Shown here piece after piece: positions 1-56,564 of a stretch of 56,564 bases of DNA. How positions within the stretch are numbered: position 1 is the stretch's first letter; the number at the start of each line of letters is the position of its first letter. The stretch comes from Pseudomonadota bacterium (GTDB lineage: Bacteria; UBA10199; 2-02-FULL-44-16; JBDRGF01). Location of the stretch: NCBI GenBank assembly GCA_043818055.1, contig JBDRGF010000003.1, positions 1 through 56,564 on the forward strand. The letters are read 5' to 3'. A program made the translations under genes and the position numbers. The notes under the pieces were generated by a model. That model was not told the DNA's origin. It made no database searches and saw only the letters and a list, made by a program, of their open reading frames with translations.

Positions 1-26
1 TAGACTCACAGTCTAACTTTTTAGAC
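1..26. promoter_or_regulatory. Tandem palindromic activator-binding site (GTCT-N8-AGAC at 11-26 plus the half-site TAGAC at 1-5 of a truncated upstream copy)
   Basis: GTCTAACTTTTTAGAC matches the motif and ~21-bp periodicity of the site pairs at 5692-5729 and 37260-37296, which lie upstream of sigma-54 promoters. Confidence 0.55.
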
Positions 27-79
27 ACTCCCGGTCCGTGCAAACTCTAGATGGCAGAATGATCTTAACGGTATCGAGT

Positions 80-1183
80 TCAAACCCACTTTGAAAATCC
101 ATTCATATTACCTGCTAAATAGTTCAATTCGGTCATAAACAACAAATTAGTTATAACTCCCTTTTCTTCATCGGATCGGATATGTTCAATCAGATTCAAC
201 ATTTCATTACATCTTGGATGCACAGCAAAGAAGCTTCCGGTTTTGGCATAGGTGTATGCCCGACACCCTCCCCTACAAATATGAAAATTTTCACAAGTAT
301 CACATTTGGTACTATTATTTAAATAACACGACATTTTATTTTCATGCTGAGTTAATATATATTCAATTGAATCGTTCAACAGATTTCCTAACAATAGTTT
401 ATCTGGAATATTCTCACACATATAGACATTACCAAATGGGTCAATCTGAATTAAATTCCCACAAAGGGCATTGCAATAGTATTTACGTTTTATATCTCGC
501 AATCCAAGATAACCAACCAGAATATCATTTACAAAATCGATATTCACATGAGGGGAATACTTTTTCTGATATTTATACAAAAGTTCATATAGATCACATA
601 AAGGATGCAATTCCAGATCTGAATAATTGTCCTTTGCCTTCCCAACTCCCTTAACCTCGGAGACATGAACTGTATCAATTTCATTATCCGCACAAAACTT
701 CAAAGTTTTATCAAGAGTTTTTATTGTATAGCTGTTTATTGTTATTGCTACTGTAAAATCAAGATCAGCTTCTTTACATTTATCAATCGTTTTAAGAACT
801 CTGGACAAACCATCCACACCCCGTGACATGATGTAAGTATCTTTATCAACACTATCCAATGTAAATTGAACAGAACTTCCAGTCTCTTTTAATACATCAA
901 TAAAATTGTCGATAGTGACAAGGCCGTTGGACGCGAATATTATTTTTACGTCAAGTTTATGAAGCCACTTTAAATATTCGACAAGATGAGGATACAAGAA
1001 AGGTTCTCCGCCAGAGAGTGAAAAGAGCCTGAAGTTTTTATCAATCAACTTTCTTGAGATTTTTTTTAATTCATTCAAGTTCCAACTCTTCTCAAGACCT
1101 TTTCGATTATAGCAATATGGACAATGAGCATTACACAAATTTGTTAATTCCAACATAACCCCTTTAACTGGCATATTCCACAT
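80..1183 (-). CDS. Radical SAM/SPASM domain protein (RiPP maturase 3)
   Basis: CNAHCPYC (CxxxCxxC), SGGEP, SPASM cysteines CNALC...GNVYMC...CDTCENFHICRGGCR...C. Confidence 0.92.
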   Translation of the reverse strand: MWNMPVKGVMLELTNLCNAHCPYCYNRKGLEKSWNLNELKKISRKLIDKNFRLFSLSGGEPFLYPHLVEYLKWLHKLDVKIIFASNGLVTIDNFIDVLKETGSSVQFTLDSVDKDTYIMSRGVDGLSRVLKTIDKCKEADLDFTVAITINSYTIKTLDKTLKFCADNEIDTVHVSEVKGVGKAKDNYSDLELHPLCDLYELLYKYQKKYSPHVNIDFVNDILVGYLGLRDIKRKYYCNALCGNLIQIDPFGNVYMCENIPDKLLLGNLLNDSIEYILTQHENKMSCYLNNSTKCDTCENFHICRGGCRAYTYAKTGSFFAVHPRCNEMLNLIEHIRSDEEKGVITNLLFMTELNYLAGNMNGFSKWV

Positions 1184-2348
1184 ACCTCCGTTTTAATCTT
1201 ACAAGAATAAAACACGACACCATGATGACAAGGCCAGCAAAGAAAAAACCAGTATTTATGCCACATTTGTGGGCCAGGGCTCCTAGTATAAAACCTGATG
1301 ATATTTCACCGCCTGCCCCAACTAATTCGTATGAAGATAAAGCGGTTGCGCGAATCGAAGAAGGAATACGTTGATTTAAATAATTTTGAACAGATGGTCT
1401 CAACACATAATTTAAACCAAAAAAGATAATAATTAGATAGTAGGAAACAGTCATAGAATAGACTGATATTGTTAGAACAATAAAAAATATTATCCCCTGA
1501 GACAAGATCAATACTGTAAGATCATTATACTTCAGTATACGGCTCGAAACTTTGTCTAAAAAAAGCATTATGATTCCCATTATTGAACTAATGGTATACA
1601 GGTAAGCTATCTGAATAGATGAAAACCCTATATTTTGCAGAAATGGCTGATAATAGCGTTCTATGCCATCTATACCAAAAGCCAAAGCTGCACCTGCAAA
1701 GAAAAATAAGCTTAAATTCTTATTACTTTTGATAAGATGATACGACTCTTTGATACTTTCAATGAAATGCATTCTGAAATTTAGTTTCTTTCTCTTTTCA
1801 TCCAGTGCCAGCACCTCAGGCATAAAAATACATGATAATAATGCAATTAAATTAGCTGTTATAGATATATATAAAATTGAATACCGACTAATTTTATAAA
1901 CATGTCCGGCAAATATTGAGGAGATAATGCAAAATAAGTAAAACAGGATATAAGCATTTGTAATATTAGCTTTAAATTTGCCCTCTTGACCTCGGCCTTT
2001 TAGATAGTCCATCAGCCAGGCCTCATATGCACCTGAACGAAATGAATCCCCCAATCCAAAGATAAAAGCAGCCAAATAAGCGTGCCAGGGCACATTCGCA
2101 ACAGTGAAGATTGCCAATGAGAGAGTATATATCAAAGCAGCACCAACTAATGATATTTTTCTACCATACTTGTCGGCAAAACTACCTGTCGGAATTTCAA
2201 AGATCATCCTTGAGATCTCAAGAATAGCACCAATTAGCCCTATATGAAATAAATTAAGCCCTACATCCTTAAAGAAAATAATCCATAACGAAAAAAAGAT
2301 GCCATTTGATATGCCTCGCATCGAAATATAAGAGTAAAAACCTAACAT
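1164..2348 (-). CDS. MFS transporter, probable peptide exporter
   Basis: About 12 hydrophobic segments, MFS motif FEIPTGSFADKYGRK, PSSIRAT motif; start moved to ATG at 2348, which has GGAGA upstream and overlaps the rSAM stop. Confidence 0.9.
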   Translation of the reverse strand: MLGFYSYISMRGISNGIFFSLWIIFFKDVGLNLFHIGLIGAILEISRMIFEIPTGSFADKYGRKISLVGAALIYTLSLAIFTVANVPWHAYLAAFIFGLGDSFRSGAYEAWLMDYLKGRGQEGKFKANITNAYILFYLFCIISSIFAGHVYKISRYSILYISITANLIALLSCIFMPEVLALDEKRKKLNFRMHFIESIKESYHLIKSNKNLSLFFFAGAALAFGIDGIERYYQPFLQNIGFSSIQIAYLYTISSIMGIIMLFLDKVSSRILKYNDLTVLILSQGIIFFIVLTISVYSMTVSYYLIIIFFGLNYVLRPSVQNYLNQRIPSSIRATALSSYELVGAGGEISSGFILGALAHKCGINTGFFFAGLVIMVSCFILVRLKRRYVEYAS

Positions 2349-3442
2349 CTTAAATTCTCCTTGGGAAACAATCCCTTTTCGTAAAAAGACTGACAAATCG
2401 GGTCTGGTGCAGTAAATCTTCTGTAGCGATTATAAGCTTCAACTCTACAACCACCCTGACAATCAGGGAGAAACTTACATATTTTACATACACCTTCAAA
2501 TTCAGTTTCACCAATATTTTTTAATTTAATGTAAGAAGGATGATTTACAATTTTTTTAAGAGAATCGATTCTGATATTACCTAAAATAAATTCCGAATTA
2601 TCTAATAACCCATCGCAAGGAGCTACATTTCCATTCGAATCAATACCCAGCATATGAGGAAAGGAACAAAGATATCCCCCACCATGTCGCGTATTTTGAA
2701 AACGCTGTGGAATAAGACCTTTTGGTATTATCAGACTTAAATCAAAATTATTTTGATACTTCATTAACCATTCATCAATTAGGTGATCAAATATTTCTTT
2801 CTTTAATTCAACCGAGATATCATCATCTTTAGTCGCTTTTCCTGATGGCATTATGGGAATTACACAAAAAGTTGAAGGTTTTAATTTAGAACAGAGCTCA
2901 AACATTCCAAAGATTTTTTTATAATTATGCTTCATCAATGTAGTCGCAATAACAAGGTTTTTTGAATTACAATTATTTTTTGCAAATTCAAAGAAATCCA
3001 ATGCTTTGTTAAAAGAGCCGGAACGTCCTCTAATTTCATCGTGACTTTCATCCGGGGCATCAATACTTACCTGCAATAAATGAAATTGGATCTCTTTCAG
3101 TCTATTTAAATCTTTTTTTCCAAATACATATCCATTAGTACTCATTGAAATTAGATAACCGGATCTATTAATAAGTTTTAAGAGTTCAAATATATCATTA
3201 TTCAATAGAGGCTCTCCTCCATTTACAAAAAGTTGACAACAACCCAATTCTTTCAATTCACCTACAATTCGCTTGATTTCGGCACTGGTCAACTCGTTAA
3301 GATATCTTTTTTTGTAATCAGTGTTAACATAGCAGTGCTTACATTTCAAATTACAATGTCTTGTAACTTTAATAGAAGCTGAATAAATCAGAGGAGAACC
3401 AAAAAACTCATTAAACTGGCTTAAAGTCGAGATCTTTTCCAT
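2342..3442 (-). CDS. Radical SAM/SPASM domain protein (RiPP maturase 2)
   Basis: CNLKCKHC, GGEPLL, YLCSFP...GNVAPC, CKICKFLPDCQGGCR...C. Confidence 0.93.
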   Translation of the reverse strand: MEKISTLSQFNEFFGSPLIYSASIKVTRHCNLKCKHCYVNTDYKKRYLNELTSAEIKRIVGELKELGCCQLFVNGGEPLLNNDIFELLKLINRSGYLISMSTNGYVFGKKDLNRLKEIQFHLLQVSIDAPDESHDEIRGRSGSFNKALDFFEFAKNNCNSKNLVIATTLMKHNYKKIFGMFELCSKLKPSTFCVIPIMPSGKATKDDDISVELKKEIFDHLIDEWLMKYQNNFDLSLIIPKGLIPQRFQNTRHGGGYLCSFPHMLGIDSNGNVAPCDGLLDNSEFILGNIRIDSLKKIVNHPSYIKLKNIGETEFEGVCKICKFLPDCQGGCRVEAYNRYRRFTAPDPICQSFYEKGLFPKENLRC

Positions 3443-4544
3443 TTTTTAAACACTCCTTTGGAAACAATCCATCATCATACATTTTCTGACAAGTTGGAAA
3501 TGGCCCATATATATCATTGTAATAAGCAATCGAAGAAGCTCTACAATTTCCAGCACACTCAGTAAGAAAAACACACTGAGAGCATACACCCTTAATTTTC
3601 AATATATCCTGTTGTAAAATTGAATCCGATTCATAAATTCTTTTCCAACTCTCAGCCATGCCCATTTTTTTGTAATTCCCCGCAACAAACTTTTTATTAC
3701 CTAAAAATCCATCACACGGAGCTATATCTCCATCAACCCCAATTCCCATAATATGTGGATAAGAACAGCATTCAATAAACTTGAGATGCAATCCTTTATC
3801 ACGTAAATCCTTAGGAATAAATACAGGTGGAATAACACTGTTTTCAGCAAATTTCACTTTGAAGTCAGATTTTCGATATTCTTCAAACATGCTATTTAGA
3901 TTCTCAACCAGTTCTTTTGGCGTCACATCCATTTCTTTAGTTGCCCTTCCCAACGTTAGCAACAGCATCAATGCAATGCTGTCCACTTTTAAATCTATGG
4001 CTACACGCATAATCTCATCAAGATAATTAATATTTGACTTAGTAATGCACACGCCGAGAGTAATATTCTTTATTTTGTTCATTTGAGCGCATTTAATAAA
4101 ATCATTCGCTTTTTTATAGAAATTGGTACCGCGATTTTCATCATGGATACGTTCTGGCCCATCTATACTAATCTGAAATTGAAAAAAAGGAATATGAGAT
4201 ATAGCTTTTAGCTTTGATTCGTCTAAATATGTTCCATTCGTGCTGATCAATATATCAAAACTTTTTTCATGGGCATACTCTAGAATTTCTACAATATCTT
4301 TTCTCAGAAATGGTTCACCACCTGTAAAAAAAATCTTATAAGCACCTAATTTAGTAAGTTCATCCAGAATATTCTTAACCTCCTGAGTAGTATGCTCACC
4401 TAAAGTTTTCTTACCCGCATTAGTATAGCAATGTTTGCAATGAGCATTACAAGCCATCGTTAAACGCATCGAGGCTGCTTGTAACGGATAATCTCCAAAA
4501 AAATCAGATACATTTTTGTTGTTTGATATAATTTTACAACTCAT
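3411..4544 (-). CDS. Radical SAM/SPASM domain protein (RiPP maturase 1)
   Basis: CNAHCKHC, TGGEPFLR, CCSYP...GDIAPC, CSQCVFLTECAGNCR...C; likely start MSCK at 4544, overlapping the PqqD stop. Confidence 0.93.
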   Translation of the reverse strand: MSCKIISNNKNVSDFFGDYPLQAASMRLTMACNAHCKHCYTNAGKKTLGEHTTQEVKNILDELTKLGAYKIFFTGGEPFLRKDIVEILEYAHEKSFDILISTNGTYLDESKLKAISHIPFFQFQISIDGPERIHDENRGTNFYKKANDFIKCAQMNKIKNITLGVCITKSNINYLDEIMRVAIDLKVDSIALMLLLTLGRATKEMDVTPKELVENLNSMFEEYRKSDFKVKFAENSVIPPVFIPKDLRDKGLHLKFIECCSYPHIMGIGVDGDIAPCDGFLGNKKFVAGNYKKMGMAESWKRIYESDSILQQDILKIKGVCSQCVFLTECAGNCRASSIAYYNDIYGPFPTCQKMYDDGLFPKECLKNGKDLDFKPV

Positions 4545-4815
4545 CGGCTTCCTCCAATTCAATTAATTCACCATTTTTCAAATTTTCAATACATTCATAT
4601 GTATCGGATAATATCTCTTTTTTTTGTTCTTCAGTTTCAGGATGATATTTCTCACACATTTTTAAAAATATTTTCTGAACGTCATTATTCCCATCACATA
4701 ATGAATAGATCTCAAATGCTGTCGTGTTAATTCCAATGCTATTCGAAAATAGATAAGCTTTCTTTAGTTTTTTATATTCATTGTTCTTCTTAATTGGTAT
4801 CAATTTAATATTCAT
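4534..4815 (-). CDS. PqqD-family stand-alone RiPP recognition element (RRE)
   Basis: 93 aa with INTTAFEIYSLCDG...I...M..KY...D...IENL..GELI pattern typical of PqqD; AAGGAG RBS; directly upstream of the rSAM genes. Confidence 0.88.
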   Translation of the reverse strand: MNIKLIPIKKNNEYKKLKKAYLFSNSIGINTTAFEIYSLCDGNNDVQKIFLKMCEKYHPETEEQKKEILSDTYECIENLKNGELIELEEADEL

Positions 4816-4833
4816 TTTCTTCTCCTTTAATCA

Positions 4834-4870
4834 CTTCAGGAGGAGGCAAGATATCACCTCCCCCATGAAG
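4834..4870 (-). terminator. Stem-loop between precursor and maturase genes (mRNA stabiliser or leaky terminator)
   Basis: Minus strand CTTCATGGGGGAGG-TGATATCTTG-CCTCCTCCTGAAG forms a long stem; no clear U-tract. Confidence 0.65.
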
Positions 4871-4883
4871 TTTTTTAATCCTA

Positions 4884-4958
4884 TTACACCTTATGACCAC
4901 CTTCAATATTCCGACATCTCGCAATTTTTACCACAACTGGTTTTACATATGCTGTCAT
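4884..4958 (-). CDS. Putative RiPP precursor peptide, 24 aa: MTAYVKPVVVKIARCRNIEGGHKV
   Basis: Translated by hand; strong SD (GAAAGGAGGTGA) just upstream of ATG; tandem stops TAA TAG; YxKPxV leader motif of RRE-bound precursors; first gene of the RRE/rSAM cluster. Confidence 0.85.
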   Translation of the reverse strand: MTAYVKPVVVKIARCRNIEGGHKV

Positions 4959-5041
4959 TGGATTTCACCTCCTTTCAGTCTTCTTATACTATTAACGTTT
5001 AGTCCTTTATTAGATTTACCAATCACACCTAATTCAATCTA

Positions 5042-5539
5042 TCACTTCTTTTCAGAGCTTTTACCTTCTTTCTTCGATTGAACTTCTTCAACTATATCTT
5101 TCCCACTGACAGCTTTTAAGCCGGTCATAATTGTTGGGGAATATTTTTTCTTTGTTGTGAACAATATCGAGTCGCTCTTTTCGTTTTCTGTCTGATATAT
5201 CACTCCGAAGTTGTCGCGTTTTTTCTTGCTGAATAGCATAAAGAGAAAGAGTGGATTGACAAACGCCAGACCAACGCTCTCTCCTACACGGCGTCTTGCG
5301 TATTCTCCCTTGGATATTTCTGATATTTTCGTTCCGTCAATTTTGCGATCCAGATGTTTGTACTTCGAAGAAGAATAATCTACGTGGAGATAGCCATCTT
5401 TTGTATAAACCATGCACTTACTAAATTTACCCTCCCCGTTTAGACATTCTGCATTAGCAGCAAACGCAGCCGGAGACATCACCATCGATAAAATACAAAC
5501 CATTAAAATTGCACGCTTCATTGTTTTTTTCTTTTTCAT
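5042..5539 (-). CDS. Secreted hypothetical protein
   Basis: Start moved to ATG at 5539 (AAGGAGGAAGGG-ATG); signal peptide ending SPAAFA; one internal hydrophobic stretch. Confidence 0.75.
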   Translation of the reverse strand: MKKKKTMKRAILMVCILSMVMSPAAFAANAECLNGEGKFSKCMVYTKDGYLHVDYSSSKYKHLDRKIDGTKISEISKGEYARRRVGESVGLAFVNPLFLFMLFSKKKRDNFGVIYQTENEKSDSILFTTKKKYSPTIMTGLKAVSGKDIVEEVQSKKEGKSSEKK

Positions 5540-5600
5540 CCCTTCCTCCTTTGTTTTAGGTATCCATGAAACATACAAATCAATTCAATGAGGCCTCTCT

Positions 5601-5618
5601 ATGCATTTACCGTGCCAA
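5601..5618 (-). promoter_or_regulatory. Sigma-54 (-24/-12) promoter
   Basis: Minus strand TTGGCACGGTAAATGCAT with correct GG-N10-GC spacing. Confidence 0.8.
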
Positions 5619-5633
5619 AAATTATAGAATGGA

Positions 5634-5646
5634 TAACAGCTTGATA
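5634..5646 (-). promoter_or_regulatory. IHF binding site
   Basis: Minus strand TATCAAGCTGTTA is an exact match to WATCAANNNNTTR and lies between the enhancer sites and the sigma-54 promoter. Confidence 0.7.
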
Positions 5647-5691
5647 TATATGGATATATTGGTCTGGGATGTTTTTGATATGATCGAAAGT

Positions 5692-5729
5692 GTCTGGAAT
5701 GTTGGACTTAATAGTCTAGGAAATTGGAC
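5692..5729. promoter_or_regulatory. Tandem enhancer (bEBP upstream activating) sites
   Basis: GTCTGGAATGTTGGAC (5692-5707) and GTCTAGGAAATTGGAC (5714-5729), about 75 bp upstream of the -24 element. Confidence 0.65.
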
Positions 5730-5785
5730 GGTAAATAAGAAAAAAGCGCATGTAGCATGTGGCATGTAGTATGTAGTGAAAAGCT

Positions 5786-5970
5786 AAAAACCTTCTCCCC
5801 CATCCGCCCTGCGGGCACCTTCCCCCGTCGAGGGGGAAGGGCATAGAGGAAAATGTCATTGGGGGCACCTTTCCCCGTCTCAGCCAGAAGCTGATCTGCC
5901 TTTGGCGGAAAGGTGGAAGGGCAAGAAGTAAAATGTCATTGGGGGCACCTTCCCCGATCGAGGTGGAAGT
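5786..5970. repeat. Cluster of REP-like palindromes (GGGCACCTTCCCCCGTCGAGGGGGAAGGG type), three units
   Basis: Internal repetition of AAATGTCATTGGGGGCACCTT; 5798-5899 is nearly identical to 37491-37593. Confidence 0.8.
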
Positions 5971-5994
5971 AAATAAGGGAGTGAATTGGTAGGA

Positions 5995-8739
5995 TTAAAA
6001 AATAGTAATAAAATCGTTTACAGTTACTGGGAGTTGAAAATAACCATCAGCTCCCAGCTTCAAGGCCTCCGGTTCTGCGTCGCATCTCTGTGTCCCGGAA
6101 ACTATGTAGATTTTCGAAGGCTGGTTTAATTCCCTGGATACCTTTATTATATCCATACCGTTTTTATCCTCACCCAAATCCAGATCGCTGAAAATATAAT
6201 CGAAGCTATGATTTTTCATCAAAATAACTGCATCACTGTAAGTACCTGCAACGCTAAATTCCAGATGTTTATCTGAAGAATTCTTCATACCAAAGGCTTT
6301 GCTCAACATACTTTTCATCATGATGTGCAGAGATGGGTCGTCGTTGACTAATAAAACCTTCGTTGGATTCTGATTACTAGTCACTGGTGAATTTAGCGTT
6401 ACTGAATCATTTTCTAAATGCTTGTTTTGCACTTCATCTATACTGCTAACATTCAGAAATTCAACCAGATGCGCAATATTAAGAGATTTAGGAACAAAGC
6501 TGACTACACCCAATTTCATTGCTTTGTTTTTATCCTCTTCAATGCACCTATTAGAGTGAACCATACACCTTAAGTTTGGATATTGTCTTTGCACTATCTC
6601 TAGAAAATCAAAGCCATTCTTAACCTCTCCCAGGTCGATATCGACTATAGCATGCAAGATATTTTCCTTCACTAAAAGTGAAAGAGCCTCTTCAACGTTA
6701 TGCGCTTCATACAATGTTATCGCTCGATCCAATGATCCGTTTTGCTTGATTGTATTCCTCACCGACGCTCTGTATAATGCCTCGTCATCCAATAAAAGAA
6801 CCTTGATCATCTCCCCTTTTTTCAACAACTCTGTTATCATATTTTCTATCTCTGTTTCATTCTTCGTTAAATCCTTAAATTGTGTCTCTTTAATATTGCG
6901 AGGCAATAATTTACAGTCAGATTTATCTAAAATATTTGAAGCTGGGATTATGATTATGAATTCCACCCCCCTACCATTATCCTTATTGCGTGCTGTGATA
7001 GTACCAATATGCAAAGCAATTATCTTATGTGCTGAAGCAAGCCCTATTCCCGTCCCCTTTCTTTTTCCTTTAGTGAAAAAGGAATCAAACAATTTAGGAA
7101 TGTCATCTTTATTCAAACGAGGGCCATCATTGCCGATCACCATTGCAACCATGTTGTTTCCAGCGCGATTCATATCCTGAGTTGATATATCAATCGTACC
7201 GTGCTTACTTTTTCCTATGTGAAGTATAGCCTCTATAGCGTTAGACAAAATATTGATAAAAACCCTGGCGATCCTTTCATCATCAACTAGCGGCCGATTA
7301 ACATGAGAGATTTCATAGACAAAGTCGATATCAGCATCCTTATAGTACTGAGCTACTTGACGAATAGCAAAATCAATGACTGGCATAATAGGAGTAGGCT
7401 TAACATCAAGTTTTACTTCCCTCGAAAAATCCATTATATCGTTGAGCATCGATTCAACATGTCTGATAGATTGATCTAATGATTGTTTTGCTTCTTTCAA
7501 CGCTCCCGGATCGTTGATATAAGTATCGTATGATTCCATCATTGCCTTGATGATAGAAAATGGCTTGCGTACATCGTGTGCAAGCATGGATGTGGTTTGG
7601 CCTATAGCTGCTAGTTTGTTCTTTTCCGCTAATACATCCAATAAAATATTCGCCTTATACACAAGCTCATTATAATGATATAAAATATCATCAATTTCAG
7701 AAATACGACTCATAGACTCAACTTTACGTATTTTTAAATGACCACTATTAATAACATCTTCTACGTCAAACTGCTCATCCGGCCTAAACAACATAGCTGT
7801 GATCATTAATATTTGATTAGATATTTTTAATGAAATAAAATTAGAAATAAACCAAATTAGAAATACTATCAGCATAAGATTTGTGAGTTGAAACGCATCA
7901 CCAACATTTAGCAATCCTATTGCATATAATAACCCCAAAAAAAATAATATTCCTGTTGAAATCGCAATAGTTAAAAACGTTCTAACGCTAACATAACTTT
8001 TAACATAATCAACTTTATTAAAAATAAATTCTCCATTCAATAACGTTATAAAAAAAGTTGCTATTGTAATATCCCAAACATGGGAATACCATGTCAGTGG
8101 AGTATCACTTTCGATACCGGAATGATATCTAAGAGCAAAATCAGCTATACATAATAACAATAATGATTGCAGGAAAATATGTTCATTCTGATTGTTACCA
8201 CGAAATATTGAAGGAATGATTAAACCGAGAATCACCGCTTGAATCAGAGTATATATCGTACTATTGATTAAATGAAATAATGGCGGTGTTGGTTCAACAT
8301 GGTAATACGGAATTAAAATATAAGTAAATGAGAGGTAAGCAAATGTTACCGCCACTATCAAAGCTAAGCTTATTGATATGTAATCTTTAAGAATTGGTCG
8401 AAGCTTAAACACCAGATAAATTAACAGCGTTGTAACAAAGATCGTGTATCCCGTCTCTCCCAAGTAAACAATGGGGATCCATTCCCTATATTGTTCATTG
8501 ATGGTAAATGTGTATATTACATCTGCGAATAAAAGCGCTGCAAAAGCTGCAAAAAGTAGCCACATGCTTTTAGAACATGTTTTTTTAATAGACCTGTATA
8601 TTATTACAACACAGATACCAATTTCAGATAGATAGACGTGTAAATCAGAGAAATAAGATGTAATACCATAATATTTGGCAAGAATAAGATGAATCGTTGC
8701 TGGGAGAAATATATATAATATTGATAAAAACAATTTCAT
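5995..8739 (-). CDS. Hybrid sensor histidine kinase: multi-TM sensor, HisKA, HATPase, two receiver domains
   Basis: Many N-terminal TM helices; AHDVRKP H-box; NILSNAIEA, NDGP, FFTKGKRKGTGIGL; REC motifs VLLLDDE...IVDIDL and VLLVNDD...FSDLDL. Confidence 0.92.
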   Translation of the reverse strand: MKLFLSILYIFLPATIHLILAKYYGITSYFSDLHVYLSEIGICVVIIYRSIKKTCSKSMWLLFAAFAALLFADVIYTFTINEQYREWIPIVYLGETGYTIFVTTLLIYLVFKLRPILKDYISISLALIVAVTFAYLSFTYILIPYYHVEPTPPLFHLINSTIYTLIQAVILGLIIPSIFRGNNQNEHIFLQSLLLLCIADFALRYHSGIESDTPLTWYSHVWDITIATFFITLLNGEFIFNKVDYVKSYVSVRTFLTIAISTGILFFLGLLYAIGLLNVGDAFQLTNLMLIVFLIWFISNFISLKISNQILMITAMLFRPDEQFDVEDVINSGHLKIRKVESMSRISEIDDILYHYNELVYKANILLDVLAEKNKLAAIGQTTSMLAHDVRKPFSIIKAMMESYDTYINDPGALKEAKQSLDQSIRHVESMLNDIMDFSREVKLDVKPTPIMPVIDFAIRQVAQYYKDADIDFVYEISHVNRPLVDDERIARVFINILSNAIEAILHIGKSKHGTIDISTQDMNRAGNNMVAMVIGNDGPRLNKDDIPKLFDSFFTKGKRKGTGIGLASAHKIIALHIGTITARNKDNGRGVEFIIIIPASNILDKSDCKLLPRNIKETQFKDLTKNETEIENMITELLKKGEMIKVLLLDDEALYRASVRNTIKQNGSLDRAITLYEAHNVEEALSLLVKENILHAIVDIDLGEVKNGFDFLEIVQRQYPNLRCMVHSNRCIEEDKNKAMKLGVVSFVPKSLNIAHLVEFLNVSSIDEVQNKHLENDSVTLNSPVTSNQNPTKVLLVNDDPSLHIMMKSMLSKAFGMKNSSDKHLEFSVAGTYSDAVILMKNHSFDYIFSDLDLGEDKNGMDIIKVSRELNQPSKIYIVSGTQRCDAEPEALKLGADGYFQLPVTVNDFITIF

Positions 8740-8829
8740 TGTTATTAATTCGTTATTTGTTTATAATTTTTAATAACATATGCCAATTTGCCCTTTTAAT
8801 CAACATATTCCGTCTTTCAAGGAGATACA

Positions 8830-9405
8830 ATGATTAATAATAAGTATAAGCTCAACCCTGATCTGCGTTCTACGGATGACCCTGCATTGGGTGAATATGT
8901 CCCCATAAACACCCAGATTTTTTATCAACTAAAAATTGCCAAATCTAAGCTCTCAGATGATATTGGACTTGGAACATTTGCACTGGAAAATATCAGGAAG
9001 GACTCCGTTATTATTATAGGAGGCGGCCAGCTGACAAGCGACTCTAGTAAATTTTCAAAAGACAAAGATTACGCTGGAGTCTTTAATGAAAAATATTTAA
9101 TGGCCCCACTTGACTATGACAATCCATCTCCAAATTGGTTAATGAATCACTCATGCGAGCCTAACGTAAAAATAATTGGTGGATTAATAGTAATTTCGAG
9201 AATTGATATAATTAAAGGAGATGAATTGACTGTGGATTACGGTATTATTGCCGCGGGAGATTTTGATTTTAAAATGAATTGCAAGTGTAATTCAACAGAT
9301 TGTCGTCAACAAATCACTAATAACGACTGGAAAAATAAAAAGCTCTTCGATAAATACTATGATGAATGGGCACCTTTTATTCAAAAAAGGGGTGTCAATA
9401 ATTGA
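8830..9405 (+). CDS. SET domain protein with post-SET cysteines (putative protein-lysine methyltransferase)
   Basis: GLGTFA, NHSCEPN, ELTVDY, CKCNSTDCR; AAGGAG RBS. Confidence 0.92.
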   Translation: MINNKYKLNPDLRSTDDPALGEYVPINTQIFYQLKIAKSKLSDDIGLGTFALENIRKDSVIIIGGGQLTSDSSKFSKDKDYAGVFNEKYLMAPLDYDNPSPNWLMNHSCEPNVKIIGGLIVISRIDIIKGDELTVDYGIIAAGDFDFKMNCKCNSTDCRQQITNNDWKNKKLFDKYYDEWAPFIQKRGVNN

Positions 9406-9413
9406 TATCTCAT

Positions 9414-10709
9414 TTATTTCAATAGAATATCTACCCTTCTGTTTATTCCTTGACCTTCCAACGACATTTCTGAAGAAACCGGTTTTGTAGAACCATATGA
9501 TTCTACAACAATCTTTTCTCCATCAAAACCTTGTTTAATCAGATAGTTTTTTACCTCTTCGGCCCTTTGCAGAGAAAGATCGCTGTTATACACATTCTCC
9601 CCCCAAAGATCCGTATGTCCCTGCAGAATTATTTTTTGTGGATTCATTTGCATTAGTTCTTTTATGACTGGAGTTAAAAGATATTTCTGCTTCACCGAAA
9701 GCTCTGCAGAGTCGAATTTAAAATTAACGGTATGTAGAACTTGAGCATTTCCAGCATCTGCGTCTTTTTCTATTTTTTTGACATGTTTATCTTTCAATGG
9801 TGAAAAATTATAAGTCAGACCTGCAAATATACGATACGCAGGTGAGCCAACAGCGCTGGTCAATCCGAAACCTCCTCCTAATTCCACTATAAAATTTTTA
9901 CTGAGTTCTTTTTGAACACCGATATCCATTTCAATCGGTGTCATCATTTTAAAGCTTTCTCCCAGAACGCTCTCGCCAACCACTTGTGCGTTTATTGCCC
10001 ATGTATCTTTTTGCCACGGCAAACGATACCGGGCTGCAAGACCAAATGTCAGTCGATCGTCATCCACTATATTCCAAACTCTCCCGGTTGCAGGGTTGGT
10101 AAGCTGATGTCGATCTATAATCTTATAACCAAGATTCGCTGCGATATAAAAACGATTCAAATTTTTATCTACAATGGCACGAAATTCTGAAGTTACGCTT
10201 CCCTCCCCCGTGAATTTGCCTCTATCACCTGTCGATGCTGTCAGCCGAACTTGAAAGGCAACTCCTGGTATTTTATCTGATTCAGGTAGTCCCCTCACCT
10301 TTCCTTCAAAGGCGATATCACCAAGGCTTGTGGTGTGAAAGGAATTTTGCCTATCATCAGTCCCATTTTCGTAAAGGTTCAAAGGAATTTGCAGTCCCAC
10401 GTCAATAAATTCAAGTATTCCCAATGAAAATGATAAATCAGTCGTCCAAAGAGTTCCTACAAGATCAACGACACTGTTATTAACCGGATTACCCGCAGAA
10501 ATAAATCCACTACCAATATGAGTGTCTAAGCGAAATCTTGGTGTAAGGTGTCCTAGAGTTTGGGATCCATAGACCGAAAGCGAACCGCTACCGTCGGTTG
10601 TCAGGCGAAAATGCTGTACGTTGAAACCAGACAGATTTGTATCTGCAACGAGCAGACGAATAGGAAAGCTAAGAAAAATTATTAAAATGATAAGACGATA
10701 AAATCTCAT
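9414..10709 (-). CDS. Outer-membrane beta-barrel + OmpA_C protein (TraB-like architecture)
   Basis: Signal peptide; amphipathic beta-strands ending YRIFAGLTYNF; C-terminal VNFKFDSAEL...GHTD...N..LS.QRA..V...NRRVDI. Confidence 0.88.
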   Translation of the reverse strand: MRFYRLIILIIFLSFPIRLLVADTNLSGFNVQHFRLTTDGSGSLSVYGSQTLGHLTPRFRLDTHIGSGFISAGNPVNNSVVDLVGTLWTTDLSFSLGILEFIDVGLQIPLNLYENGTDDRQNSFHTTSLGDIAFEGKVRGLPESDKIPGVAFQVRLTASTGDRGKFTGEGSVTSEFRAIVDKNLNRFYIAANLGYKIIDRHQLTNPATGRVWNIVDDDRLTFGLAARYRLPWQKDTWAINAQVVGESVLGESFKMMTPIEMDIGVQKELSKNFIVELGGGFGLTSAVGSPAYRIFAGLTYNFSPLKDKHVKKIEKDADAGNAQVLHTVNFKFDSAELSVKQKYLLTPVIKELMQMNPQKIILQGHTDLWGENVYNSDLSLQRAEEVKNYLIKQGFDGEKIVVESYGSTKPVSSEMSLEGQGINRRVDILLK

Positions 10710-13700
10710 AATTTCAACTTCCTCTCCACTTCCCCCTTTCTAAATTGCCTCCTGATATAAATTCCTGAAAGCAAGAACAGGACAATACAGCCCATCGATC
10801 TTCCACCCTTTTCCTTTGTCAGAGAACATCCACCTTTTCCACCTACGACCTGCGTTGGATTGGAATCATCCGCTGGATTGTTGGGATCCGTTTCGCCTAA
10901 ATCAGGCTCATAAAGGCCATTCATATTCTTGTCTTCCGAACTATCTAACAACCCACCTGCATCCGTATCGGCCTTAGTAGGATCCGTAGTCGTTGTTGGA
11001 TCGCTATCCGCTATGAAATTTCCTATTTTAAGGTTAGTCGCTTTCAATGGGCCAATATCGTCAGGGTCGTTCGCCGGAGAAATAATCCCCATCTCAATGC
11101 CATCGCTTATACCATCATCATCGCTATCGCAATCTAAAGCATTGATAAATCCGTCACCATCGGAATCGATTAACGCCCCTTTTTCTGTTCCATCTATTAC
11201 TCCATCGTCATCGCTATCACGATCCAACGGATCAAGGCCGGCTGCCACTTCGATATCATCCGATAAGCCATCATCATCCGTATCGACAGCAGTTGTTGAC
11301 GACATCGAGAGTTTAACCGCATCGGAAGTACCAAGGGCAAGACTTTCCAATGTTTCGTCCAGCATAAATCTCAATTCTTCAACTTGAGGCAGGTCGCCCA
11401 GTGCAGACAGGTTCCAGATACAATCGAGTATCAGATCGATTCGCTCCTCAAAATTATCTTCACTCTTGTTATCCAAAGCGTCGAAGGCATCTATAAATTT
11501 GGAAATCAATGCCCAACCGCCATCAGTTATAGCATCGTTAGAAGACAGCTTTCTCATTAATACTAAAGCCTCTCTCCATGAGTCCTGCCAGGAATCGGCC
11601 ATTTTCAAGTCCTTATTCAATTTAAGCGAATAGACTAGGCCGTTATTCCATGTGGCTAAGGTATCAGCTGTAAAATGTATCTCACTGGATGAATTTGGCA
11701 GTCGAACAATGTAATTCAGATGACGTGTTTCATTCGGTTCCATATCGATAACCCATTTTGCGACCCCATCTGTCTCAAGCGCTTTGACCAATGTCGCACC
11801 GCCCTGCAAGAGGGCATCAACACCGATATTTATCGGTTCGGACCTGCTGTTTAGCACTACGTCCAGGGCCACGACTTCAAGCGGCGAGTATTTTTCCTCC
11901 ACACCTTTAATAGTAGATAACAGATCAACAAATTCATCTTTTGCTGTGTCTTTTTCTTCATCCTCCATGCCATCGATCCATCTTACAGGTTCATCAAGAA
12001 ATTGGATAAACTTGCCCTGTCCCAGAGTCTTATACTCACCATTATAGCGGCTTGCAGCCAATGCCTCAGAAGTTCTGAACTGCTTCAACATATTCTGCCA
12101 AGGCACTCCGGTAATGGAGTCAGGTTGGCTTAAATTGGCTAAGGTCAAACCGTTATGAACACGTTCTGTCAGTTCGCGATAGAGTTTATTATTGGATTCA
12201 GTTCCTTTAATTTCAAAATCGTCCTGATCTGTCACAATTAAAACGAGATCGAATTCATCACTTCTAAGCCCTTCTAAAAATTCTGACGCAGTTGTTGCAA
12301 TTTCATAATGCCATGCTTTAGTTTCAAATAATTCCATCAGAAACAGAGTTGTGGACGTTTGTGCGGGAATGAGCATCTTGATCGCATTTTCATCCTGAGT
12401 TGAATCAAGGTAATATATGAGGACACGTGGTGTTGTAGAAAATACAAGGCTGGCATCTATAGAATGGACATCTACGTTCTGCCTATGTTCATTTTCGCGA
12501 TTTCCAAGCAAATCTTTGCTCTGATACGATATCACATGAGAACCATCTGAAGTTCCGGCAAGATCGAAAGCCCCAGAATATGGCGTCCACTCACCTCCAT
12601 CGACACTGTATTCAGTCCTGTCAACGCCCACCAAATTATCCTTGGATGAAAGAGTGAACAGCGTGCTTGGAGAAATAATATTGATCTCTCCTGGAATCTG
12701 CTGATTCTGATCAATTGACGTTATCGGAGCCGTATTATCAACGACAACCTTAACTTCGATCTCATCGTCATTTTCATAATCGTCCGCTGCTAAAGCAGTG
12801 ATCGTATTGCTCCCCTCAGTCATAACGTTAAATGCAGGTGATGTGTATTGCGCAGGTGAATTTGGCGTATATTGAACCGGTGTTTCAGAACCGATTTTAT
12901 ATTCCACACGTGTGATATCCGGCCGGTTACTTTTAGCTACCAGTTCAATTGGTGTGCGTGATGTAATATAGAGATCTTTATTCTGCACTTTCGGTTCACC
13001 TATTGAAATATCGATCGTAGGTGGATGCCCATGTAGAATAAAACTGACGTTTTTTCCCGCTTCCCGGTTCGCGACATTGTCAACGCTCCAGTAGCTCATG
13101 CTATGAGACCCGTCTCCCATATCCCTGAATTCTATCGGCGATGTCCAGCTGACTGGTGTATTCGCATCTATTTGATACCAAACTTTATCCACTCCGGAAT
13201 GTTCATCCGATGCGTTGAGGACGAGCTTCGTCGCTTTTCCGGAAATATGTGTTTTTCCATCGATGACGTTTGCAATCCCATCCCAGGTCAGAGTTGTCGC
13301 TGGAGAAGTTCCATCGACTTTGAATGTCGCTTGTTTCGAGCCTTCCGGATTTCCGGCGTTATCCACGCTCCAGTATCTTAAGCTATGTTCGCCACTTGCT
13401 GTAAAATTCAAAGCTGATGTATATTGCGACGCAACTGGATCGGCATCCAAATTATAAAAGGTCGAAGCTACTCCCGATCCATAATCGATGGCATCAAATG
13501 TAATATCAGCGTTTGCAGCTATCCAATCTCCGAAATTACCTCCCTTTATCATTAATCGAGTAATTGGAGGAGTCGCGTCAAACGACAGCAGCTTCTCTAT
13601 AACCAACGAGTTATTGCCTGCCGGATCCTGTGCTACAAGCTGAATTTTGTAGCCTCCGTCAGGAAGCGCGTTGTGAGCGAGGTTTTTGCCGTTCCATTGC

Positions 13701-16700
13701 AAGGTCTTTTCATTCGGGGGAAGTGAAATTGTATTTTCAATCTCAGCCAATGTATTCTGGCTTGCTCCGACCACTTTTGCTGTAACCTTTATCCCCGATT
13801 GAGCCAGATTATCGCTCAAGGTATAATTCACAACGAGACCATTTGCGCTGGATAAAAATGAATCCTCATTTGAAAACGCAAGCATCGGGGGCGATGTATC
13901 GACAGTTACCTCACCGTTGATTGGATCAGATTTATTTCCCGCCTGATCCTCGATGTAGAACTCATAATTGTACATGCCGTCAGAAATTATACTCCCGCCA
14001 ATCCTTCCATCCCAATGAATAGATGTTTCGCCAGTTGTGATCGGCTGATGTTCCGCAGCCAGGTCACCATTCACCTTAAGAGTATAGAAGAGTCCTGTTG
14101 AAAACTGATCAGACAAGGCAACAGAAATGATCATTTCGTCCTTGATCTGATCACCATTTGGTGAAAATGTCTGATCGACAGAAACGAGATTTACAAGTGG
14201 CTTCTCCTCATCAAGCTTAAATTCCACCACTTGAGTTGTTTCGGCGTTGCCAACTTTGTCGATAGACCTAAATTCCAAATTCAGTAGTGTCGTTTTATCG
14301 ATCGAAAATGAGGTTGTATAATTCTTCCATCCTCCATCTCCTAATCTATATTCGATTCTCTCAACTCCACTTGAATAATCACCCTCATCAACAGCTTTTA
14401 GCGATATCAACGTGCCGTCATTAACAATGAAACTCTTGTCGCCAGCCTGATATGGTCCTTCCAGTGATATTTGTGACCTTGGAGGTTTGCTATCGATTAT
14501 GAACTTGAATTGTTTTACATCCTCATCCCGTTCATAGATATCTCTGCCATAATACTCTAGCATATGAATGCCAGACTCGTTACCTTCAAGAGCTAACGGC
14601 GTTCCATAACGATGAAATTCCGGTTCAGACATGCGATAGAAAATCTCAGTTACTTCCCTTTCCTTGTTCGAAGCCGCCAATATGATCGTAGCATCGGCAC
14701 CGACCCAGATTTCACCATTCATCAAATATGAACGACCATTGATTATAGCTTTTGTTCCAATTTCGGTGCTTCCTGAAGGGATTACATCGCTTCGCAAGAT
14801 CAGTGTCACCTTTCGTTCGCTTTCACGATTTCCTACATCATCATATGCCGCATATGTGATCTCGTGATTGCCTATCTCCTGGCCGGCCAATGTAAATGGC
14901 GAAACGTATTCAACAAATGAAGCGTCATCGATTTTATATTCAATTCTCGTTGTGCCGCTTGTCGTAGATGTTGCTAAGTCATCAGCTAAAAATGATATTT
15001 CACTATTTTCATTCGCATAGGCAGATTGTCCGTCGGATACAACGTTTCCATCCAACAACAGTTTTGTAAGCGGAGGATCCGTATCGAGGCTAATCGGTAC
15101 TTCCAGCGAATTCATGAAGCCGGCTACGTTTAGAACTTCAAAGACTACAGTATATTCGCCACTGGGAAGAGCCGTTTCCCAGTTGATATCGAACACTTGA
15201 TCTGTTCCCTCGTAGATCGTGGTTTTATCCATAACAGGATCGTCATTGCTGTAGTAGCTGATTCTCGTCAACTCCGGCGCAGGGCCTGATATAGATCCTG
15301 CAATATTCAAGGGTGCATTATAGACGGCATTCGGTTTTGGACTCACGATAGAGAAACTTGGTATATCCTTAGCTTCCTTCAACATGACATAGGTGGAAAA
15401 ATGCTCCAATGTAGCCGTTATGGTGAAAAACTTATTCGGATCTGGTGTATCACAGGTGTCGGCCGGTGGATTGACAGTTGAGATCAGTTCCAGTTCACCA
15501 TTATCCTTCAAATTATAGACTGTGATTTCAGCAGGATTGCTCCCGAAAGCATTCCAGACCTCTTCACATGTGAATGTGGTCTCCATTTGAACAGGGTGTT
15601 GAGGATCGATATCTATACCGTCCGGCTGGAGATTATAGACCGGTCCGACAGGAATAGTGCCTGAAGGAAGGTTCAGCGCCGGCAATAGTGGATCATTACT
15701 TTGAACGGGTGTCACCGACACAAGAGCCATTTGTGAATTATTCCCTAATGTCTGATCATCGAAATACAGTTTTGTTCTTCCGAACGCATCCCGAACTTGT
15801 ACATTTTCGCCTCGTTTTACCTCTTTACCCAGACCGATATTCATACTCGTCTCTTTTATCTCTCCCACATCGTTTTCAACACGAAGGAGTACAGTGTAAT
15901 TTTCGCCGTTGAGCTGTGTCACATCCCACCACCCTAAGATTCGCGTTCCATCGCTTTGAGGTTGAGAGAGTTGATTCGGAATATTTTGCCAAAGCTGTTT
16001 CCTGGAATCGTAATATTTGAGATCGTACTTGCTCGTTTCAACGTCACCACGGATTTCTATGAATCGCTTAGGCACTGCATTCGGTTTCAATTTTAGACGG
16101 AATGTATCAAGAGTATTATCGTTGAGCTCAGGAATCGCATTTTTGTCCTGATCTATTGTGGAATTGCCATGAATCTGTTTATCGACGACTTCAAAGGCAT
16201 TTACCGGTTCGCCGTTCGGATATTTCAATTCGATATTCCAATCATTGATGCGAACTATGTTGGAGAATGTATAGAGATCAGGATGAGCAGTCTTGGCTTC
16301 GTATGCATCATAGATTTTTATAGCATCTGATTTTATCCTGTAGTCCTGTTCGTTGAAATGCTCGAAAAGCGAGGATATCTTTCCGCCATCAAGAGAGGTA
16401 TCCTGATCGGTTGAAAATGTATTTTGAACAAATGAGGCGTAAATGTTTGGATTATTTGAAACGCAATTGCCTGTATCCGGACCTGATGAACTGCCCATCC
16501 ATAAATTCACGAAGGGAAGTTTTTTGAAACCGCTTTCGCAACTCGCAAATTCCAATTTACGATAAGCATTATTGAGTCGTTCGCGCACCTCGTATGTAAA
16601 GCTCTGTGATGTTATCGATACCGTGTCCCCCGCGCCCGTCCCTATCGAACCCGAGGGGAACGCCCCGAGCGCGCTAGTTCCTGAACTTTGCAAGTTGCGC

Positions 16701-19700
16701 GAAACCCAGCCCGTTTGGGTCGGCCCCCAATTTCTATCGGAATATGCAGTAGCCGGGCGAATTATAGTGAAGAAACCTTTTACGATAACCTGAGTTGGGT
16801 CCTCTGTCTCATTGATGGGGTTGCAAACAACTTTTAGCATAGGATTACAATTTACAACGATGGGTTCACGACGTTTAAATGTATAGTCAATGCGTTTGCA
16901 GTTCGGACAGGAAAAAGAGAGCGTTTCATCGGTATTGATGTGCTTTTCCCTATCGCTCGAAACAAAGGTATTAACCAACACGCCGCTTTCGTTGAACGCC
17001 TTTATAGTGATATCGTATTGGGATTGAGCCTGAGTCAAAGTAAATTGCCACCTATCGAATATGATGCTTTCCGATATCGTCCTGCTCATTTCAGTAGCCG
17101 GGGCGCAATATACTTTATAAACTCCCCAGTTGCACTGACGCTCTTCAAATACGGCGTTCTCCGTTCTTTTATCATCATAGGTATAGCTGTATCTCTCGCG
17201 TCCTTCCCCCCTGATATTATAATCGACATCCAGTACGATCCTCCCTGTCCCCTTAGCCTGCCAGTAAAAATCCGGATTTCCTTCCAAAGGAAAATCGTCG
17301 CTCGCATTATCATTATTTAACAAAATCCCTTTATCCTTGTCTGTAGTTGCATTCTTTTTTCCATCTCCGATGAGTTTAGCTATCGATGCCTTCAGATTAT
17401 CATTGTAATCAGGCGATGAAAGCACGATCGGGATTTCCTCTACTATATTCTCATTTCGTCCCAACTCAGTACCGATGGCCGTCAAGCGACAGATATAGTT
17501 GCCAAATGGAAGCATGAAACCGCTTGAATCAGTGCCATCCCAAACCGGCGGGAAATCACCGCTAACTTGGGAGAGATAGTCGGTTAAAAGCCGCTTTTTT
17601 AATGCGCCTTGTTCATTAAGTATCTCAAGCGTAACTTTAGCAGGCTTACTCAAGGCATAGGAAATCGTCGTAGAACGGTCGGGTAAATCAACGGATGAAT
17701 CCATCGGATTAAATTCATCTACAGAACTAACGAATTGAAGAAGTTTTAGAGTTTCGGCAAGCGAATCGTTGATATTGATAGAGACCTTAGCTGAGTCATC
17801 CCTGGCCTCTCCATAGCCGTCTATAGCTGTAGCTGTAATTTGTACGTTGTACTCTCCGTTTGGAAGCTCTCTTCCGAGATTATCAAGGCCATTCCAATTG
17901 AACAAGTATGTGCGCTCAGCGGCACGGTTCAAAAATGACTGTGTATAAACCACGTTAGAGCCGCTCTTATATATCGTCACATTTATATCGGCTGGCTTTC
18001 CTTTGAGCGTGTAGCTGATATTGGATTGCCGAACTCTCTCTGTGATAATGCTTGCTACCGGAGTAACATCAGTGATCTCTGGAAGGTTTAAGGATACGGT
18101 TCCTGTTCCACTGCCACTAGTTCCGCCACCCGTTGAACCGCTTCCTCCGGTTCCAGAACCCGAACCACCTGAGCCGGTAGCCGAAGCCAATCCATTTGCG
18201 ACATTCACATGAACAAAGTCATAACTAAAATGTTTCGTTCCACTCGATTCAGTGTCTATCACCTTGATCAAAATGGTATATTCGCCATTAGATAGATTGA
18301 GAGTATTCCAACTCCCCAGCAATCCGTGCTGCACAGGACTTACACCAACGTTGGAATTCGGATATACAGCATCATTAGGCTCATTATATTTGTTCGTAGG
18401 AGATTGTAAACGCATTGGCACTGAGATGGGTTGCCAACTTGATCCGCTATCCCCCACAGTTGCAACATCCTGATCGTTCACATCCCAAGTCCCTTGTCTA
18501 AAGTAGAGCTTATAAGATTCATAGTCAAAACCACTCTTGTTCTCGCCTATATTCGGATCTGCCGAGACACCCTTGATTCCGATCGTATCCCATATTTTAG
18601 TTTCAGTTTCCGGAAACTCGATCTTAGCCTTAATTCCAAACAGAATGGCCTGAGTTAACGCTTCTGAGATCAAACCATCTTCGGAGGTAGCTGTGACTTT
18701 GAGAATATAAAGACCTGAATCCAAAGGCTTGTCATCCTCTTTAGTCAACGTTCCCCTTGTATCGATACCATCCCACTTTTCGATATGATGTCCTAATGAG
18801 AGGGCTTTGCTATCTACGAGGGTGGAGATGAAACGGCCATTGGAATCTTTAATGTCAATATTGATAGCAGCATCCTCTGAAAGATCGAAATGAATTTCGG
18901 TCTCATCATTCACTCCATCGTCATTTGGAGTAAAAACCAAAGGTCGTGCTGAGAGCGCTGTGATAGCAACCGCTTTCGCATAGTAGAATTCTGCACGGCG
19001 ATCGTATTCATGAACATTCTGTCCCAGTTCAAAAACTGCAAAGTTTTTCAGGCTGGATAAATATGATGTGAAAAGATCCCATCCGGTTGCGGAACTGAAT
19101 GCGCCGTTGTAAAGATCGTTCACTATTTTGCCAACAGATGGAGCTTCGAATTCACGATAATTAGCAGATTTCTGCCAGCCAGTCAAAGGTGAGCCCTCTG
19201 TATTATAAGCGATGACATCTCCATCTGACAAAAGAGTTATAAGATCAGGCTTACCATCAAGATCGACATCACCTACCGTTACGCCTGACAAGATTGTAAA
19301 ACCATCAGGTGCTGAGATAGCTCGAATCAACTCACCATTATGATCAACAACCAAAATCTGACTCTCAGTAGCGAAAACCAAATCATCAAAGCTATCTCCG
19401 TCTAAATCTGAAGAAGTTGGTTCACCAACAACTCTCTTACCATCGGGTATAACAAAGAAAATTGAATGTGCCAGACTGGAATTCCAAACATATATAGTAT
19501 CGTCATTTACTGCGTAGAGTTTTTGCCGTCCGAGATTATCAAGATCAGCAAGGAACAAATTAAAATCTGACGATAAGTCTGGAAATTTAAAATTGCTATC
19601 AACCTCTCCAGTCTCTTTCAATACCGTAATCTTATGATCAGAAGTTGCAGATATAGTTTCAAACTGACCATCTCCATCCAAATCTGCCAAAAGTGGAGTC

Positions 19701-20095
19701 GCGATAAGAGAAGCAGTTCCAAGTGTAAGATTTTTTGTCCATCGGCTGAGCTCTTGCGCTACCCCGTTATAGACATGAAAGCAAAGAGAACCATTCCCAC
19801 CCTGAGATACAGCCAAAATCTCCATGCGAGAATCGCCGTCAAGATCCACAAGACGTGGATTGCCAATAAATACCCTAGCCTGCGATGTAAGATCTATTGG
19901 AAAGTTCGGGATAATATTTCCCCTGGCATCCCAAGCGTAAAGCTTCCCATCCAAAGATGAGGTTACACGCTCAGTTTGATATGAATCGTCAATGTTGCCG
20001 ACAGCATTGAAGGCGTGGGCTGTTTTAATAACATTGAAACAAAGAGTAATTAAAACAATACAGATGTATTTTAGAAATTTATTCTTTATCATCAT
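10706..20095 (-). CDS. Giant surface protein/adhesin (FG-GAP, FlgD-Ig, repeated Ig-like DxxPPxT modules, TSP3-like Asp repeats, MYXO-CTERM-like tail)
   Basis: Signal peptide (TAHA); DLDGDG repeats; FTPNDDG/FSPNGD...WDG...GxY FlgD motifs; SGV..IEY..DG and YWSVDNAGN repeats; DSDDDG repeats; tail GGKGGCSL + hydrophobic helix + RRQFRK. Confidence 0.88.
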   Translation of the reverse strand: MMIKNKFLKYICIVLITLCFNVIKTAHAFNAVGNIDDSYQTERVTSSLDGKLYAWDARGNIIPNFPIDLTSQARVFIGNPRLVDLDGDSRMEILAVSQGGNGSLCFHVYNGVAQELSRWTKNLTLGTASLIATPLLADLDGDGQFETISATSDHKITVLKETGEVDSNFKFPDLSSDFNLFLADLDNLGRQKLYAVNDDTIYVWNSSLAHSIFFVIPDGKRVVGEPTSSDLDGDSFDDLVFATESQILVVDHNGELIRAISAPDGFTILSGVTVGDVDLDGKPDLITLLSDGDVIAYNTEGSPLTGWQKSANYREFEAPSVGKIVNDLYNGAFSSATGWDLFTSYLSSLKNFAVFELGQNVHEYDRRAEFYYAKAVAITALSARPLVFTPNDDGVNDETEIHFDLSEDAAINIDIKDSNGRFISTLVDSKALSLGHHIEKWDGIDTRGTLTKEDDKPLDSGLYILKVTATSEDGLISEALTQAILFGIKAKIEFPETETKIWDTIGIKGVSADPNIGENKSGFDYESYKLYFRQGTWDVNDQDVATVGDSGSSWQPISVPMRLQSPTNKYNEPNDAVYPNSNVGVSPVQHGLLGSWNTLNLSNGEYTILIKVIDTESSGTKHFSYDFVHVNVANGLASATGSGGSGSGTGGSGSTGGGTSGSGTGTVSLNLPEITDVTPVASIITERVRQSNISYTLKGKPADINVTIYKSGSNVVYTQSFLNRAAERTYLFNWNGLDNLGRELPNGEYNVQITATAIDGYGEARDDSAKVSININDSLAETLKLLQFVSSVDEFNPMDSSVDLPDRSTTISYALSKPAKVTLEILNEQGALKKRLLTDYLSQVSGDFPPVWDGTDSSGFMLPFGNYICRLTAIGTELGRNENIVEEIPIVLSSPDYNDNLKASIAKLIGDGKKNATTDKDKGILLNNDNASDDFPLEGNPDFYWQAKGTGRIVLDVDYNIRGEGRERYSYTYDDKRTENAVFEERQCNWGVYKVYCAPATEMSRTISESIIFDRWQFTLTQAQSQYDITIKAFNESGVLVNTFVSSDREKHINTDETLSFSCPNCKRIDYTFKRREPIVVNCNPMLKVVCNPINETEDPTQVIVKGFFTIIRPATAYSDRNWGPTQTGWVSRNLQSSGTSALGAFPSGSIGTGAGDTVSITSQSFTYEVRERLNNAYRKLEFASCESGFKKLPFVNLWMGSSSGPDTGNCVSNNPNIYASFVQNTFSTDQDTSLDGGKISSLFEHFNEQDYRIKSDAIKIYDAYEAKTAHPDLYTFSNIVRINDWNIELKYPNGEPVNAFEVVDKQIHGNSTIDQDKNAIPELNDNTLDTFRLKLKPNAVPKRFIEIRGDVETSKYDLKYYDSRKQLWQNIPNQLSQPQSDGTRILGWWDVTQLNGENYTVLLRVENDVGEIKETSMNIGLGKEVKRGENVQVRDAFGRTKLYFDDQTLGNNSQMALVSVTPVQSNDPLLPALNLPSGTIPVGPVYNLQPDGIDIDPQHPVQMETTFTCEEVWNAFGSNPAEITVYNLKDNGELELISTVNPPADTCDTPDPNKFFTITATLEHFSTYVMLKEAKDIPSFSIVSPKPNAVYNAPLNIAGSISGPAPELTRISYYSNDDPVMDKTTIYEGTDQVFDINWETALPSGEYTVVFEVLNVAGFMNSLEVPISLDTDPPLTKLLLDGNVVSDGQSAYANENSEISFLADDLATSTTSGTTRIEYKIDDASFVEYVSPFTLAGQEIGNHEITYAAYDDVGNRESERKVTLILRSDVIPSGSTEIGTKAIINGRSYLMNGEIWVGADATIILAASNKEREVTEIFYRMSEPEFHRYGTPLALEGNESGIHMLEYYGRDIYERDEDVKQFKFIIDSKPPRSQISLEGPYQAGDKSFIVNDGTLISLKAVDEGDYSSGVERIEYRLGDGGWKNYTTSFSIDKTTLLNLEFRSIDKVGNAETTQVVEFKLDEEKPLVNLVSVDQTFSPNGDQIKDEMIISVALSDQFSTGLFYTLKVNGDLAAEHQPITTGETSIHWDGRIGGSIISDGMYNYEFYIEDQAGNKSDPINGEVTVDTSPPMLAFSNEDSFLSSANGLVVNYTLSDNLAQSGIKVTAKVVGASQNTLAEIENTISLPPNEKTLQWNGKNLAHNALPDGGYKIQLVAQDPAGNNSLVIEKLLSFDATPPITRLMIKGGNFGDWIAANADITFDAIDYGSGVASTFYNLDADPVASQYTSALNFTASGEHSLRYWSVDNAGNPEGSKQATFKVDGTSPATTLTWDGIANVIDGKTHISGKATKLVLNASDEHSGVDKVWYQIDANTPVSWTSPIEFRDMGDGSHSMSYWSVDNVANREAGKNVSFILHGHPPTIDISIGEPKVQNKDLYITSRTPIELVAKSNRPDITRVEYKIGSETPVQYTPNSPAQYTSPAFNVMTEGSNTITALAADDYENDDEIEVKVVVDNTAPITSIDQNQQIPGEINIISPSTLFTLSSKDNLVGVDRTEYSVDGGEWTPYSGAFDLAGTSDGSHVISYQSKDLLGNRENEHRQNVDVHSIDASLVFSTTPRVLIYYLDSTQDENAIKMLIPAQTSTTLFLMELFETKAWHYEIATTASEFLEGLRSDEFDLVLIVTDQDDFEIKGTESNNKLYRELTERVHNGLTLANLSQPDSITGVPWQNMLKQFRTSEALAASRYNGEYKTLGQGKFIQFLDEPVRWIDGMEDEEKDTAKDEFVDLLSTIKGVEEKYSPLEVVALDVVLNSRSEPINIGVDALLQGGATLVKALETDGVAKWVIDMEPNETRHLNYIVRLPNSSSEIHFTADTLATWNNGLVYSLKLNKDLKMADSWQDSWREALVLMRKLSSNDAITDGGWALISKFIDAFDALDNKSEDNFEERIDLILDCIWNLSALGDLPQVEELRFMLDETLESLALGTSDAVKLSMSSTTAVDTDDDGLSDDIEVAAGLDPLDRDSDDDGVIDGTEKGALIDSDGDGFINALDCDSDDDGISDGIEMGIISPANDPDDIGPLKATNLKIGNFIADSDPTTTTDPTKADTDAGGLLDSSEDKNMNGLYEPDLGETDPNNPADDSNPTQVVGGKGGCSLTKEKGGRSMGCIVLFLLSGIYIRRQFRKGEVERKLKL

Positions 20096-20874
20096 GCTCC
20101 AGGTGACTGACTACATTTACCTTCCATAAGTTTGTCACAGTCTTCATAATTATAGTTTGTATTATCGATTGAAATTATACCGGTCATCTTTTCGGAAGAA
20201 TTAGAGTAATTTATTGCTAGATCGAAACCTGACAAATGAGTTCCATTTAGAGAGGTCATGCTTAAATATTTATCCGAATCATTTGATGTATTACAAATTC
20301 CGGAGAAATCACTTGTTTTAAGATTATTCTCATATGAAATGTCAAAATTAAAGTCACATTGAAATTGTCCTTCTACGCTTACAAGTTGACCGCAAACATC
20401 ATCAAAATAATAACCATTAAAATCAAAAGCAAAATTGACTGTGCCAAACGCGTGATCTTCTTCATATTCATCAAAATACATATGAGAAGTAATCTTTGTT
20501 GAGTCGGCGGTTTGTACACAAATTTTTTCCATCATGTTATTTTTAACTTCCTCACAACTTAAATCCAAATATTTACCAAATTCTTTGTTGTACAATGCAT
20601 CATCGACGGATTGACGAATTATAACGACAACATTACTTTTATGTTTAACAGGAATTCCTGCATTTATTAGGTCTTTCGCATGTACGACAAGACCAAAGAA
20701 ATTTGAGAGCTCCTTGTCCGTTGGTGGATTTGTAGAGATATCAGCGGGAGGTTCAGTGAAAAGACCTACAGGACTTACAGGAGCACCACCCCCGCCTCCA
20801 CAGGATTGCAAGCATAGAATAACGACAGCCACACAGACATTTACTACAATTTTAAAATTCCCTTTCATCTTCAT
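20092..20874 (-). CDS. Lipoprotein of unknown function, Cys-rich
   Basis: Lipobox LQS-C followed by GGGGG; several downstream Cys; 4-bp overlaps with both neighbours. Confidence 0.8.
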   Translation of the reverse strand: MKMKGNFKIVVNVCVAVVILCLQSCGGGGGAPVSPVGLFTEPPADISTNPPTDKELSNFFGLVVHAKDLINAGIPVKHKSNVVVIIRQSVDDALYNKEFGKYLDLSCEEVKNNMMEKICVQTADSTKITSHMYFDEYEEDHAFGTVNFAFDFNGYYFDDVCGQLVSVEGQFQCDFNFDISYENNLKTSDFSGICNTSNDSDKYLSMTSLNGTHLSGFDLAINYSNSSEKMTGIISIDNTNYNYEDCDKLMEGKCSQSPGA

Positions 20875-21389
20875 TCCCCCTCCTTTATTATTGGTTTTTC
20901 GTTTATAACATCATCATTATATTTATTGATCGCGTCCTGAAATAACACCTTCGATTGTTTTTGCGGCTTGACTGAGCCTAAAACAATTCCAAGACCACCA
21001 AACATCGTTCCGATGCCACCCCACTCCATCAAATTATTTTTCTTGTCAGTTCCCACAGCTGTAAGAATGGCTCCAGCCAGATAAACCCCTAAACCAGCTA
21101 ACTGTAATCCAAGAGCCAGCTTTGATTTATCCACACCATTTTCTGCATATTCTTTTGCCGCCGGATTTGGTGAAACAGCATCCACAAGCCCCTTGTTATG
21201 ATAACCGGCTCTATATGTCGTTCCATCCCGATGATAAGCAAAACCTCCATCCGTATATGAACTCGTCACAAAACGGCTATCTTTGGGATAGTAGTTCGAT
21301 GTAATATGAGCACAGGAGGTGAATGCGAAGATGAGAACGATCGCAGCTACCAGGCATCTCGATATCGCTTTGCTTTTAACGTGATTCAT
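20871..21389 (-). CDS. Lipoprotein with two Gly-rich hydrophobic helices
   Basis: Lipobox FTS-C; LALGLQLAGLGVYLAGAILTAVG and WGGIGTMFGGLGIVLG. Confidence 0.75.
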   Translation of the reverse strand: MNHVKSKAISRCLVAAIVLIFAFTSCAHITSNYYPKDSRFVTSSYTDGGFAYHRDGTTYRAGYHNKGLVDAVSPNPAAKEYAENGVDKSKLALGLQLAGLGVYLAGAILTAVGTDKKNNLMEWGGIGTMFGGLGIVLGSVKPQKQSKVLFQDAINKYNDDVINEKPIIKEGE

Positions 21390-21391
21390 TT

Positions 21392-21643
21392 TTAAAAAAC
21401 TCCTTTCATAAATTTTTTCTCCTTTTTAAGCTTTCTTCTCTTGATGAGATAGATTATTGGAAATGAAAAGCAAAAAATAGTTATCACAAACAAAGGTAGA
21501 ATTGCCTGATCACCGCAAACAATTCCTGCATTTGCCCAACTCACACAATCCCTAGTTAAATATTCATGAAGTTCAGTTAGCCAGATTAAAGGAAATGCAA
21601 TAGCAGATATTTTCCAGCTTAAGGATACCTTATGTTCACTCAT
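21392..21643 (-). CDS. Putative immunity protein 4 (2-TM hairpin, C-x9-CGD loop)
   Basis: Start moved to ATG at 21643 (GGAGG upstream); CVSWANAGIVCGDQA resembles CARPYLYEAVCGDGA of 24435-24668. Confidence 0.72.
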   Translation of the reverse strand: MSEHKVSLSWKISAIAFPLIWLTELHEYLTRDCVSWANAGIVCGDQAILPLFVITIFCFSFPIIYLIKRRKLKKEKKFMKGVF

Positions 21644-22073
21644 ATGGCCTCCGTAGATAATTTCCGATTCTTTGTGCAGCAGCATCTGTTATTACTTCAT
21701 ATATTGTGGACGCCGGAGTAAGCGGAAAAGTGGTGTTCGTCAACCCCTGTGCCATACCACTCACAGCAGCCCCTCCAATTTCATTGTAGAATGTTGGATT
21801 GCTCAAGTAGGTGTTCAGTGCTGAATTATATATTTCAGATCCTACATTATACATCTGCTGTCCTCTGTACCAAAGCTGCTGGCCTGCGATTGTGGAAGCA
21901 GTTCCAACAACAGGGGCAATTTGTTGTGTGTAACCGGCTAAACCAGTGAGTCGTGTCCCAATATAGTTTACACCACCTGTGCCGTACGTAGCTGCAACTG
22001 CAAACATCCCTTCGTCGAGTCTGACGAAAACTAATGTTTGATAATGCTCTATGTTAGATGTTTTATTTAGCAT
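21636..22073 (-). CDS. Orphan toxin C-terminal module 3 (no RHS core remnant)
   Basis: AGQQLWYRGQQMY matches AGQQVWYRNQQVY of orphan 1; YLSNPTFYNEIGGAAVSGMAQGLT resembles the C-terminus of the main RHS. Confidence 0.65.
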   Translation of the reverse strand: MLNKTSNIEHYQTLVFVRLDEGMFAVAATYGTGGVNYIGTRLTGLAGYTQQIAPVVGTASTIAGQQLWYRGQQMYNVGSEIYNSALNTYLSNPTFYNEIGGAAVSGMAQGLTNTTFPLTPASTIYEVITDAAAQRIGNYLRRPYE

Positions 22074-22306
22074 TTCTTACTTTGCCCTTTATTCGTCTTT
22101 TGATTCTCCGATCCAGTAATTAAGAAATAAACACCTAATATTCCTAATAAACCAAAAAGTGTTAAAATTAATTTAGCACCAGGACCTGATAAAGGTGCGC
22201 TTACATACATAATTACAGATCCAGTAATAAAATAATGCGCTAATTGCCCTAAAAACATCACTATACATAATAATCCTAAATATAAATTTGATTTTTTAAA
22301 TTTCAC
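22067..22306 (-). CDS. Putative immunity protein 3 (2-TM hairpin)
   Basis: 79 aa, two TM helices; GAKLILTLFGLLGILGVYFLITG resembles GAKLVIGIYAFAAIFGLYLIITG of 24435-24668. Confidence 0.75.
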   Translation of the reverse strand: MKFKKSNLYLGLLCIVMFLGQLAHYFITGSVIMYVSAPLSGPGAKLILTLFGLLGILGVYFLITGSENQKTNKGQSKKC

Positions 22307-22981
22307 CTATCTCCCCCTTTCATTTTCAGTACTGTTTCGAGGCTGTTGAATATTCGAATTGTATCGTATTTCATAACGTGATGGATGATTTTTTATCAAT
22401 GAATTTATTCCACTAGAAATAGTTTCAACAACAAAATGAGTATAAAAACTGAGCCAGTTACTTGGTTGTGGAGCTAGACCAGTGCGAGCATTGCCCAAAC
22501 CAGCTGCCAAGCCTGTACCTGTACCAGAAATTACTTGTTGGCACGCCACAGGATTCGACAAACAAGTGCTAACAGCAGTCGTGACTACTGCTGGCCCATA
22601 TGCAACTGCTCCATATGCAGCACCTGCGGAGGCCGCTCCAACAAATAATCCTTGCCCCGCATTCACTATAGCACCTGGTGTCGTATCGATGATCGATGAT
22701 CTATTGCCTTCGTAATTGATCATCACAGTTGGATAACCAGCCACTCCATTGCCAAGTTCAACTATACTTTCAATCTTTCCATCGGAAATCTCAAACATCT
22801 GCGAACCAAACGGCCCATGTTGTCGATAATATTGAGCATCATATTTTTCATCTCCGGGCATAATTATTCTCAATGGCGTATTCCCCGCCATTCTCGCAAG
22901 TCCAAACGGATCAATAAAGTTGATCGGGTTGTTCATCACATAAAAGTGGGATACATATGTGTTTAATAAATTATTAATCAT
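22307..22981 (-). CDS. Orphan RHS C-terminal toxin module 2
   Basis: YVMNNPINFIDPFGLARMAG junction followed by a distinct Ala/Gly-rich C-terminal domain. Confidence 0.8.
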   Translation of the reverse strand: MINNLLNTYVSHFYVMNNPINFIDPFGLARMAGNTPLRIIMPGDEKYDAQYYRQHGPFGSQMFEISDGKIESIVELGNGVAGYPTVMINYEGNRSSIIDTTPGAIVNAGQGLFVGAASAGAAYGAVAYGPAVVTTAVSTCLSNPVACQQVISGTGTGLAAGLGNARTGLAPQPSNWLSFYTHFVVETISSGINSLIKNHPSRYEIRYNSNIQQPRNSTENERGR

Positions 22982-22986
22982 AATCT

Positions 22987-23223
22987 TTATTTATAATTTT
23001 CATCTTTCTTCTTCAGAAAACCCCTAACTAAAATTAATAGGAACACTAACCCCAAAATTATTAGGATAATACCAAGAACCTGCGCCTGAAATCCGACCGC
23101 AACAATTTTGCTCCACATCGAAAATGTGCTTGTTACAACTGTCCTAATCCCTCCCAAAATCAGAAAGACTGGCAGAAGGAAATAAAAGAATTGTTCATAG
23201 TTGAAGTGCCTTTTTTTATTCAT
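22987..23223 (-). CDS. Putative immunity protein 2 (2-TM hairpin)
   Basis: 78 aa, two TM helices, overlaps the stop of orphan 1. Confidence 0.72.
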   Translation of the reverse strand: MNKKRHFNYEQFFYFLLPVFLILGGIRTVVTSTFSMWSKIVAVGFQAQVLGIILIILGLVFLLILVRGFLKKKDENYK

Positions 23224-24433
23224 TTTTTATAGCCTCCTTTATAATAATTTCTGGATCTCCAAGGAAGAATCCTGCTGCTGAACCAACACCACCAGCAACA
23301 GATGACGGAGCTGTACCAGCAGGAAACCAACCTCCAACAAAGTCTGTTGTTATACGCAAGAAGCTTTGCCCCTGCCCTGACCCAGCCCAACTCATCAGGT
23401 TAACATATGCATTGTACCCAGCACTATAAACCTGCTGATTTCTGTACCAAACTTGCTGACCTGCAGCAGTTATTGCAGCACCAACAACTGGACCATATGT
23501 TGTATATACTGTCCTCGCTGCTGCGCCTATCGTCGGACTAACTGCCATTGCAGCTGCTCCTGTTGCTGCGGCGCCATACACACTGAAATAGGCGCTTGTT
23601 AAACTCTCTAAACTCTCCGATTTAACGTAGGCGGATGCGCTATAGTATCCTGCATTAAATAATTGATCTGATAAATAATTCTGCTCAATGTATCTTATAT
23701 ACTCAGCTACTGGTTTTAGAGGTATTGATGCAAGCGTTTGCCATGTTCCATCACTATTATTGCCGAAACCAAAGTTTCTATCGACAAAATCGACAACGGA
23801 CGAGCCATATGGATTATTAAGACTTGGCAGTGAGTTACCCGCCATCCTCGCCAATCCAAACGGGTCCACGAAGTTGATCGGGTTATTCATCACATAGGCG
23901 TAACGATTAGAGAACTCTGGCATTAAATCGAATGGATTGCCGCGTCGCTGCGCTCCTCGCAATGACAGCAGGGGTAACGGATCCTGTTGCATGAATCGAC
24001 CGAGTTCTGGGTTGTATGTGCGGGCTCTATAGTAATAGAGATTCGTCTCTGGATCGTATTCCCTGCCTGAATATAGATACGGATTATCGACTCCACTCTG
24101 TGCGAGCAGCGCACCGCCTGCGTCGTGAATCTCCACATCGCCGTAAGCTGAATAGCTGTATCGCTCTACAAGCGCACCCTTGCTGTCTGTGAGAGCTACG
24201 ATGTTGCCCGATGTGTCGGTGTGATAGTAATAGACGTCGTTATCCCGCTCCATTGAGATGATGGAGTCAACTCCTACCCCCTCCAACTCCCCCTTATAAA
24301 GGGGGAGCGACGTAAAAGTTGCAGATGTCTTGTCACTAACCCGCTCCTCAATGATATTCACACCGTCGCAGACGTAATATGTATTTCGATCGCTCATTTG
24401 CTTCGTCACCTTTTTTTTCATAGCTATCTTCAT
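23216..24433 (-). CDS. Orphan RHS module 1 (copied core tail + variant C-terminal domain)
   Basis: Near-identical copy of the main core tail (DGVN.IEE...NPYLY.GREYDPETNLYY.RARTYNPELGRFMQQDPL...NNPINFVDPFGLARMAG) followed by a different C-terminus. Confidence 0.88.
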   Translation of the reverse strand: MKIAMKKKVTKQMSDRNTYYVCDGVNIIEERVSDKTSATFTSLPLYKGELEGVGVDSIISMERDNDVYYYHTDTSGNIVALTDSKGALVERYSYSAYGDVEIHDAGGALLAQSGVDNPYLYSGREYDPETNLYYYRARTYNPELGRFMQQDPLPLLSLRGAQRRGNPFDLMPEFSNRYAYVMNNPINFVDPFGLARMAGNSLPSLNNPYGSSVVDFVDRNFGFGNNSDGTWQTLASIPLKPVAEYIRYIEQNYLSDQLFNAGYYSASAYVKSESLESLTSAYFSVYGAAATGAAAMAVSPTIGAAARTVYTTYGPVVGAAITAAGQQVWYRNQQVYSAGYNAYVNLMSWAGSGQGQSFLRITTDFVGGWFPAGTAPSSVAGGVGSAAGFFLGDPEIIIKEAIKNE

Positions 24434-25760
24434 TTTACTTTTTCTCGTTATTGTCTTTTCTCTTAATTCCCGTGATTATCAAGTAAAGACCGAATATAGC
24501 AGCGAAAGCATATATTCCTATAACGAGTTTTGCACCATCTCCACATACAGCCTCATATAAATAAGGTCTTGCACATCCAGTTTTTAAATAGATATGATAC
24601 GTTATTGGAAATGTTGGTATCAATAAAACTCCAATTATAATTGCTAACCAATTTCTTTTTGTATTCATATTAATCCTTTCTGGGCTGAATTGTATTCATA
24701 TGTTCACTTACATTATTTCTCAGAATAAAATTATTATTTTCATTGATATAGCTTTTAATCATATCTTTTGATAAATCGATAGAGGTAAAAAATTCGACAT
24801 ATCGTTCTATTGTAAAAGATACCCAGTAACTTATTGCGTCATTAGACGTTGGTGGTAATCCAGTTTTTTGGTCGGTCAACCCTGCCAATACTCCTGAAAC
24901 AACCCCCTTTGCCACCTGATTATAAGTCTGCGAATTCTGCAAATAATTAGACAATATCTTCTCACCAGCATTTAAGATTATAGGCGCTGTCCTCAACCAT
25001 GCATTGTCTGCAATATCAATCGCGCTTCTTGTAGCGAAATTCATCCGCGACGCGCCATATGAAATGACACTTCCGCCTCCGCTCGCTGCTATAGCAAACA
25101 TCTCCTCTTGTGTTGGCATGAGAAAGTTAGCGGTTCCATACACAGCATGATTAATGGTGTTTAAACTATATGAGAAAATATCCGTTGATCTCTGTGCATT
25201 CTCAAATGAAATCCTTGCAGCCTCATTAGTCCAATCGCTCAGATATTGCATCACATCGCCGTTGTAAGTTGCACCCCCCGCCATCCTTGCCAGTCCAAAC
25301 GGATCCACGAAGTTTATCGGGTTGTTCATCACGTAGGCGTAGCGGTTCAGAGAATCCACAAACCCGAGCGGATCCTGTTGCATGAAGCGACCTAACTCTG
25401 GATTGTATGTGCGGGCTCTGTTGTAGTAGAGATTCGTCTCAGGGTCATATTCCCTGCCTGCATAGAGATACGGGTTATCAACGCCGCTCTGTGCAAGTAG
25501 CGCGCCACCAGCGTCGTGAATTTCTACTTCGCCGTAAGCTGAATAGCTGTATCGCTCTACAAGCGCACCCTTGCTGTCTGTGAGAGCTACGATGTTGCCC
25601 GATGTGTCGGTGTGATAGTAATAGATGTTGTTATCGCGCTCCATTGAGATGATGGAGTCAACTCCTACCCCCTCCAACTCCCCCTTATAAAGGGGGAGCG
25701 ACGTAAAAGTTGCAGATGTCTTGCCGCCCACTTGCTCCTCTATCACATTCACTCCATCAT
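23840..25760. repeat. Direct repeat of the RHS core tail (~23840-24360 and ~25280-25760; short third copy ~22885-22940)
   Basis: Long identical runs, e.g. gccgtaagctgaatagctgtatcgctctacaagcgcacccttgctgtctgtgagagctacgatgttgcccgatgtgtcggtgtgatagtaatag in both copies. Confidence 0.9.
24435..24668 (-). CDS. Putative cognate immunity protein 1 (2-TM hairpin, C-x9-CGD loop)
   Basis: 77 aa; starts 1 nt after the RHS stop; AAGGA RBS; two TM helices. Confidence 0.78.
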   Translation of the reverse strand: MNTKRNWLAIIIGVLLIPTFPITYHIYLKTGCARPYLYEAVCGDGAKLVIGIYAFAAIFGLYLIITGIKRKDNNEKK

Positions 25761-28700
25761 AGATAAATGTCGTCGTGACATTCGAGACGCTCTTTGAGAT
25801 GCGGCGGCCAAGGGCATCGTACTGATAGCTGGCTACTTGTTGATCGGTTGCTTTATCCTTCACTTCGATGAGATAATTTCTGTAATCGTATGTGTATTTG
25901 AACCGATCATCATCCTTCATGTTGCCGTTCACATCGTAGTGATAATCTTTCTGTTCGGCGGTTTCAGTTGTGACCGCCGTCAAATAGGCATTCATATCAT
26001 TAGATATGAATGTGGTAGTGAGCTTCTTTGTCGGATCCTGAGAATCGAGGCGCTTCGTCTTTGTGACCCAGTTGTGGAGCGAATCCATGGCGAAGGCCTC
26101 GCTTGTGCTGTACGTGCCTGATTGTGGATTGGAAAAATTCGTCTTCGGGACGCTCAAATCATACGCAACCTGAGTCAATCTTGATAAGCTGTCGTATGAA
26201 TAAGCGTTCCCTTTATTCGCATTGTGTACAAAATCATCATATAGCCTGTTGTCAGCTTTATCATATGCGGATTCAAATCCGGCGATGATCGATTGATCAG
26301 CAAATTGATTGATATGCTTGATCGTGCGTTTTAGTTTATCATATTCTTTCGTAACCGATGTGCCGTTCAAATATTCCATCTTGCCGACCTGCCCCCTGTT
26401 TATCCATGTCATCTGTGAAAGTTTTCCGATCTTCGTGTCATCTATGTTTGTCACCCTGTCGATGGTGTCGTGCGTGAAATTCAAAACCTTGCCTGATGGA
26501 TATGTGAGCCTCTCCCGCCTCCCTTTGATATCGTACTTGCTTGTCACACTCTTTCCATTTTGCTCCTCTTTCAGGAGATTCCCAAGGGAGTCATATGTCT
26601 GCAAGACCGTAGAGATCGTTTGATCTGAATCGTCCATATTCACGGCTTTGACCATGTTGCCGACGCCGTTATATTCAAAAAGCTCGCTGCCGATATAAGT
26701 GCTCCCCAGTTCGATTCTCTTTTGCGTCAGATAATTTGAACTATCATAGACAAAATTGACAATAAATCCAGCCGGATCTTGAGTTTCTATCACATTGGAA
26801 TTTCTGTCATATTTGCTTTGATATGCCGATCCATCCGCCATAATAGTCTTGATGCGCCTGTTCAAAGCGTCATATGTGAATTCGGTTGTATGGTTCTTAG
26901 CGTCTGTGATTGATGCAAGACGGGAATTTGTATCCCACGCATATTTTGTCACTATTTCACCTGTTTTGCTGCCGCTGCCTGCTCCATTATCAGTGAGCTC
27001 CTGAATTTGCTGAATCAAGCGGCCTAAACCATCATATGAGAATCGTGTGATGTTGCCCTCCCCCTGATTTGGGCCTAAATCGACTCCCAGTGTATCATTT
27101 GAATCGCTCGTATAAAGAAGGTTTCCGCGGCTGTCGTAGCGATGCTGCTTCATATGACCCAAGTTATCCGTTAATGTGACAGGGTGATTGAGGGAATCAT
27201 ATATAATGGAGGATGCATATTCAACTTTGGTGTTTGTGATATCATCGACCTCCCGGCTGATCTGCTTTGAAATATTGCCGTTGTCATCGTATGTCGTTTC
27301 GATTTCGTTACCCTTGGGATCGATAGATTTTGTCACTCTGTCTAAACCGTCGTAGGTATAGGTTGTGGAATTTCCAAGGGCATCTACTAGTTTTGATATC
27401 TGATTATTGCCGCTATATTCGTACTTGGTCGTGCGTTTGCCTGTGAGCGTTCCAGCATCGAGAACAGCCTCCTCCTTCTGTACCAATCTGCCAATTTCAT
27501 CGTAGAGCAAGCTAATATTTTGCAAGGAGACCTCTGTGCTCGATTGACCATCGGGTTTGCCCTTTTTGAGAATAGCTGTTCTATCGCCACGATCATTGTA
27601 GGAGTACTCTGTTTTACTGCCTGAAGCGTCGATCTCCTGTATCAATCTGTCGAATCCGTCATAGATGTACTTAGCCTCATTTCCCTCGCCATCTTCGATG
27701 GCGATTCGGTTTTTGTTGCCGTCATAAGCAATCGTGAAAGTCGAGGCGTCCTGAGAGCCGAATCCATGCGTTGTCTGGTAGGGCAGATCCCTTTCATCAT
27801 ATTTTATAGCGATCGAATTTCCTTCCGGCTGTATGATGCGGGTCAGGTTCTCGTTGGCATCGTAGCGATATTCTGTGAGCACATTTTTATTTTGGGCTAC
27901 CTCCTGAGTGCGTGCGGTTAATCGGTTCAGCATATCATATTTGAGTTGCGTTGTTATTGTGGGATTCCCGTCAATCGGATTGCCTTTATCGTCCAAATTA
28001 GGTTCGTCGATCTGAATTGGGTTGTCATTGCCGTCGTATTTGATGGTGCGCACAATGTTAAATGTAGAGGGCATCTTTTCAGCAACTACCTGATTCAATG
28101 GATTGATCGTATATTCATATCGATTGCTATTTCCATCGACGAAGGCTGTGATGTTTCCAACGGAATCATGCTCATAGAGATTTACAACATTTTCCTTTCC
28201 TGCTCCCTGAATCACTTTTGCCAGATATCCACTGTTATCGTACTGATATTCATCGCGTGAACTATCCGGATCTTCTTTCACCGTTCTTTGTCCGAATTGA
28301 TTGTATTGATAGCGATAGCTCAAAAGCTCCACAGTGCCATCGGCGCGAGTGATAGCAGGAAGATCTTTGCGCAACATATTCCCTGCGATCTGATTTGTCT
28401 TTTGGTCATCGTTGATATCGCCCATGCTTATCGTCAATCCTGTTAGCAGCGTTTGAGCGATGTTTTCGGTTACACCCATTTTTGCGGCCAAAATAGCAAC
28501 TGTCGAATTTTCCTGATAATCGAAATGGAACGTTGAAGTTGCATTTCCTGGCTCTGTGATCTCCTTAATCTGATTATAAACCGGTTCATAGGCGTATTTC
28601 GTGATTAAAGGAGAACCACCTCTGACAGAGTCTGGTATTTTCCTCTCTTCAATTCGATTTGCGACATAGAGCTTATCTACCGCGGGCTCACCTGTATTCA

Positions 28701-31700
28701 TATTTTGATAGCGATACTCCGTGCGATTTCCCTCTGGTTTAGTTTCCGAGGTCACTAAACCATCCAAATTATACGTATATGAAGTAACAAAGCTTGCCGG
28801 ATCGTCAAAGCGCATTCCCCGAGTAAACTCAGTTACCTTGAGAGGATTGCCCTGACAGTTAAAACTTAGTCCTTTTTGATTGCCATTGCGATCGATCACA
28901 GTTGTACGGCTCACCTCCATGGATGGATCGGATTCTGGCGTACAGGTGTAAAATTCGCGCTTTCTATAATATGTGAAATCAAAAGCCTTGCTTCCCAAAT
29001 ATTGCTTCACCACGCGATCGGTCGAGCTGTATTCGTTCTTGAGATATGTCTGGCCAGCCGGATCTGTGACGGTGAGCAGGTTATGTTCATCTGAATATTT
29101 GTATCGGGTAATTTTACCATCGGGATAGCCATCGACTATCGGCGAATGAACAGCGATCAGATCGCCTTTATCGTTATAATCAAAACGCACCGTGCGACCT
29201 GAAAAATCGATGATGCTGGTAAGCTTGCCGGGCGCATTATATTGATAATCGATAACTCTTCCAAGGCTATCCGTTACGCTGTCCAAAACCGTCTCATCAC
29301 CTACTTTTGTATATTGAAAGGTCAATTGGTTCTGGTTTCTGTCTTTAATAGATGAAATGAAGCCATCTGTGCGATATTCGTAGATCGTACCATGCGAATC
29401 TCTTATTTGATAGGTGCCATCATCCCTTTTGATCAGACGATCGAATCTTCCCGCTGGCGCTACATATCGATTTGCTTTGAGTGTATAATCGTCATATCTG
29501 GCATCGCCATCGAATCTGCGAATTTTGAGTCCTGCATCCATCTCTACGAGTCGCATGTTGTAATTGTGATCCCAACCATATCCCAATGGACCATCGTAAT
29601 CGAGGCGACTGCGGTATGTTCGTTTGAATTCATAATCGATACCGCGTCCCGGTATTTTTAGATCAGTCGCAACCTGCAACAGATCGCCGCTGAATAGCAT
29701 CACCGGATCGGCGACGGTATTGTTCGCTGTAATATTTTGCATCGCCCCCTGGACTAGTGCTATCGGCGTATCATCCTGTTGATTGAAGCCCAGAGGCATG
29801 TTTATCGTCGTAGGAGGTGGAGGTGTACTACCTCTTCCAGTAAAGGTATCTTCCGATGAAGATAAATGAAATGGTTCAAAGGTTCTGTTTACAGGGTTAG
29901 CCGCAACAACGGGAGAGCTGACCGGTAAACCTATATTTGTAAAAGATGTTCCTCCAGCTATATCGGAGGTCACAGAATTTCCATAAACATCATTATAGCT
30001 CGGAAACTGATTAGATGAATTCAGAGGATTGGTGTTGATAGGTGAAAAACTTGATGATGAGCTCATAGAAATATCAAAACCTAATCCGTAACCATTACTT
30101 GCACCGCCATCCAAGGCACCACTACTGCCGTCACCATTTCCAGAGGTACCCGTGTAATTATTGCCAAATCCACCTCCGGAATATCTACTGCCAAGCTTAG
30201 CATTGTAGAGGCTATTTCCTCCATCTGTGCTCACAAATGTTCCACCATTGCCTATGCTGATGCAAAGTCTGTTGCTCATGCAACCGTTATTGCCGACCTC
30301 TCCGGTTTCAATCGGCTGTCCATGGCTCGGGGTTGTGCCTGAATTGATCCCAATCCGTCCTCTCCAACCTTGATCGTCATCTATATCCGGTGATGACCCC
30401 GTATATGAGAAGCTCACTACATACGCGTCGCTTCCACCCGAAGCAAACTCTTGTGAAAGCATTCCACCTGCGGCAACAAGCCCTACATATAGACCTGCCG
30501 ATGGATTTCCCGTTATTACAGCAGTGAGAGTTCCAGTAACTACACCGATAACGACCTTGAGGATCTTTTTCGCTATACTTCCCATTCCCATATACTCTTC
30601 ATTGCAAAGAGCGTTGTTGCGCGCAAATATGTAGTGATTTATGCCATCTTCCATCGGATCGCGTGTTATGAAGCGGCCTGTTTTAGCATCATAGTAGCGG
30701 GCACCGTAATAGAAGAGGCCAGTTTCATTGTCATATTCCTTCGAATTAAAGAGATATTTGTTTTTGGTCAATCCAAGTCGGAAATTGACATTGCCGAATG
30801 GATCGTAACGGAGAGTTTCTGTAACTCTTCCCTTGTCATCCGTTGTATGAATGAGGTTGGCCATTTCATCTAGATGATTGAACTGAAATTCCTCGTTCTC
30901 AAACGCTGCGATCCTCCGTCCGCCAAGATAGATAAAGAGCCTTTCAATTTCACCCTTTCCATTGAATTCGACCATGGGCTCTGTGGATTTTCCATAGATA
31001 TAATATTGTTTCGTCTTCCCGTTGACTTTCTTTTCCGTTCTACGTGAGGCGTAATCATATGTGAATTCCAGATTCAGATTTGAGTTCTTTTCATCCTTCA
31101 ATGTTGTCTTGGTCAAGCGATCCTGAAAATCATACTCAAAGGTTTTGTGAAATGATTCTTTTCCGGCTTTTTTCTCCACTTCATCGATGAGGTTCCCGCG
31201 AATATCATATTTTTGGGATCTCTCTACTTGAGATCCAACCCTGACCTTTGTCATCATGCCAGTTGTATATTCATATTGTTCATTTTTGTATGCGTCCGAA
31301 TACGATATTCTGTTTCCATCTCCATCATAAGAATATGATTGTATATTGTATGGAGTATTTTCCTCCGGTCGAAAATATCTTGCCTCTATCAATTGCTTTA
31401 GCCCATCATATTTGAATTCAACCTTTGAGCCGTCCAGATAAGTCATTGAACTCTTGTTCCCCCACATGTCATATGTGTAGGTCAATTGATTTATAATCTC
31501 GTTCTCTCGCGCAATTTGTATTTCAATTACCTTTCCAAATGAATCGTATGTGTAGCTGTTCACTATTCCGTTGCCGTATTTTATTTTCTGCAGATTTCCT
31601 GAATCGTCATAGCCGATTTCAGCAATGAGTTTCCCTTGAGTAGATCCCATTCGGATTTCACTGACGCGGCCATGATCATCGGTCAGGTAATAAACTATAG

Positions 31701-34700
31701 TACCATCGGGATAGCCGATCCAATATGTTGTTCCGAAGCCGTCTTCACCATACTGGATGGAATCGGATAATTCAGTCCCCGGAATATCCTGAGATATTTT
31801 ATTCAAAATTCCATCTGGAGAATATTTAAACTCTGTACGGCCAAAGGCATCTATGATTGCGGAAACATGTTGATCCGCATATTCAACCTTGTAATCATTA
31901 AGCTCTCCACCACCGATTCCCGGATAATCAACATTGGTCAAACGATGATCTGTATCGTAGTTAAATTTGGCAGTAACAGAACCCAATACTGAGTCTTGCA
32001 AAACGAGACTATCCAGCAAACCATTCTCATTTGAAATATTGTTCATTTCGACTTTATCGCCGTTAGGATAAACTCTTCCTTTTAATCTCTGATAATGGTC
32101 ATAGGTATTTTTAGTAATCATTCCTTCTGGAGATTTGATCTTGATGAGATTCTCAAATTCATCAAACTGATAGTCGGTTGTCACAGGACTTAAATTTCCA
32201 CCCGGATATTGAACTGAACGGATCACCTTATCCTTGGCATCGCGATAGTGTGTGGCATATAATTGACCATTATAGAGGATATCGAGCTTATGGACGAAGC
32301 TGTTATTCAAAGTGGTTGGTTCATATGAATAGGTGACATCCTTACCACCAGGATAGGTTATAGATCTTACACGATCCAGACCATCATATTTAAAATTATA
32401 ACGCTTCTCACCCGGAAAGACTATGGTTGTTGCCATTTTATTCTGTCCGTACGAGTAGCGTGTCTCATTCTCACCCTTCTTCAGGAGAGTTAATCGGTTT
32501 ATTCCATCGAAATACCTTGTTGTAATACGATGTTGATTGCGAGCTGAATCAAATATATCGGTAGAGATTTTATTTTCCTGAGTTGAGTTGTCCAATCGGT
32601 ATCTCTCACCATATTGATGTGCAACATATGAATTATTGGGATAATCAACCCGAGTCAACTGACCGACATCATTGTATTTATAGTTAATCGTTCTACCATC
32701 CTGATCAGCAATGCTAATGAGCTTGCCTATGTTCTCATCATATGTGAGAGTTGTCTCTCCGGATTCATTCTTTATTTTATGCAGGAATGTTCCTTTATAA
32801 TATTCAAATTCATCCTTAGAATTATCGAGATTTGTTTCCTTGACGATATTTCCATCCGCATCAAAACAATATTCCTTGATGATCTCCTCATCCTGCGCAT
32901 TTAGACGAACGCTGATTCTATTTATTTTTCGCTTTGAAAGCGCTGCACCTGAACATATATCTGCACCAGTGCTGTGATAGATGATCTCTATTGTATCTTT
33001 TCCTCCATCTGCATTTCTTTTTGTTCTCGTTACTTTACGAACTATCTGTTTGAGACTATCTGCAAGGATGGGATCTTTGATTCCCTGGGCATCATCATAT
33101 TTGAATGTTATTATGTTCCCAAGCTCGTCAGTGTAGGAGGATACCCTTCCACTATCATCGTATGTATAACTTTTTTCGAAACTCACTCCTTTTTCTGTTG
33201 TTATCACCTTTTCCAATCCATCTACGACCTCCCTGCCATCCCTTTTCGATATCTTCCATGTATAATCATCGACAACTGCATTTGCCTGGCCGGGGTTGAG
33301 CTCCCTTCGTATGAGAAGCGGGATTTTATCGAAGTGATTGACGGAAAAGATGATACTATACTTCATGTGTTGCATCACTTTCTCAAAATCGCTCAATTCA
33401 TTGGAAAGTTTTATTATTTTATGAATATACTTATAGACAGAACCATCACTCTTATAAATCTTTGTTACAATTCCTTCATTCTCAGAGCGATCAATCGTGA
33501 TATATTTTTGATAGTAAATTGAAGCATCCCTATCATCGGGAAACTCTGTCGTCAGGATTTCACTATGAGCGATATCGCCATAGCCTTTGACTGCCTCATA
33601 TCGCATGACGCCGCCGCTTGGATATCGGATTTCCACAAAGGTGTCTGGAACCTTTTGATTGAAATTCCAGTGCCGGACAAGTGGCAGGTTTGATTCGGCA
33701 GGCGAATACCTGATCGTGGTTTCGCGGCCCGCAGGGTCGATTATTTTACCGATTCGATTAGCGCTGCTATAATGATACCCCCACTTCTTGTTATTGGGCA
33801 TTTGAAGATAGACGATGTTGTTCGGGTCAAAGCTCATATCAATATTGCGATCCACAGTGTCTTTTATGCGCATCCAATAATCCTTTTGATATGAGTTTAA
33901 TGAATGATCATATGTGATCGAATGATCATGTTCATCCCTCTCTTCCGATAACATGTAGAGGCTGATATCCCAATGAGGGATGTGGTCGATGCGGTTTTTG
34001 TAAAAATAAATTCCATATTTAGTATATATCGAGCAACATTTAGGGCCTGCTCCACCATTCGGGCATTTACAGCCCATGCCGGATTCACAAGATCCATCGC
34101 TGCACCCATCTATAACATCTATATATTTTGTCATCAATTGTGAGTAGATGGTGTATTTTTTAAAGCGATTAAAAATATACTTTCCCCCGTCGATTTCGTT
34201 CAAGATTAGACGATCAAGATTTAATTTATGCGCGTCATTATAGACAAGAGAGACAGGAAACGCTGATTTTATAAGCTCTACCGTTCCTGTGATACCGATG
34301 CCTTTTTTCAAATTTTCTTGGGCGAAAGCATTCGTGCTGAAAAAATCATCTGCTGTTTGCATTGGTGTGTCGACTCTGTCATTTCCAGAATAAAACTCCA
34401 GGGCTCTTTGATTATAACCATCTGTATAGCCCATTCGACGGCCTGTTTTATCAAAGACATCGTAGCTTCCATCTGCTTTTAAAAGGAACACCATCATCTC
34501 AGTCGGATTTTCAACGTCCATTCGTGAAAAGGGCATGACATTGCGAAAGACAACGGCTGCAACGTATTTGCCACCTGCGAATATCCAAGTATCATTGGGA
34601 GGTGTCCATACCAGGTTATCGCCATTTGATTTGATCGCTCCAAGAGGATAGATTTCTTCTTTAAAATTCATTTCCTGAGGAGTGCCGAGAAAATACTCCT

Positions 34701-37044
34701 GAAAATATCTTTTATCCCTATGATCCAATAGTTCAGAGGCATTGTTGGCAGTAGAAATTTCCATTTGCAGTTCATTTTCTGAAATTTCCTGCATACGAAA
34801 TTGTTCGATGTTGGCCATAGAGCCTGCCTCACACCCAACAGTGTTCACTCTTTCACTATCTTTCTTTAAAAAATCCCCCCAAAGCCCGTAATTAAGCGCT
34901 GCGCAAACGAGATGCGCATTTATATTTTCACCAACATAGTATTTATCATTGCTCACCGGATATTTCAGTGTCCCGCTTAGGGTGTTTTTCCATGTCCCTT
35001 CTGTTGTGCTTGTTGTACCTATATCATCAGTCTCTGTCGAACTTTCATCATCTTTAACAATTTCACCCAATACCTTATTTTCTGGTTCTTCAGGTTCTTC
35101 AGGCTCTTCTGTACTTTCTTCAAAAGTCACAATCTCTGTAAACTTCTTCGGATTTTCATATCCTGTGAAGATACTCTTATCTATCACAACATCCCTGTTT
35201 TCCGTGGAGCGCGGTGAGACATATGATCGTGTTATCTCAACATCCATTCCTCCCTTGCCCGGCAGCACCAAATCTGTATAGCTCAAATTAAGACTTCCAT
35301 CGGCCAGATTAACAGCTTCACCGTTGGAATAATACTGAAATGGAGTATATGCATTTGAACTGGTTTGTGATCTCGCTGTCATTGGGATTATCAATATCAC
35401 AATGACGATTAGATATTTATATAATGGAATAAATTTTTTAAAACGGAATGATTTGAAAAATGAAACTAATGTTTTAATTTCGACTTTGATCAAACTCAAT
35501 ATCAATAATGCTGTGAAGAAAAATATCGCAATCCAGATCGGAACATCTCCCCAAAATGTGTAGAGAGAAAAAGTATGATATGGAATGAGACTTGCGTTGA
35601 ACCACTTGGATCCGTTTTTGGTATCCAGCTCTTCAAGGACTTTTCCGGATGGAGAAACGACTGTTGAAATGCCCTGATTGGCAACTCTGATGAATGAAAC
35701 CCGATTTTCTATTGATCTGAATATAGAATGAGCTCTGTGTTGCAAAATACCTGAAGATTTCGCATACCACCCATCATTTGAGAGATTCACAATAAATTTG
35801 GCACCCTCAACCACCCATCTCCTTGTGAGCGGAGGAAAGATATCCTCAAAGCATATCTGCACACCAAATTTAATGCCGTTTAAATAAAAGAGCTTAAATT
35901 TTTTGCCGGGTTCGGTGTCTATATCCGATGCGAATGCATATTTGATGAACGGAAATTCATCGGGAATATACTCTCCAAGTGGGACGAGATGCGTCTTGTC
36001 ATAGCTGTTTCTTATATTATCCTGTTCGACGAGCAACGCGCTATTCCATTGTTTTTGCATATCTTTGGGAAAGAGTGTCATGCTTCCTAGAAGTATTGGT
36101 GAACTCAGACTCGGTACGATATTTGATGGCATCACTTTTAAATCGCGGCTGATATGGTAAGGTATGGCTGTCTCTGGCCATACGATCATATCCGGACCTA
36201 AGTCTGCGGCCTCTAGTGTCAGAGTTTTATATCGCTCTATGATTGATTCGCTATATTTTGGATCCCACTTTTCCTTTTGTGAAATATGACCGGGAATTCC
36301 AATAATTTTTATCGCCTGATTATTAGAGTTAAAATGCTCGACCTGGGCGATACGAAGCACACCATAAGTGAGGTTAACAATTAAAAGAATGGCAACAACG
36401 ACAAAACTACGTCGAGCTAATCTCATCTCATTGAGTACGAATAATCGAATTCCTTCATAAATCAGAACATTGACAGTTATAATCAAAAACGAAATCCCCA
36501 AAACACCAAAAATATCCGCCGATTGAATTAAATAGAGATAGCGCTGTTGGCTGTAACCCAGATTGATCCATGGAAATCCTCCCAGCGGGAAAAAATTCGT
36601 GAGATATTCGAAGAATATCCAGGCAAGGGGGAGAACTAAGAAAAGTGGGAATTTAGTGCGTCTATTTATGTGTATAGCTGATGTAAATGCCAGGCCTATG
36701 TATAGAGCAATCATAAAGACCACAAACCCGAGACACGCCAGGCTCGCTATGGAGGAATACCCTGCACTGTGATGAAGCGCCGAATATATCCACGATAAGG
36801 AAAACGAAGAAAATACGATCCCAAAAACAAAGCTTTTTTGAAAAATCCCCTTTAGAGAACTTCCATGTATTGAGAATAATAACGGCAGTAAACCGACCCA
36901 GGCCAAAAATGCGAGGTTTGGAATTGATTTGCCCAAAATTACAATAGGAAATGAAAGGGCTAAGACTATTCCAGAAAGAAGAGGCAAAAGTTTCTTTCTC
37001 AACAAAACCAGTTCTAATTTTCGCGCAATTAGCGCTTTTAACAT
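24670..37044 (-). CDS. Fusion of apolipoprotein N-acyltransferase (Lnt) and a double RHS-repeat protein with a variable C-terminal domain (4124 aa)
   Basis: One uninterrupted ORF. N-terminal ~520 aa carry Lnt motifs (GGFPW..LGYSQ, WPETA, YDKTHLVPLGEY, QICFEDIF, NLSNDGWY, RSIEN...RVANQGIS). Two DUF6531-like starts, YD repeats and two RHS-associated cores follow. Confidence 0.9.
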   Translation of the reverse strand: MLKALIARKLELVLLRKKLLPLLSGIVLALSFPIVILGKSIPNLAFLAWVGLLPLLFSIHGSSLKGIFQKSFVFGIVFSSFSLSWIYSALHHSAGYSSIASLACLGFVVFMIALYIGLAFTSAIHINRRTKFPLFLVLPLAWIFFEYLTNFFPLGGFPWINLGYSQQRYLYLIQSADIFGVLGISFLIITVNVLIYEGIRLFVLNEMRLARRSFVVVAILLIVNLTYGVLRIAQVEHFNSNNQAIKIIGIPGHISQKEKWDPKYSESIIERYKTLTLEAADLGPDMIVWPETAIPYHISRDLKVMPSNIVPSLSSPILLGSMTLFPKDMQKQWNSALLVEQDNIRNSYDKTHLVPLGEYIPDEFPFIKYAFASDIDTEPGKKFKLFYLNGIKFGVQICFEDIFPPLTRRWVVEGAKFIVNLSNDGWYAKSSGILQHRAHSIFRSIENRVSFIRVANQGISTVVSPSGKVLEELDTKNGSKWFNASLIPYHTFSLYTFWGDVPIWIAIFFFTALLILSLIKVEIKTLVSFFKSFRFKKFIPLYKYLIVIVILIIPMTARSQTSSNAYTPFQYYSNGEAVNLADGSLNLSYTDLVLPGKGGMDVEITRSYVSPRSTENRDVVIDKSIFTGYENPKKFTEIVTFEESTEEPEEPEEPENKVLGEIVKDDESSTETDDIGTTSTTEGTWKNTLSGTLKYPVSNDKYYVGENINAHLVCAALNYGLWGDFLKKDSERVNTVGCEAGSMANIEQFRMQEISENELQMEISTANNASELLDHRDKRYFQEYFLGTPQEMNFKEEIYPLGAIKSNGDNLVWTPPNDTWIFAGGKYVAAVVFRNVMPFSRMDVENPTEMMVFLLKADGSYDVFDKTGRRMGYTDGYNQRALEFYSGNDRVDTPMQTADDFFSTNAFAQENLKKGIGITGTVELIKSAFPVSLVYNDAHKLNLDRLILNEIDGGKYIFNRFKKYTIYSQLMTKYIDVIDGCSDGSCESGMGCKCPNGGAGPKCCSIYTKYGIYFYKNRIDHIPHWDISLYMLSEERDEHDHSITYDHSLNSYQKDYWMRIKDTVDRNIDMSFDPNNIVYLQMPNNKKWGYHYSSANRIGKIIDPAGRETTIRYSPAESNLPLVRHWNFNQKVPDTFVEIRYPSGGVMRYEAVKGYGDIAHSEILTTEFPDDRDASIYYQKYITIDRSENEGIVTKIYKSDGSVYKYIHKIIKLSNELSDFEKVMQHMKYSIIFSVNHFDKIPLLIRRELNPGQANAVVDDYTWKISKRDGREVVDGLEKVITTEKGVSFEKSYTYDDSGRVSSYTDELGNIITFKYDDAQGIKDPILADSLKQIVRKVTRTKRNADGGKDTIEIIYHSTGADICSGAALSKRKINRISVRLNAQDEEIIKEYCFDADGNIVKETNLDNSKDEFEYYKGTFLHKIKNESGETTLTYDENIGKLISIADQDGRTINYKYNDVGQLTRVDYPNNSYVAHQYGERYRLDNSTQENKISTDIFDSARNQHRITTRYFDGINRLTLLKKGENETRYSYGQNKMATTIVFPGEKRYNFKYDGLDRVRSITYPGGKDVTYSYEPTTLNNSFVHKLDILYNGQLYATHYRDAKDKVIRSVQYPGGNLSPVTTDYQFDEFENLIKIKSPEGMITKNTYDHYQRLKGRVYPNGDKVEMNNISNENGLLDSLVLQDSVLGSVTAKFNYDTDHRLTNVDYPGIGGGELNDYKVEYADQHVSAIIDAFGRTEFKYSPDGILNKISQDIPGTELSDSIQYGEDGFGTTYWIGYPDGTIVYYLTDDHGRVSEIRMGSTQGKLIAEIGYDDSGNLQKIKYGNGIVNSYTYDSFGKVIEIQIARENEIINQLTYTYDMWGNKSSMTYLDGSKVEFKYDGLKQLIEARYFRPEENTPYNIQSYSYDGDGNRISYSDAYKNEQYEYTTGMMTKVRVGSQVERSQKYDIRGNLIDEVEKKAGKESFHKTFEYDFQDRLTKTTLKDEKNSNLNLEFTYDYASRRTEKKVNGKTKQYYIYGKSTEPMVEFNGKGEIERLFIYLGGRRIAAFENEEFQFNHLDEMANLIHTTDDKGRVTETLRYDPFGNVNFRLGLTKNKYLFNSKEYDNETGLFYYGARYYDAKTGRFITRDPMEDGINHYIFARNNALCNEEYMGMGSIAKKILKVVIGVVTGTLTAVITGNPSAGLYVGLVAAGGMLSQEFASGGSDAYVVSFSYTGSSPDIDDDQGWRGRIGINSGTTPSHGQPIETGEVGNNGCMSNRLCISIGNGGTFVSTDGGNSLYNAKLGSRYSGGGFGNNYTGTSGNGDGSSGALDGGASNGYGLGFDISMSSSSSFSPINTNPLNSSNQFPSYNDVYGNSVTSDIAGGTSFTNIGLPVSSPVVAANPVNRTFEPFHLSSSEDTFTGRGSTPPPPTTINMPLGFNQQDDTPIALVQGAMQNITANNTVADPVMLFSGDLLQVATDLKIPGRGIDYEFKRTYRSRLDYDGPLGYGWDHNYNMRLVEMDAGLKIRRFDGDARYDDYTLKANRYVAPAGRFDRLIKRDDGTYQIRDSHGTIYEYRTDGFISSIKDRNQNQLTFQYTKVGDETVLDSVTDSLGRVIDYQYNAPGKLTSIIDFSGRTVRFDYNDKGDLIAVHSPIVDGYPDGKITRYKYSDEHNLLTVTDPAGQTYLKNEYSSTDRVVKQYLGSKAFDFTYYRKREFYTCTPESDPSMEVSRTTVIDRNGNQKGLSFNCQGNPLKVTEFTRGMRFDDPASFVTSYTYNLDGLVTSETKPEGNRTEYRYQNMNTGEPAVDKLYVANRIEERKIPDSVRGGSPLITKYAYEPVYNQIKEITEPGNATSTFHFDYQENSTVAILAAKMGVTENIAQTLLTGLTISMGDINDDQKTNQIAGNMLRKDLPAITRADGTVELLSYRYQYNQFGQRTVKEDPDSSRDEYQYDNSGYLAKVIQGAGKENVVNLYEHDSVGNITAFVDGNSNRYEYTINPLNQVVAEKMPSTFNIVRTIKYDGNDNPIQIDEPNLDDKGNPIDGNPTITTQLKYDMLNRLTARTQEVAQNKNVLTEYRYDANENLTRIIQPEGNSIAIKYDERDLPYQTTHGFGSQDASTFTIAYDGNKNRIAIEDGEGNEAKYIYDGFDRLIQEIDASGSKTEYSYNDRGDRTAILKKGKPDGQSSTEVSLQNISLLYDEIGRLVQKEEAVLDAGTLTGKRTTKYEYSGNNQISKLVDALGNSTTYTYDGLDRVTKSIDPKGNEIETTYDDNGNISKQISREVDDITNTKVEYASSIIYDSLNHPVTLTDNLGHMKQHRYDSRGNLLYTSDSNDTLGVDLGPNQGEGNITRFSYDGLGRLIQQIQELTDNGAGSGSKTGEIVTKYAWDTNSRLASITDAKNHTTEFTYDALNRRIKTIMADGSAYQSKYDRNSNVIETQDPAGFIVNFVYDSSNYLTQKRIELGSTYIGSELFEYNGVGNMVKAVNMDDSDQTISTVLQTYDSLGNLLKEEQNGKSVTSKYDIKGRRERLTYPSGKVLNFTHDTIDRVTNIDDTKIGKLSQMTWINRGQVGKMEYLNGTSVTKEYDKLKRTIKHINQFADQSIIAGFESAYDKADNRLYDDFVHNANKGNAYSYDSLSRLTQVAYDLSVPKTNFSNPQSGTYSTSEAFAMDSLHNWVTKTKRLDSQDPTKKLTTTFISNDMNAYLTAVTTETAEQKDYHYDVNGNMKDDDRFKYTYDYRNYLIEVKDKATDQQVASYQYDALGRRISKSVSNVTTTFIYDGVNVIEEQVGGKTSATFTSLPLYKGELEGVGVDSIISMERDNNIYYYHTDTSGNIVALTDSKGALVERYSYSAYGEVEIHDAGGALLAQSGVDNPYLYAGREYDPETNLYYNRARTYNPELGRFMQQDPLGFVDSLNRYAYVMNNPINFVDPFGLARMAGGATYNGDVMQYLSDWTNEAARISFENAQRSTDIFSYSLNTINHAVYGTANFLMPTQEEMFAIAASGGGSVISYGASRMNFATRSAIDIADNAWLRTAPIILNAGEKILSNYLQNSQTYNQVAKGVVSGVLAGLTDQKTGLPPTSNDAISYWVSFTIERYVEFFTSIDLSKDMIKSYINENNNFILRNNVSEHMNTIQPRKD
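35480..37044 (-). other. lnt: Lnt domain of the fusion protein
   Basis: Nitrilase-fold Glu-Lys-Cys triad motifs all present, plus the N-terminal TM bundle and final TM helix. Confidence 0.92.
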
Positions 37045-37168
37045 TTCTAGCCTCCCTTAACGGCAAAATGGTCAATTTTTGCGCAATGTATTCTTATCTA
37101 TTATCGTCAGTTATAAAAAAAGTTTCGTATTATTTTATCCGAAACAATGAAAAATTTACAAAATCATT

Positions 37169-37185
37169 TGCAACATCCATGCCAA
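37169..37185 (-). promoter_or_regulatory. Sigma-54 (-24/-12) promoter of the Lnt-RHS operon
   Basis: Minus strand TTGGCATGGATGTTGCA, near-consensus, GG-N10-GC. Confidence 0.82.
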
Positions 37186-37259
37186 ATAGAGTGGTTTTGT
37201 TATCCTATTGAATATTATAGCTTTTTGTATTTTTCACATAAGGCGGATTTAAGAAAAGT

Positions 37260-37296
37260 GTTCGATTTCTTAGACTTTTAGTCCAGCTTTTTAGAC
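37260..37296. promoter_or_regulatory. Tandem enhancer (bEBP upstream activating) sites
   Basis: GTTCGATTTCTTAGAC (37260-37275) and GTCCAGCTTTTTAGAC (37281-37296), about 75 bp upstream of the -24 element. Confidence 0.65.
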
Positions 37297-37433
37297 TTTT
37301 TCGCATTCCATCACAGTTTGCGCCCTGTGACAGAAGTCACCAATTTTAGCTGATGTTTAATTTATCAGGGTTTGCAAAGATATTATTAAGATCTGAACCG
37401 GGAAGATGGGTAACAGATTGAACTGATAATGCA

Positions 37434-37595
37434 AAAAACCTTCTCCCCATCCGTCCAAAACGCTCTCCTCCATCTGCCCAAAAGCACTCACCCCCTTCCG
37501 CCCTACGGGCACCTTCCCCCGTCAAGGGGGAAGGGCAGAGAGGAAAATGTCATTGAGGGCACCTTCCCCCGTCTCAGCCAGAGGCTGATCTGCAT
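37434..37595. repeat. REP-like palindrome cluster, second copy of the 5786-5970 element
   Basis: GGGCACCTTCCCCCGTCAAGGGGGAAGGGCAGAGAGGAAAATGTCATTGAGGGCACCTT...CAGCCAGAGGCTGATCTGC. Confidence 0.8.
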
Positions 37596-37617
37596 CGAGA
37601 TGAAAAATGACACGGTT

Positions 37618-39990
37618 TTAGACTAGCGATTCTAGTGATGAGAGGGAGATTGGTTTTGGGATTATGGATGTTATGCCTGCTGCATTTGCCATCGCTTTGA
37701 ATTCTTCGTCGTCAAATTTGCCGGTGCACATGTGAATTGTTTTAACGCCCTGCTCTTTTAAGTATCTCACTATATCAAGACCCGTCAAAGGGCTGCCTTT
37801 GAATTCATAATCTACTATAGCTGCTTTTATGGTGCTGAAATCGAGTTTCATTCCCATTATCTCTTCTGGGCTCTTGGCAGTGATAGGCTGGAGTTTGAAT
37901 TGTGCTTGTATCAGATCGTTCCATTGCAGGATCATTCCTATGTCGTCGTCCACGACGAGAATGTTGGCGGTGGAGGATGAAGAAACCAAGGGCGCATGTG
38001 ATGGAGAAACCCACCCCCTTCCGGCCTGATCGTCATCATTTATCAAAGGTTGGCCACCTTCCCCCTGAAGGGGAAGGGCATATGGTATTTCAATTAAAAA
38101 GATAGTTCCCTTTCCTAGTTCACTTTCGACTGCTATCGTTCCGCCGTGGGCTTCGATGACGTTTTTACAATATGATAGGCCAAGGCCTGTCCCTTTTACT
38201 TTTCCCTTTGTAAAAAAGCTGTCGAAGATTTTATCCAGACTTTCTTTTTCAATACCATTGCCATTATCTGCAACCGTTATCTTGAGAGAATCCCCTTCTG
38301 ATTTCACTGTAATTTTAACTTCTCCTGAGACACCATCATCGATTGCCTGAATAGCGTTAGTGATAAGATTGATCAAAACACGCCCCATACGATAGTGATC
38401 AATTTTTGCAACGATATCATCGCTGATATCAAAGGTAAGCTTAACACCTCTTTCATTTGCAAACTTTTGAACCTCATTATTGACAGTAGATTCGACAAGA
38501 CTTTTTACTGATGTAAGAACCGGCTCTACCTTCGAAGCTTTAGCATAATCGAGCAGTTCATCCGCCATACGATTTAGTTTATAGGTGCTATCTTTTAATG
38601 CTTTCTTTGCGTCTTCGTCGGGAGTCTCCTTTTGAAGATACCAGTTGATCGTAGATATCGGGGAGCGCATGTCGTGGGCAACATGTGAAGAGATCTTGCC
38701 TATCGCTGCCAGCAGCATATTGCTTTCTGCCTTTTTTCTATATTCCTCTTTTGTCTTAATCGCGCCGTCTATAGATTCCATCATATTATTAAAAATCGTG
38801 CCAAGCTCTTTTGTCTCTGACGTTCCGCTGACCGGCGCTTTGAGATTCGATATGCCGTGATTCTTTACCTGCTTCATCACCTTCACAAGGTTGATGATCG
38901 GCACAGTGAGAGTCCGTGCAAAGAGAAGAGACAAAACAACTGCTATAATAAAAAATGTGATCGATATGTATAGTATCTTGTGTGATAGGATTTTACCCGC
39001 GATCTGCATCTCGTCAACATACACAGTTGAAGCAACATACCAGTCCAAAGGTTTAAAATATGCTACATATGATTGTTTTAGGTATTTGTAATCGCCTGGA
39101 TTATCCGGTTTATCCCATAGATATTCGAACGGCTGATCGGGATATTTTGAGGCTTCAATCAGCTCTTGAACAATATTTTTCTTTGTCACCGGATCGAGGA
39201 GATTGGAAACATCCTGATCGGCGAGGTATGGATGGATAAGCATCTTTTTATTGCCGTCAAAAACAAATAGATACCCTGTCTTGGCGATCTTGATCTTTGA
39301 AAAGGTATTTTTTAGCCCTTCAAAGATTTTATTCTTTCGAACCTGCATCTCTTTTTCAATTTCATCGATATAAACCCCTGTGCCGATCACCCACTCCCAT
39401 TTTGGATACATCTTGACATAGGTCATCTTCTGTAAAGGTTCTTCTTCATTGAGTTTTCTCCACCAGTAATATGTATATCCCTCTCCGTCACTGTGCGCTA
39501 TATCCATAAAAGACTGACCGATATTCTTTCCATTGATATCGACAAGCTTTAATAAATTCGAGTACATCAATTTGGGATCCGGGTGTGAAAGGATGATGGC
39601 TTTTTTATCCATGATGAAAAAATAATTATCCTCTCCGTATCTGAATTTTCTCACACCCTCGATTGCAAGAGCTTTAGCTGTTTTTTCCGAAATGGTCCCA
39701 TTTTTTGCCTTATCGTATAATTCATCAATATATGTGATTACGATTTCATCCAGATATTTCAACTGTCGTTCGAATTTTTCTGTTATTGTCTTTTTATTAA
39801 ATATGAGGGTGTCGTATTCGTTTTCGATATTGAGCATGACTAGTTTGAGCGCGTTTTTTGCAGCTTCCTGCTCCGACCTCGTCATCGCCTTTTCAACCTC
39901 TTTGCGGGCGAACAACAGAAATGTCGCTGTCATCATCAAGATGACACCAAAAATGATAAAGAGAATTCTGAATCTCAGTGATTTAAACAT
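37618..39990 (-). CDS. Hybrid histidine kinase: tandem Cache domains, HAMP, HisKA, HATPase, receiver
   Basis: TM, YFFI.D.....SHP...D.NG...YWW.K...K.TYVK...WEWVIGTGVYID (Cache_2, repeated), TM, HAMP, AHDMRSP, FFTKGKVKGTGLGL, ILVVDDD. Confidence 0.92.
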   Translation of the reverse strand: MFKSLRFRILFIIFGVILMMTATFLLFARKEVEKAMTRSEQEAAKNALKLVMLNIENEYDTLIFNKKTITEKFERQLKYLDEIVITYIDELYDKAKNGTISEKTAKALAIEGVRKFRYGEDNYFFIMDKKAIILSHPDPKLMYSNLLKLVDINGKNIGQSFMDIAHSDGEGYTYYWWRKLNEEEPLQKMTYVKMYPKWEWVIGTGVYIDEIEKEMQVRKNKIFEGLKNTFSKIKIAKTGYLFVFDGNKKMLIHPYLADQDVSNLLDPVTKKNIVQELIEASKYPDQPFEYLWDKPDNPGDYKYLKQSYVAYFKPLDWYVASTVYVDEMQIAGKILSHKILYISITFFIIAVVLSLLFARTLTVPIINLVKVMKQVKNHGISNLKAPVSGTSETKELGTIFNNMMESIDGAIKTKEEYRKKAESNMLLAAIGKISSHVAHDMRSPISTINWYLQKETPDEDAKKALKDSTYKLNRMADELLDYAKASKVEPVLTSVKSLVESTVNNEVQKFANERGVKLTFDISDDIVAKIDHYRMGRVLINLITNAIQAIDDGVSGEVKITVKSEGDSLKITVADNGNGIEKESLDKIFDSFFTKGKVKGTGLGLSYCKNVIEAHGGTIAVESELGKGTIFLIEIPYALPLQGEGGQPLINDDDQAGRGWVSPSHAPLVSSSSTANILVVDDDIGMILQWNDLIQAQFKLQPITAKSPEEIMGMKLDFSTIKAAIVDYEFKGSPLTGLDIVRYLKEQGVKTIHMCTGKFDDEEFKAMANAAGITSIIPKPISLSSLESLV

Positions 39991-40104
39991 GTGATAATCT
40001 TTATCAGGAGTTTGTATTAAATAGCAATATTGAACTTGTTCGGGATTGGTTAGAATCGACTTAGGATGTTAACATTTGATTTAACGTCACATTAGACGTC
40101 CCCT

Positions 40105-40129
40105 GGGCGGGTTTGAAACCCGCCCCTAC
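40105..40129 (-). repeat. GTAG-type REP palindrome
   Basis: GTAGGGGCGGGTTTCAAACCCGCCC on the minus strand. Confidence 0.8.
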
Positions 40130-40154
40130 AAAAACATCGAAAACCGACTTCGGT

Positions 40155-43100
40155 TTATGTGGTTTTTTCTTTGTGGATGGCTAGTTTTGAGGCTAGCTGG
40201 GCGTATAGGCCTTTTAGATCGGGGGAGGTGTGAAGATAGTCTCTGCAATGATTGAGACAGAGGCTCGCTTGTTTTGAATCGCCCTTTTCCAGATATATCT
40301 CCATCTCCGTTCCGTAGATGCTGAACAGAAGCCTTGGATTGCTCTCGTGTTGTGTTTTGACCTCCTGCTTTGCGAGCTTCACGAATTTATTTGCCTCCTC
40401 AATATTTTTAGACTTGAGCTCGGCATCGGCTAGCATCGAATATATGCCGGGTCTGTATCTTTGAAGAATTCCCGCGTTTTTTCCCTTGCTGCTATCTATA
40501 TAATGAAGGCCAGTTGTGAGATATTCGATCTCCTCCCTGTATTTTCCGGCATGAACGAGGGTTTCTGTGAGCGATAGCATCCGCTCTACCATAGCAGTCA
40601 TATCGCCAAGCTGTGTGAAAATATTATAGCTCAATTTATGATGCTTGATCGCCTCCTGATAATTTCCGTTATAGTTATGATATGCTCCAAAGCCTCCGTG
40701 CAACCTTGCGAGAATTCTAGGCAGATGATATGTCGATGCCAGCTTGATTCCCGTCTGATAGTTCTGCAGAGCCAACTTACCAGACTTAACATCGCCAAGG
40801 ATATCGAGTTTTCTATATGTCTCCGCGATCAGATAATGCCTTAGCGCCATCTTTCTGAGATCGCCCTCCTGCTTTGCTAATGTGAGTTCCCTTTTAAATT
40901 CCTTAAGCGCACGTTTATAATCGGGCATCTTTCCACCACCATGCTGCGCCTGAATGAGCAAGGCCTGTCCATACTCGGTCTCCATTATCACTAGCTCCGA
41001 GTGAGATTGTAATACTTTCGTCATCTCGAGGATTCTCGTCATCTTGGATACGGCTGCTGCGGCATGACCGTTCAGAATATCAAGGTATGAGAGGAGCGAA
41101 TGAAATCTCATGAGCATCAATAACAGTTTTGATTTTTGAGAATTAAGCCTGGTCCTTTTCACATGATCACTCTTATAAGATAGATAGTCGTCATATACTT
41201 TAAGAAATGCATTGGGCTTGATGAGGCTCTTCACCGCATCGTTTGCAATTTTCTTCGCCTTGACAAGCTTTCTATCACGGGCGAAGAGCCATGAATACTG
41301 AAGATAAATCCTCGCCCTGTCAAACCAGCTTAACTTCGTGCTTTCGAGCTCTTTGAGTGCGTCGATCGCTTTGTCCATATCGGAAAGATTTGCGTACTCC
41401 CGACTCATAGCGATCATGAGATCGACTCTCTCCTCAAGAGGTGTCTTTGGAAAGTCATCCAGAAGATTCGTTATATATTTTATCGTCTTTTGTGATTTGC
41501 ATTCCTTCCTTGAATAATCGATCAGACGGCGCAATGCCGGCAGCATCTTCGCCTTAACACTTCCTCTGGCCATGTGATAATCAAGATCGTTTAGACTAGC
41601 TTTTCGTTTTTTCAGAAAAGAACCTATTGCGTCATGAAGCAGCTTCCTATCCTCCTTCGGCAAGCTCGATCTGATGACATTCCTGATAGTTGAATTAACA
41701 AATCCGATCGTATTATTTTCATAATTATTAAAAAGCTGCGATGAAATTAATTCATCCATCAACAAAGAAATTTTATCCACTAAACTACAAGTTTTTTTAT
41801 AGAGCGACACCTTATTAGCCTTTTGAGATTTAGAAAGATCCTTAAGAAAAAGGATCAGTTGATCTTTTTTAATCTTATCATTCCAACATGAAATAACGAA
41901 TGAGAGCAATCTCCCCTCTTTCGACAGGCTGTGATATTGAGAGCTGATGAGCTCTCTTAAAGATTTTGGAGTTGCGATATTTGAAAAATCAAATCCGATG
42001 CTTTTGAGCACTTCGATATTTGGACGTCTGTCCGAACCAAAGAGCTTTCCCGATTTAATGGCCTGTTTGAAAAGATCCGACATAACCTGAGGTGTTCCGT
42101 TGGTGAGAGAGGTCAGCTCCTTAACATAAACGTCGTCGGGCTTTGCACCGAAAAGAAACTCAAGATAATCCCTTGTCTCGCTGATCGAAAGAGGTGGAAG
42201 ATTTATAAATTTCGTAAATTCTTCGGTAAGCCAGAGATTTTTTGTAAGTTCATGCATCTCACAACGCGTGGGATTGTAGGTCATCACAAGGATTGCCCGT
42301 GATTTATAGTCGGAGAGGTTTGTGAGCTTTCGTTGTATTTTCATCCTCGCAATCAGATTATGAAGTCTGTCTACAAATTCCTTTCTGAGTTTTTCAGGAA
42401 AGGAATCCTCAAATATCATATCGACATCGTCGATAAGAATCGCGTGGGAATGTCCATATGGTATATCGTCGAGCAGTTTTTTTATACCTGCAGAATCGAT
42501 CTTTTCACAGCCCATAAATTCAGCTGAGAATTCCTGATGCTGAACAAAGGGCTTGATCTTCTTTAAAATCGTCGTTTTACCCATTCCATTGGCAGCAGCA
42601 ATACAGACGATCGGCTTTGAAAAATCTTTGCCTTGTGCGACATCCAGAATCGTCGATTCAATGATCGTCCTCTCCTGCGCGCGTCCGATATATGTAGGAA
42701 TATATGAATAGTATGTTTCAAGCGACGCAGGTTTTTGTTGTGACATGCGAATATAAAGCGATTCGGTCGCTTCGAGAGTAGAGGCGTAGCGATTCTTCGG
42801 ATCGAATTCCATCATTCGCATGATCACATCTTCGAGATATCGGGGAATCTTTGGTTCGATAAGAGAGGGTTTGTGAATCTTTATTCTCTTATTTTTAGGA
42901 AGATTCGGATTTAATCTGAGGTGCTGAAGCATAGTGGCAACGTTGTCCAGCTTTCCATTTTCGTCCAAAACAGCAAATGGAAGAACTCCTGTCAGGACAG
43001 CATAGAAAGTGACTCCAAGTGAATAGATATCGCTTCTATGATCAGGCTCAGGAAGCTCAACCTTCAATAGATCAGGGTCGATTCCAGCATATTTTTCCGG

Positions 43101-43697
43101 ATCGCTTTGAATTCTCCTGATGATATTCTCGGGAGGCATGTAATTGGCCGTTCCGCCGGGTTTGGGCGGCGCACATATCGTCGTGAGGCCGAAATCGATG
43201 AGCTTGATGTCGTGGTTATTCTCTTCTCCCACCAACAAAAAATTCTGTGGTTTTATGTCGAGATGTAAAAGGCCATGATTGTTGAGATATGTGAGTGCCC
43301 TTAGCGATTCGATCAGGAGTTTTTCAACCTCAGGGATGTTGAGTTTTCCTATCTTTCTTTTTAAATCCCCTCCCGGAAGATATTCCATTGTAAAATAATA
43401 TATGCCGTTAATTTCGTCATATCCGAAATCATAAATCCTGGCGATGTCGGGATGGGAGAGTTTGTGCATGGTAGCAAACTCCCTCTTGAAAAGCGCCTTG
43501 ATATGGTTGCCGGGCTTGGTCGGTGAGAGCTTAAGAACCTTAAGAGCTACCTTTTCGCCATTTTTATCCTGCGCCAGATAGACAATTCCGCTTCCCCCTG
43601 ATGAGAGACGGGAGAGTAAAGAATACCGATTGTCGATAAGTTTTCCGGCAGTGAAAAGGTCCTGAAGCTTTTGTTCAAAAGGATCATTTATGGACAT
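40155..43697 (-). CDS. Ser/Thr protein kinase with P-loop NTPase and C-terminal TPR-like helical region
   Basis: GGSGIVY, VALK, HLDIKPQN, DFG, GT.NYMPPE, DIYSLG; ANGMGKTT Walker A-like, ILIDD Walker B, GTP (GxP) motif; helical repeats. Confidence 0.9.
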   Translation of the reverse strand: MSINDPFEQKLQDLFTAGKLIDNRYSLLSRLSSGGSGIVYLAQDKNGEKVALKVLKLSPTKPGNHIKALFKREFATMHKLSHPDIARIYDFGYDEINGIYYFTMEYLPGGDLKRKIGKLNIPEVEKLLIESLRALTYLNNHGLLHLDIKPQNFLLVGEENNHDIKLIDFGLTTICAPPKPGGTANYMPPENIIRRIQSDPEKYAGIDPDLLKVELPEPDHRSDIYSLGVTFYAVLTGVLPFAVLDENGKLDNVATMLQHLRLNPNLPKNKRIKIHKPSLIEPKIPRYLEDVIMRMMEFDPKNRYASTLEATESLYIRMSQQKPASLETYYSYIPTYIGRAQERTIIESTILDVAQGKDFSKPIVCIAAANGMGKTTILKKIKPFVQHQEFSAEFMGCEKIDSAGIKKLLDDIPYGHSHAILIDDVDMIFEDSFPEKLRKEFVDRLHNLIARMKIQRKLTNLSDYKSRAILVMTYNPTRCEMHELTKNLWLTEEFTKFINLPPLSISETRDYLEFLFGAKPDDVYVKELTSLTNGTPQVMSDLFKQAIKSGKLFGSDRRPNIEVLKSIGFDFSNIATPKSLRELISSQYHSLSKEGRLLSFVISCWNDKIKKDQLILFLKDLSKSQKANKVSLYKKTCSLVDKISLLMDELISSQLFNNYENNTIGFVNSTIRNVIRSSLPKEDRKLLHDAIGSFLKKRKASLNDLDYHMARGSVKAKMLPALRRLIDYSRKECKSQKTIKYITNLLDDFPKTPLEERVDLMIAMSREYANLSDMDKAIDALKELESTKLSWFDRARIYLQYSWLFARDRKLVKAKKIANDAVKSLIKPNAFLKVYDDYLSYKSDHVKRTRLNSQKSKLLLMLMRFHSLLSYLDILNGHAAAAVSKMTRILEMTKVLQSHSELVIMETEYGQALLIQAQHGGGKMPDYKRALKEFKRELTLAKQEGDLRKMALRHYLIAETYRKLDILGDVKSGKLALQNYQTGIKLASTYHLPRILARLHGGFGAYHNYNGNYQEAIKHHKLSYNIFTQLGDMTAMVERMLSLTETLVHAGKYREEIEYLTTGLHYIDSSKGKNAGILQRYRPGIYSMLADAELKSKNIEEANKFVKLAKQEVKTQHESNPRLLFSIYGTEMEIYLEKGDSKQASLCLNHCRDYLHTSPDLKGLYAQLASKLAIHKEKTT

Positions 43698-43751
43698 ATT
43701 AAAACTTCTTATAAACTATTTGGGAATGTTTGCCAATGAATAAAAAACAAA

Positions 43752-43842
43752 GGCACATATAGCATATGGCATATAGTATATGGTGAAGACCTCCATAAAC
43801 TGGCTTTTGACCATATGCCATATACTATATGCTATATGCGCC
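43752..43842. repeat. Long imperfect inverted repeat of 7-nt units; probable terminator of the rpsA operon
   Basis: ggcacatatagcatatggcatatagtatatggt ... accatatgccatatactatatgctatatgcgcc. Confidence 0.75.
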
Positions 43843-43849
43843 GTTGCTT

Positions 43850-44227
43850 TTATTTCTTAAGAATTCCTTGAAATTCGGAGGCGTGTCCGGAAAGGTCGCT
43901 TGATTTTTCTTTGTTGTAGAGGCTTCTCGATAGAGTTAGCTCCCTTTCGAGCTGACGGATTTTCCTGTTCTTCGCCCTGATCTCCAACGTCTTAAAAAAT
44001 GATGGAAGGGCTTCGAGCAGCGCGATGATTATCATGCCCGCTGAAAAAGAGATCAGAAGTACAAAACCGACAGGTAATGGCACAGATTGTAATGAGAAAA
44101 GATAAGGGACTGCGAATTTAAACACCAGCCGATAGTTCAGAGTTGTGGCGTCGAGATTGCAATAGATCAGGTTAAGGATAATAAACAATATCAACGCCAT
44201 TACTATCGCGAAAATTAATTTTTTCAT
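43850..44227 (-). CDS. LapA/DUF1049-like small membrane protein
   Basis: Two TM helices with N and P-VGFVLL.SF.AG pattern, then coiled coil NRKIRQLEREL; downstream of ihfB. Confidence 0.7.
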   Translation of the reverse strand: MKKLIFAIVMALILFIILNLIYCNLDATTLNYRLVFKFAVPYLFSLQSVPLPVGFVLLISFSAGMIIIALLEALPSFFKTLEIRAKNRKIRQLERELTLSRSLYNKEKSSDLSGHASEFQGILKK

Positions 44228-44240
44228 TTTTCCCCCAAAA

Positions 44241-44735
44241 CTATTGAAAACTTTTTACTAAATGATCATAAGTCTCTTCAAGATATTGTGGCATCGACCT
44301 CGTCTCACCCAACACCGGAAAAAAGTTATGATCGCCATTCCAGCGCGGGACCAGATGAAAGTGAATATGCCCCTCAATACCGGCGCCGGCTACCCTCCCG
44401 AGATTAAAGCCTGCATTGAAGCCATCTGCCTTAATTTCGGTCTTCAAAATATCAGTCGCCCTGCCTGTCAGAGAGATCATCTCGCTTCCCTCTTCAGGAG
44501 TGAGCTCAGATAAATTTCCAATGTGTCGATAGGGGACTATCATCATATGGCCGTTGTTATAGGGATACCGATTAAGCACTATATAACAGGTTTTCCCCCG
44601 TTTTAACACCAATGACGCCCTATCATCTTTTGATTTATTCAAAGAGCAAAAGAGGCACTCCTTATATTTGTCCTGAGTGAGGTCCTTGATAAATTCCATT
44701 CGCCAGGGAGCCCACAACCTATCCACGATTGACAT
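44241..44735 (-). CDS. HIT family hydrolase (FHIT/Ap4A phosphorylase-like)
   Basis: LWAPWRM, CLFC, LNRYPYNNGH, HIHFHLVPRW.GD. Confidence 0.93.
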   Translation of the reverse strand: MSIVDRLWAPWRMEFIKDLTQDKYKECLFCSLNKSKDDRASLVLKRGKTCYIVLNRYPYNNGHMMIVPYRHIGNLSELTPEEGSEMISLTGRATDILKTEIKADGFNAGFNLGRVAGAGIEGHIHFHLVPRWNGDHNFFPVLGETRSMPQYLEETYDHLVKSFQ

Positions 44736-45000
44736 TCTCCTTCAGCTCTTTCCCCACCTTGAAGAAAGGAACCTTTCTCGTTCCAACTTTAACAGTCGTG
44801 CCGGTCTTTGGATTTCTGCCCATCCTCGGCTGACGAACTCTCACTTCAAAGCTTCCGAAGCCTCTTATTTCAATCCTGTCACCTGACTTCAAAGCATCAG
44901 TCATGCTGTCAAATATCGTGTTGACAATTACCTCGACATCTCTTGAAGAGAGCGTTGATAATTTCTTTCCTAAAGTCTCGATCAAATCACTTTTATTCAA
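44719..45000 (-). CDS. ihfB: Integration host factor subunit beta
   Basis: KSDLIE, GDRIEIRGFGSF, GRNPKTG, VPFFKVGKELKE.VN; rpsA-sppA context; TTG start with GGAGG RBS. Confidence 0.92.
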   Translation of the reverse strand: MNKSDLIETLGKKLSTLSSRDVEVIVNTIFDSMTDALKSGDRIEIRGFGSFEVRVRQPRMGRNPKTGTTVKVGTRKVPFFKVGKELKENVNRG

Positions 45001-45012
45001 TTTCTCCTCCTT

Positions 45013-45900
45013 TCATCTCACACTTAAAATGTTAGCCTGCCATAAACGCGGAGCGCTGACCTTGAACTGGGCCATGACAGATTTAATTTCTCCAAAAATA
45101 CCCAAAAGTTCCGAGTAATCAAACTGATTCTTATATTTAGCAAGAACAGGCTCCTCTATACCTCCCAGCTCTCCAGCGAGAGCAAGCGCACGAGTGAGCC
45201 CCCCGAGATCATCGATAAGGCCGAGTTCCTTAGCCTTGAGTCCTGTAAAGACGCGGCCATCGGCGAGCTTATCTATCTGATCCATCGGCATATTGCGAGA
45301 TAGAGCTACAGCCTGTTTGAACTGGTTGTGAATATCGTCGAGCATATCCTGAAGAATAGCCCTTTCCTCCGGAGTGAGCTCGCGCAAAGGTGATCCGATA
45401 TCTTTATACTTCCCGCTCTTCAATGTCTGTTGTTTGATCTTGGCCCAGTCGAGAAGGCCTGATATTTGAACGTGCTCCATCCTGACACCGATGGAACCGG
45501 TTATGGTGCCTGCATCGGCGATGATCTTGTTCGCTCCCAACGCGACATAATAGCCACCAGAGGCCGCGACATTCGACATGGACGCGACAACTGGTTTTTT
45601 CTCTTTTAACTTTAAGATTGCCTCGAGGATCTCCTGGCTTGCAGCCACAGATCCACCGGGGGAGTCGATGCGCAGGATAACCGCCTTGATGGCTTCATCC
45701 GACCCTGCTTGTTCAATTCTCCCGATGATCTCATCAGGAAATATCAGGGTCTCGGAGACTTCGATCAGGGCTACGTTCCCCTGCTCGAAATTATTATTCA
45801 CACCAACGCCTATAGCCGACAGGCAGCCGACAAATCCAAAAAGAAAGGCCAGACAGAAGATTCCCAATATAATTGTTATTGCCCATCCTCTCCTGCTCAT
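45013..45900 (-). CDS. sppA: Signal peptide peptidase SppA (S49, short form)
   Basis: LRIDSPGGSV, AASGGYYVA, TGSIGV, KSGKYKD, DGRVFTG. Confidence 0.95.
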   Translation of the reverse strand: MSRRGWAITIILGIFCLAFLFGFVGCLSAIGVGVNNNFEQGNVALIEVSETLIFPDEIIGRIEQAGSDEAIKAVILRIDSPGGSVAASQEILEAILKLKEKKPVVASMSNVAASGGYYVALGANKIIADAGTITGSIGVRMEHVQISGLLDWAKIKQQTLKSGKYKDIGSPLRELTPEERAILQDMLDDIHNQFKQAVALSRNMPMDQIDKLADGRVFTGLKAKELGLIDDLGGLTRALALAGELGGIEEPVLAKYKNQFDYSELLGIFGEIKSVMAQFKVSAPRLWQANILSVR

Positions 45901-45917
45901 TCATCCGCTCCTTTCAG

Positions 45918-47525
45918 CTATTCAGCAGCCGGCTCAGGCTCAGGCTCTTTAACTGAATTGACTGAGAGGTAGAAATGCCGCTCGTCTGGAGCAAGCGTTT
46001 CCACCTTGATTTCTATCTCTTCACCCTCTTTAAGATCCTTGGGCACTTTTGATTTAGGTATCAATCCTTCGACGCCCTCTTCCAACTCGACGACCGCACC
46101 GGCTTTGCTCAGTTTAAGAAGCTTACCCTTGCCGGTGTAACCCTCTTTATAATTTTTATTGATGACATCCCACGGATCATCCTTGAGCTGCTTTAGCCCA
46201 AGAGAAAAACGCTCCTTATCCGGATCGATGTGGAGCACGACAGCTTCAACTTCATCGTTTTTGCTGTATGCCTCTGCGGGAGATTCAAAATTCTGGACCC
46301 AGTCGAGATCAGAGATGTGAACCATGCCATCGATCTCGGCACCGACATCCACAAACACACCGAAATCGGCGATATTCCTGATCGTTCCTTTAACCTTGCT
46401 CCCAATCGGATATTTATTTTCGAGATCCTCCCACGGATTCGGCTGAATCTGCTTCAAACCGAGTGAGATACGCTTGTTGTCGAGATCGATATCGAGAACT
46501 ATTGCATCGACTTCGCCTCCGACCGACAAGATCTTAGATGGGTGTTTTAGCTTTTTGGTCCAGCTCATCTCCGAGATATGAACCAAGCCTTCGACTCCAT
46601 CTGTGAGGGCGACAAATGCTCCGTAATCGGTCAGGCTCACTACTTTTCCATGAACACGCGAGCCGACTGCAAATTTGTCTTCAACGTTGAGCCATGGATC
46701 CTGCTGAAGCTGCTTCATGCCGAGGCTCACCTTATTGTTCTCTTTATCGAATTTTAGAATGACGACGCGGATATGATCACCTACCTTGAAAAAATCGGTT
46801 GGATGACCGACCCTGCCCCACGAGATATCAGTGACATGCAGGAGACCATCGACTCCGCCAAGATCGACGAATACGCCATAGTCGGCGATATTCTTGACCA
46901 CTCCGTCGAATACCTGTCCTTCGGAGAGGTTGGCTAAAGTATCAGCCCTCATCGTCTTTCTCTCCTCTTCCAGAATCGCCTTTCTCGAGAGCACGACATT
47001 GCCGCGGCGTTTGTTCAACTTGATGATCTTGAATTTTCCTACCATACCGATAAAATCATCCATGTTTCGCACCGGCCTTAAATCAAGCTGGGAACCGGGC
47101 AGGAAGGCCTTTACACCGATATCTACAACCATGCCCCCCTTGACCTTTGAAACAATCGTTCCTTCGATGATGCCGTCTTCCTTTTCGAGGGTTTCAAGTG
47201 TTTCCCAAACCTTTAGGCCATCAGCTCTCTCTTTCGAAAGAAGTACATGACCGTGCTTGTTCTCAACCTCTTCAAGCAGAACGTCGATTGTATCACCGAC
47301 ATTAACTTTCAATTCACCTGTGGGGGTTCTGAATTCGTTGATATCGACATGACCTTCGGATTTAAAACCGATATCGACGAGCACGTAATCACGCTGTACT
47401 GCAATCACCTTTCCTTTCACAATCTGCCCGGGAACAAAACTAACCTCGCTCGATCCCTGGGCAAAAAGCTTTCCAAACTCACTTTGAAGCTGCTCTTGCG
47501 TTGGTTCAATTTTTACTGGACACAT
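45918..47525 (-). CDS. rpsA: 30S ribosomal protein S1
   Basis: Six S1 repeats; VDIGFKSEG, AFLPGSQ, YGVFVDLGGVDGLLH, EGLVHISEMSW. Confidence 0.97.
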   Translation of the reverse strand: MCPVKIEPTQEQLQSEFGKLFAQGSSEVSFVPGQIVKGKVIAVQRDYVLVDIGFKSEGHVDINEFRTPTGELKVNVGDTIDVLLEEVENKHGHVLLSKERADGLKVWETLETLEKEDGIIEGTIVSKVKGGMVVDIGVKAFLPGSQLDLRPVRNMDDFIGMVGKFKIIKLNKRRGNVVLSRKAILEEERKTMRADTLANLSEGQVFDGVVKNIADYGVFVDLGGVDGLLHVTDISWGRVGHPTDFFKVGDHIRVVILKFDKENNKVSLGMKQLQQDPWLNVEDKFAVGSRVHGKVVSLTDYGAFVALTDGVEGLVHISEMSWTKKLKHPSKILSVGGEVDAIVLDIDLDNKRISLGLKQIQPNPWEDLENKYPIGSKVKGTIRNIADFGVFVDVGAEIDGMVHISDLDWVQNFESPAEAYSKNDEVEAVVLHIDPDKERFSLGLKQLKDDPWDVINKNYKEGYTGKGKLLKLSKAGAVVELEEGVEGLIPKSKVPKDLKEGEEIEIKVETLAPDERHFYLSVNSVKEPEPEPAAE

Positions 47526-47594
47526 TCTCTTTATTCCTCCTTATTTTTCCTTTAAATTTGCAAGGTTAGGATAGATTTCCTTGCATGAGGGCGC

Positions 47595-47623
47595 ACCATA
47601 ATTACAGGTGCTGATTTTGTCAA
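47595..47623 (-). promoter_or_regulatory. Sigma-70 promoter of rpsA
   Basis: Minus strand TTGACA-N17-TATGGT. Confidence 0.7.
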
Positions 47624-47744
47624 AGGATTTCTTTTGTTTTTTAGTAGGTTAGGTTCGCCTCGATTGAAGGGGTTAAACCGATGCTTAAAATAGTAGCTGT
47701 TTTCCTGAAATTTTGGGCTGAAAGTGTGGGTATAATTGCAAAGT

Positions 47745-48125
47745 CTATTGCAGCACCTTGTGCAGCGCGCCGAATAGCTCTTCCCTATTGAGCGGCTTTT
47801 CGAGTATCTCGATGTTTTCAATCTTGGTAAGGGTTTCCAGTACACTTCTTTCTAAAACTGAAACGACGATTACAGGAATGTGTTTCGTGCTCTCATGAGC
47901 CCTGAGATGGATAAAAAAGGCATCTCCGCTCATAGGCTCCATGATGATATCAAGTATGATCAGATCGTATTTTTTGGGATCTTTGCACACCTTGTCGAGT
48001 GCTGAACAGGCGTCCGAATCGATATCAATCTCGTAGCCTGATTCTGTAGAGAACATATCTCTATAGATAGACTGCATATCTTCGCTATCTTCAACTATCA
48101 AAATCTTCTTTTTTTCCCCCGCCAT
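47745..48125 (-). CDS. Single-domain response regulator (CheY-like)
   Basis: ILIVEDS, DLIILDIIMEPMSG, IPVIVVS, LEKP; start moved to MAGEKK. Confidence 0.9.
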   Translation of the reverse strand: MAGEKKKILIVEDSEDMQSIYRDMFSTESGYEIDIDSDACSALDKVCKDPKKYDLIILDIIMEPMSGDAFFIHLRAHESTKHIPVIVVSVLERSVLETLTKIENIEILEKPLNREELFGALHKVLQ

Positions 48126-48272
48126 AAATCGGAAAGTAATAGATTGGGGCAAAAAACTCAACAGAAAAGAGTCTGATCTTTGGATACAGGTCAATGATGT
48201 TTAAACAAAAATAAAAGTTTTTTATTAGTGCGGAGGAGACTATTTCCGAAGTCGTTTGTATATCGAATTATT

Positions 48273-48334
48273 GTAGGGGCGGTTCGCGAACCGCCCGAAA
48301 AAACAATTAGGGCAGGTTTTAAACCTGCCCCTAC
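48273..48334. repeat. Inverted pair of GTAG-type REPs (REPIN-like)
   Basis: GTAGGGGCGGTTCGCGAACCGCCC ... GGGCAGGTTTTAAACCTGCCCCTAC. Confidence 0.82.
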
Positions 48335-48374
48335 AAAAAAAACAAATAACGGATTCCGACAACAGCATCCCAGA

Positions 48375-49712
48375 TCAATTATGATCTGCGCTGTGTTTTT
48401 CGACGAGGCTTTCTGTATATTCGTAAAGATCCTGCATATCTCCTGCGAGGTCAAACTTCGAATCACAGATCGTTCCGGAAATTTTCACTGCGCTATCTCC
48501 TTTTAATGATATGGATAGATTGAGTTCAATAGGCTCTATACAATTCGAGTTATCGCTGATGCCTGTATTACCAGATTTCAAAATCAGCAAAAGCATAGCT
48601 GTCAACTTATCAAATTCGCTATCATTTAATAGCACGGACCAATCGGAGTTCACTTGTGGCGCTTCGGGAGAATCTCCAGGGCCTACGTATGAATAATGCA
48701 GAGATCTATCCCCGCTGACTGTCATGCTCTTTTCCTGTTTCTCGTGATTGCTTGTGGTAGTTTCGACAAATGTAAAATTATCGAGTTCAGTTGTTGTATT
48801 CTCCGTATTATTTGATGCACTCTCTGTCTCACCTGATGCCACGACGCTATGATCACCTGATCTGTATTTTATGACCAACTCTTTCATTTTCGCAACAAGC
48901 TCATCGACTTCTTCCGGCGCATCACTCATACATTCATCATCCAACGTGAAAACGACTAAGCTTGAATTGGGAGCGATGAAAGTGACCTTAGTCGGCTGTG
49001 TTATATTTGCAGAGCAAAAGATCTGTCCCAAAAGAGAATAATCGAGGGCTTCATCAAGAAGACGATCGATCTTTGTAAGTTCGTCATTTGCAATCGTCAC
49101 AGACCAGGCTTCATTGTGAAGACTATCTGTAACTTTCATAACACCGTCATCATCTACGGATGCAACTACTTCAGAAAAACCCTCTGCTAATGGATCACCA
49201 AAATTGACTTCCAGGTTTCCGAGTTGGAACAGTCCTGACCTCTCTGCAACAATCTCATCATTCTCATATCCTTCACTCAGGTCGATCATGTAATCGACTA
49301 AATCTTCAACTTCTGAGAGTTCTATATTTGCGATGTCACACATCGCGAATGTAATCGTTTTTTCTTTACCTGACTCGGTTGCCAGCCTTAGGCTTGAAGG
49401 ACTCACTCCCACGCAACCCGTATCAATATTATCCGGCAAAGTCACCGGATCTGCTGCGTTTATCAATACCTCAAGGGCATCCATCTCCGCAGGAGAGACT
49501 GTCCCCTTCCAGACAGTTTTACTCTTCACATTAAAATCCTCATTCTCCACTTCAGTGATCTGTATCGAGCGATCTGAGTTGATTGTGATCTCTGTGCTCT
49601 CCGAATCGGGAGAGACAGCCCCTCCAATGTATAGAGTGACAGACGCAAGCCTCTCAATACATCCGAAAGAGAAGAGTGAAAGTGTTGCCAAGACCAATAC
49701 GACTTTTCTCAT
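48375..49712 (-). CDS. Acidic lipoprotein with about three divergent internal repeats
   Basis: Lipobox SFG-C; three segments each with S/D-DR/G, W.V....E...L..L and a Cys pair. Confidence 0.75.
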   Translation of the reverse strand: MRKVVLVLATLSLFSFGCIERLASVTLYIGGAVSPDSESTEITINSDRSIQITEVENEDFNVKSKTVWKGTVSPAEMDALEVLINAADPVTLPDNIDTGCVGVSPSSLRLATESGKEKTITFAMCDIANIELSEVEDLVDYMIDLSEGYENDEIVAERSGLFQLGNLEVNFGDPLAEGFSEVVASVDDDGVMKVTDSLHNEAWSVTIANDELTKIDRLLDEALDYSLLGQIFCSANITQPTKVTFIAPNSSLVVFTLDDECMSDAPEEVDELVAKMKELVIKYRSGDHSVVASGETESASNNTENTTTELDNFTFVETTTSNHEKQEKSMTVSGDRSLHYSYVGPGDSPEAPQVNSDWSVLLNDSEFDKLTAMLLLILKSGNTGISDNSNCIEPIELNLSISLKGDSAVKISGTICDSKFDLAGDMQDLYEYTESLVEKHSADHN

Positions 49713-49911
49713 AAATCCTCCTAAAAATTTTTTACCCTGAAATAAGGTGTTTGATATGTTAGTGAACTATTATCGTCTTTCGGCTACGTTTGTTGCTAAA
49801 AAAATGCGTTTTTTGATTTGGAAACTAAAATATGGATACCGCTATCTTGTTCTCCGTGCTTTCGAGCCTGTCATCGAAGTGCAATTTGTGAAAAAATAAT
49901 CATATCTAAGT

Positions 49912-50003
49912 GTAGGGGCAGGTTTTTCCGCCAGAGGCGGATCAGCCTTTGGTTGAAAACCTGCCCTAGTCCGTTCTCGGGCGGGTTTGAAACCCGCCCC
50001 TAC
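49912..50003. repeat. Inverted pair of GTAG-type REPs with a nested second palindrome
   Basis: GTAGGGGCAGGTTTT-[CCGCCAGAGGCGGATCAGCCTTTGGTTG]-AAAACCTGCCC ... GGGCGGGTTTGAAACCCGCCCCTAC. Confidence 0.82.
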
Positions 50004-50065
50004 AAAAATTCGACACATATCCGACTTCGGCAACAGGCGGATGACATTTGGAAATTAAAGGATTT

Positions 50066-50314
50066 TTAGAGGTTCATGAGGGAGAATTTTTCAGATCTTG
50101 AAAGGCTTTTGATCTCATTTTCGCGCTTTAGAGCGGCGGATCTGCCCTTGCATCTCTCAGAATAGAGAAGGCCGAGGACTTTTCGGCTCCTCGTGTATTT
50201 CGCACCCTTTCCCGATTTATGCTTTTCGATCCTCGATTCCAGATCGTTTGTGCTGCCTGTGTAAAGGGTATCGTCTCCACACTGCAATATATAGACATGC
50301 CATTCTGGTTTCAT
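50066..50314 (-). CDS. GIY-YIG nuclease family protein (UPF0213/YhbQ-like)
   Basis: VYILQCGDDTLYTGSTNDLESR..KH..GKGAKYTRSR, ALKRENEIK. Confidence 0.93.
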   Translation of the reverse strand: MKPEWHVYILQCGDDTLYTGSTNDLESRIEKHKSGKGAKYTRSRKVLGLLYSERCKGRSAALKRENEIKSLSRSEKFSLMNL

Positions 50315-50317
50315 GTG

Positions 50318-51085
50318 TCACCATTGAAAGAAAAGGCCGGCCTCCGGGCCGTGCAAGGAGGCATCGTTGATGCTCAAAATTTTATAACCTACCCTCGCGC
50401 CTACCATGCCAAATTTGACATTGATGCCGCTCGAAAGATCATAGACATGATATCCCCTCATGAAGGCCATGTAGGGCAGGATATCCCATATGATATGCTT
50501 TCCAAAGAAGAGATAGAAAGGAAAGCCGATTTCAAAGCCTGTGTGTGAATTTGTCCCCTTGATGTATTTAGCACCGAGCGCCATGTTGATCTGAAAAATT
50601 TCCATGAGGTATGAGCGGAGCAGAAAATGGGAGCTAAATACATCGAGCACATCCTTTGGATTCTTCTGCCAGTATTTATTATACTTCACATCGGCACCAA
50701 GCATCAGGTAGCCAAATTCTCCCTTCGCATACAAGACGTTTGTGTTATCGAAGACGCGTTGATATCCTGCATCGAGACGGATGGTCGGCAGGGCTGGGCG
50801 TTTTTCCCGTTTCAGCTCTTTATATAGATAGCCGAAATCCCCCTCATCGAGATTGGTTACAAGCCCCGCGAGAAAGAAGTTTGCGAAGATATCGATGAGA
50901 CCTTCAGTCACTTCCCCTGTAGGATCGTCCTTGTCGTCATGCCACACCTTCCTCTTGCTCTTATCGAGATCCTTCTTCTCAAGGGTGTCCTTGAATTCGG
51001 TGACACTCCCCTTCTCAGCCGAAAAGGCTTGAAAAGTGAAGCAACAGAAAAGGGAAAGTATAATGATGGATAATATTCTTCTCAC
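50318..51085 (-). CDS. Probable outer-membrane beta-barrel protein
   Basis: Signal peptide (QAFS-A), alternating beta strands, terminal GLFFQW. Confidence 0.7.
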   Translation of the reverse strand: MRRILSIIILSLFCCFTFQAFSAEKGSVTEFKDTLEKKDLDKSKRKVWHDDKDDPTGEVTEGLIDIFANFFLAGLVTNLDEGDFGYLYKELKREKRPALPTIRLDAGYQRVFDNTNVLYAKGEFGYLMLGADVKYNKYWQKNPKDVLDVFSSHFLLRSYLMEIFQINMALGAKYIKGTNSHTGFEIGFPFYLFFGKHIIWDILPYMAFMRGYHVYDLSSGINVKFGMVGARVGYKILSINDASLHGPEAGLFFQW

Positions 51086-51135
51086 AATTTTGTTAAATAC
51101 AAATGAAGGGATAAGATGTCAAAGGAAAGAGTATT

Positions 51136-52968
51136 TTAAGATTGGGATAAATCTTCAATCTCCTCTGCTTCTGTTTCGGCTTGCCAATCGCCCACGACAT
51201 TTCCGATTGCCTGATTGAAGCCTCCCAGAAAGGAGATGATTACCGCCTTCATGGCCAGCCCCCTGCCTATCTCAGCAAGATAACCGGATTTGGATCTCTC
51301 AAGCATATACAAATTGATCAGTTCATTTACAAATCCAAGGCTGGCCAAAGCGCTGGTTGCAGACTTTGAATTGATTGAATCATCGTCGTTCAACAAAGAC
51401 ATAAGATGTTCATAGGCACTCGAACAACCACACATCTCAATTGCTGTTATCAGCAAAGGTTTAGATTTTTTATGTTCATCCAAAAGTGCTTTTAATAGAT
51501 CTTTTTCAAAAGAGGGGTCACCGTATTCTGACACTGCTAAAAAGGCTGAATATCTTCTGAAATCCACAGAAGATTTTATATAAAAATCAAGCGCACTCCT
51601 CCTCGTCTCAGCATTTCTTGCATGATGCATGACGATGTCATCAAAATAGGGCAAATTGCTATTGTATTCTGAGAAGTCGATACCGCGCAGCTGTAGTAAT
51701 CTCTTTGCGCGCTTTTTTATCGGCTCCTCGGCATACGCTCTGTGATGGATTACTGACAGTGTTTGTTTCATCTGCTCAGTCAGAATAGCACCCAGCTTAA
51801 GCCTCGCATCGATTACATTGATGCCATCTCCAGTTATAATGTATTGAGCATCTTCAATGAAGCTCAAGCTTTCAACATCTAAAACGCTCTCATCGCCTAA
51901 TTTTCCCAGGCTATCGATGCATGATGTAACAATCCGGGGATCTGGATTATCCAATCCACGTAGAAGAATATCGCCAGCTCTATAATCTCCTAAATACCCC
52001 AAAGCTTTGACAATTTCATCAGCAAGCAAAAAGCCCCTTGCATATAACTCATGTTCTGCACTCATTTGTACAGGAACGTGAGTCTCAAGTGTCCTGACAA
52101 GTTCATTTTCATCGTGTTCATACGCTTCTCTATTCTGATCCATGACTGCAAAACAGGATTTTAGCAATTTTTCAAGCCTTGGTCGAAATTTTATATCCCC
52201 CACAGCTGAGACTGCTTGAACTGCTTTTTTCAATCTACTTACCACTCTTCTGTCTCCAAAATCAGATTCAATATTAAAACAGGAATATAGCATTCGCAGC
52301 GCTTCGGGGTCGCCGCGTAGTGCAAGAAACGTAGCAGCATCTATTCTCGACTCAAGATTCACAAAAGATTCACGAACACCATGCAAAAAGCCTTCCGACA
52401 AGGCACTCACAGACTTTTGATTTAAGATTGATCTTAATCTATCCAGACCTATGCAATTATAAGGTCTCTCGCCATCTTCGAGTATGTATATTTCATCTCT
52501 GACCCTGACAAACGAGAGAGGTGTGTCGAAGACCATCAGTGTAAAATGTGTGTCGTTGTCAACGTCGAGAAGCACCTGCATCGATCCTGTTATCTTTCTC
52601 GTATTTTCTAGGATCTCAACAGCATCGGCCTCTTCTATTATATACTTAAAAAGATTTATCAGATTCGGATTTTCCAATGCTTCGAATATCGATTTAATTT
52701 GAAAGAGTTCGTTTGCCCTTTTAGACAGGATGAGTGAACGCTGATATTGTCTGAAACTTATGCGGCCTTCCCCGCCCCACTGTAATAACATAGAACCTTG
52801 AGCTATTGATGTAGAATTTACGTCGACACCAGATATGCCGCCATTAACGACATTTTCCAATCCATCAATAGCTGATGATTGTGAAATAGGATCAGGCGGT
52901 ATTCTGCTTTCTGATACAAGCGATACAGGTGACTTGCTTAAGTTTCGCAATAAATTGAGACTGATCAT
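51136..52968 (-). CDS. HEAT-repeat protein
   Basis: ALGYLGD.RA...LL..LD.PD..I....IDSLGKLGD and related helical repeats. Confidence 0.72.
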   Translation of the reverse strand: MISLNLLRNLSKSPVSLVSESRIPPDPISQSSAIDGLENVVNGGISGVDVNSTSIAQGSMLLQWGGEGRISFRQYQRSLILSKRANELFQIKSIFEALENPNLINLFKYIIEEADAVEILENTRKITGSMQVLLDVDNDTHFTLMVFDTPLSFVRVRDEIYILEDGERPYNCIGLDRLRSILNQKSVSALSEGFLHGVRESFVNLESRIDAATFLALRGDPEALRMLYSCFNIESDFGDRRVVSRLKKAVQAVSAVGDIKFRPRLEKLLKSCFAVMDQNREAYEHDENELVRTLETHVPVQMSAEHELYARGFLLADEIVKALGYLGDYRAGDILLRGLDNPDPRIVTSCIDSLGKLGDESVLDVESLSFIEDAQYIITGDGINVIDARLKLGAILTEQMKQTLSVIHHRAYAEEPIKKRAKRLLQLRGIDFSEYNSNLPYFDDIVMHHARNAETRRSALDFYIKSSVDFRRYSAFLAVSEYGDPSFEKDLLKALLDEHKKSKPLLITAIEMCGCSSAYEHLMSLLNDDDSINSKSATSALASLGFVNELINLYMLERSKSGYLAEIGRGLAMKAVIISFLGGFNQAIGNVVGDWQAETEAEEIEDLSQS

Positions 52969-53076
52969 CTCCTTAAAGTTACATTCTATTACCCTTTCAG
53001 GTCAACTACATCTTTAATTGGATGAAAAAACGTAACTATCCAGGTGTAGCAGCAATATGTTGAAATAATTGATACT

Positions 53077-53137
53077 GTAGGGGCAACCCCCCTTGGTTGC
53101 CCTCGTATAAGGGCAGGCATTCTCGGCCTGCCCCTAC
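53077..53137. repeat. Inverted pair of GTAG-type REPs
   Basis: GTAGGGGCAACC...GGTTGCCC ... GGGCAGGC...GCCTGCCCCTAC. Confidence 0.8.
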
Positions 53138-53155
53138 AAAAACACAAAAAAACAG

Positions 53156-53213
53156 GGTGACGGAGGAGGTGTTCTCCTTATTGCTAATAAGCTGCTATCT
53201 CTCCTCCGTCACC
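53156..53213. terminator. 13-bp perfect inverted repeat at the end of the nuclease gene
   Basis: GGTGACGGAGGAG ... CTCCTCCGTCACC; overlaps the stop codon. Confidence 0.55.
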
Positions 53214-54714
53214 TTTTTTGCATCTTTATTAATTCACTTTTGAGAAAGTAGGTCGCCTGACAGTCGTCCTCGTTGTAACGAAGAATTTTATTTTTCATAT
53301 CTTTGTTGCCCTGAAGATACTCATTTATCCAGACGATCGAGGATGATCCGCTGGCATCTTCTGCTGCCCATTCAAAGCCAAGAGATCTGCAAATATCCTT
53401 GAGACTGTAGCTTGAAAGTGGCCAGTCGGTTTTATCAAGGATGATCTTATAGAGATCGACTGCGGTACCGTTCTCTCCAAACAGCGACTGATATACTGTT
53501 TCATCGAGCGTATTGTATCTCTTAAGCAACCTCTCCAGAGTGGTCTTCTCATAATTTGAATAGTGATAAACCGGAGCGCCTTTATACTGCTTTAGAAATT
53601 CAAAGAGCTCTTGTGTAATTTTTTCCTCATCCTCAAATCTCTCTGCGAAAAACGAATGATATTCCGGTTTCCTTCCTCTCTGCACAAGGAGAATGCCGTA
53701 AAGATACACAAAATCCTGTGTTGGATCATCCTCCACATCGAAGTGAATTTCAGTATCGTGCTGGGGAAAATCATTTTTTTCATTTATGACAGGAACTCCC
53801 TGCTTATAGACCTTTGCACGCTGAATAGATTTTTTGATGAGCTCCATCGGTATCGATGGCCAGAAATACCCTTGCGCTATGAGATCCTGAACAGATGGCA
53901 AAATCTGTTCATAATCCTGTTTTGACAGCGCGTCGATGGTCTCGATTCCAAGTTTTTTGAGCCCTCTCTTCAATCCCTGTCCCACCCAGTAAAGAAGTGA
54001 AACATCTTCTTTCTCCTTAGCCCACTTCAAACAGACCTTTTTCCATTCGCACATTTTACAATTGCCGCAAATTGCGGGCTCGGAATCACATGGATCTCCA
54101 CGGAGGTAGGAATTTAAAAGGGAGATGGCTTCATCATATTGGTATGGCTTCTTATACAGATTTGCATGCAACTTTCTCGATTTCGTTTTATAAATATAAC
54201 TTTTACTAAGCCTTGTCCCCTGAACGCGTTCCAACAACTCGCTGTAAAAATATAGCTGCCAGATATGTTCTATATTGATCTTTTCACCACCGTTATCCCA
54301 GGTACCGTCAACGCGTGCGAGCTTGATGTCCATCGGATAATAGAGGTGGTCACCTAAAGAGGAAGACCCAACTTTTTTAACGAGAAGATCAGGCCGCCCC
54401 GCCCTGCCATCTGCCATAAGAACGCCCTGATAGATTAAGTCGACACCCTGCTGCATAGCGATAAGGGTCTCCTTTGCAAGCTCATCAGATAACGGTTTAT
54501 CAGGAGAGATCGCAACAAAGGACTTTTCAGGATTCTCTTTTTTTATTGTCTCGATTACTTTCGCCTCATACTGAACCCCAGCGTCCCACAAGAGCTTGAC
54601 CAATGGATGAATCTCAATTTTGAGTTTAGGATCGCCATTAAAATCCATAAACGGTCGATACCGGCATTTTTTAAAGTTATATAAATCTGTAGCTGTTATT
54701 GTTTTTTTCTTCAT
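53209..54714 (-). CDS. TM0106-family RecB-like nuclease with C-terminal RNase H-like (YprB) domain
   Basis: IYQGVL, GRPDLL, P.DIK, QL.FY, C..CEW...C, HFDVEDDP, VYHYS.YE, SYSLK, YNEDDCQAT. Confidence 0.9.
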   Translation of the reverse strand: MKKKTITATDLYNFKKCRYRPFMDFNGDPKLKIEIHPLVKLLWDAGVQYEAKVIETIKKENPEKSFVAISPDKPLSDELAKETLIAMQQGVDLIYQGVLMADGRAGRPDLLVKKVGSSSLGDHLYYPMDIKLARVDGTWDNGGEKINIEHIWQLYFYSELLERVQGTRLSKSYIYKTKSRKLHANLYKKPYQYDEAISLLNSYLRGDPCDSEPAICGNCKMCEWKKVCLKWAKEKEDVSLLYWVGQGLKRGLKKLGIETIDALSKQDYEQILPSVQDLIAQGYFWPSIPMELIKKSIQRAKVYKQGVPVINEKNDFPQHDTEIHFDVEDDPTQDFVYLYGILLVQRGRKPEYHSFFAERFEDEEKITQELFEFLKQYKGAPVYHYSNYEKTTLERLLKRYNTLDETVYQSLFGENGTAVDLYKIILDKTDWPLSSYSLKDICRSLGFEWAAEDASGSSSIVWINEYLQGNKDMKNKILRYNEDDCQATYFLKSELIKMQKR

Positions 54715-54720
54715 TTCGTC

Positions 54721-55899
54721 CTACAAAACATCCCCATTCCAAAGCATCTCCAGAAATGTTTTCCAGGGTATGATCTCAATATTGGAAGAGAGTTTTCTTG
54801 GCACAGGTTCTTGACAAACAATTAACGCCTTTTGTGGCTTATATTCTTCAATAAAAGACAGCGAGCCCTTTATATCAGCGCTTTTGATTTTACTTGGTCC
54901 CTTAACCTCAACCGAAATTTTACCCCCATCCAGAACAAAATCAACCTCACTCCCCCCCTTTGTACGCCAAAAATCGATACGATAATCTTTTTCCGAATAG
55001 GATCTATATGCAAGAAGCTCCATCAGAATAAAATTTTCAAATGCATTTCCAAATTCCACACCTTTATTTGTCTGAATTACGCGCTTCATTAAACCACCAG
55101 CCACACCGACATCGAAAAGATAAAACTTTGGTGTAGATACTATTGTATTGCGACTTTTTCTTTTTCTGAACGGTTCTATAAAAACGCCTATCAGTGTATC
55201 AACCAATATTTGGTAATATTCAGCGACCGTTTTTGAATCTATTCCACAGTCGCTTGCTATATTTGTATAGTTGACGAGCTCGCCACATGAAAAAGGAACC
55301 GCATCAAGAAATTTTGCGAAAGCAGGAAGATTACGGGTCAACCCCTCATCCCTGATTTCCTCTTTTAGATAATCGTTGATATAGGCCTTTATTGTCCGCT
55401 GATAATTCTGATCCAAATAGTGGCTGGGTATCATACCCCTGTTTAGGGCTGTTAAAAGATTAAAATCTTTACCCAGCTCTCTCGTTGTCAGCGGAAACAG
55501 CTCAAATTTCCACGCCCTCCCCCCAAGAAGATTTGCATGAGAACGTTTTACCTTTCTTGCGCTCGATCCACAAAGTACAAACGATATCTTAAATTTTTCA
55601 ATTAACCAGTGAATTTCATCAAGCAAAGAGGGAATTTTTTGCACTTCATCTATTATTACAGGCTCTTTGAGCTTACCCATATCAATAAGGCTTTGTATCT
55701 CCTGACGCAAAAGATATGGCTCTTTTGATAATCGAAAAAAGGTATCTGTTTCTAGCAGGTCATATCTCGTAGTATTAGGAAAGCGTTGCAAAAGATAGGT
55801 GGTCTTCCCTGTTTTTCTGGGCCCCCATAGAAAGGCTGACTGTCCCTTTGGAAGGTCGATTTTTAATGTTCTATCGATATTAACTAATTCGGAATTCAT
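54721..55899 (-). CDS. AAA_14 ATPase with DUF4143 and C-terminal PD-(D/E)XK-like domain
   Basis: GPRKTGKT, IIDEVQK, GSSAR, LLGGRA, PKFYLFDVG, FWRT..G.EVDFV...VEVK. Confidence 0.92.
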   Translation of the reverse strand: MNSELVNIDRTLKIDLPKGQSAFLWGPRKTGKTTYLLQRFPNTTRYDLLETDTFFRLSKEPYLLRQEIQSLIDMGKLKEPVIIDEVQKIPSLLDEIHWLIEKFKISFVLCGSSARKVKRSHANLLGGRAWKFELFPLTTRELGKDFNLLTALNRGMIPSHYLDQNYQRTIKAYINDYLKEEIRDEGLTRNLPAFAKFLDAVPFSCGELVNYTNIASDCGIDSKTVAEYYQILVDTLIGVFIEPFRKRKSRNTIVSTPKFYLFDVGVAGGLMKRVIQTNKGVEFGNAFENFILMELLAYRSYSEKDYRIDFWRTKGGSEVDFVLDGGKISVEVKGPSKIKSADIKGSLSFIEEYKPQKALIVCQEPVPRKLSSNIEIIPWKTFLEMLWNGDVL

Positions 55900-56379
55900 T
55901 CCTGATTAGTAGCACTAATACGGAACAATGTCCATATAAAATTTACATTTACTCAAGGCCACTTTTAGATAAGATTAATAATTAGCTTAATATCATATAG
56001 TTATAAACATTGAGGGCACCAGTTCAATAAGTAAGTGGGCTCAATGACGATTTGAGTGGGTGATTTGCGAGGAGTGAGGGCGATATAAAAATTATTCAAC
56101 AGCAAAAGCGCTTATAAAAGAAGAATTTTAGATACAGATCTTTAAGATGAGAGATATCCACAAGAACCTATAATGCAACCGCACCAAGGAATTCCTGAAG
56201 ATTCCGACTGCGGCATCCACAGTGTCGTTTTTGTGGATATCTCATCCATTTTAGAAACTTCAAAATGACATGGAACTTTTAACGATGCTTTATCGTGGCC
56301 AAAAAGTCAGCGGAGAGAATCTGCCGGATTTGTCGCAATATGACGGGTTACCCACAATGCTACGTTACGGAACTTTTAC

Positions 56380-56564
56380 GGTTCCTTCACTGCGCAATGT
56401 GGATAACCCTGCTTACATCCATTTACCAGCTCTTTAACAAAATGCTTTTTTTAGAAACCGCTTCATAACGGCGGCAAAAAAGATGTGATAACCTTGAGTT
56501 CCAGATATTCCTCATCCCTGTAACCATACGCGCTTCGCTGCAATACCCGTATCTTGTTGTTGAC
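56380..56564 (-). mobile_element. Right end of an ISL3-family insertion sequence (truncated by the window edge)
   Basis: Transposase C-terminus plus a probable terminal IR GGTTCCTTCACTGCGCAATGTGG starting at 56380, next to AT-rich flank. Confidence 0.75.
56463..56564 (-). CDS. ISL3-family transposase, C-terminal fragment (not in the ORF track)
   Basis: Translated by hand: VNNKIRVLQRSAYGYRDEEYLELKVITSFLPPL*, the NNKI..L.R.AYG.R motif of ISL3 transposases. Confidence 0.88.
   Translation of the reverse strand, partial: VNNKIRVLQRSAYGYRDEEYLELKVITSFLPPL

Follow-up and report, generated by a model that had tools for sequence, protein, structure and literature searches.

Gene Organization of the Cluster

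The cluster lies at the edge of the window (the whole 56,564-nucleotide stretch of DNA that was analyzed). On the minus strand it consists, in order, of a 24-residue open reading frame (ORF), a hairpin, a stand-alone PqqD-family RRE, two paralogous radical SAM enzymes (rSAM1 and rSAM2), an MFS transporter, and a third radical SAM enzyme (rSAM3). All seven elements were found in the order and at the place claimed by the earlier note. The coordinates are presented in Table 1. An SD-like sequence precedes every ATG start of the operon genes and, as had also been seen, the genes from the RRE onward overlap, by 11, 32, 7, and 20 nt. The AT-richness described previously was borne out by a GC content of 0.333 for the cluster versus 0.433 genome-wide. 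An equally low value was found in 9 of 2245 same-size windows, and the low-GC DNA extends beyond the cluster, to about 9 kb.

Table 1. Features of the GHK cluster and their coordinates in the window
Feature	Position	Strand	Basis
Inverted-repeat part, 3' of rSAM3 at contig end	1..26	.	sequence
rSAM3, divergent radical SAM/SPASM, 367 aa	80..1183	-	tree, leave-one-out
MFS transporter, 394 aa	1164..2348	-	domain match; relatives in minimal clusters
rSAM2, rSAM1 paralogue (34% identical), 366 aa	2342..3442	-	cysteine set as rSAM1, CDG
rSAM1, radical SAM/SPASM, 377 aa	3411..4544	-	CxxxCxxC, seven SPASM Cys, invariant PCDG
Stand-alone PqqD-family RRE, 93 aa	4534..4815	-	PF05402 24.7 bits, cut-off 23.4; family alignment
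Stem-loop, precursor-RRE gap, without U-tract	~4833..4871	-	-24.8 kcal/mol, z -3.87
Precursor peptide, 24 aa, GHK family	4884..4958	-	ORF, family alignment
Precursor conserved tail GGHKV	4887-4901	-	family alignment
Precursor invariant Arg14	4917-4919	-	alignment of 26 sequences
Precursor leader YxxP	4938-4949	-	family alignment
Strong Shine-Dalgarno of precursor, AAAGGAGGTGA	4965..4975	-	sequence

The first base of the window lies just beyond the stop codon of rSAM3, 79 bp being left before an assembly fork, where nucleotides 1-141 overlap two contigs (C35 and C73). Contig C35 encodes a MATE transporter, a methyltransferase, and a B12-rSAM that is only 25-30% identical to the B12-rSAMs of the GHK family; contig C73 encodes an MFS transporter and a methyltransferase. 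These genes may continue the operon but were not counted as such, given a spacer of ~330 bp with an inverted repeat and the distance of the C35 B12-rSAM. The earlier statement that no other tailoring gene is present therefore stands for the operon only; many GHK-family clusters do contain additional tailoring or hydrolase genes.

The stem-loop between the precursor and RRE genes was more stable than any of 200 shuffled sequences and was not called in a terminator scan. It probably stabilizes or attenuates the transcript. Comparable hairpins 3' of the precursor also occur in the two nearest relatives (-24.5 in L081 and -17.8 in L082), and the equivalent 80 nt of most other members gave -5 to -17 (folding without shuffles). 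A promoter and terminator scan of the cluster region remained at chance level, and an Rfam search of window positions 1-10,000 returned no match. One RNA-library run contained contigs 99-100% identical to parts of all three rSAM genes and the MFS gene. The same contigs also cover genes neighboring the cluster, do not cover the precursor, and are not evidence of transcription; nor do the reads discriminate between C35 and C73 at the fork.

Precursor Peptide

A short ORF with a leader and a conserved core co-occurs here with an RRE and radical SAM/SPASM enzymes, which is the general pattern of radical-SAM RiPPs. Residues P7, R14, G21, H22, and K23 are unchanged across 26 aligned precursors. Among 31 distinct DNA sequences the invariant G, H, K, P, and R are encoded by 4, 2, 2, 4, and 5 codons, respectively. 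The GHK triplet is present in 46 of 46 precursor-profile matches and is followed by exactly one residue (V, I, A, or G) and the stop in 45 of them. Fixed positions in the precursor are thus limited to Pro and Arg of the leader, Gly-His-Lys at the end, and the stop. The core had been estimated at about 12 residues; it is shorter, comprising the last four or five, (G/A)-G-H-K-x, and the stretch from the leader Arg to this motif is freely variable.

No Cys, Trp, or Tyr is conserved in the precursor core. A Cys occurs within the final 14 residues in 7 of 46 precursors, and Cys15 of the window peptide is not conserved; a Trp, Tyr, or Phe occurs within the final 12 residues in one of 46, a read-through form. 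When the precursors were compared with NCBIfam, no family was found, apart from a chance pilin match in 2 of 26. An alternative 39-residue ORF at 4805-4924 was rejected; it starts with TTG and has no SD.

The strict pattern, a [YF]xxP leader with GHKx and a stop, was found in 38 of 65 family loci. It was absent from all 968 kb of 91 unrelated rSAM loci and occurs once in the 2.93-Mb genome of origin, at the window precursor. All four complete genomes recruited by the rSAM1 profile alone encode a peptide ending in GGHKV before MFS-RRE-rSAM1-rSAM2. The strict pattern and the precursor profile were built from family loci, so the controls and the four-genome result are the noncircular part of this comparison. 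No GHK ORF was present in 23 of 65 family loci, and one additional match (L130) falls inside an rSAM fragment. In most loci without the ORF the contig starts within the operon; L118 and L132 have more than 1.4 kb of upstream sequence and still none. The small ORF is thus a conserved coding gene that travels with the RRE, rSAM1, and rSAM2, and the alignment of syntenic clusters proposed in the earlier note recovered the conserved small ORF expected of a RiPP.

Enzymes and Transporter

All three rSAMs pass PF04055, and rSAM1 and rSAM2 pass the SPASM model PF13186; rSAM3 stays below that threshold (18.7 vs 21.5) but retains all seven SPASM cysteines. The ten expected cysteines are 100% conserved in clades S1 (28 sequences), S2 (26), and S3 (12), and both paralogues have intact cysteine sets for the SAM cluster and two auxiliary clusters. 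No additional Cys is invariant in S1, S2, or S3; the best-conserved candidates reach 79% (S1) and 54% (S2), and the S2 candidate is missing from the window rSAM2. The predicted structure of rSAM1 (pLDDT 90) has the SPASM maturase fold. The two paralogues, rSAM1 and rSAM2, have most of their predicted pocket in common (Y, [FY]T, ST, QxSxD, DG). The Asp of PCDG aligns with Asp277 of anSME, which we take to be the catalytic base; no paper supporting that role of Asp277 was found in the literature searched. In rSAM3 no Asp follows the AuxI Cys.

In leave-one-out scoring, rSAM1 was assigned to clade S1 (476 bits vs 342 for S2) and rSAM2 to clade S2 (429 bits vs 345 for S1). A direct search with rSAM3 returned only itself and one 28% match. 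The tree and leave-one-out scores (295 bits vs at most 195 for non-members) place it in an accessory orthologous group that recurs in GHK clusters. ESM Atlas and Foldseek provided generic rSAM/SPASM matches only. The window RRE is 45% identical to that of the complete genomes. The MFS protein, 37-38% identical to those of the minimal clusters in G246, G305, and G408, is a candidate exporter or immunity pump.

Minimal Gene Set and Distribution

Three SPASM enzymes had been put forward as the hallmark of the cluster. The complete genomes have two, in the minimal set peptide-MFS-RRE-rSAM1-rSAM2, and other members have three or four plus a B12-rSAM. The RRE and the two paralogues make up the obligatory unit; rSAM3 recurs as a third orthologue. 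The rSAM1 and rSAM2 genes are always adjacent; the proteins form separate old clades, each with its own invariant residues. A peptide type with a longer spacer is represented by four tree rows, which together make up one rSAM1 clade (100/100). The rSAM3 and B12-rSAM genes mostly accompany the GG-H-K form, with L126 as an AG exception, and both L081 and the complete genomes have the GG form but no rSAM3; no association is claimed, because the AG loci form one clade.

Creatininase homologues flank the precursor in L103, L115, L116, and L133 (a weak MftE match, 84.7 bits vs 172). A polysaccharide-deacetylase-fold gene, of which L084 has an example, does so in other loci, and the two never occur together among 67 tabulated loci.

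The family is patchily spread. It was found in 0 of 40 relatives of the source genome (best score 116 bits), in 4 of 13 genomes of one order, and in G044 alone among 401 sampled genomes of its phylum. Viral contigs gave 36 pattern matches and no relatives. All matches in 512 plasmid records were below 60% identity, the best listed being generic rSAMs at 26-28%. Hosts include small-genome Patescibacteria and archaea, and a close relative of the cluster is present in Caldicellulosiruptor, a genus of heat-loving bacteria available in culture. The GHK family is scattered across bacteria and archaea and apparently unstudied. It is catalogued though not described: an rSAM1 orthologue, A0A3T0D736, appears with the "Discrete" RRE type among the 14,550 rows of a compendium of RRE-associated rSAMs (PMC10288494 supplement), and the motifs and accessions searched recovered no family precursor from its 3,422-row precursor sheet. 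No such system was found in the literature searched, which lay outside the subscription-journal atlases.

Relationship to Known Systems

In the NCBIfam listings for the three rSAMs every family scored below half its cut-off, which agrees with the RiPP assignment of the earlier note in that no characterized family listed reached its threshold. The top models, all far under cut-off, were the MftC, AhbC, AhbD, and NirJ families. MftC (TIGR03962, cut-off 265) gave 132, 105, and 74 bits, the heme d1/Ahb models at most 142 against 500-650, and anSME at most 76 against 349. PapB, StsB, and SkfB were also far under cut-off. DynA (85-112 bits vs 450) was the only cyclophane synthase among the best 25 of 65-92 families, and ChlB was a distant match.

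Judged by published descriptions, the GHK system would work like bicyclostreptin (HGH; HghA/B/C/D) without being a member. Two rSAMs and a discrete RRE are common to both. Bicyclostreptin has a C-terminal His-Gly-His, and one enzyme forms an N-C link to a Gly C-alpha (PMC11002830). It needs Ser(i)/His(i+3) together with His-Gly-His, whereas the GHK precursors have G-H-K-x and no conserved Ser (PMC11002830, PMC13361665). The hosts also differ, and no Rgg/SHP gene was seen in the window region.

Mycofactocin (MftA/B/C/E) shares the stand-alone RRE, a SPASM enzyme without an N-terminal RRE, conservation limited to the precursor C-terminus, and, in some GHK clusters, a creatininase homologue; MftC is also the best NCBIfam match of rSAM1, at half the cut-off. 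It differs in its terminal Val-Tyr in place of G-H-K-[VIAG], and GHK clusters have two to four SPASM enzymes and a transporter. For the triceptides, His-containing examples are provided by HaaB, ScaB, and HtkB (PMC11002830, PMC11499958), H-K-x formally equals the aromatic-X-X motif, and HtkB links His to Lys. That motif does not describe the GHK precursors because position 3 is Gly, with no C-beta, in 4 of 46; the Lys is also at +1 and not +2. Tryglysin (WGK) and streptide (KxxxW) likewise place a Lys in a very short conserved motif, and WgkB is among the top matches of rSAM1 and rSAM2 (114-124 bits; cut-off 650), but their conserved Trp is missing here. PqqA is a precursor of ~24 residues with a downstream hairpin. 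PQQ biosynthesis (PqqA/D/E) thus resembles the cluster in both respects and in its free PqqD; Glu-xxx-Tyr and PqqB/C are absent here, and PqqE gave 73-96 bits against 381. Sactipeptides and ranthipeptides, including SCIFF, use conserved precursor Cys donors, and in the peptide epimerases EpeE and PoyD the H donor is an additional Cys that is strictly conserved. The C-S links and epimerization entertained earlier are disfavored because the precursor Cys is not conserved and the enzymes have no invariant extra Cys.

Proposed Pathway and Alternatives

The small GHK peptide is very probably the substrate of the pathway. From the comparisons above, the cluster may represent an undescribed radical-SAM RiPP family whose paralogues would each oxidize the G-H-K tail to give compact His/Lys cross-links, a reading on which our judgment is evenly balanced; on the cross-link chemistry itself we would put the chances at about even. 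By analogy with known RRE and SPASM families, the RRE would bind the basic [YF]xxP leader and present the tail. Then rSAM1 followed by rSAM2 would abstract a hydrogen atom from (G/A)-G-H-K-x, the likeliest site being the C-alpha of the invariant Gly, with the electron passing to the auxiliary cluster and the proton to the invariant PCDG Asp. Capture of the electrophile by a His or Lys nitrogen or carbon would provide a peptide that is small, rigid, and cross-linked twice (-4 Da). A third oxidation by rSAM3 would give -6 Da for the window cluster. No peptidase gene is present in the window operon or the minimal clusters; the leader would be removed by a host protease here and by the creatininase or deacetylase-fold hydrolase in other members. 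Exported by the MFS protein, the peptide would then serve as a signal, an inhibitor, or a ligand for metals. The reaction type of an rSAM is not readable from overall similarity (PMC10288494; PMC6231123). The presence of the decarboxylating MftC and Ahb among the top models is a point against cross-links, the fixed stop position is equally compatible with C-terminal trimming, and the adjacency of His and Lys would strain a direct side-chain link.

The main rival is mycofactocin-like processing, in which the paralogues would oxidatively decarboxylate or cleave the last residue and cyclize His and Lys, and an amidohydrolase would free a small molecule of two or three residues, a candidate cofactor, metallophore, or signal. 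We consider this possible, though we do not favor it. It accords with a fixed stop beside a free last side chain, with MftC, AhbC, and AhbD as top models, and with the creatininase homologue or deacetylase-fold gene that flanks some precursors; MftE, which cleaves the leader, is a creatininase homologue (PMC10885120). The MftC reaction, however, requires a C-terminal Tyr (PMC10288494), which GHK precursors lack, and neither hydrolase is encoded in the window or the four complete genomes, which do have an MFS pump. The patchy spread described above and the variable tailoring genes better suit a secondary metabolite than a cofactor. A linear peptide with desaturated or epimerized tail residues (dehydro-His/Lys, D-residues) in place of cross-links is unlikely. 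The anSME-type Cys-Asp would suit a dehydrogenase, the streptococcal GRC family contains didehydrohistidine (PMC13361665), and the aliphatic last residue resembles the Val and Ile targets of epimerases (PMC8326336); neither reaction is possible at the invariant Gly, and the extra Cys of known epimerases has no invariant counterpart here.

It is improbable that one paralogue alone acts on the peptide, with the other an obligate partner or redundant and the core product singly modified. The constant adjacency of the two genes and their shared pocket residues would fit such an arrangement, and thuricin CD needs two rSAMs acting jointly (PMC12093266), but both paralogues keep full SAM and auxiliary-cluster ligands, and their clades are old, separate, and marked by their own invariant residues. 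Least credible, and very improbable, are heme d1/Ahb, sulfatase-maturase, or sugar-modifying rSAMs beside a chance small ORF. The Ahb and NirJ models do score highest, and in L119 and L121 the rSAM1 homologue adjoins a DegT aminotransferase (and, in L119, PIG-L as well), and the available sequence contains no GHK ORF. Against this, the window enzymes score less than one-third of the Ahb and NirJ cut-offs, the cluster has an RRE, the small ORF shows conservation as protein and was predicted correctly in four of four genomes, and no tetrapyrrole or sulfatase gene was found among 47 neighbors scanned with Pfam.

Implications

The GHK radical-SAM peptide family now has a defined substrate, a minimal set of genes, and a host genus that is in culture. 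Its chemistry is not predictable from Cys, Trp, or Tyr, none of which is conserved, and with four or five residues as the target of two to four SPASM enzymes, new bond-forming reactions are likely. The five-gene version would be cheap to test, since it occurs in complete genomes and its enzymes are nearly identical to those of thermophiles in culture. At its most far-reaching, and as a tentative and somewhat doubtful proposal, the family may be a new RiPP class. Its two to four SPASM enzymes would turn the Gly-His-Lys tail into a tiny polycyclic product by His/Lys C-N bond chemistry new to radical SAM enzymes. Some hosts would add a B12-methylase and an amidohydrolase, the product would be a metal ligand or cofactor-like, and the genes would have moved by horizontal transfer between Patescibacteria, Bacillota, Planctomycetota, and archaea. 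Patescibacteria and archaea are groups with few known natural products.

Gene Cluster and Genomic Setting

Six open reading frames and a hairpin were found on the minus strand in the order read in the earlier note, from precursor to rSAM3. Pfam returned the gene types assigned there: PqqD for the recognition element (RRE), three Radical_SAM, MFS_1, and SPASM (slightly short of the cut-off in rSAM3). Adjoining genes from the RRE through rSAM3 overlap by 11, 32, 7, and 20 nt. The AT-richness relative to core genes was also borne out: GC is 0.333 in the cluster versus 0.433 genome-wide (equally low in 9 of 2245 genome windows), and GC3 is 0.24–0.31 in the cluster genes versus 0.52–0.54 in two core genes. 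Because none of 40 related genomes carries a member of the GHK family (short precursors ending in Gly-His-Lys plus one residue, with an RRE and radical SAM enzymes), the low-GC island was probably acquired horizontally.

Features of the window
Feature	Position	Strand	Assignment	Start
Precursor	4884–4958	−		SD-supported ATG
RRE	4534–4815	−	Pfam PqqD	SD-supported ATG
rSAM1	3411–4544	−	Pfam Radical_SAM + SPASM	SD-supported ATG
rSAM2	2342–3442	−	Pfam Radical_SAM + SPASM	SD-supported ATG
MFS	1164–2348	−	Pfam MFS_1	SD-supported ATG
rSAM3	80–1183	−	Pfam Radical_SAM; SPASM just below cut-off	SD-supported ATG
Repeat	about 5730–5970		GC-rich palindromic, REP-like; dozens of copies genome-wide
SET-domain protein	8830–9405	+	Pfam, bacterial; in same low-GC stretch as cluster
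3129-aa protein	10706–20095	−	Secreted repeat protein; GC-linker/TM/basic tail at end; OmpA-like gene adjoining
ORF following the 4124-aa ORF	21636–24433	−
4124-aa ORF	24670–37044	−

Contig C3 begins with the window, whose first 141 nt are common to the starts of contigs C35 and C73; the sequence beyond rSAM3 is therefore ambiguous. The C35 and C73 starts are identical over these 141 nt and 94% alike across 319 nt including an inverted repeat (an assembly fork). Each continues into a low-GC cassette with a methyltransferase, solute-binding protein, and kinase, accompanied by MATE and B12-rSAM genes in C35 and by MFS in C73. They may reflect strain variation at an insertion hot spot.

Elsewhere in the window, the 4124-aa ORF appears to have RHS/YD repeats fused behind an N-terminal region that resembles apolipoprotein N-acyltransferase, and what follows it we take to be orphan RHS C-terminal modules; together they look like a polymorphic toxin locus. 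The tail of the 3129-aa protein resembles a MYXO-CTERM sorting signal. On contig C33 (47000–55000) a second low-GC cluster (0.37), labeled from reading the sequence, has three rSAMs and a B12-rSAM-like gene between two aminoacyl-tRNA-synthetase-like genes; no precursor was seen there.

Family of rSAM1 Homologues

The relatives of rSAM1 form a distinct set (among the matches listed, 119 at 34–54% identity). A profile built from 35 of them retrieved 156 loci, 80 from genomes and 76 from metagenomes. The family comprises 65 of these (L001–L004 and L081–L141, the last being the window's own sequence), chosen by identity and E-value; the other 91 served as controls. RRE-rSAM1-rSAM2 is the constant unit in the family gene maps. 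The earlier claim of three SPASM enzymes per precursor stands for the window, with rSAM3 an add-on in the family. In a tree of 91 of 125 rSAM sequences (near-duplicates removed), rSAM1 split off with support of 0.997, a third group including rSAM3 had 0.873, and the rSAM2 group was less well resolved. With leave-one-out profiles, held-out rSAM3 members scored 267–427 bits versus at most 196 for all else.

Source labels include Patescibacteria (Saccharibacteria, Parcubacteria, Gottesmanbacteria), Clostridia, Atribacteria, Pirellulales, a Methanosarcina MAG, and Aenigmatarchaeota, where MAG labels may stem from misbinning. Cultured Caldicellulosiruptor/Anaerocellum species carry homologues 47–48% identical to the window rSAM1.

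Precursor Peptide

Small ORFs of the syntenic clusters, aligned as the earlier note had proposed, match the window peptide in a conserved leader and GHK tail. The consensus is [YF]xxP-x4-[IVL]-x-R, a variable stretch of 5–6 residues, and G-H-K, after which a single small residue precedes the stop. Only P7, R14, G21, H22, and K23 are invariant (26 aligned sequences), and these are encoded by multiple synonymous codons (31 distinct DNA sequences). The suggested core of about 12 residues was not upheld, as the residues between R14 and G-H-K vary and the tail is fixed only at G-H-K.

The strict pattern (leader plus GHKx-stop) occurs in 38 of 65 family loci, in 0 of 91 control loci, and in the window's genome only at the precursor ORF. 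A match in L130 was rejected as spurious. Three further family loci retain the GHK tail of a peptide cut by the contig start. No GHK ORF was found in 23 of the 65; most of these contigs start inside the operon, and the L001 genome encodes the peptide on other contigs. For L118 and L132 neither explanation accounts for the absence. A search with a precursor profile yielded 46 proteins; every one contains GHK, and the last residue is V (39), G (4), I (2), or A (1). Protein P0282 is the L113 precursor lengthened to 73 aa by reading its stop as Trp, probably because a different genetic code was applied in gene calling.

The pattern and profile derive from the same family loci, and the cleanest test is a blind genome search. 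When nothing but the enzyme profile was used to sample 401 genomes of one phylum and then the 13 of one order, four complete genomes were found. In all four, which are close kin, MFS-RRE-rSAM1-rSAM2 comes after a gene for a 24-aa ...GGHKV peptide; these operons contain no third SPASM enzyme and no peptidase. In the three compared, rSAM1 is 94–100% identical to named Caldicellulosiruptor/Anaerocellum proteins. Peptide and enzyme travel together, since the window, L081, L082, and G246 (one of the four) form a single rSAM1 clade (100/100) and all have a longer precursor spacer. That tree held 26 rSAM1 rows and 3 rSAM2 outgroups, four rows lacking a local precursor being excluded. In L179 (8540–10757), from another of the four (G305), rSAM2 is split by an inserted transposase-like ORF.

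Enzymes and Proposed Pathway

The system pairs a conserved peptide and its cognate RRE with two paralogous SPASM enzymes, both intact, to which rSAM3 is an addition; that it is not a RiPP pathway is very improbable. As the earlier note had judged, it fits no recognized class: among the NCBIfam families listed, none reached its cut-off with either the window enzymes or the 20 homologous rSAMs scanned. An AlphaFold model (pLDDT 90) matched SkfB, CteB, SuiB, anSME, and PqqE at 15–22% identity. CxxxCxxC and exactly seven SPASM Cys are 100% conserved in each clade; one catalytic enzyme acting with a partner is a reading to which we give little weight. The seven-Cys set may leave AuxI with an open site, like the one that the accessible part of PMC6231123 describes for CteB. 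The clade alignments contain no further invariant Cys in rSAM1, rSAM2, or rSAM3, and peptide epimerases need an extra Cys according to the accessible part of PMC8326336. Epimerization is therefore disfavored, and desaturation or epimerization together is improbable.

Two pocket positions following the AuxI Cys are profiled in the accessible part of PMC10288494. They are Asp-Gly in rSAM1 (28/28) and rSAM2 (24/26 matched), whereas CteB has His-Gln, and no residue is fixed there in rSAM3. The Asp of rSAM1/rSAM2 aligns with anSME Asp277, which we take to be the catalytic base.

A deacetylase-fold protein or a creatininase adjoins the precursor in some of 67 tabulated loci, never both; mycofactocin-like trimming with release by a hydrolase is a possible but unlikely route. 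RRE-guided oxidation of the tail to a cross-linked peptide is given an even chance. The RRE would bind the YxxP leader, presumably a lasso/PqqA-type motif, and rSAM1 and rSAM2 would each carry out a two-electron oxidation within the tail. The radical would most likely form on the invariant Gly, and with His and Lys as the sole conserved nucleophiles the product would be a compact peptide with two links. In the window cluster rSAM3 would add a third change, and the MFS protein would export the product. The working model is bicyclostreptin, from the accessible parts of PMC11002830 and PMC13361665; the GHK family lacks its Ser...HGH core and is thus not a member.

Other accessory genes also vary among the loci: rSAM3, B12-rSAM, or further SPASM clades; GNAT; BpsA with AdoMet decarboxylase, FkbH, and ACP; and MATE or MFS. 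Judged from gene content, this is the pattern expected of a decorated secondary metabolite upon a fixed G-H-K core. Downstream of rSAM3, L082 and L083 carry genes for branched-chain polyamine synthase, GNAT, FkbH, an acyl carrier, and AdoMet decarboxylase, which suggests aminopropyl and glyceryl decoration. Free Gly-His-Lys is a copper ligand, and this motivates, without supporting, a metal-binding role for the product. In the variant loci L119 and L121, a DegT aminotransferase, an rSAM1 homologue, and an RRE occur; in L119 these are followed by additional rSAMs together with PIG-L deacetylase and methyltransferase genes. Both contigs begin inside DegT, and the available sequence contains no GHK peptide.

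Relation to Described Systems

Literature searches found no paper linking GHK, GGHK, or Gly-His-Lys to radical SAM, and broader searches listed no such system, with His-Lys appearing in none of the 20 entries that one of them listed; subscription papers lay outside the search, and these, the 2022 JACS atlas above all, may list the family. Motif searches of the portions covered of the supplements of PMC10288494 (without the PDF supplement), PMC7470986 (8 of 10 files), PMC12710340, and PMC9062424 yielded no precursor of the family. The PMC10288494 precursor sheet may favor Cys-rich peptides, and one rSAM orthologue of the family is an unannotated row in that supplement. The accessible parts of PMC4289311, PMC9062424, PMC10114670, and bioRxiv 2024.10.07.616454 do not describe the family. 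The GHK family is real and, as a radical-SAM RiPP family, apparently undescribed; although many others are likewise uncharacterized, it is unusually well defined and testable.

Follow-up and report, generated by a model that had tools for sequence, protein, structure and literature searches.

The 56,564-nucleotide stretch of contig JBDRGF010000003.1 analysed here (the window) contains a compact gene cluster which encodes an RHS protein with two predicted shells in tandem, a giant surface protein with a Cys-containing tail (adhesin) and a TraB-like barrel protein of the outer membrane. Genes of these three kinds are inherited together in the phylum and are usually adjacent. On a slight balance of probability, the cluster, which lies behind one sigma-54-type promoter motif, encodes a polymorphic RHS toxin system that is exported by Sec, works without a T6SS and is peculiar to this uncultured lineage; in this system the adhesin and the barrel would serve delivery.

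Organisation of the locus

The source is an uncultured groundwater bacterium, whose lineage is a phylum that comprises a single class and is represented by 93 species genomes. Twelve minus-strand ORFs at positions 9414-37044 are spaced by 0-5 nt or overlap according to the ORF listing (Table 1). By their coordinates, five neighbouring pairs are separated by gaps (1, 1, 5, 0 and 2 nt) and six overlap (by 8, 7, 50, 4, 4 and 4 nt), where the overlap of 50 nt becomes 8 nt if a later ATG is used. A compact run of twelve genes had been described in an earlier, sequence-only reading of this DNA and is confirmed by the coordinates, and the domains named there (Lnt, RHS, FG-GAP/FlgD_ig/Big/TSP3, and OmpA with a barrel) were all recovered with Pfam and NCBIfam.

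A sigma-54 promoter had also been proposed, and the exact motif TGGCATggatgTTGCA is indeed located upstream of the cluster as the sole match to TGGCAYN5TTGCW in the window, with 0.12 matches expected and at least one match in 12 of 100 shuffled sequences. Motifs of this type precede the cluster in five of the ten loci checked (the window, G008, G017, G031 and G092), and none was found upstream of the cluster in G010. Neither promoter-like sites (50 vs 41.7 expected) nor terminator-like sites (8 vs 12.3 expected) are enriched within the cluster. Contigs from an RNA library span 28 of 30 bins of positions 9001-29000, bins 9001-9667 and 24342-25008 being without cover, and one contig bridges the adhesin/barrel junction; DNA was possibly present in the library, and this cover is a weak hint of transcription. 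A recent horizontal island is not supported, as the GC content of the locus (0.421) equals that of the genome (0.433).

Table 1. Features of the cluster, in window coordinates
Feature	Position	Strand	Size or extent	Description and basis
Sigma-54-type promoter motif TGGCATggatgTTGCA	37169-37184	-		125 nt upstream of the gene 1 ATG
Gene 1 (Lnt-RHS fusion)	24670-37044	-	4124 aa	
Lnt (apolipoprotein N-acyltransferase) paralogue	35455-37044	-	aa 1-530 of gene 1	Ends in last TM helix
Junction	35371-35454	-	about aa 531-558 of gene 1	Basic loop KSFRFKKF, signal-peptide-like helix ending MTARS
First RHS shell	30580-35370	-	about aa 559-2155	DUF6531-like start, YD repeats, Rhs core
Inter-shell segment	29710-30579	-	about aa 2156-2445	Hydropathy scan and sequence
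Second RHS shell	25273-29709	-	aa 2446-3924	DUF6531 (aa 2446-2516), YD repeats, Rhs core
C-terminal toxin domain	24670-25272	-	about 200 aa	Gly/Ala-rich; predicted toxin
imm1	24435-24668	-	77 aa	Two TM helices; presumed cognate immunity; 1 nt after toxin gene; hydropathy
Orphan module 1	23216-24433	-	405 aa	RHS core fragment and different C-terminal toxin domain
imm2	22987-23223	-	78 aa	Two TM helices; sequence, hydropathy
Orphan module 2	22307-22981	-	224 aa	YVMNNPINFIDPFGLARMAG arm retained, then new C-terminal toxin domain
imm3	22067-22306	-	79 aa	Two TM helices; sequence, hydropathy
Orphan toxin fragment 3	21636-22073	-	145 aa	Without core arm; tblastn
imm4	21392-21685	-	97 aa	Membrane protein; sequence, hydropathy
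lipo1	20871-21389	-	172 aa	Predicted lipoprotein; lipobox-like FTSC; glycine-zipper-like second hydrophobic stretch
lipo2	20092-20874	-	260 aa	Predicted lipoprotein; LQSC, then poly-Gly run
Giant surface protein (adhesin)	10706-20095	-	3129 aa	Signal peptide, FG-GAP propeller, FlgD_ig/Big/OmpL47-type domains, TSP3 repeats (Pfam, NCBIfam)
TraB-like outer-membrane protein	9414-10709	-	431 aa	Signal peptide, 12-strand barrel (COG4313/FapF class), OmpA-like domain

The RHS protein and its toxin domain

The RHS part of gene 1 (PF05593, E 1.3e-88; TIGR03696, 131 bits in two stretches) is, judged from its domains, two complete shells in tandem, the first with a degenerate and the second with a canonical cleavage motif. 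The first of the two TIGR03696 matches is the first Rhs core, at 30601-30807, where the motif is degenerate (NNALCNEEYMGMG). The second core, at aa 3834-3918 (positions 25291-25545), ends in NNPINFVDPFGL, which conforms to the PxxxxDPxGL pattern expected before a variable toxin domain; this motif is catalytic in Rhs autoproteolysis. Identity between the second shell and its counterparts in G005, G008 and G031 is 35-38%. Between the shells a glycine-zipper-like hydrophobic stretch (aa 2160-2179) is followed by a linker rich in G, S and N, a layout that is conserved in P0002 and P0003. An AF2 model of aa 558-1150, built on a four-row alignment, had a mean pLDDT of 42.3 and was unusable.

The toxin domain of gene 1 has no match in Pfam or NCBIfam, and an Atlas search gave no lead, its best score of 0.89 and recognition value of 1597 both being below the marks of the tool. 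A similar C-terminal sequence is carried by G054, where it is also followed by an imm1 homologue with 53.5% identity.

A Sec-type signal precedes the RHS part, in line with the Sec export that had been proposed, and cleavage of gene 1 after this internal signal peptide can be inferred. No lipobox was seen in any RHS signal peptide that was inspected. The RHS protein is not a lipoprotein, and the exchange of lipoproteins of the myxobacterial type, to which the sequence-only reading had referred, accordingly fails to explain its delivery.

The fused N-acyltransferase

The N-terminal part of gene 1 passes the equivalog threshold for Lnt (TIGR00546, 299.3 bits vs a cut-off of 132.9 in NCBIfam), matches LNT_N and CN_hydrolase in Pfam and aligns to solved Lnt structures with an E value of 3.3e-33. 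The motifs WPE, K(x)HLVP and IC(F/Y)E are retained in all three fused copies; the catalytic residues of Lnt are E, K and C, and the fused enzyme is catalytically intact-looking. In the Lnt tree the fused copies group in one clade with a support of 1.0, to which no housekeeping Lnt belongs. The fused Lnt is a separate paralogue, as had been supposed; a housekeeping copy is present on contig C39 of the genome. The idea that gene 1 held the only copy arose from a single LNT_N match in the genome, and was rejected once the end of C39 had proved to carry a C-terminal fragment of a second Lnt.

The fusion is genuine and no assembly artefact, because an in-frame junction of the same kind occurs in three assemblies: the features seen by hydropathy scan and in the sequence recur in P0002 and in G010:C17. 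P0002 (3995 aa) is 47% identical to aa 1-620 of gene 1 and contains LNT_N, CN_hydrolase and RHS domains, and the fusion of G010:C17 is 52% identical to gene 1, G010 carrying an ordinary Lnt too. In P0003/G082 the Lnt is reduced to a stub of the first helix, and RHS orthologues without Lnt start with ordinary, cleavable-looking signal peptides. A private Lnt and lipoproteins had been counted among the core parts of the system, a view that does not hold: among the 13 protein clusters that make up the RHS family only 3 show the fusion, one relative has a stub, and these genes are absent from the loci of G005, G008, G031, G054 and G063. The Lnt and the two lipoproteins would thus be accessories of one subclade.

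Immunity genes, orphan modules and lipoproteins

Four small membrane ORFs alternate with ORFs for toxin domains, and an immunity role is predicted for them from sequence. The core fragment of orphan module 1 has 76.5% identity to aa 3744-3923 of gene 1 (tblastn) and matches TIGR03696 with 79.8 bits, while orphan fragment 3 is 59% identical over 34 aa to part of the toxin domain of orphan 1. A homologue of lipo1 (29% identity) is located directly before the adhesin on G082:C92, and G010 and L045/L046 have a lipo2 homologue with a canonical lipobox before their adhesin.

The giant surface protein

The adhesin ends in a GGCSL motif, a short helix and RRQFRK. G-G-C-x-L is invariant in eight of eight aligned tails, and the helix and the basic cluster are present in five of the eight. 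The sequence-only reading had called this protein MYXO-CTERM-like. The likeness stands as regards the Cys-containing tail with the same three parts, but no curated CTERM model matches: an NCBIfam scan of the whole adhesin found neither TraA nor MYXO-CTERM, and five tails compared to NCBIfam with E values up to 10 gave only insignificant matches to JDVT- and Heimdall-CTERM. With its FG-GAP/Ig/TSP3 content and no match to the TraA model, the adhesin was rejected as a TraA homologue. Myxosortase belongs to the CPBP protease family; Rce1-like/CPBP matches are found twice in the genome (C32, C68) and not in the window, and the family matches in 11 of 14 control genomes.

Motif scans for adhesin relatives gave 3 loci in the genome collection, for which the motifs were too strict to detect relatives of the G031 type, and 33 in the metagenome collection, where most matches are generic FG-GAP proteins and the true relatives are only L045-L049 and L051.

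The TraB-like barrel protein

The last protein of the cluster matches Phenol_MetA_deg and OmpA in Pfam. The TraB model aligns to the barrel over model positions 16-307 (E 4.6e-11) and to the OmpA domain over 389-496 (E 3.4e-14), so that the likeness to TraB noted earlier extends past the OmpA domain, with a total for NF033763 of 92.6 bits that is far under the cut-off of 700 bits. By these alignments the protein is a distant full-length homologue of TraB, not an orthologue. An AF2 model has 12 strands with a mean pLDDT of only 61.8, and the top Foldseek match of that model is FapF (E 7.8e-11, target TM 0.63). A profile of the barrel alignment compared to solved structures found OmpA domains only, with no barrel and no sequence match to FapF. 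A PTG motif is present in six of seven barrel orthologues and is STG in the window; no plug helix or N-terminal coiled coil was recognised in the window protein.

An orthologue of the barrel gene follows the adhesin in nine loci, and in P0004 the two are fused in frame, the product showing 46% identity to the window barrel protein over 426 aa. No barrel gene directly follows the adhesin in G092 and G082:C92. Contigs C2 and C122 of the source genome contain the same kind of pair, a Cys-tailed protein and a barrel-OmpA protein, with no RHS there, and because of these paralogues the barrel may serve the adhesin only.

Contact between the adhesin and the OmpA protein, which the sequence-only reading had suggested modelling, received a median score of 0.57 in complex prediction (runs 0.69, 0.57 and 0.52; best control 0.00), with a partner pLDDT of at least 56 and with the runs having at least 58% of their contacts in common. 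Among 157 solved complexes 116 attain the score mark, as do 2 of 215 mismatched pairs; scores of up to 0.60 comprise only 18 of those 157 solved complexes and both mismatches. The predicted contact is thus above the control but in the weak range.

Secretion systems in the genome

Searches of the source genome, which is 93.6% complete, for TssC/VipB, Phage_GPD, PAAR and Hcp gave no match, and a T6SS is accordingly absent as far as this genome extends. The 29 window ORFs scanned include no member of the VgrG, PAAR, Hcp and TcA-type families, as had been stated before, and no TpsB/ShlB-type transporter or CdiA filament family. PF03865 (TpsB/ShlB) had no match in the genome, and the control matched in no genome either. 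The locus is not that of a Tc toxin, the window being without a TcA-type family and each shell having its own core domain. Three secretins are encoded by the genome, for which reason a type II route is possible.

Distribution in the phylum

The survey comprised 93 genomes of the phylum, and adhesin orthologues are found in 12 of them. RHS ORFs with two cores are present in ten genomes (seven complete, three cut by contig ends), all among the twelve with adhesin, whereas such ORFs are missing from all 81 genomes without adhesin, 35 of which have RHS with a single core. The RHS gene adjoins the adhesin gene in 8 of the 12 genomes (G000, G005, G008, G017, G031, G054, G063 and G060), with the order rearranged to adhesin, barrel, RHS in G031; in G092 the double RHS and the adhesin are on different contigs. 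The P0004 adhesin and the P0002 Lnt-RHS protein are each encoded on a longest contig of 34199 bp, and therefore probably on one contig. Absence of co-occurrence elsewhere would have spoken against the proposal made from the sequence; instead, ten of ten double-core genomes carry the adhesin. Signal-peptide RHS proteins are also encoded on C88, C62 and C59 of the source genome, away from any adhesin.

Proposed mechanism and alternative explanations

In the Sec-exported RHS toxin system that we slightly favour, the adhesin/barrel pair is inferred to display or deliver the RHS protein. Signal peptidase would free the RHS protein into the periplasm, the barrel protein would hold or pass the tail of the surface protein, and the pair would make the cell contact and give the RHS protein its route to the periplasm of a neighbour, where the toxin domain might damage the inner membrane unless an immunity protein with two TM helices is present. 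A more specific form is tentative and, in our estimate, rather doubtful: the Cys-tailed surface protein and the TraB/FapF-like barrel would be a dedicated contact-and-passage device for double-shell Rhs proteins, a new T6SS-independent route in didermic bacteria, where the non-cleaving first shell shelters a membrane-insertion segment and the second shell carries the toxin, and the barrel family, TraB included, would generally partner Cys-tailed proteins. Teneurin-type shells let their chain leave the shell.

The cluster could instead consist of two independent units sharing an island and a regulator, namely an RHS array exported by a general route (type II, vesicles or lysis) and a separate adhesion module in which the giant Cys-tailed protein, anchored by the TraB-like protein, attaches to surfaces or cells. 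Such an arrangement, to which we give a rather low probability, would account for the TraB-like barrel genes that follow other Cys-tailed proteins without RHS on C2 and C122, for the single-core signal-peptide RHS proteins without adhesin in the source genome and the single-core RHS of the 35 adhesin-less genomes, for the separate double RHS of G092, and for the three secretins. It is weakened by the strict phyletic match (10/10 vs 0/81), by adjacency in 8 of 12 genomes over several families despite the reordering in G031, by the stop and start codons that overlap along the window cluster, and by a GC content close to that of the genome, unlike a recent hitch-hiking island. The version of the sequence-only reading, an outer-membrane exchange of the TraA/TraB type that passes lipidated cargo with a private Lnt maturing the lipidated components, is improbable. 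The TraB model does align over both barrel and OmpA domain, the adhesin tail has the three parts of MYXO-CTERM and the gene order is traAB-like, two lipoprotein genes and an Lnt paralogue that looks catalytically intact lie in the cluster, and a CPBP-family protease gene is present in the genome, although nearly all genomes have such proteases (11 of 14 controls). On the opposing side, Lnt is fused in three family members only and is a stub in P0003/G082, and G005, G008, G031, G054 and G063 have RHS, adhesin and barrel but neither Lnt nor the two lipoproteins; no lipobox was seen in the RHS signal peptides inspected, the adhesin and its tail match neither the TraA model nor a curated CTERM model, and the TraB score is far under its cut-off. 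A weapon against other species, prey or host, is just as improbable; here the giant protein would bind a foreign surface and the immunity genes would protect the producer only. One relative was labelled Pseudobdellovibrionaceae by its depositor, and the cultured relatives of that family are predators; the genomes are small (1.1-4.6 Mb), and an RHS fragment is located beside Tad-type pilus genes on C59. Orphan toxin/immunity arrays and modules common to distant relatives are on the other hand a hallmark of competition among relatives.

Relation to known systems

Rhs4 and Rhs5 of Myxococcus xanthus are, according to a review, proteins of about 4000 aa with a signal sequence that act in kin discrimination without a T6SS, and are thought to be surface-located, their delivery route not being known (PMC10433427). 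The gene 1 product resembles them, as far as they are described there, in being giant, signal-bearing and probably T6SS-independent. Unlike them, the RHS family of the window is limited to a single uncultured lineage, in which it has 13 protein clusters, and neither Rhs4 nor Rhs5 was among the 41 matches of a search.

The same review connects TraA/TraB with polymorphic toxins that act on neighbouring cells (PMC10433427). The window shares with traAB a gene for a Cys-tailed surface protein followed by one for a barrel-OmpA protein to which the TraB model aligns in both domains, and differs in the TraB score (92.6 vs 700 bits), in an adhesin that is not TraA-like with the MYXO-CTERM model unmatched, and in a toxin that would be a soluble RHS protein instead of a lipoprotein.

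With the T6SS Rhs effectors RhsA and Tse5 the RHS protein has in common the shell, the DUF6531 start, the DPxGL core, the variable toxin domain and the adjacent immunity gene. It is not a T6SS effector of that kind, because PAAR, VgrG, Hcp and TssC are all missing from the genome as far as it extends; in addition, an N-terminal Sec signal replaces the PAAR/clade domain and there are two shells per polypeptide. Tse5 is described as carrying a pore-forming toxin with a presumed action from the side of the periplasm (PMC10684867), which fits the Gly/Ala-rich toxin domains and the membrane immunity proteins of the window.

FapF is the outer-membrane polypeptide transporter of the functional amyloid of Pseudomonas and has a PTG motif (PMC5557850). 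The window protein resembles it in the predicted 12-strand barrel of the COG4313/phenol-meta-pathway class (model pLDDT 61.8), but has a C-terminal OmpA domain and no sequence-level match to it. Orphan toxin/immunity arrays are known for Rhs and CDI loci (PMC3150448), and as in these arrays a full-length gene is followed by core-arm fragments with new toxins and their own small immunity genes; the only oddity is that all four immunity proteins of the window are small membrane proteins.

A combination of RHS, adhesin and barrel, with or without Lnt, was not found described in the literature searched, nor were a tandem two-shell Rhs or an Lnt-Rhs fusion, and the first 300,000 characters of the 2012 polymorphic-toxin survey have no passage on FG-GAP, N-acyltransferase or tandem RHS.

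Implications

The cluster may represent an undescribed way of delivering RHS toxins. How a large signal-peptide Rhs protein is exported from a didermic cell into a neighbour without a T6SS is an open question, for instance for Rhs4/Rhs5 (PMC10433427). The two in-frame fusions, Lnt-signal peptide-RHS and adhesin tail-signal peptide-barrel, indicate that polyproteins with internal signal peptides are tolerated in this lineage, which is relevant to the annotation of its genomes. TraB gains a wider family context, that of FapF/COG4313-class barrels with 12 strands, which recur beside Cys-tailed surface proteins. For the delivery of RHS toxins the giant surface protein and the TraB-like barrel, both co-inherited with one Rhs family, are concrete candidate partners, and the question thereby becomes testable.

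Gene cluster and its regulation

Positions 9414-37044 of the window, which is the entire contig C3 (genome G000 of 2.93 Mb, 166 contigs, completeness 93.6%), contain 12 minus-strand ORFs spaced by 0-5 nt or overlapping their neighbours, and the cluster proposed in the sequence-only reading is borne out by the ORF coordinates and the Pfam and NCBIfam domains. Promoter-like and terminator-like sites are not enriched within it. The sole exact match in the window to the sigma-54 pattern TGGCAYN5TTGCW (expected 0.12) lies 125 nt upstream of the Lnt-RHS gene (gene 1); the motif also precedes the cluster in the relatives G008, G017, G031 and G092, i.e. at 5 of 10 loci with the window counted, and was not found in G010. 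The GC content of the locus (0.421) is in line with that of the genome (0.433). The stretch is present in DNA runs that bear the labels groundwater metagenome and biofilm metagenome. One metatranscriptome library, possibly containing DNA, has assembled contigs over 28 of the 30 bins of 9001-29000, and one contig crosses the adhesin/barrel junction, but as this evidence consists of contigs a single transcript is not demonstrable.

A second sigma-54-like motif, TGGCACGGTAAATGCA, with one mismatch to the pattern, is located 24 nt upstream of a 178-aa ORF without a family match. Beyond the sigma-54 motif, on its upstream side, the otherwise AT-rich intergenic region between a histidine kinase gene and the cluster contains two copies of the GC-rich direct repeat gacgggggaaggtgccc, spaced by about 50 nt; they may bind a regulator or belong to another small repeat. 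In the left flank GC is unusually low, at 0.347 compared with a genome value of 0.433; this flank encodes an MFS transporter and three radical-SAM proteins, of which two have SPASM domains, and may represent a peptide-maturation cluster or an island.

Coordinates of features in the window, in its genome (G000) and in related genomes
Feature	Genome, contig or locus	Position	Strand	Remark
Rhs core domain of gene 1	window	30601-30807	-	
Rhs core domain of gene 1	window	25291-25545	-	
cattgcgaggagcgcagcgacgcggcaatcc element in orphan 1	window	23935-23968	-	
TGGCACGGTAAATGCA motif	window	5602-5617	-	
178-aa ORF	window	5042-5578		
gacgggggaaggtgccc direct repeat	window	about 37500-37600	-	
Radical-SAM and MFS genes	window	80-4562	-	
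Low-GC left flank	window	1-9413		
Region with TraB-like barrel-OmpA gene	G000, C2	41128-53001		
Region with TraB-like barrel-OmpA gene	G000, C122	14825-20872		
Region with TraB-like barrel-OmpA gene	G000, C101	44218-50817		
Region with RHS-like N-terminal fragment and pilus genes	G000, C59	1-13083		
S8 subtilase	G005, L028	5178-7706		between RHS array and adhesin
S8 subtilase	G008, L030	13996-17916		between RHS array and adhesin
S8 subtilase	G017, L042	2163-6041		between RHS array and adhesin
S8 subtilase	G054, L081	13006-15966		between RHS array and adhesin
Adhesin/barrel gene boundary	G054, L082	4982-4994		
Interrupted adhesin orthologue	G060, C21 (L085)	13918-15082		

The Lnt part of gene 1

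Gene 1 encodes 4124 aa, with LNT_N and CN_hydrolase domains at residues 24-476 (Pfam) and a TIGR00546 score of 299 bits against a cut-off of 133 (NCBIfam). The same in-frame architecture is found in the protein P0002 (3995 aa, 47% identity over residues 1-620) and on contig C17 of G010 (52% identity), a genome that also has an ordinary Lnt of 526 aa. The fusion is real and the fused Lnt is a paralogue. An ordinary Lnt is present in all 40 relatives searched, and the fusion in one. A small tree groups the three fused Lnts as one clade (support 1.0) on a long branch, with 27-34% identity to the housekeeping copies, among which the second Lnt of G000, truncated by the end of contig C39, is placed. 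The fused domains match solved Lnt structures (E 3.3e-33), and all three retain the WPE, K and C motifs, the residues of which have a catalytic role. In the related protein P0003 Lnt is reduced to a first-helix stub (LSGILLALSFP) followed by a signal peptide, indicating that Lnt can be lost. At the junction in gene 1 the last Lnt helix is followed by a basic loop and a signal-peptide-like hydrophobic segment ending MTARS, and in RHS orthologues that have no Lnt the N-terminus is an ordinary signal peptide; we infer that the RHS part would be exported to the periplasm and freed by signal peptidase.

Two RHS shells and the immunity array

Downstream of Lnt, gene 1 contains RHS repeats, DUF6531 (residues 2446-2516) and two RHS repeat-associated core domains (Pfam, NCBIfam), each core being preceded by >1000 aa of YD repeats. 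The first core ends in NNALCNEEYMGMG, where the second has NNPINFVDPFGL, and is followed by a glycine-zipper-like hydrophobic stretch (residues 2160-2179) and about 290 G/S/N-rich residues. The second shell has a Gly/Ala-rich C-terminal toxin domain of 200 aa, without a family match in Pfam, NCBIfam or the Atlas search. Four small membrane ORFs alternate with three that repeat the RHS core end and then diverge, apparently an orphan toxin/immunity array; orphan 1 of this array shows 76.5% identity to residues 3744-3923 of gene 1. The RHS of G054, with a toxin domain similar to that of gene 1, is followed by a homologue (53.5% identity) of imm1, the presumed immunity gene next to gene 1. Each of the four presumed immunity proteins is a small membrane protein, and the toxins would by analogy be membrane-active and act from the periplasm, an action proposed for Tse5 in an excerpt of PMC10684867.

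The RHS core arm of orphan 1 has a short in-frame insert, the GC-rich cattgcgaggagcgcagcgacgcggcaatcc element, without counterpart in gene 1. This stretch alone is common to many unrelated contigs of three runs, with flanks diverging on both sides (loose ends 23934-23968), and it looks like a small dispersed repeat.

The giant surface protein and the barrel protein

The adhesin (3129 aa) contains FG-GAP, FlgD_ig, Big, OmpL47-type and TSP3 domains (Pfam, NCBIfam). G-G-C-x-L is invariant in all eight adhesin tails, followed by a helix and a basic cluster in five, while the other three end 4-8 residues past the Cys. The tail was earlier likened to MYXO-CTERM, and no curated CTERM model in NCBIfam matches it. 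Three further proteins of G000 (on C29, C75 and C141) end GKCSL, then a helix and basic residues; the Cys tails of this genome suggest a lineage-wide sorting signal. The genome also contains three secretins and two CPBP-family genes.

The 431-aa protein has a Phenol_MetA_deg barrel and an OmpA domain (Pfam), and its gene lies directly 3' of the adhesin gene in nine loci, with G082 (contig C92) and G092 as exceptions. Its proposed likeness to TraB is supported: the TraB model aligns over both parts, at model positions 16-307 for the barrel (E 4.6e-11) and 389-496 for the OmpA domain (E 3.4e-14). The model also aligns over both parts of three paralogues in G000; those on C2 and C122 are encoded directly 3' of large secreted proteins that have a Cys in the C-terminal tail; one of these secreted proteins is in a TSP3/lipase-like cluster, and that on C122 ends GCGCS...RRRRR. 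In the AF2 model (pLDDT 61.8) the protein forms 12 strands plus an OmpA-like domain, and the best structural match of this model is FapF (E 7.8e-11, target TM 0.63). In excerpts of PMC5557850 FapF is an amyloid polypeptide transporter with a COG4313 phenol-pathway channel named as nearest structure and a PTG motif highlighted; six of seven orthologues of the window protein have this motif.

In P0004, a protein of one relative, adhesin and barrel form one ORF, the adhesin tail helix continuing into the signal peptide of the barrel; over 426 aa its barrel portion shares 46% identity with the window protein. This is the lineage's second fusion of the 'membrane helix, then internal signal peptide' kind, besides Lnt-RHS. 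The two genes of G054 share a reading frame, with one stop codon and one further codon between them. Complex prediction weakly supports pairing of the barrel protein with the C-terminal 200 aa of the adhesin, at a median of 0.57 (best control 0.00), a score range that is wrong more often than right unless the pairing is likely beforehand.

Distribution in the phylum

The phylum is one class with 93 species genomes. Searched with a profile of its N-terminal 400 aa (E <=1e-20), the adhesin has an orthologue in 12, and an Rhs core is present in 45. Double-core RHS, defined as an ORF with two cores, or one of >2900 aa that has the first core and runs off its contig, occurs in 10 genomes, all with the adhesin, and in 0 of the 81 adhesin-less ones, counts that are not independent events since the genomes are mutually related. 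The anticipated co-occurrence of the components elsewhere is thus seen. RHS and adhesin are adjacent on the same strand in G000, G005, G008, G017, G031, G054, G063 and G060, in the order RHS, adhesin, barrel, except for adhesin, barrel, RHS in G031. In G010 and G014 the contigs end too soon for adjacency to be read, and G082 has a 2.7-kb flank with putative toxin-domain and immunity-gene ORFs. G092 is an exception, with the double RHS beside a sigma-54 activator gene on a contig separate from the adhesin, which is three genes from a single-core RHS of 2370 aa. The double-RHS family comprises only 13 clusters of the protein database at E <=1e-65 (next scores 1e-31), and the adhesin has five further clusters; P0004 (adhesin) and P0002 (Lnt-RHS) are probably on one contig, as each lists 34199 bp as its longest.

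On C21 of G060 a TAG stop interrupts the adhesin orthologue and the preceding RHS is fragmented and has just one core, which may reflect decay of the locus or errors in the assembly. On C59 of G000 a signal-peptide RHS-like fragment, cut by the contig end, lies beside Tad/Cpa-type pilus genes.

Homologues of the cluster's two predicted lipoproteins occur only in G010 (with L045, L046) and G082. In G005, G008, G017 and G054, which are without Lnt, a large S8 subtilase gene takes the place of the lipoproteins, and the Cys tail of the G005 subtilase is of the adhesin's kind. A dedicated protease is likewise required for secretion through FapF (excerpt of PMC5557850). Since Lnt, lipoproteins and subtilase vary by relative they are lineage-specific additions to a core that, on gene content, is RHS, immunity gene, adhesin and barrel. 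The earlier picture with a private Lnt and lipoproteins is weakened by the P0003 stub and the restricted occurrence of the lipoproteins.

Possible function

VipB, VgrG, PAAR and Hcp were not found in the genome (93.6% complete). The nearest functional precedent is M. xanthus Rhs4 and Rhs5, T6SS-independent signal-peptide proteins of roughly 4000 aa, as described in a review (PMC10433427). Neither the combination in the cluster nor an Lnt-RHS fusion or two-shell Rhs is described in the literature searched or in excerpts of the 2012 polymorphic-toxin survey.

The main rival explanation, that RHS and surface genes are two independent units under shared regulation, has perhaps one chance in four. 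Lipoprotein exchange served by a private Lnt, the original proposal, is improbable, being weakened in that relatives can do without Lnt and lipoproteins and the RHS carries no lipidation; use of the system against other species is held to be equally improbable. Somewhat favoured is a Sec-dependent, T6SS-independent polymorphic RHS system, in which the conserved partners, the Cys-tailed giant surface protein and the TraB/FapF-like barrel, would jointly provide contact and outer-membrane passage or anchoring.

Follow-up and report, generated by a model that had tools for sequence, protein, structure and literature searches.

An in-frame fusion of an Lnt paralogue to a double-RHS toxin in a bacterial genome: a putative precursor with an internal signal peptide

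The FbcH protein of Bradyrhizobium japonicum is a precursor made of cytochrome b, an internal signal peptide and cytochrome c1, and it is cut into two proteins. The gene described here has the same layout, in which an internal signal peptide comes after a polytopic membrane protein. Its membrane part resembles Lnt of E. coli and P. aeruginosa (PDB 5XHQ, 5N6H, 5N6M) in the eight-helix and nitrilase fold, the E-K-C triad, the equivalents of W237, E343, E389 and W415, and a C-terminus that in Lnt is cytosolic, according to excerpts of PMC5500890. Mycobacterial Ppm1 (Rv2051c / BCG_2070c) is another case of Lnt in frame with a second domain, a polyprenol-monophosphomannose synthase in the excerpted text of PMC3850990. 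The part predicted to be exported is similar to RhsA, Tse5, TccC3 and Sec-exported teneurin-like toxins, with a YD barrel, a two-Asp core, a variable C-terminal domain, small downstream genes and orphan modules (excerpts of PMC13018210 and PMC8765631). The neighbouring genes recall the myxobacterial TraA/TraB and MYXO-CTERM proteins, with a large surface protein that carries a Cys-helix-basic tail tag and an overlapping barrel/OmpA gene.

The window, i.e. the whole stretch of DNA analysed, is 56,564 nucleotides long. Positions 24670-37044 (minus strand) form a single open frame of 4,124 codons, without a stop from Lnt to RHS; its ATG, at the lnt start, has a strong ribosome-binding site (-11.3 kcal/mol). 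The features of the gene and of the region downstream of it are as follows.

24670..37044, minus strand: whole fused gene, 4,124 aa, in the order Lnt, internal signal peptide, RHS1, linker, RHS2, variable C-terminal domain
35485..37044, minus strand: Lnt paralogue, aa 1-520 (7 helices, nitrilase domain, TM8), from domain and family profile matches, alignment and predicted structure
36172..36174, minus strand: catalytic Glu291 (E. coli E267), by alignment to E. coli and P. aeruginosa Lnt
35995..35997, minus strand: catalytic Lys350 (E. coli K335), by alignment to the same two proteins
35905..35964, minus strand: active-site arm, aa 361-380, shorter than the housekeeping Lnt arm and without its conserved Phe
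35851..35853, minus strand: catalytic Cys398 (E. coli C387), by alignment; Phe replaces Tyr at the next residue
35488..35544, minus strand: last Lnt transmembrane helix, aa 501-519, from helix analysis and predicted structure
35416..35487, minus strand: basic cytoplasmic loop or n-region, aa 520-543, without a start led by a ribosome-binding site
35368..35415, minus strand: h- and c-region of the internal signal peptide, aa 544-559; signal peptidase I is predicted to cut it after Ser559
30580..35367, minus strand: first RHS module, aa 560-2155, with the family N-terminal motif, a weak DUF6531 match (aa 575-611), YD barrel and core
30445..30564, minus strand: Gly-rich hydrophobic hairpin, about aa 2161-2200, after the first core; it opens a Gly/Ser-rich linker reaching aa 2445
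25291..29709, minus strand: second RHS module, aa 2446-3918, with DUF6531, YD repeats and a canonical two-Asp core
24670..25290, minus strand: variable C-terminal domain, 206 aa, presumed toxin; the C-terminus differs between relatives
24435..24668, minus strand: candidate immunity gene, a 77-aa two-helix membrane protein, its role suggested by position
within 21392..24433, minus strand: three orphan C-terminal modules (23216-24433, 22307-22981, 21636-22073)
22987-23223, 22067-22306 and 21392-21685, minus strand: small membrane-protein genes, one after each orphan module

Is the fusion an artefact? A preliminary description of this DNA had proposed it, and suggested that reads over the junction be checked for an indel or lost stop. 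A contig of 1,146 nt from run X1 (34861-36006) spans the junction with no differences and no gaps, as does one of 460 nt (35073-35532) from RNA-library run X3, which belongs to a different study. Two of the four runs compared, X2 and X5, do not bridge the junction; in one contig of X5, the 11 letters ahead of 35503 are loose. An assembly error, or a stop codon lost recently and privately, could be argued from the low read depth (about 5) of the X1 contig, whose run is possibly the source sample, and from slips and stops found elsewhere in the gene in related assemblies. However, this is refuted by the junction contigs, X3 being independent, and by the presence of the fusion in three further lineages at about 50% identity, where separate lnt and rhs genes would be expected of a private read-through; its probability is close to nil. 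The Lnt-RHS fusion is real and conserved. A literature search found no paper on such a fusion, in keeping with the preliminary description, and the pairing is apparently undescribed.

How might such a gene have arisen, and what would it produce? The preferred explanation, held as moderately probable, is a precursor that is cleaved into two products within a Sec-exported polymorphic toxin system. A duplicated lnt would have come in frame, once and in an ancestor, with a downstream double-RHS toxin gene bearing a signal peptide. Translation would begin at lnt, the eight Lnt helices would insert with a predicted cytoplasmic C-terminus, and the former signal peptide of the toxin would become the ninth helix, an internal signal by which the 3,560-residue toxin passes into the periplasm. 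A cut by signal peptidase I after Ser559 would free the toxin and leave Lnt in the inner membrane. The fused Lnt would be an accessory acyltransferase, co-expressed with the toxin alongside the housekeeping enzyme, and with its acceptor preference shifted it would most likely acylate lipid-anchored parts of the same system. That these lipid-anchored components are the substrate is a tentative suggestion, a little short of probable.

The Lnt part matches LNT_N (aa 24-194) and CN_hydrolase (aa 268-476) and scores 299 bits against TIGR00546 (lnt; cut-off 132.9). Its predicted structure (mean pLDDT 86.6) has Lnt structures as best Foldseek matches (TM-score 0.75-0.84 by target). The 'intact-looking' Lnt of the preliminary description is so in its triad (E291, K350, C398), which all four fused copies keep together with the equivalents of W237, E343 (E358 in the window), E389 and W415; it is not so in the arm and several near-invariant positions, which are altered. 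The fused Lnt is likely to be active as an enzyme. Among further residues that E. coli Lnt requires, the window copy keeps the equivalents of G145, V339 and G342; Y388 is replaced by Phe, as it is in 3 of the 31 housekeeping copies, and F416 by Tyr, which 28 of the 31 also have; its arm is shorter, and R352 and the arm residue F358 are not alignable. The G342 position is Ala, Met and Ala in the three other fused copies, and a change of G342 to Ala kills E. coli Lnt, according to the same excerpts of PMC5500890. Arms of 18, 18, 10 and 14 residues, compared with about 20, lack the conserved Phe. Conserved columns kept number 59-68 of 82 in the fused copies and 73-82 in the housekeeping ones, a comparison biased because the columns were defined on the housekeeping set; 11 are altered in all four fused Lnts. 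The changed G342 position, the short arm and the fewer conserved columns are points that count against the proposed precursor.

The fused protein is not the cell's own Lnt: a second, separate lnt adjoins prfB in genomes G000 and G010. The G000 gene (contig C39, truncated by the contig end) shares 33% identity with the fused copy and an average of 48% with its stand-alone kin. The fused Lnt is thus a divergent extra copy, distinct from the housekeeping Lnt of the cell. The tree groups the fused Lnts as a single clade (support 100, stem 1.11). When G000 is compared with the G010 species over one set of columns of the nitrilase C-half, identity is 55% for the fused copy and 52% for the housekeeping copy, and four-fold sites are saturated; by this measure the fused Lnts are conserved as much as the housekeeping copy, and purifying selection is shown. 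A selected, divergent Lnt with a remodelled arm could provide a handle on what sets Lnt acceptor choice.

Among the four fused lineages, identity is 42-55% for Lnt and 53-59% for the RHS barrels, and their linkers vary in sequence and show whole-codon differences; the G010 species has the same junction in three more assemblies. RHS1 modules of the fused proteins and of an Lnt-deleted one also form a clade (support 100), nested among unfused kin. A single origin of the fusion is shown. The fifth lineage (G082/P0005) has lost Lnt through an in-frame deletion, with the lnt start codon, first helix, signal peptide and toxin frame retained. The G010 species has a strong ribosome-binding site and ATG ahead of the signal peptide, and in P0003/P0006 the fused gene is split further on. 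Stages are captured here, with the internal start present (G010 species) or absent (window) and the enzyme deleted (G082). A 1:1 yield of the two products, as envisaged in the preliminary description, is not obligatory, because Lnt was deleted in one lineage and an internal start exists in another. The internal start, the loss of Lnt and the split gene also weigh against the proposed precursor.

Could the join be a read-through that is simply tolerated? A stop would have been lost by chance, cleavage would make the join harmless, and the extra Lnt would be retained on grounds that have nothing to do with the toxin; the join would persist because the toxin gene borrows the lnt promoter and start. 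The internal start of the G010 species, likely a trace of two genes, fits this, as do the lnt start codon and first helix kept in G082 and a further Lnt fusion, P0004, to a HEAT-repeat protein. However, this Lnt clade was not found as an unfused gene (next matches 33-35% identical, in an incomplete search that missed P0003). Lnt and toxin also remain together at separate chromosomal locations, following a sensor kinase in the window and prfA-prmC-murA in G010, though redundant with the housekeeping copy. A tolerated read-through is improbable.

The basic loop, hydrophobic stretch and signal-peptidase-like site reported after the last Lnt helix are all seen. In the window, a net charge of +5 over 16 residues precedes the hydrophobic part, the hydrophobic helix covers aa 541-560, and the site is A-R-S/Q at 559/560. 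An in-frame ATG is absent between M329 and M555, as had been stated, and in-frame TTG codons at aa 514, 516 and 518 lack a ribosome-binding site (-0.3 to -2.3 kcal/mol). By simple rules, all five junctions have a net charge of +3 to +5 ahead of the h-region and a small-residue -3/-1 site. Unfused relatives (8 genome loci and 6 database proteins shown) have a hydrophobic N-terminal leader directly before the same motif, and the internal segment is shown to be positionally homologous to their signal peptide. Since the Lnt C-terminus is cytosolic, an extra helix can re-export the downstream chain, as envisaged in the preliminary description; and since unfused kin carry the N-terminal signal peptide at the same position, signal peptidase I, with a gene found in all four genomes, probably releases the toxin. 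Cleavage at the internal signal peptide is considered likely.

An uncut or slowly cut ninth helix would give a different outcome: Lnt would tether the toxin to the inner membrane, on its periplasmic side, until needed, and may then serve as a scaffold and not as an enzyme. The 11-residue h-region and the site of the window, less typical than in relatives, are compatible with an anchor, and G082 retains two hydrophobic stretches before the signal peptide after loss of the enzyme domain. Yet Ala is at -1 in three of four relatives, as in unfused members, and a pure anchor has no need of the catalytic residues kept in all four copies. Tethering is highly improbable. If cleaved as proposed, the protein would represent a natural, conserved bacterial case of a membrane enzyme and a secreted toxin in one precursor with an internal signal peptide.

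The RHS part consists of two cores in tandem, a point absent from the preliminary description. Glu2150 ends the first in place of the usual second catalytic Asp; the predicted structure of aa 1060-2230 matches Rhs cores, with the hairpin placed at pLDDT under 50. The second core has the Rhs hallmarks of YD repeats and a two-Asp autoprotease core before a variable C-terminus. Profile searches gave no family match for the window's C-terminal domain; in P0002 a TNT-family domain occupies the corresponding position. Four small membrane-protein genes alternate with the three orphan modules, and their position suggests an immunity role. Export as a T6SS Rhs protein is not supported: domain searches found no PAAR or VgrG domain in the fused protein, the sheath protein VipB was found in none of four genomes, and PF04717 is absent from G000 (93.6% complete).

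Further downstream are four genes of a possible common system.

20092..21389, minus strand: gene pair, each product with a lipoprotein-type signal peptide (172 aa, found by pattern scan; 260 aa, lipobox read by eye), candidate Lnt substrates
10706..20095, minus strand: 3,129-aa surface protein with Ig/FlgD/OmpL47 repeats and a C-terminal tag of Gly-Cys, hydrophobic helix and basic tail
9414..10709, minus strand: beta-barrel and OmpA-domain protein of TraB-like layout, overlapping the stop of the giant gene

The toxin family and the giant surface protein occur in the same 12 of 93 genomes, which points to a toxin system of the phylum in which a two-barrel RHS protein is always accompanied by a tagged giant surface protein; no description of it was found in the literature. 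In G000 the lipoprotein-type genes separate the toxin gene from the giant gene; in G010 such genes sit just upstream of the giant one. A further point against the proposed precursor is that these lipoproteins need no private Lnt, as the Lnt-less G082/P0005 keeps a homologue of the 172-aa protein (29%, E 4e-15) and other loci without Lnt also have lipoproteins. Membership of the neighbours in MYXO-CTERM/TraAB is not supported; the layout is alike, but no NCBIfam model matches the C-terminal tag and the barrel/OmpA protein scores 92.6 against the TraB model (cut-off 700).

Might the paralogue, with the precursor cut likewise, acylate a non-lipoprotein acceptor? One example would be a free N-terminus generated within the toxin, at the Gly that would open the hairpin following core 1; another would be the Cys tag of the giant protein. 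The hairpin and the Glu of core 1 are present in all four Lnt-bearing members and absent in the Lnt-deleted sister. The long stem branch, the 11 columns changed in all four, the short arm and Phe for Tyr388, with the triad kept, agree with such a role, as do a tie of arm residue F358 to the acceptor step (excerpts of PMC6971011) and the description of the enzyme that lipidates MYXO-CTERM cysteines as unknown, in the excerpted text of PMC11980579. However, the co-variation of hairpin and Lnt sits on one branch and therefore amounts to one event, and the unfused P0010 has Glu too. The hairpin would be inside the barrel, far from the membrane, and a Glu-bearing core 1 might be unable to cut; all 12 genomes have the giant protein, and 10 of these lack a fused Lnt. 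Re-purposing of this kind is unlikely. A broader picture is quite unlikely and speculative: a contact toxin system of double-barrel RHS, giant Cys-tagged surface protein and barrel/OmpA partner, in one branch of which a dedicated Lnt-derived acyltransferase would modify a non-lipoprotein acceptor, e.g. the Gly-started barrel-1 hairpin, arming membrane entry. The pairing itself suggests that toxin delivery may include a step of lipid modification.

How does the locus differ from the known systems? Lnt of Ppm1 is a working lipoprotein enzyme with a biosynthetic partner (PMC3850990, in excerpt), whereas the partner here is a toxin that would be re-exported via an internal signal peptide. Compared with Lnt of E. 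coli and P. aeruginosa, the window protein is an extra copy on a long branch, with a short arm, Phe for Y388 and, in three of four fused copies, a changed G342, and its chain continues into a signal peptide and toxin. Known Rhs toxins differ from it in that the window protein has two tandem barrels, Glu for the second Asp in the first core and an N-terminal Lnt, with no PAAR/VgrG domain in the fused protein and no T6SS sheath found. In contrast to TraA/TraB and MYXO-CTERM proteins, the tag matches no model, the TraB score is under the cut-off and the pairing is with a double-RHS toxin; a likeness is that in G082 (contig C23) the giant and barrel/OmpA genes are in one frame, as MXAN_5598 is described in an excerpted source. 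FbcH yields subunits of one complex, whereas the products here would be an enzyme together with a toxin, and a lineage can lose the enzyme.

A single open frame of 4,124 codons, running from 37044 down to 24670 on the minus strand, encodes an Lnt, an internal signal peptide, two RHS modules and a variable C-terminal domain. Residues 1-520 of the product are Lnt (LNT_N plus CN_hydrolase in Pfam; 299 bits against TIGR00546, cut-off 132.9), and the model of this part has a mean pLDDT of 86.6, with Lnt as all of its best structural matches. The preliminary description had read the chain from Lnt into RHS without a stop, through a basic loop, a hydrophobic stretch and A-R-S/Q after the last Lnt helix, and with no in-frame ATG ahead of the hydrophobic stretch; all of this is borne out. 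The junction has two landmarks, numbered in residues of the fused protein:

Residues 501-519, minus strand: last Lnt helix, followed by a basic stretch and a hydrophobic helix
Residues 559/560, minus strand: A-R-S/Q site at the junction, after the hydrophobic helix

Between M329 and M555 the frame has no further ATG. Its TTG codons at 514-518 all lack a ribosome-binding site; a strong one lies at the lnt start. An internal restart in the window was rejected, as the linker contains no start led by a ribosome-binding site. Promoter and terminator scans gave counts at chance level, and no repeat was found at the junction. The linker would be stop-free by chance with a probability of 0.04-0.05, but this was not used as evidence because the signal peptide part is under selection of its own.

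Could the join be an artefact? Contigs from four sequencing runs were compared with the window at the junction, with five small-share runs left out. Contigs from two of these runs cross it with 0 differences and 0 gaps: one from X1, possibly the source sample (34861-36006), and one from X3 (35073-35532), an RNA library made in a different study, which attests to the presence of the sequence and is not proof of a single transcript. Both are identical to the window, so the indel or lost stop that had been considered is not seen there. No contig of X2 or X5 spans the junction, and one X5 contig carries 11 loose letters beside it. The spanning contigs, together with the same fusion in relatives, reject an assembly error, and the chance that the fusion is an artefact is negligible.

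Among 40 related genomes one (G010, same order, another family) has Lnt inside a frame that exceeds 3,100 codons and shows this junction, which is identical in three more assemblies of that species; a one-base slip near the Lnt start of the G010 contig is missing from two of these three. A protein search added P0002 (3,995 aa), the sole new match among 3,774 candidates. P0003 (994 aa) is also fused; its continuation is P0006, from a contig of equal length. The fusion is thus not the recent private read-through envisaged as a refutation. Between the window, G010 and P0002, identity is 42-55% in Lnt, 53-59% in the barrels and 26-41% in the linker, whose lengths differ by whole codons. In some assemblies of relatives the gene is broken, either by a one-base slip within a run of T or by an internal stop (L032 at about 4545-4551, L039, L040, P0003/P0006), and other assemblies of those species are intact. 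P0004, a single sequence, has another Lnt linked to a HEAT-repeat protein by a hydrophobic stretch that contains Cys; a lost stop may explain it.

A fifth member, P0005, also read from G082:C121, opens with a 19-residue stretch like the first helix of Lnt (21.3 bits on the first-helix profile; maximum 7.6 among 14,688 hydrophobic control windows), followed by a short hydrophobic stretch, a basic loop and the signal peptide. Sequence comparison indicates that the enzyme was removed here by an in-frame deletion that retained the start codon. In this locus (L060, 557-770) the deletion appears to join Phe-Pro at the end of the first-helix motif to the last-helix region, which in G010 begins with a similar dipeptide; microhomology behind the deletion is a guess. 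In a quick first-barrel tree (17 rows, midpoint root), P0005 and the four Lnt-bearing rows together make up a clade with support 100 within the unfused family, in which P0005 is the earliest branch. This nesting implies that the join arose once; the fusion is old and conserved.

What is the fused Lnt for? G000, the window's own genome, has a second lnt on C39, adjoining prfB and cut by the contig end, and G010 has a complete lnt at the same place beside prfB. In a quick tree that also included 31 stand-alone Lnts of relatives, the four fused ones group separately as a clade of their own (support 100, stem 1.11). Over the same columns, the fused Lnts of G000 and the G010 species are 55% identical and their stand-alone counterparts 52%; with four-fold degenerate sites saturated in this comparison, selection on the fused Lnt is as strong as on the housekeeping copy. 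The E-K-C triad, previously described as intact, is retained in all four fused copies, as are the W237, E343, E389 and W415 positions (E. coli numbering). Other positions have changed: fused Lnts keep 59-68 of 82 conserved columns and stand-alone ones 73-82, the columns having been defined on the stand-alone set itself, and 11 are altered in all four fused copies. All four carry Phe in place of Y388, three carry Ala or Met in place of G342, and the active-site arm has 18, 18, 10 and 14 residues where about 20 are usual. In E. coli Lnt, G342A is inactive (PMC5500890, excerpt), and arm residue F358 has been tied to the acceptor step (PMC6971011, excerpt). These changes in columns, Y388, G342 and arm count against a plain Lnt role. 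The fused Lnt is a spare copy, under selection and altered. Unfused members of the fused clade were found neither on plasmids nor at more than 35% identity (91 matches, 8,000 candidates scored, in a weak search that missed P0003). An Lnt with a new acceptor, to which the altered arm might speak, is unlikely. Slightly less probable is a tolerated read-through that borrows the start of lnt.

Of 93 genomes surveyed in the phylum, 12 proved to have the toxin family: it is fused in two and preceded by the Lnt remnant in one, and eight of the other nine were read. The eight unfused loci and six database proteins have a hydrophobic N-terminal leader directly before the post-junction motif, which makes the internal segment the toxin's own signal peptide. 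In each of the five junctions the net charge ahead of the hydrophobic part is +3 to +5 and small residues occupy -3/-1, so the resemblance to a signal peptidase I site stands by sequence rules. A cytoplasmic Lnt C-terminus, also presumed earlier, agrees with E. coli Lnt, where both termini are cytosolic (PMC5500890, excerpt); the ninth helix would therefore point outward. All four genomes tested have a signal peptidase I gene and none a T6SS sheath gene. An uncut anchor, with the toxin held by Lnt, is very unlikely. The signal peptide of the G010 species is preceded by an ATG with a strong ribosome-binding site, which may allow the toxin to be produced on its own there too; the internal ATG of G082 has no ribosome-binding site.

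The favoured reading, held with somewhat better than even confidence, is that of a cut precursor. Insertion of the chain would begin from the lnt start, the internal signal would re-export the chain downstream of Lnt, and signal peptidase I would release a periplasmic double-barrel toxin and leave a membrane Lnt as an accessory enzyme for lipid-anchored parts of the toxin system; cleavage, activity and substrate are what we infer. FbcH of B. japonicum is a cut precursor of the same type.

Two RHS modules with one core each follow the junction, and the model of residues 1060-2230 matches Rhs cores. Throughout the family (window 25291-35367; G005, G008, G017, G031, G054, G063, G092) tandem RHS cores follow a signal peptide; no description of tandem Rhs cores was found in the open-licence literature. 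In the first core of the four Lnt-bearing members Glu replaces the second Asp, and a Gly-rich (Gly-zipper) hydrophobic hairpin follows (both within window 30445-30600); the model places the hairpin without confidence. The pattern is a single branch of the first-barrel tree and is lacking in P0005; Glu is likewise present in the first core of P0010, which is unfused. The second core, a canonical one, leads to the variable domain, of the TNT family in P0002. For that of the window, Pfam gave nothing useful and the best Atlas match (0.89, low recognition) is a lead only. Downstream of the toxin lie three orphan modules, in alternation with four genes for small membrane proteins. One of these modules (23216-24433) has an insertion within its core, similar in size to a short repeat ahead of lnt (37470-37600), which in each of the four runs drew in contigs that belong to many other places. 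Four more YD-repeat genes of G000 (C59, C62, C70, C88) are unrelated to the family N-terminus.

Further downstream lies the gene of a 3,129-aa Ig/FlgD surface protein (10706-20095). Its distribution coincides with that of the toxin family: it was found in those 12 genomes of the 93 and in no others, in G014 as weak fragments only, scattered patchily across eight families. Its C-terminus consists of Gly-Cys, then a helix and a basic tail, a tag that matched no NCBIfam model. Between toxin and giant gene, G005 (L033, 182-2743) and G054 (L084, 2004-4964) have a protease-like gene, whose product in G005 ends with the same Cys tag. A barrel/OmpA gene (9414-10709) follows the giant gene in G000, G005, G054 and G063, and on G082:C23 the two share one frame. 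As a system marker the barrel/OmpA gene was rejected, its family occurring in 79 of 93 genomes with only the closest matches following the toxin. Lipoprotein-type genes, rejected as a marker of Lnt need because they are not specific, occur in toxin loci with or without fused Lnt, and one is kept in G082. The stretch 80-4815, labelled by eye, contains three ORFs with CxxxCxxC motifs as usual in radical-SAM enzymes, along with genes for a transporter-like protein and a 93-aa product.

How do these arrangements compare with known systems? The giant and barrel/OmpA layout resembles TraA/TraB (PMC11980579, excerpt), with model scores under the cut-offs. No description of an Lnt-RHS fusion was found in the open-licence literature, and supplementary architecture tables of toxin surveys could list one. 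The fusion is real and conserved, and each of its parts is individually of a known kind: going by excerpts of the sources, Lnt fusion is known from Ppm1 (PMC3850990), and Sec-exported YD-shell toxins (PMC13018210) and Rhs autoproteolysis (PMC8765631) have likewise been described.
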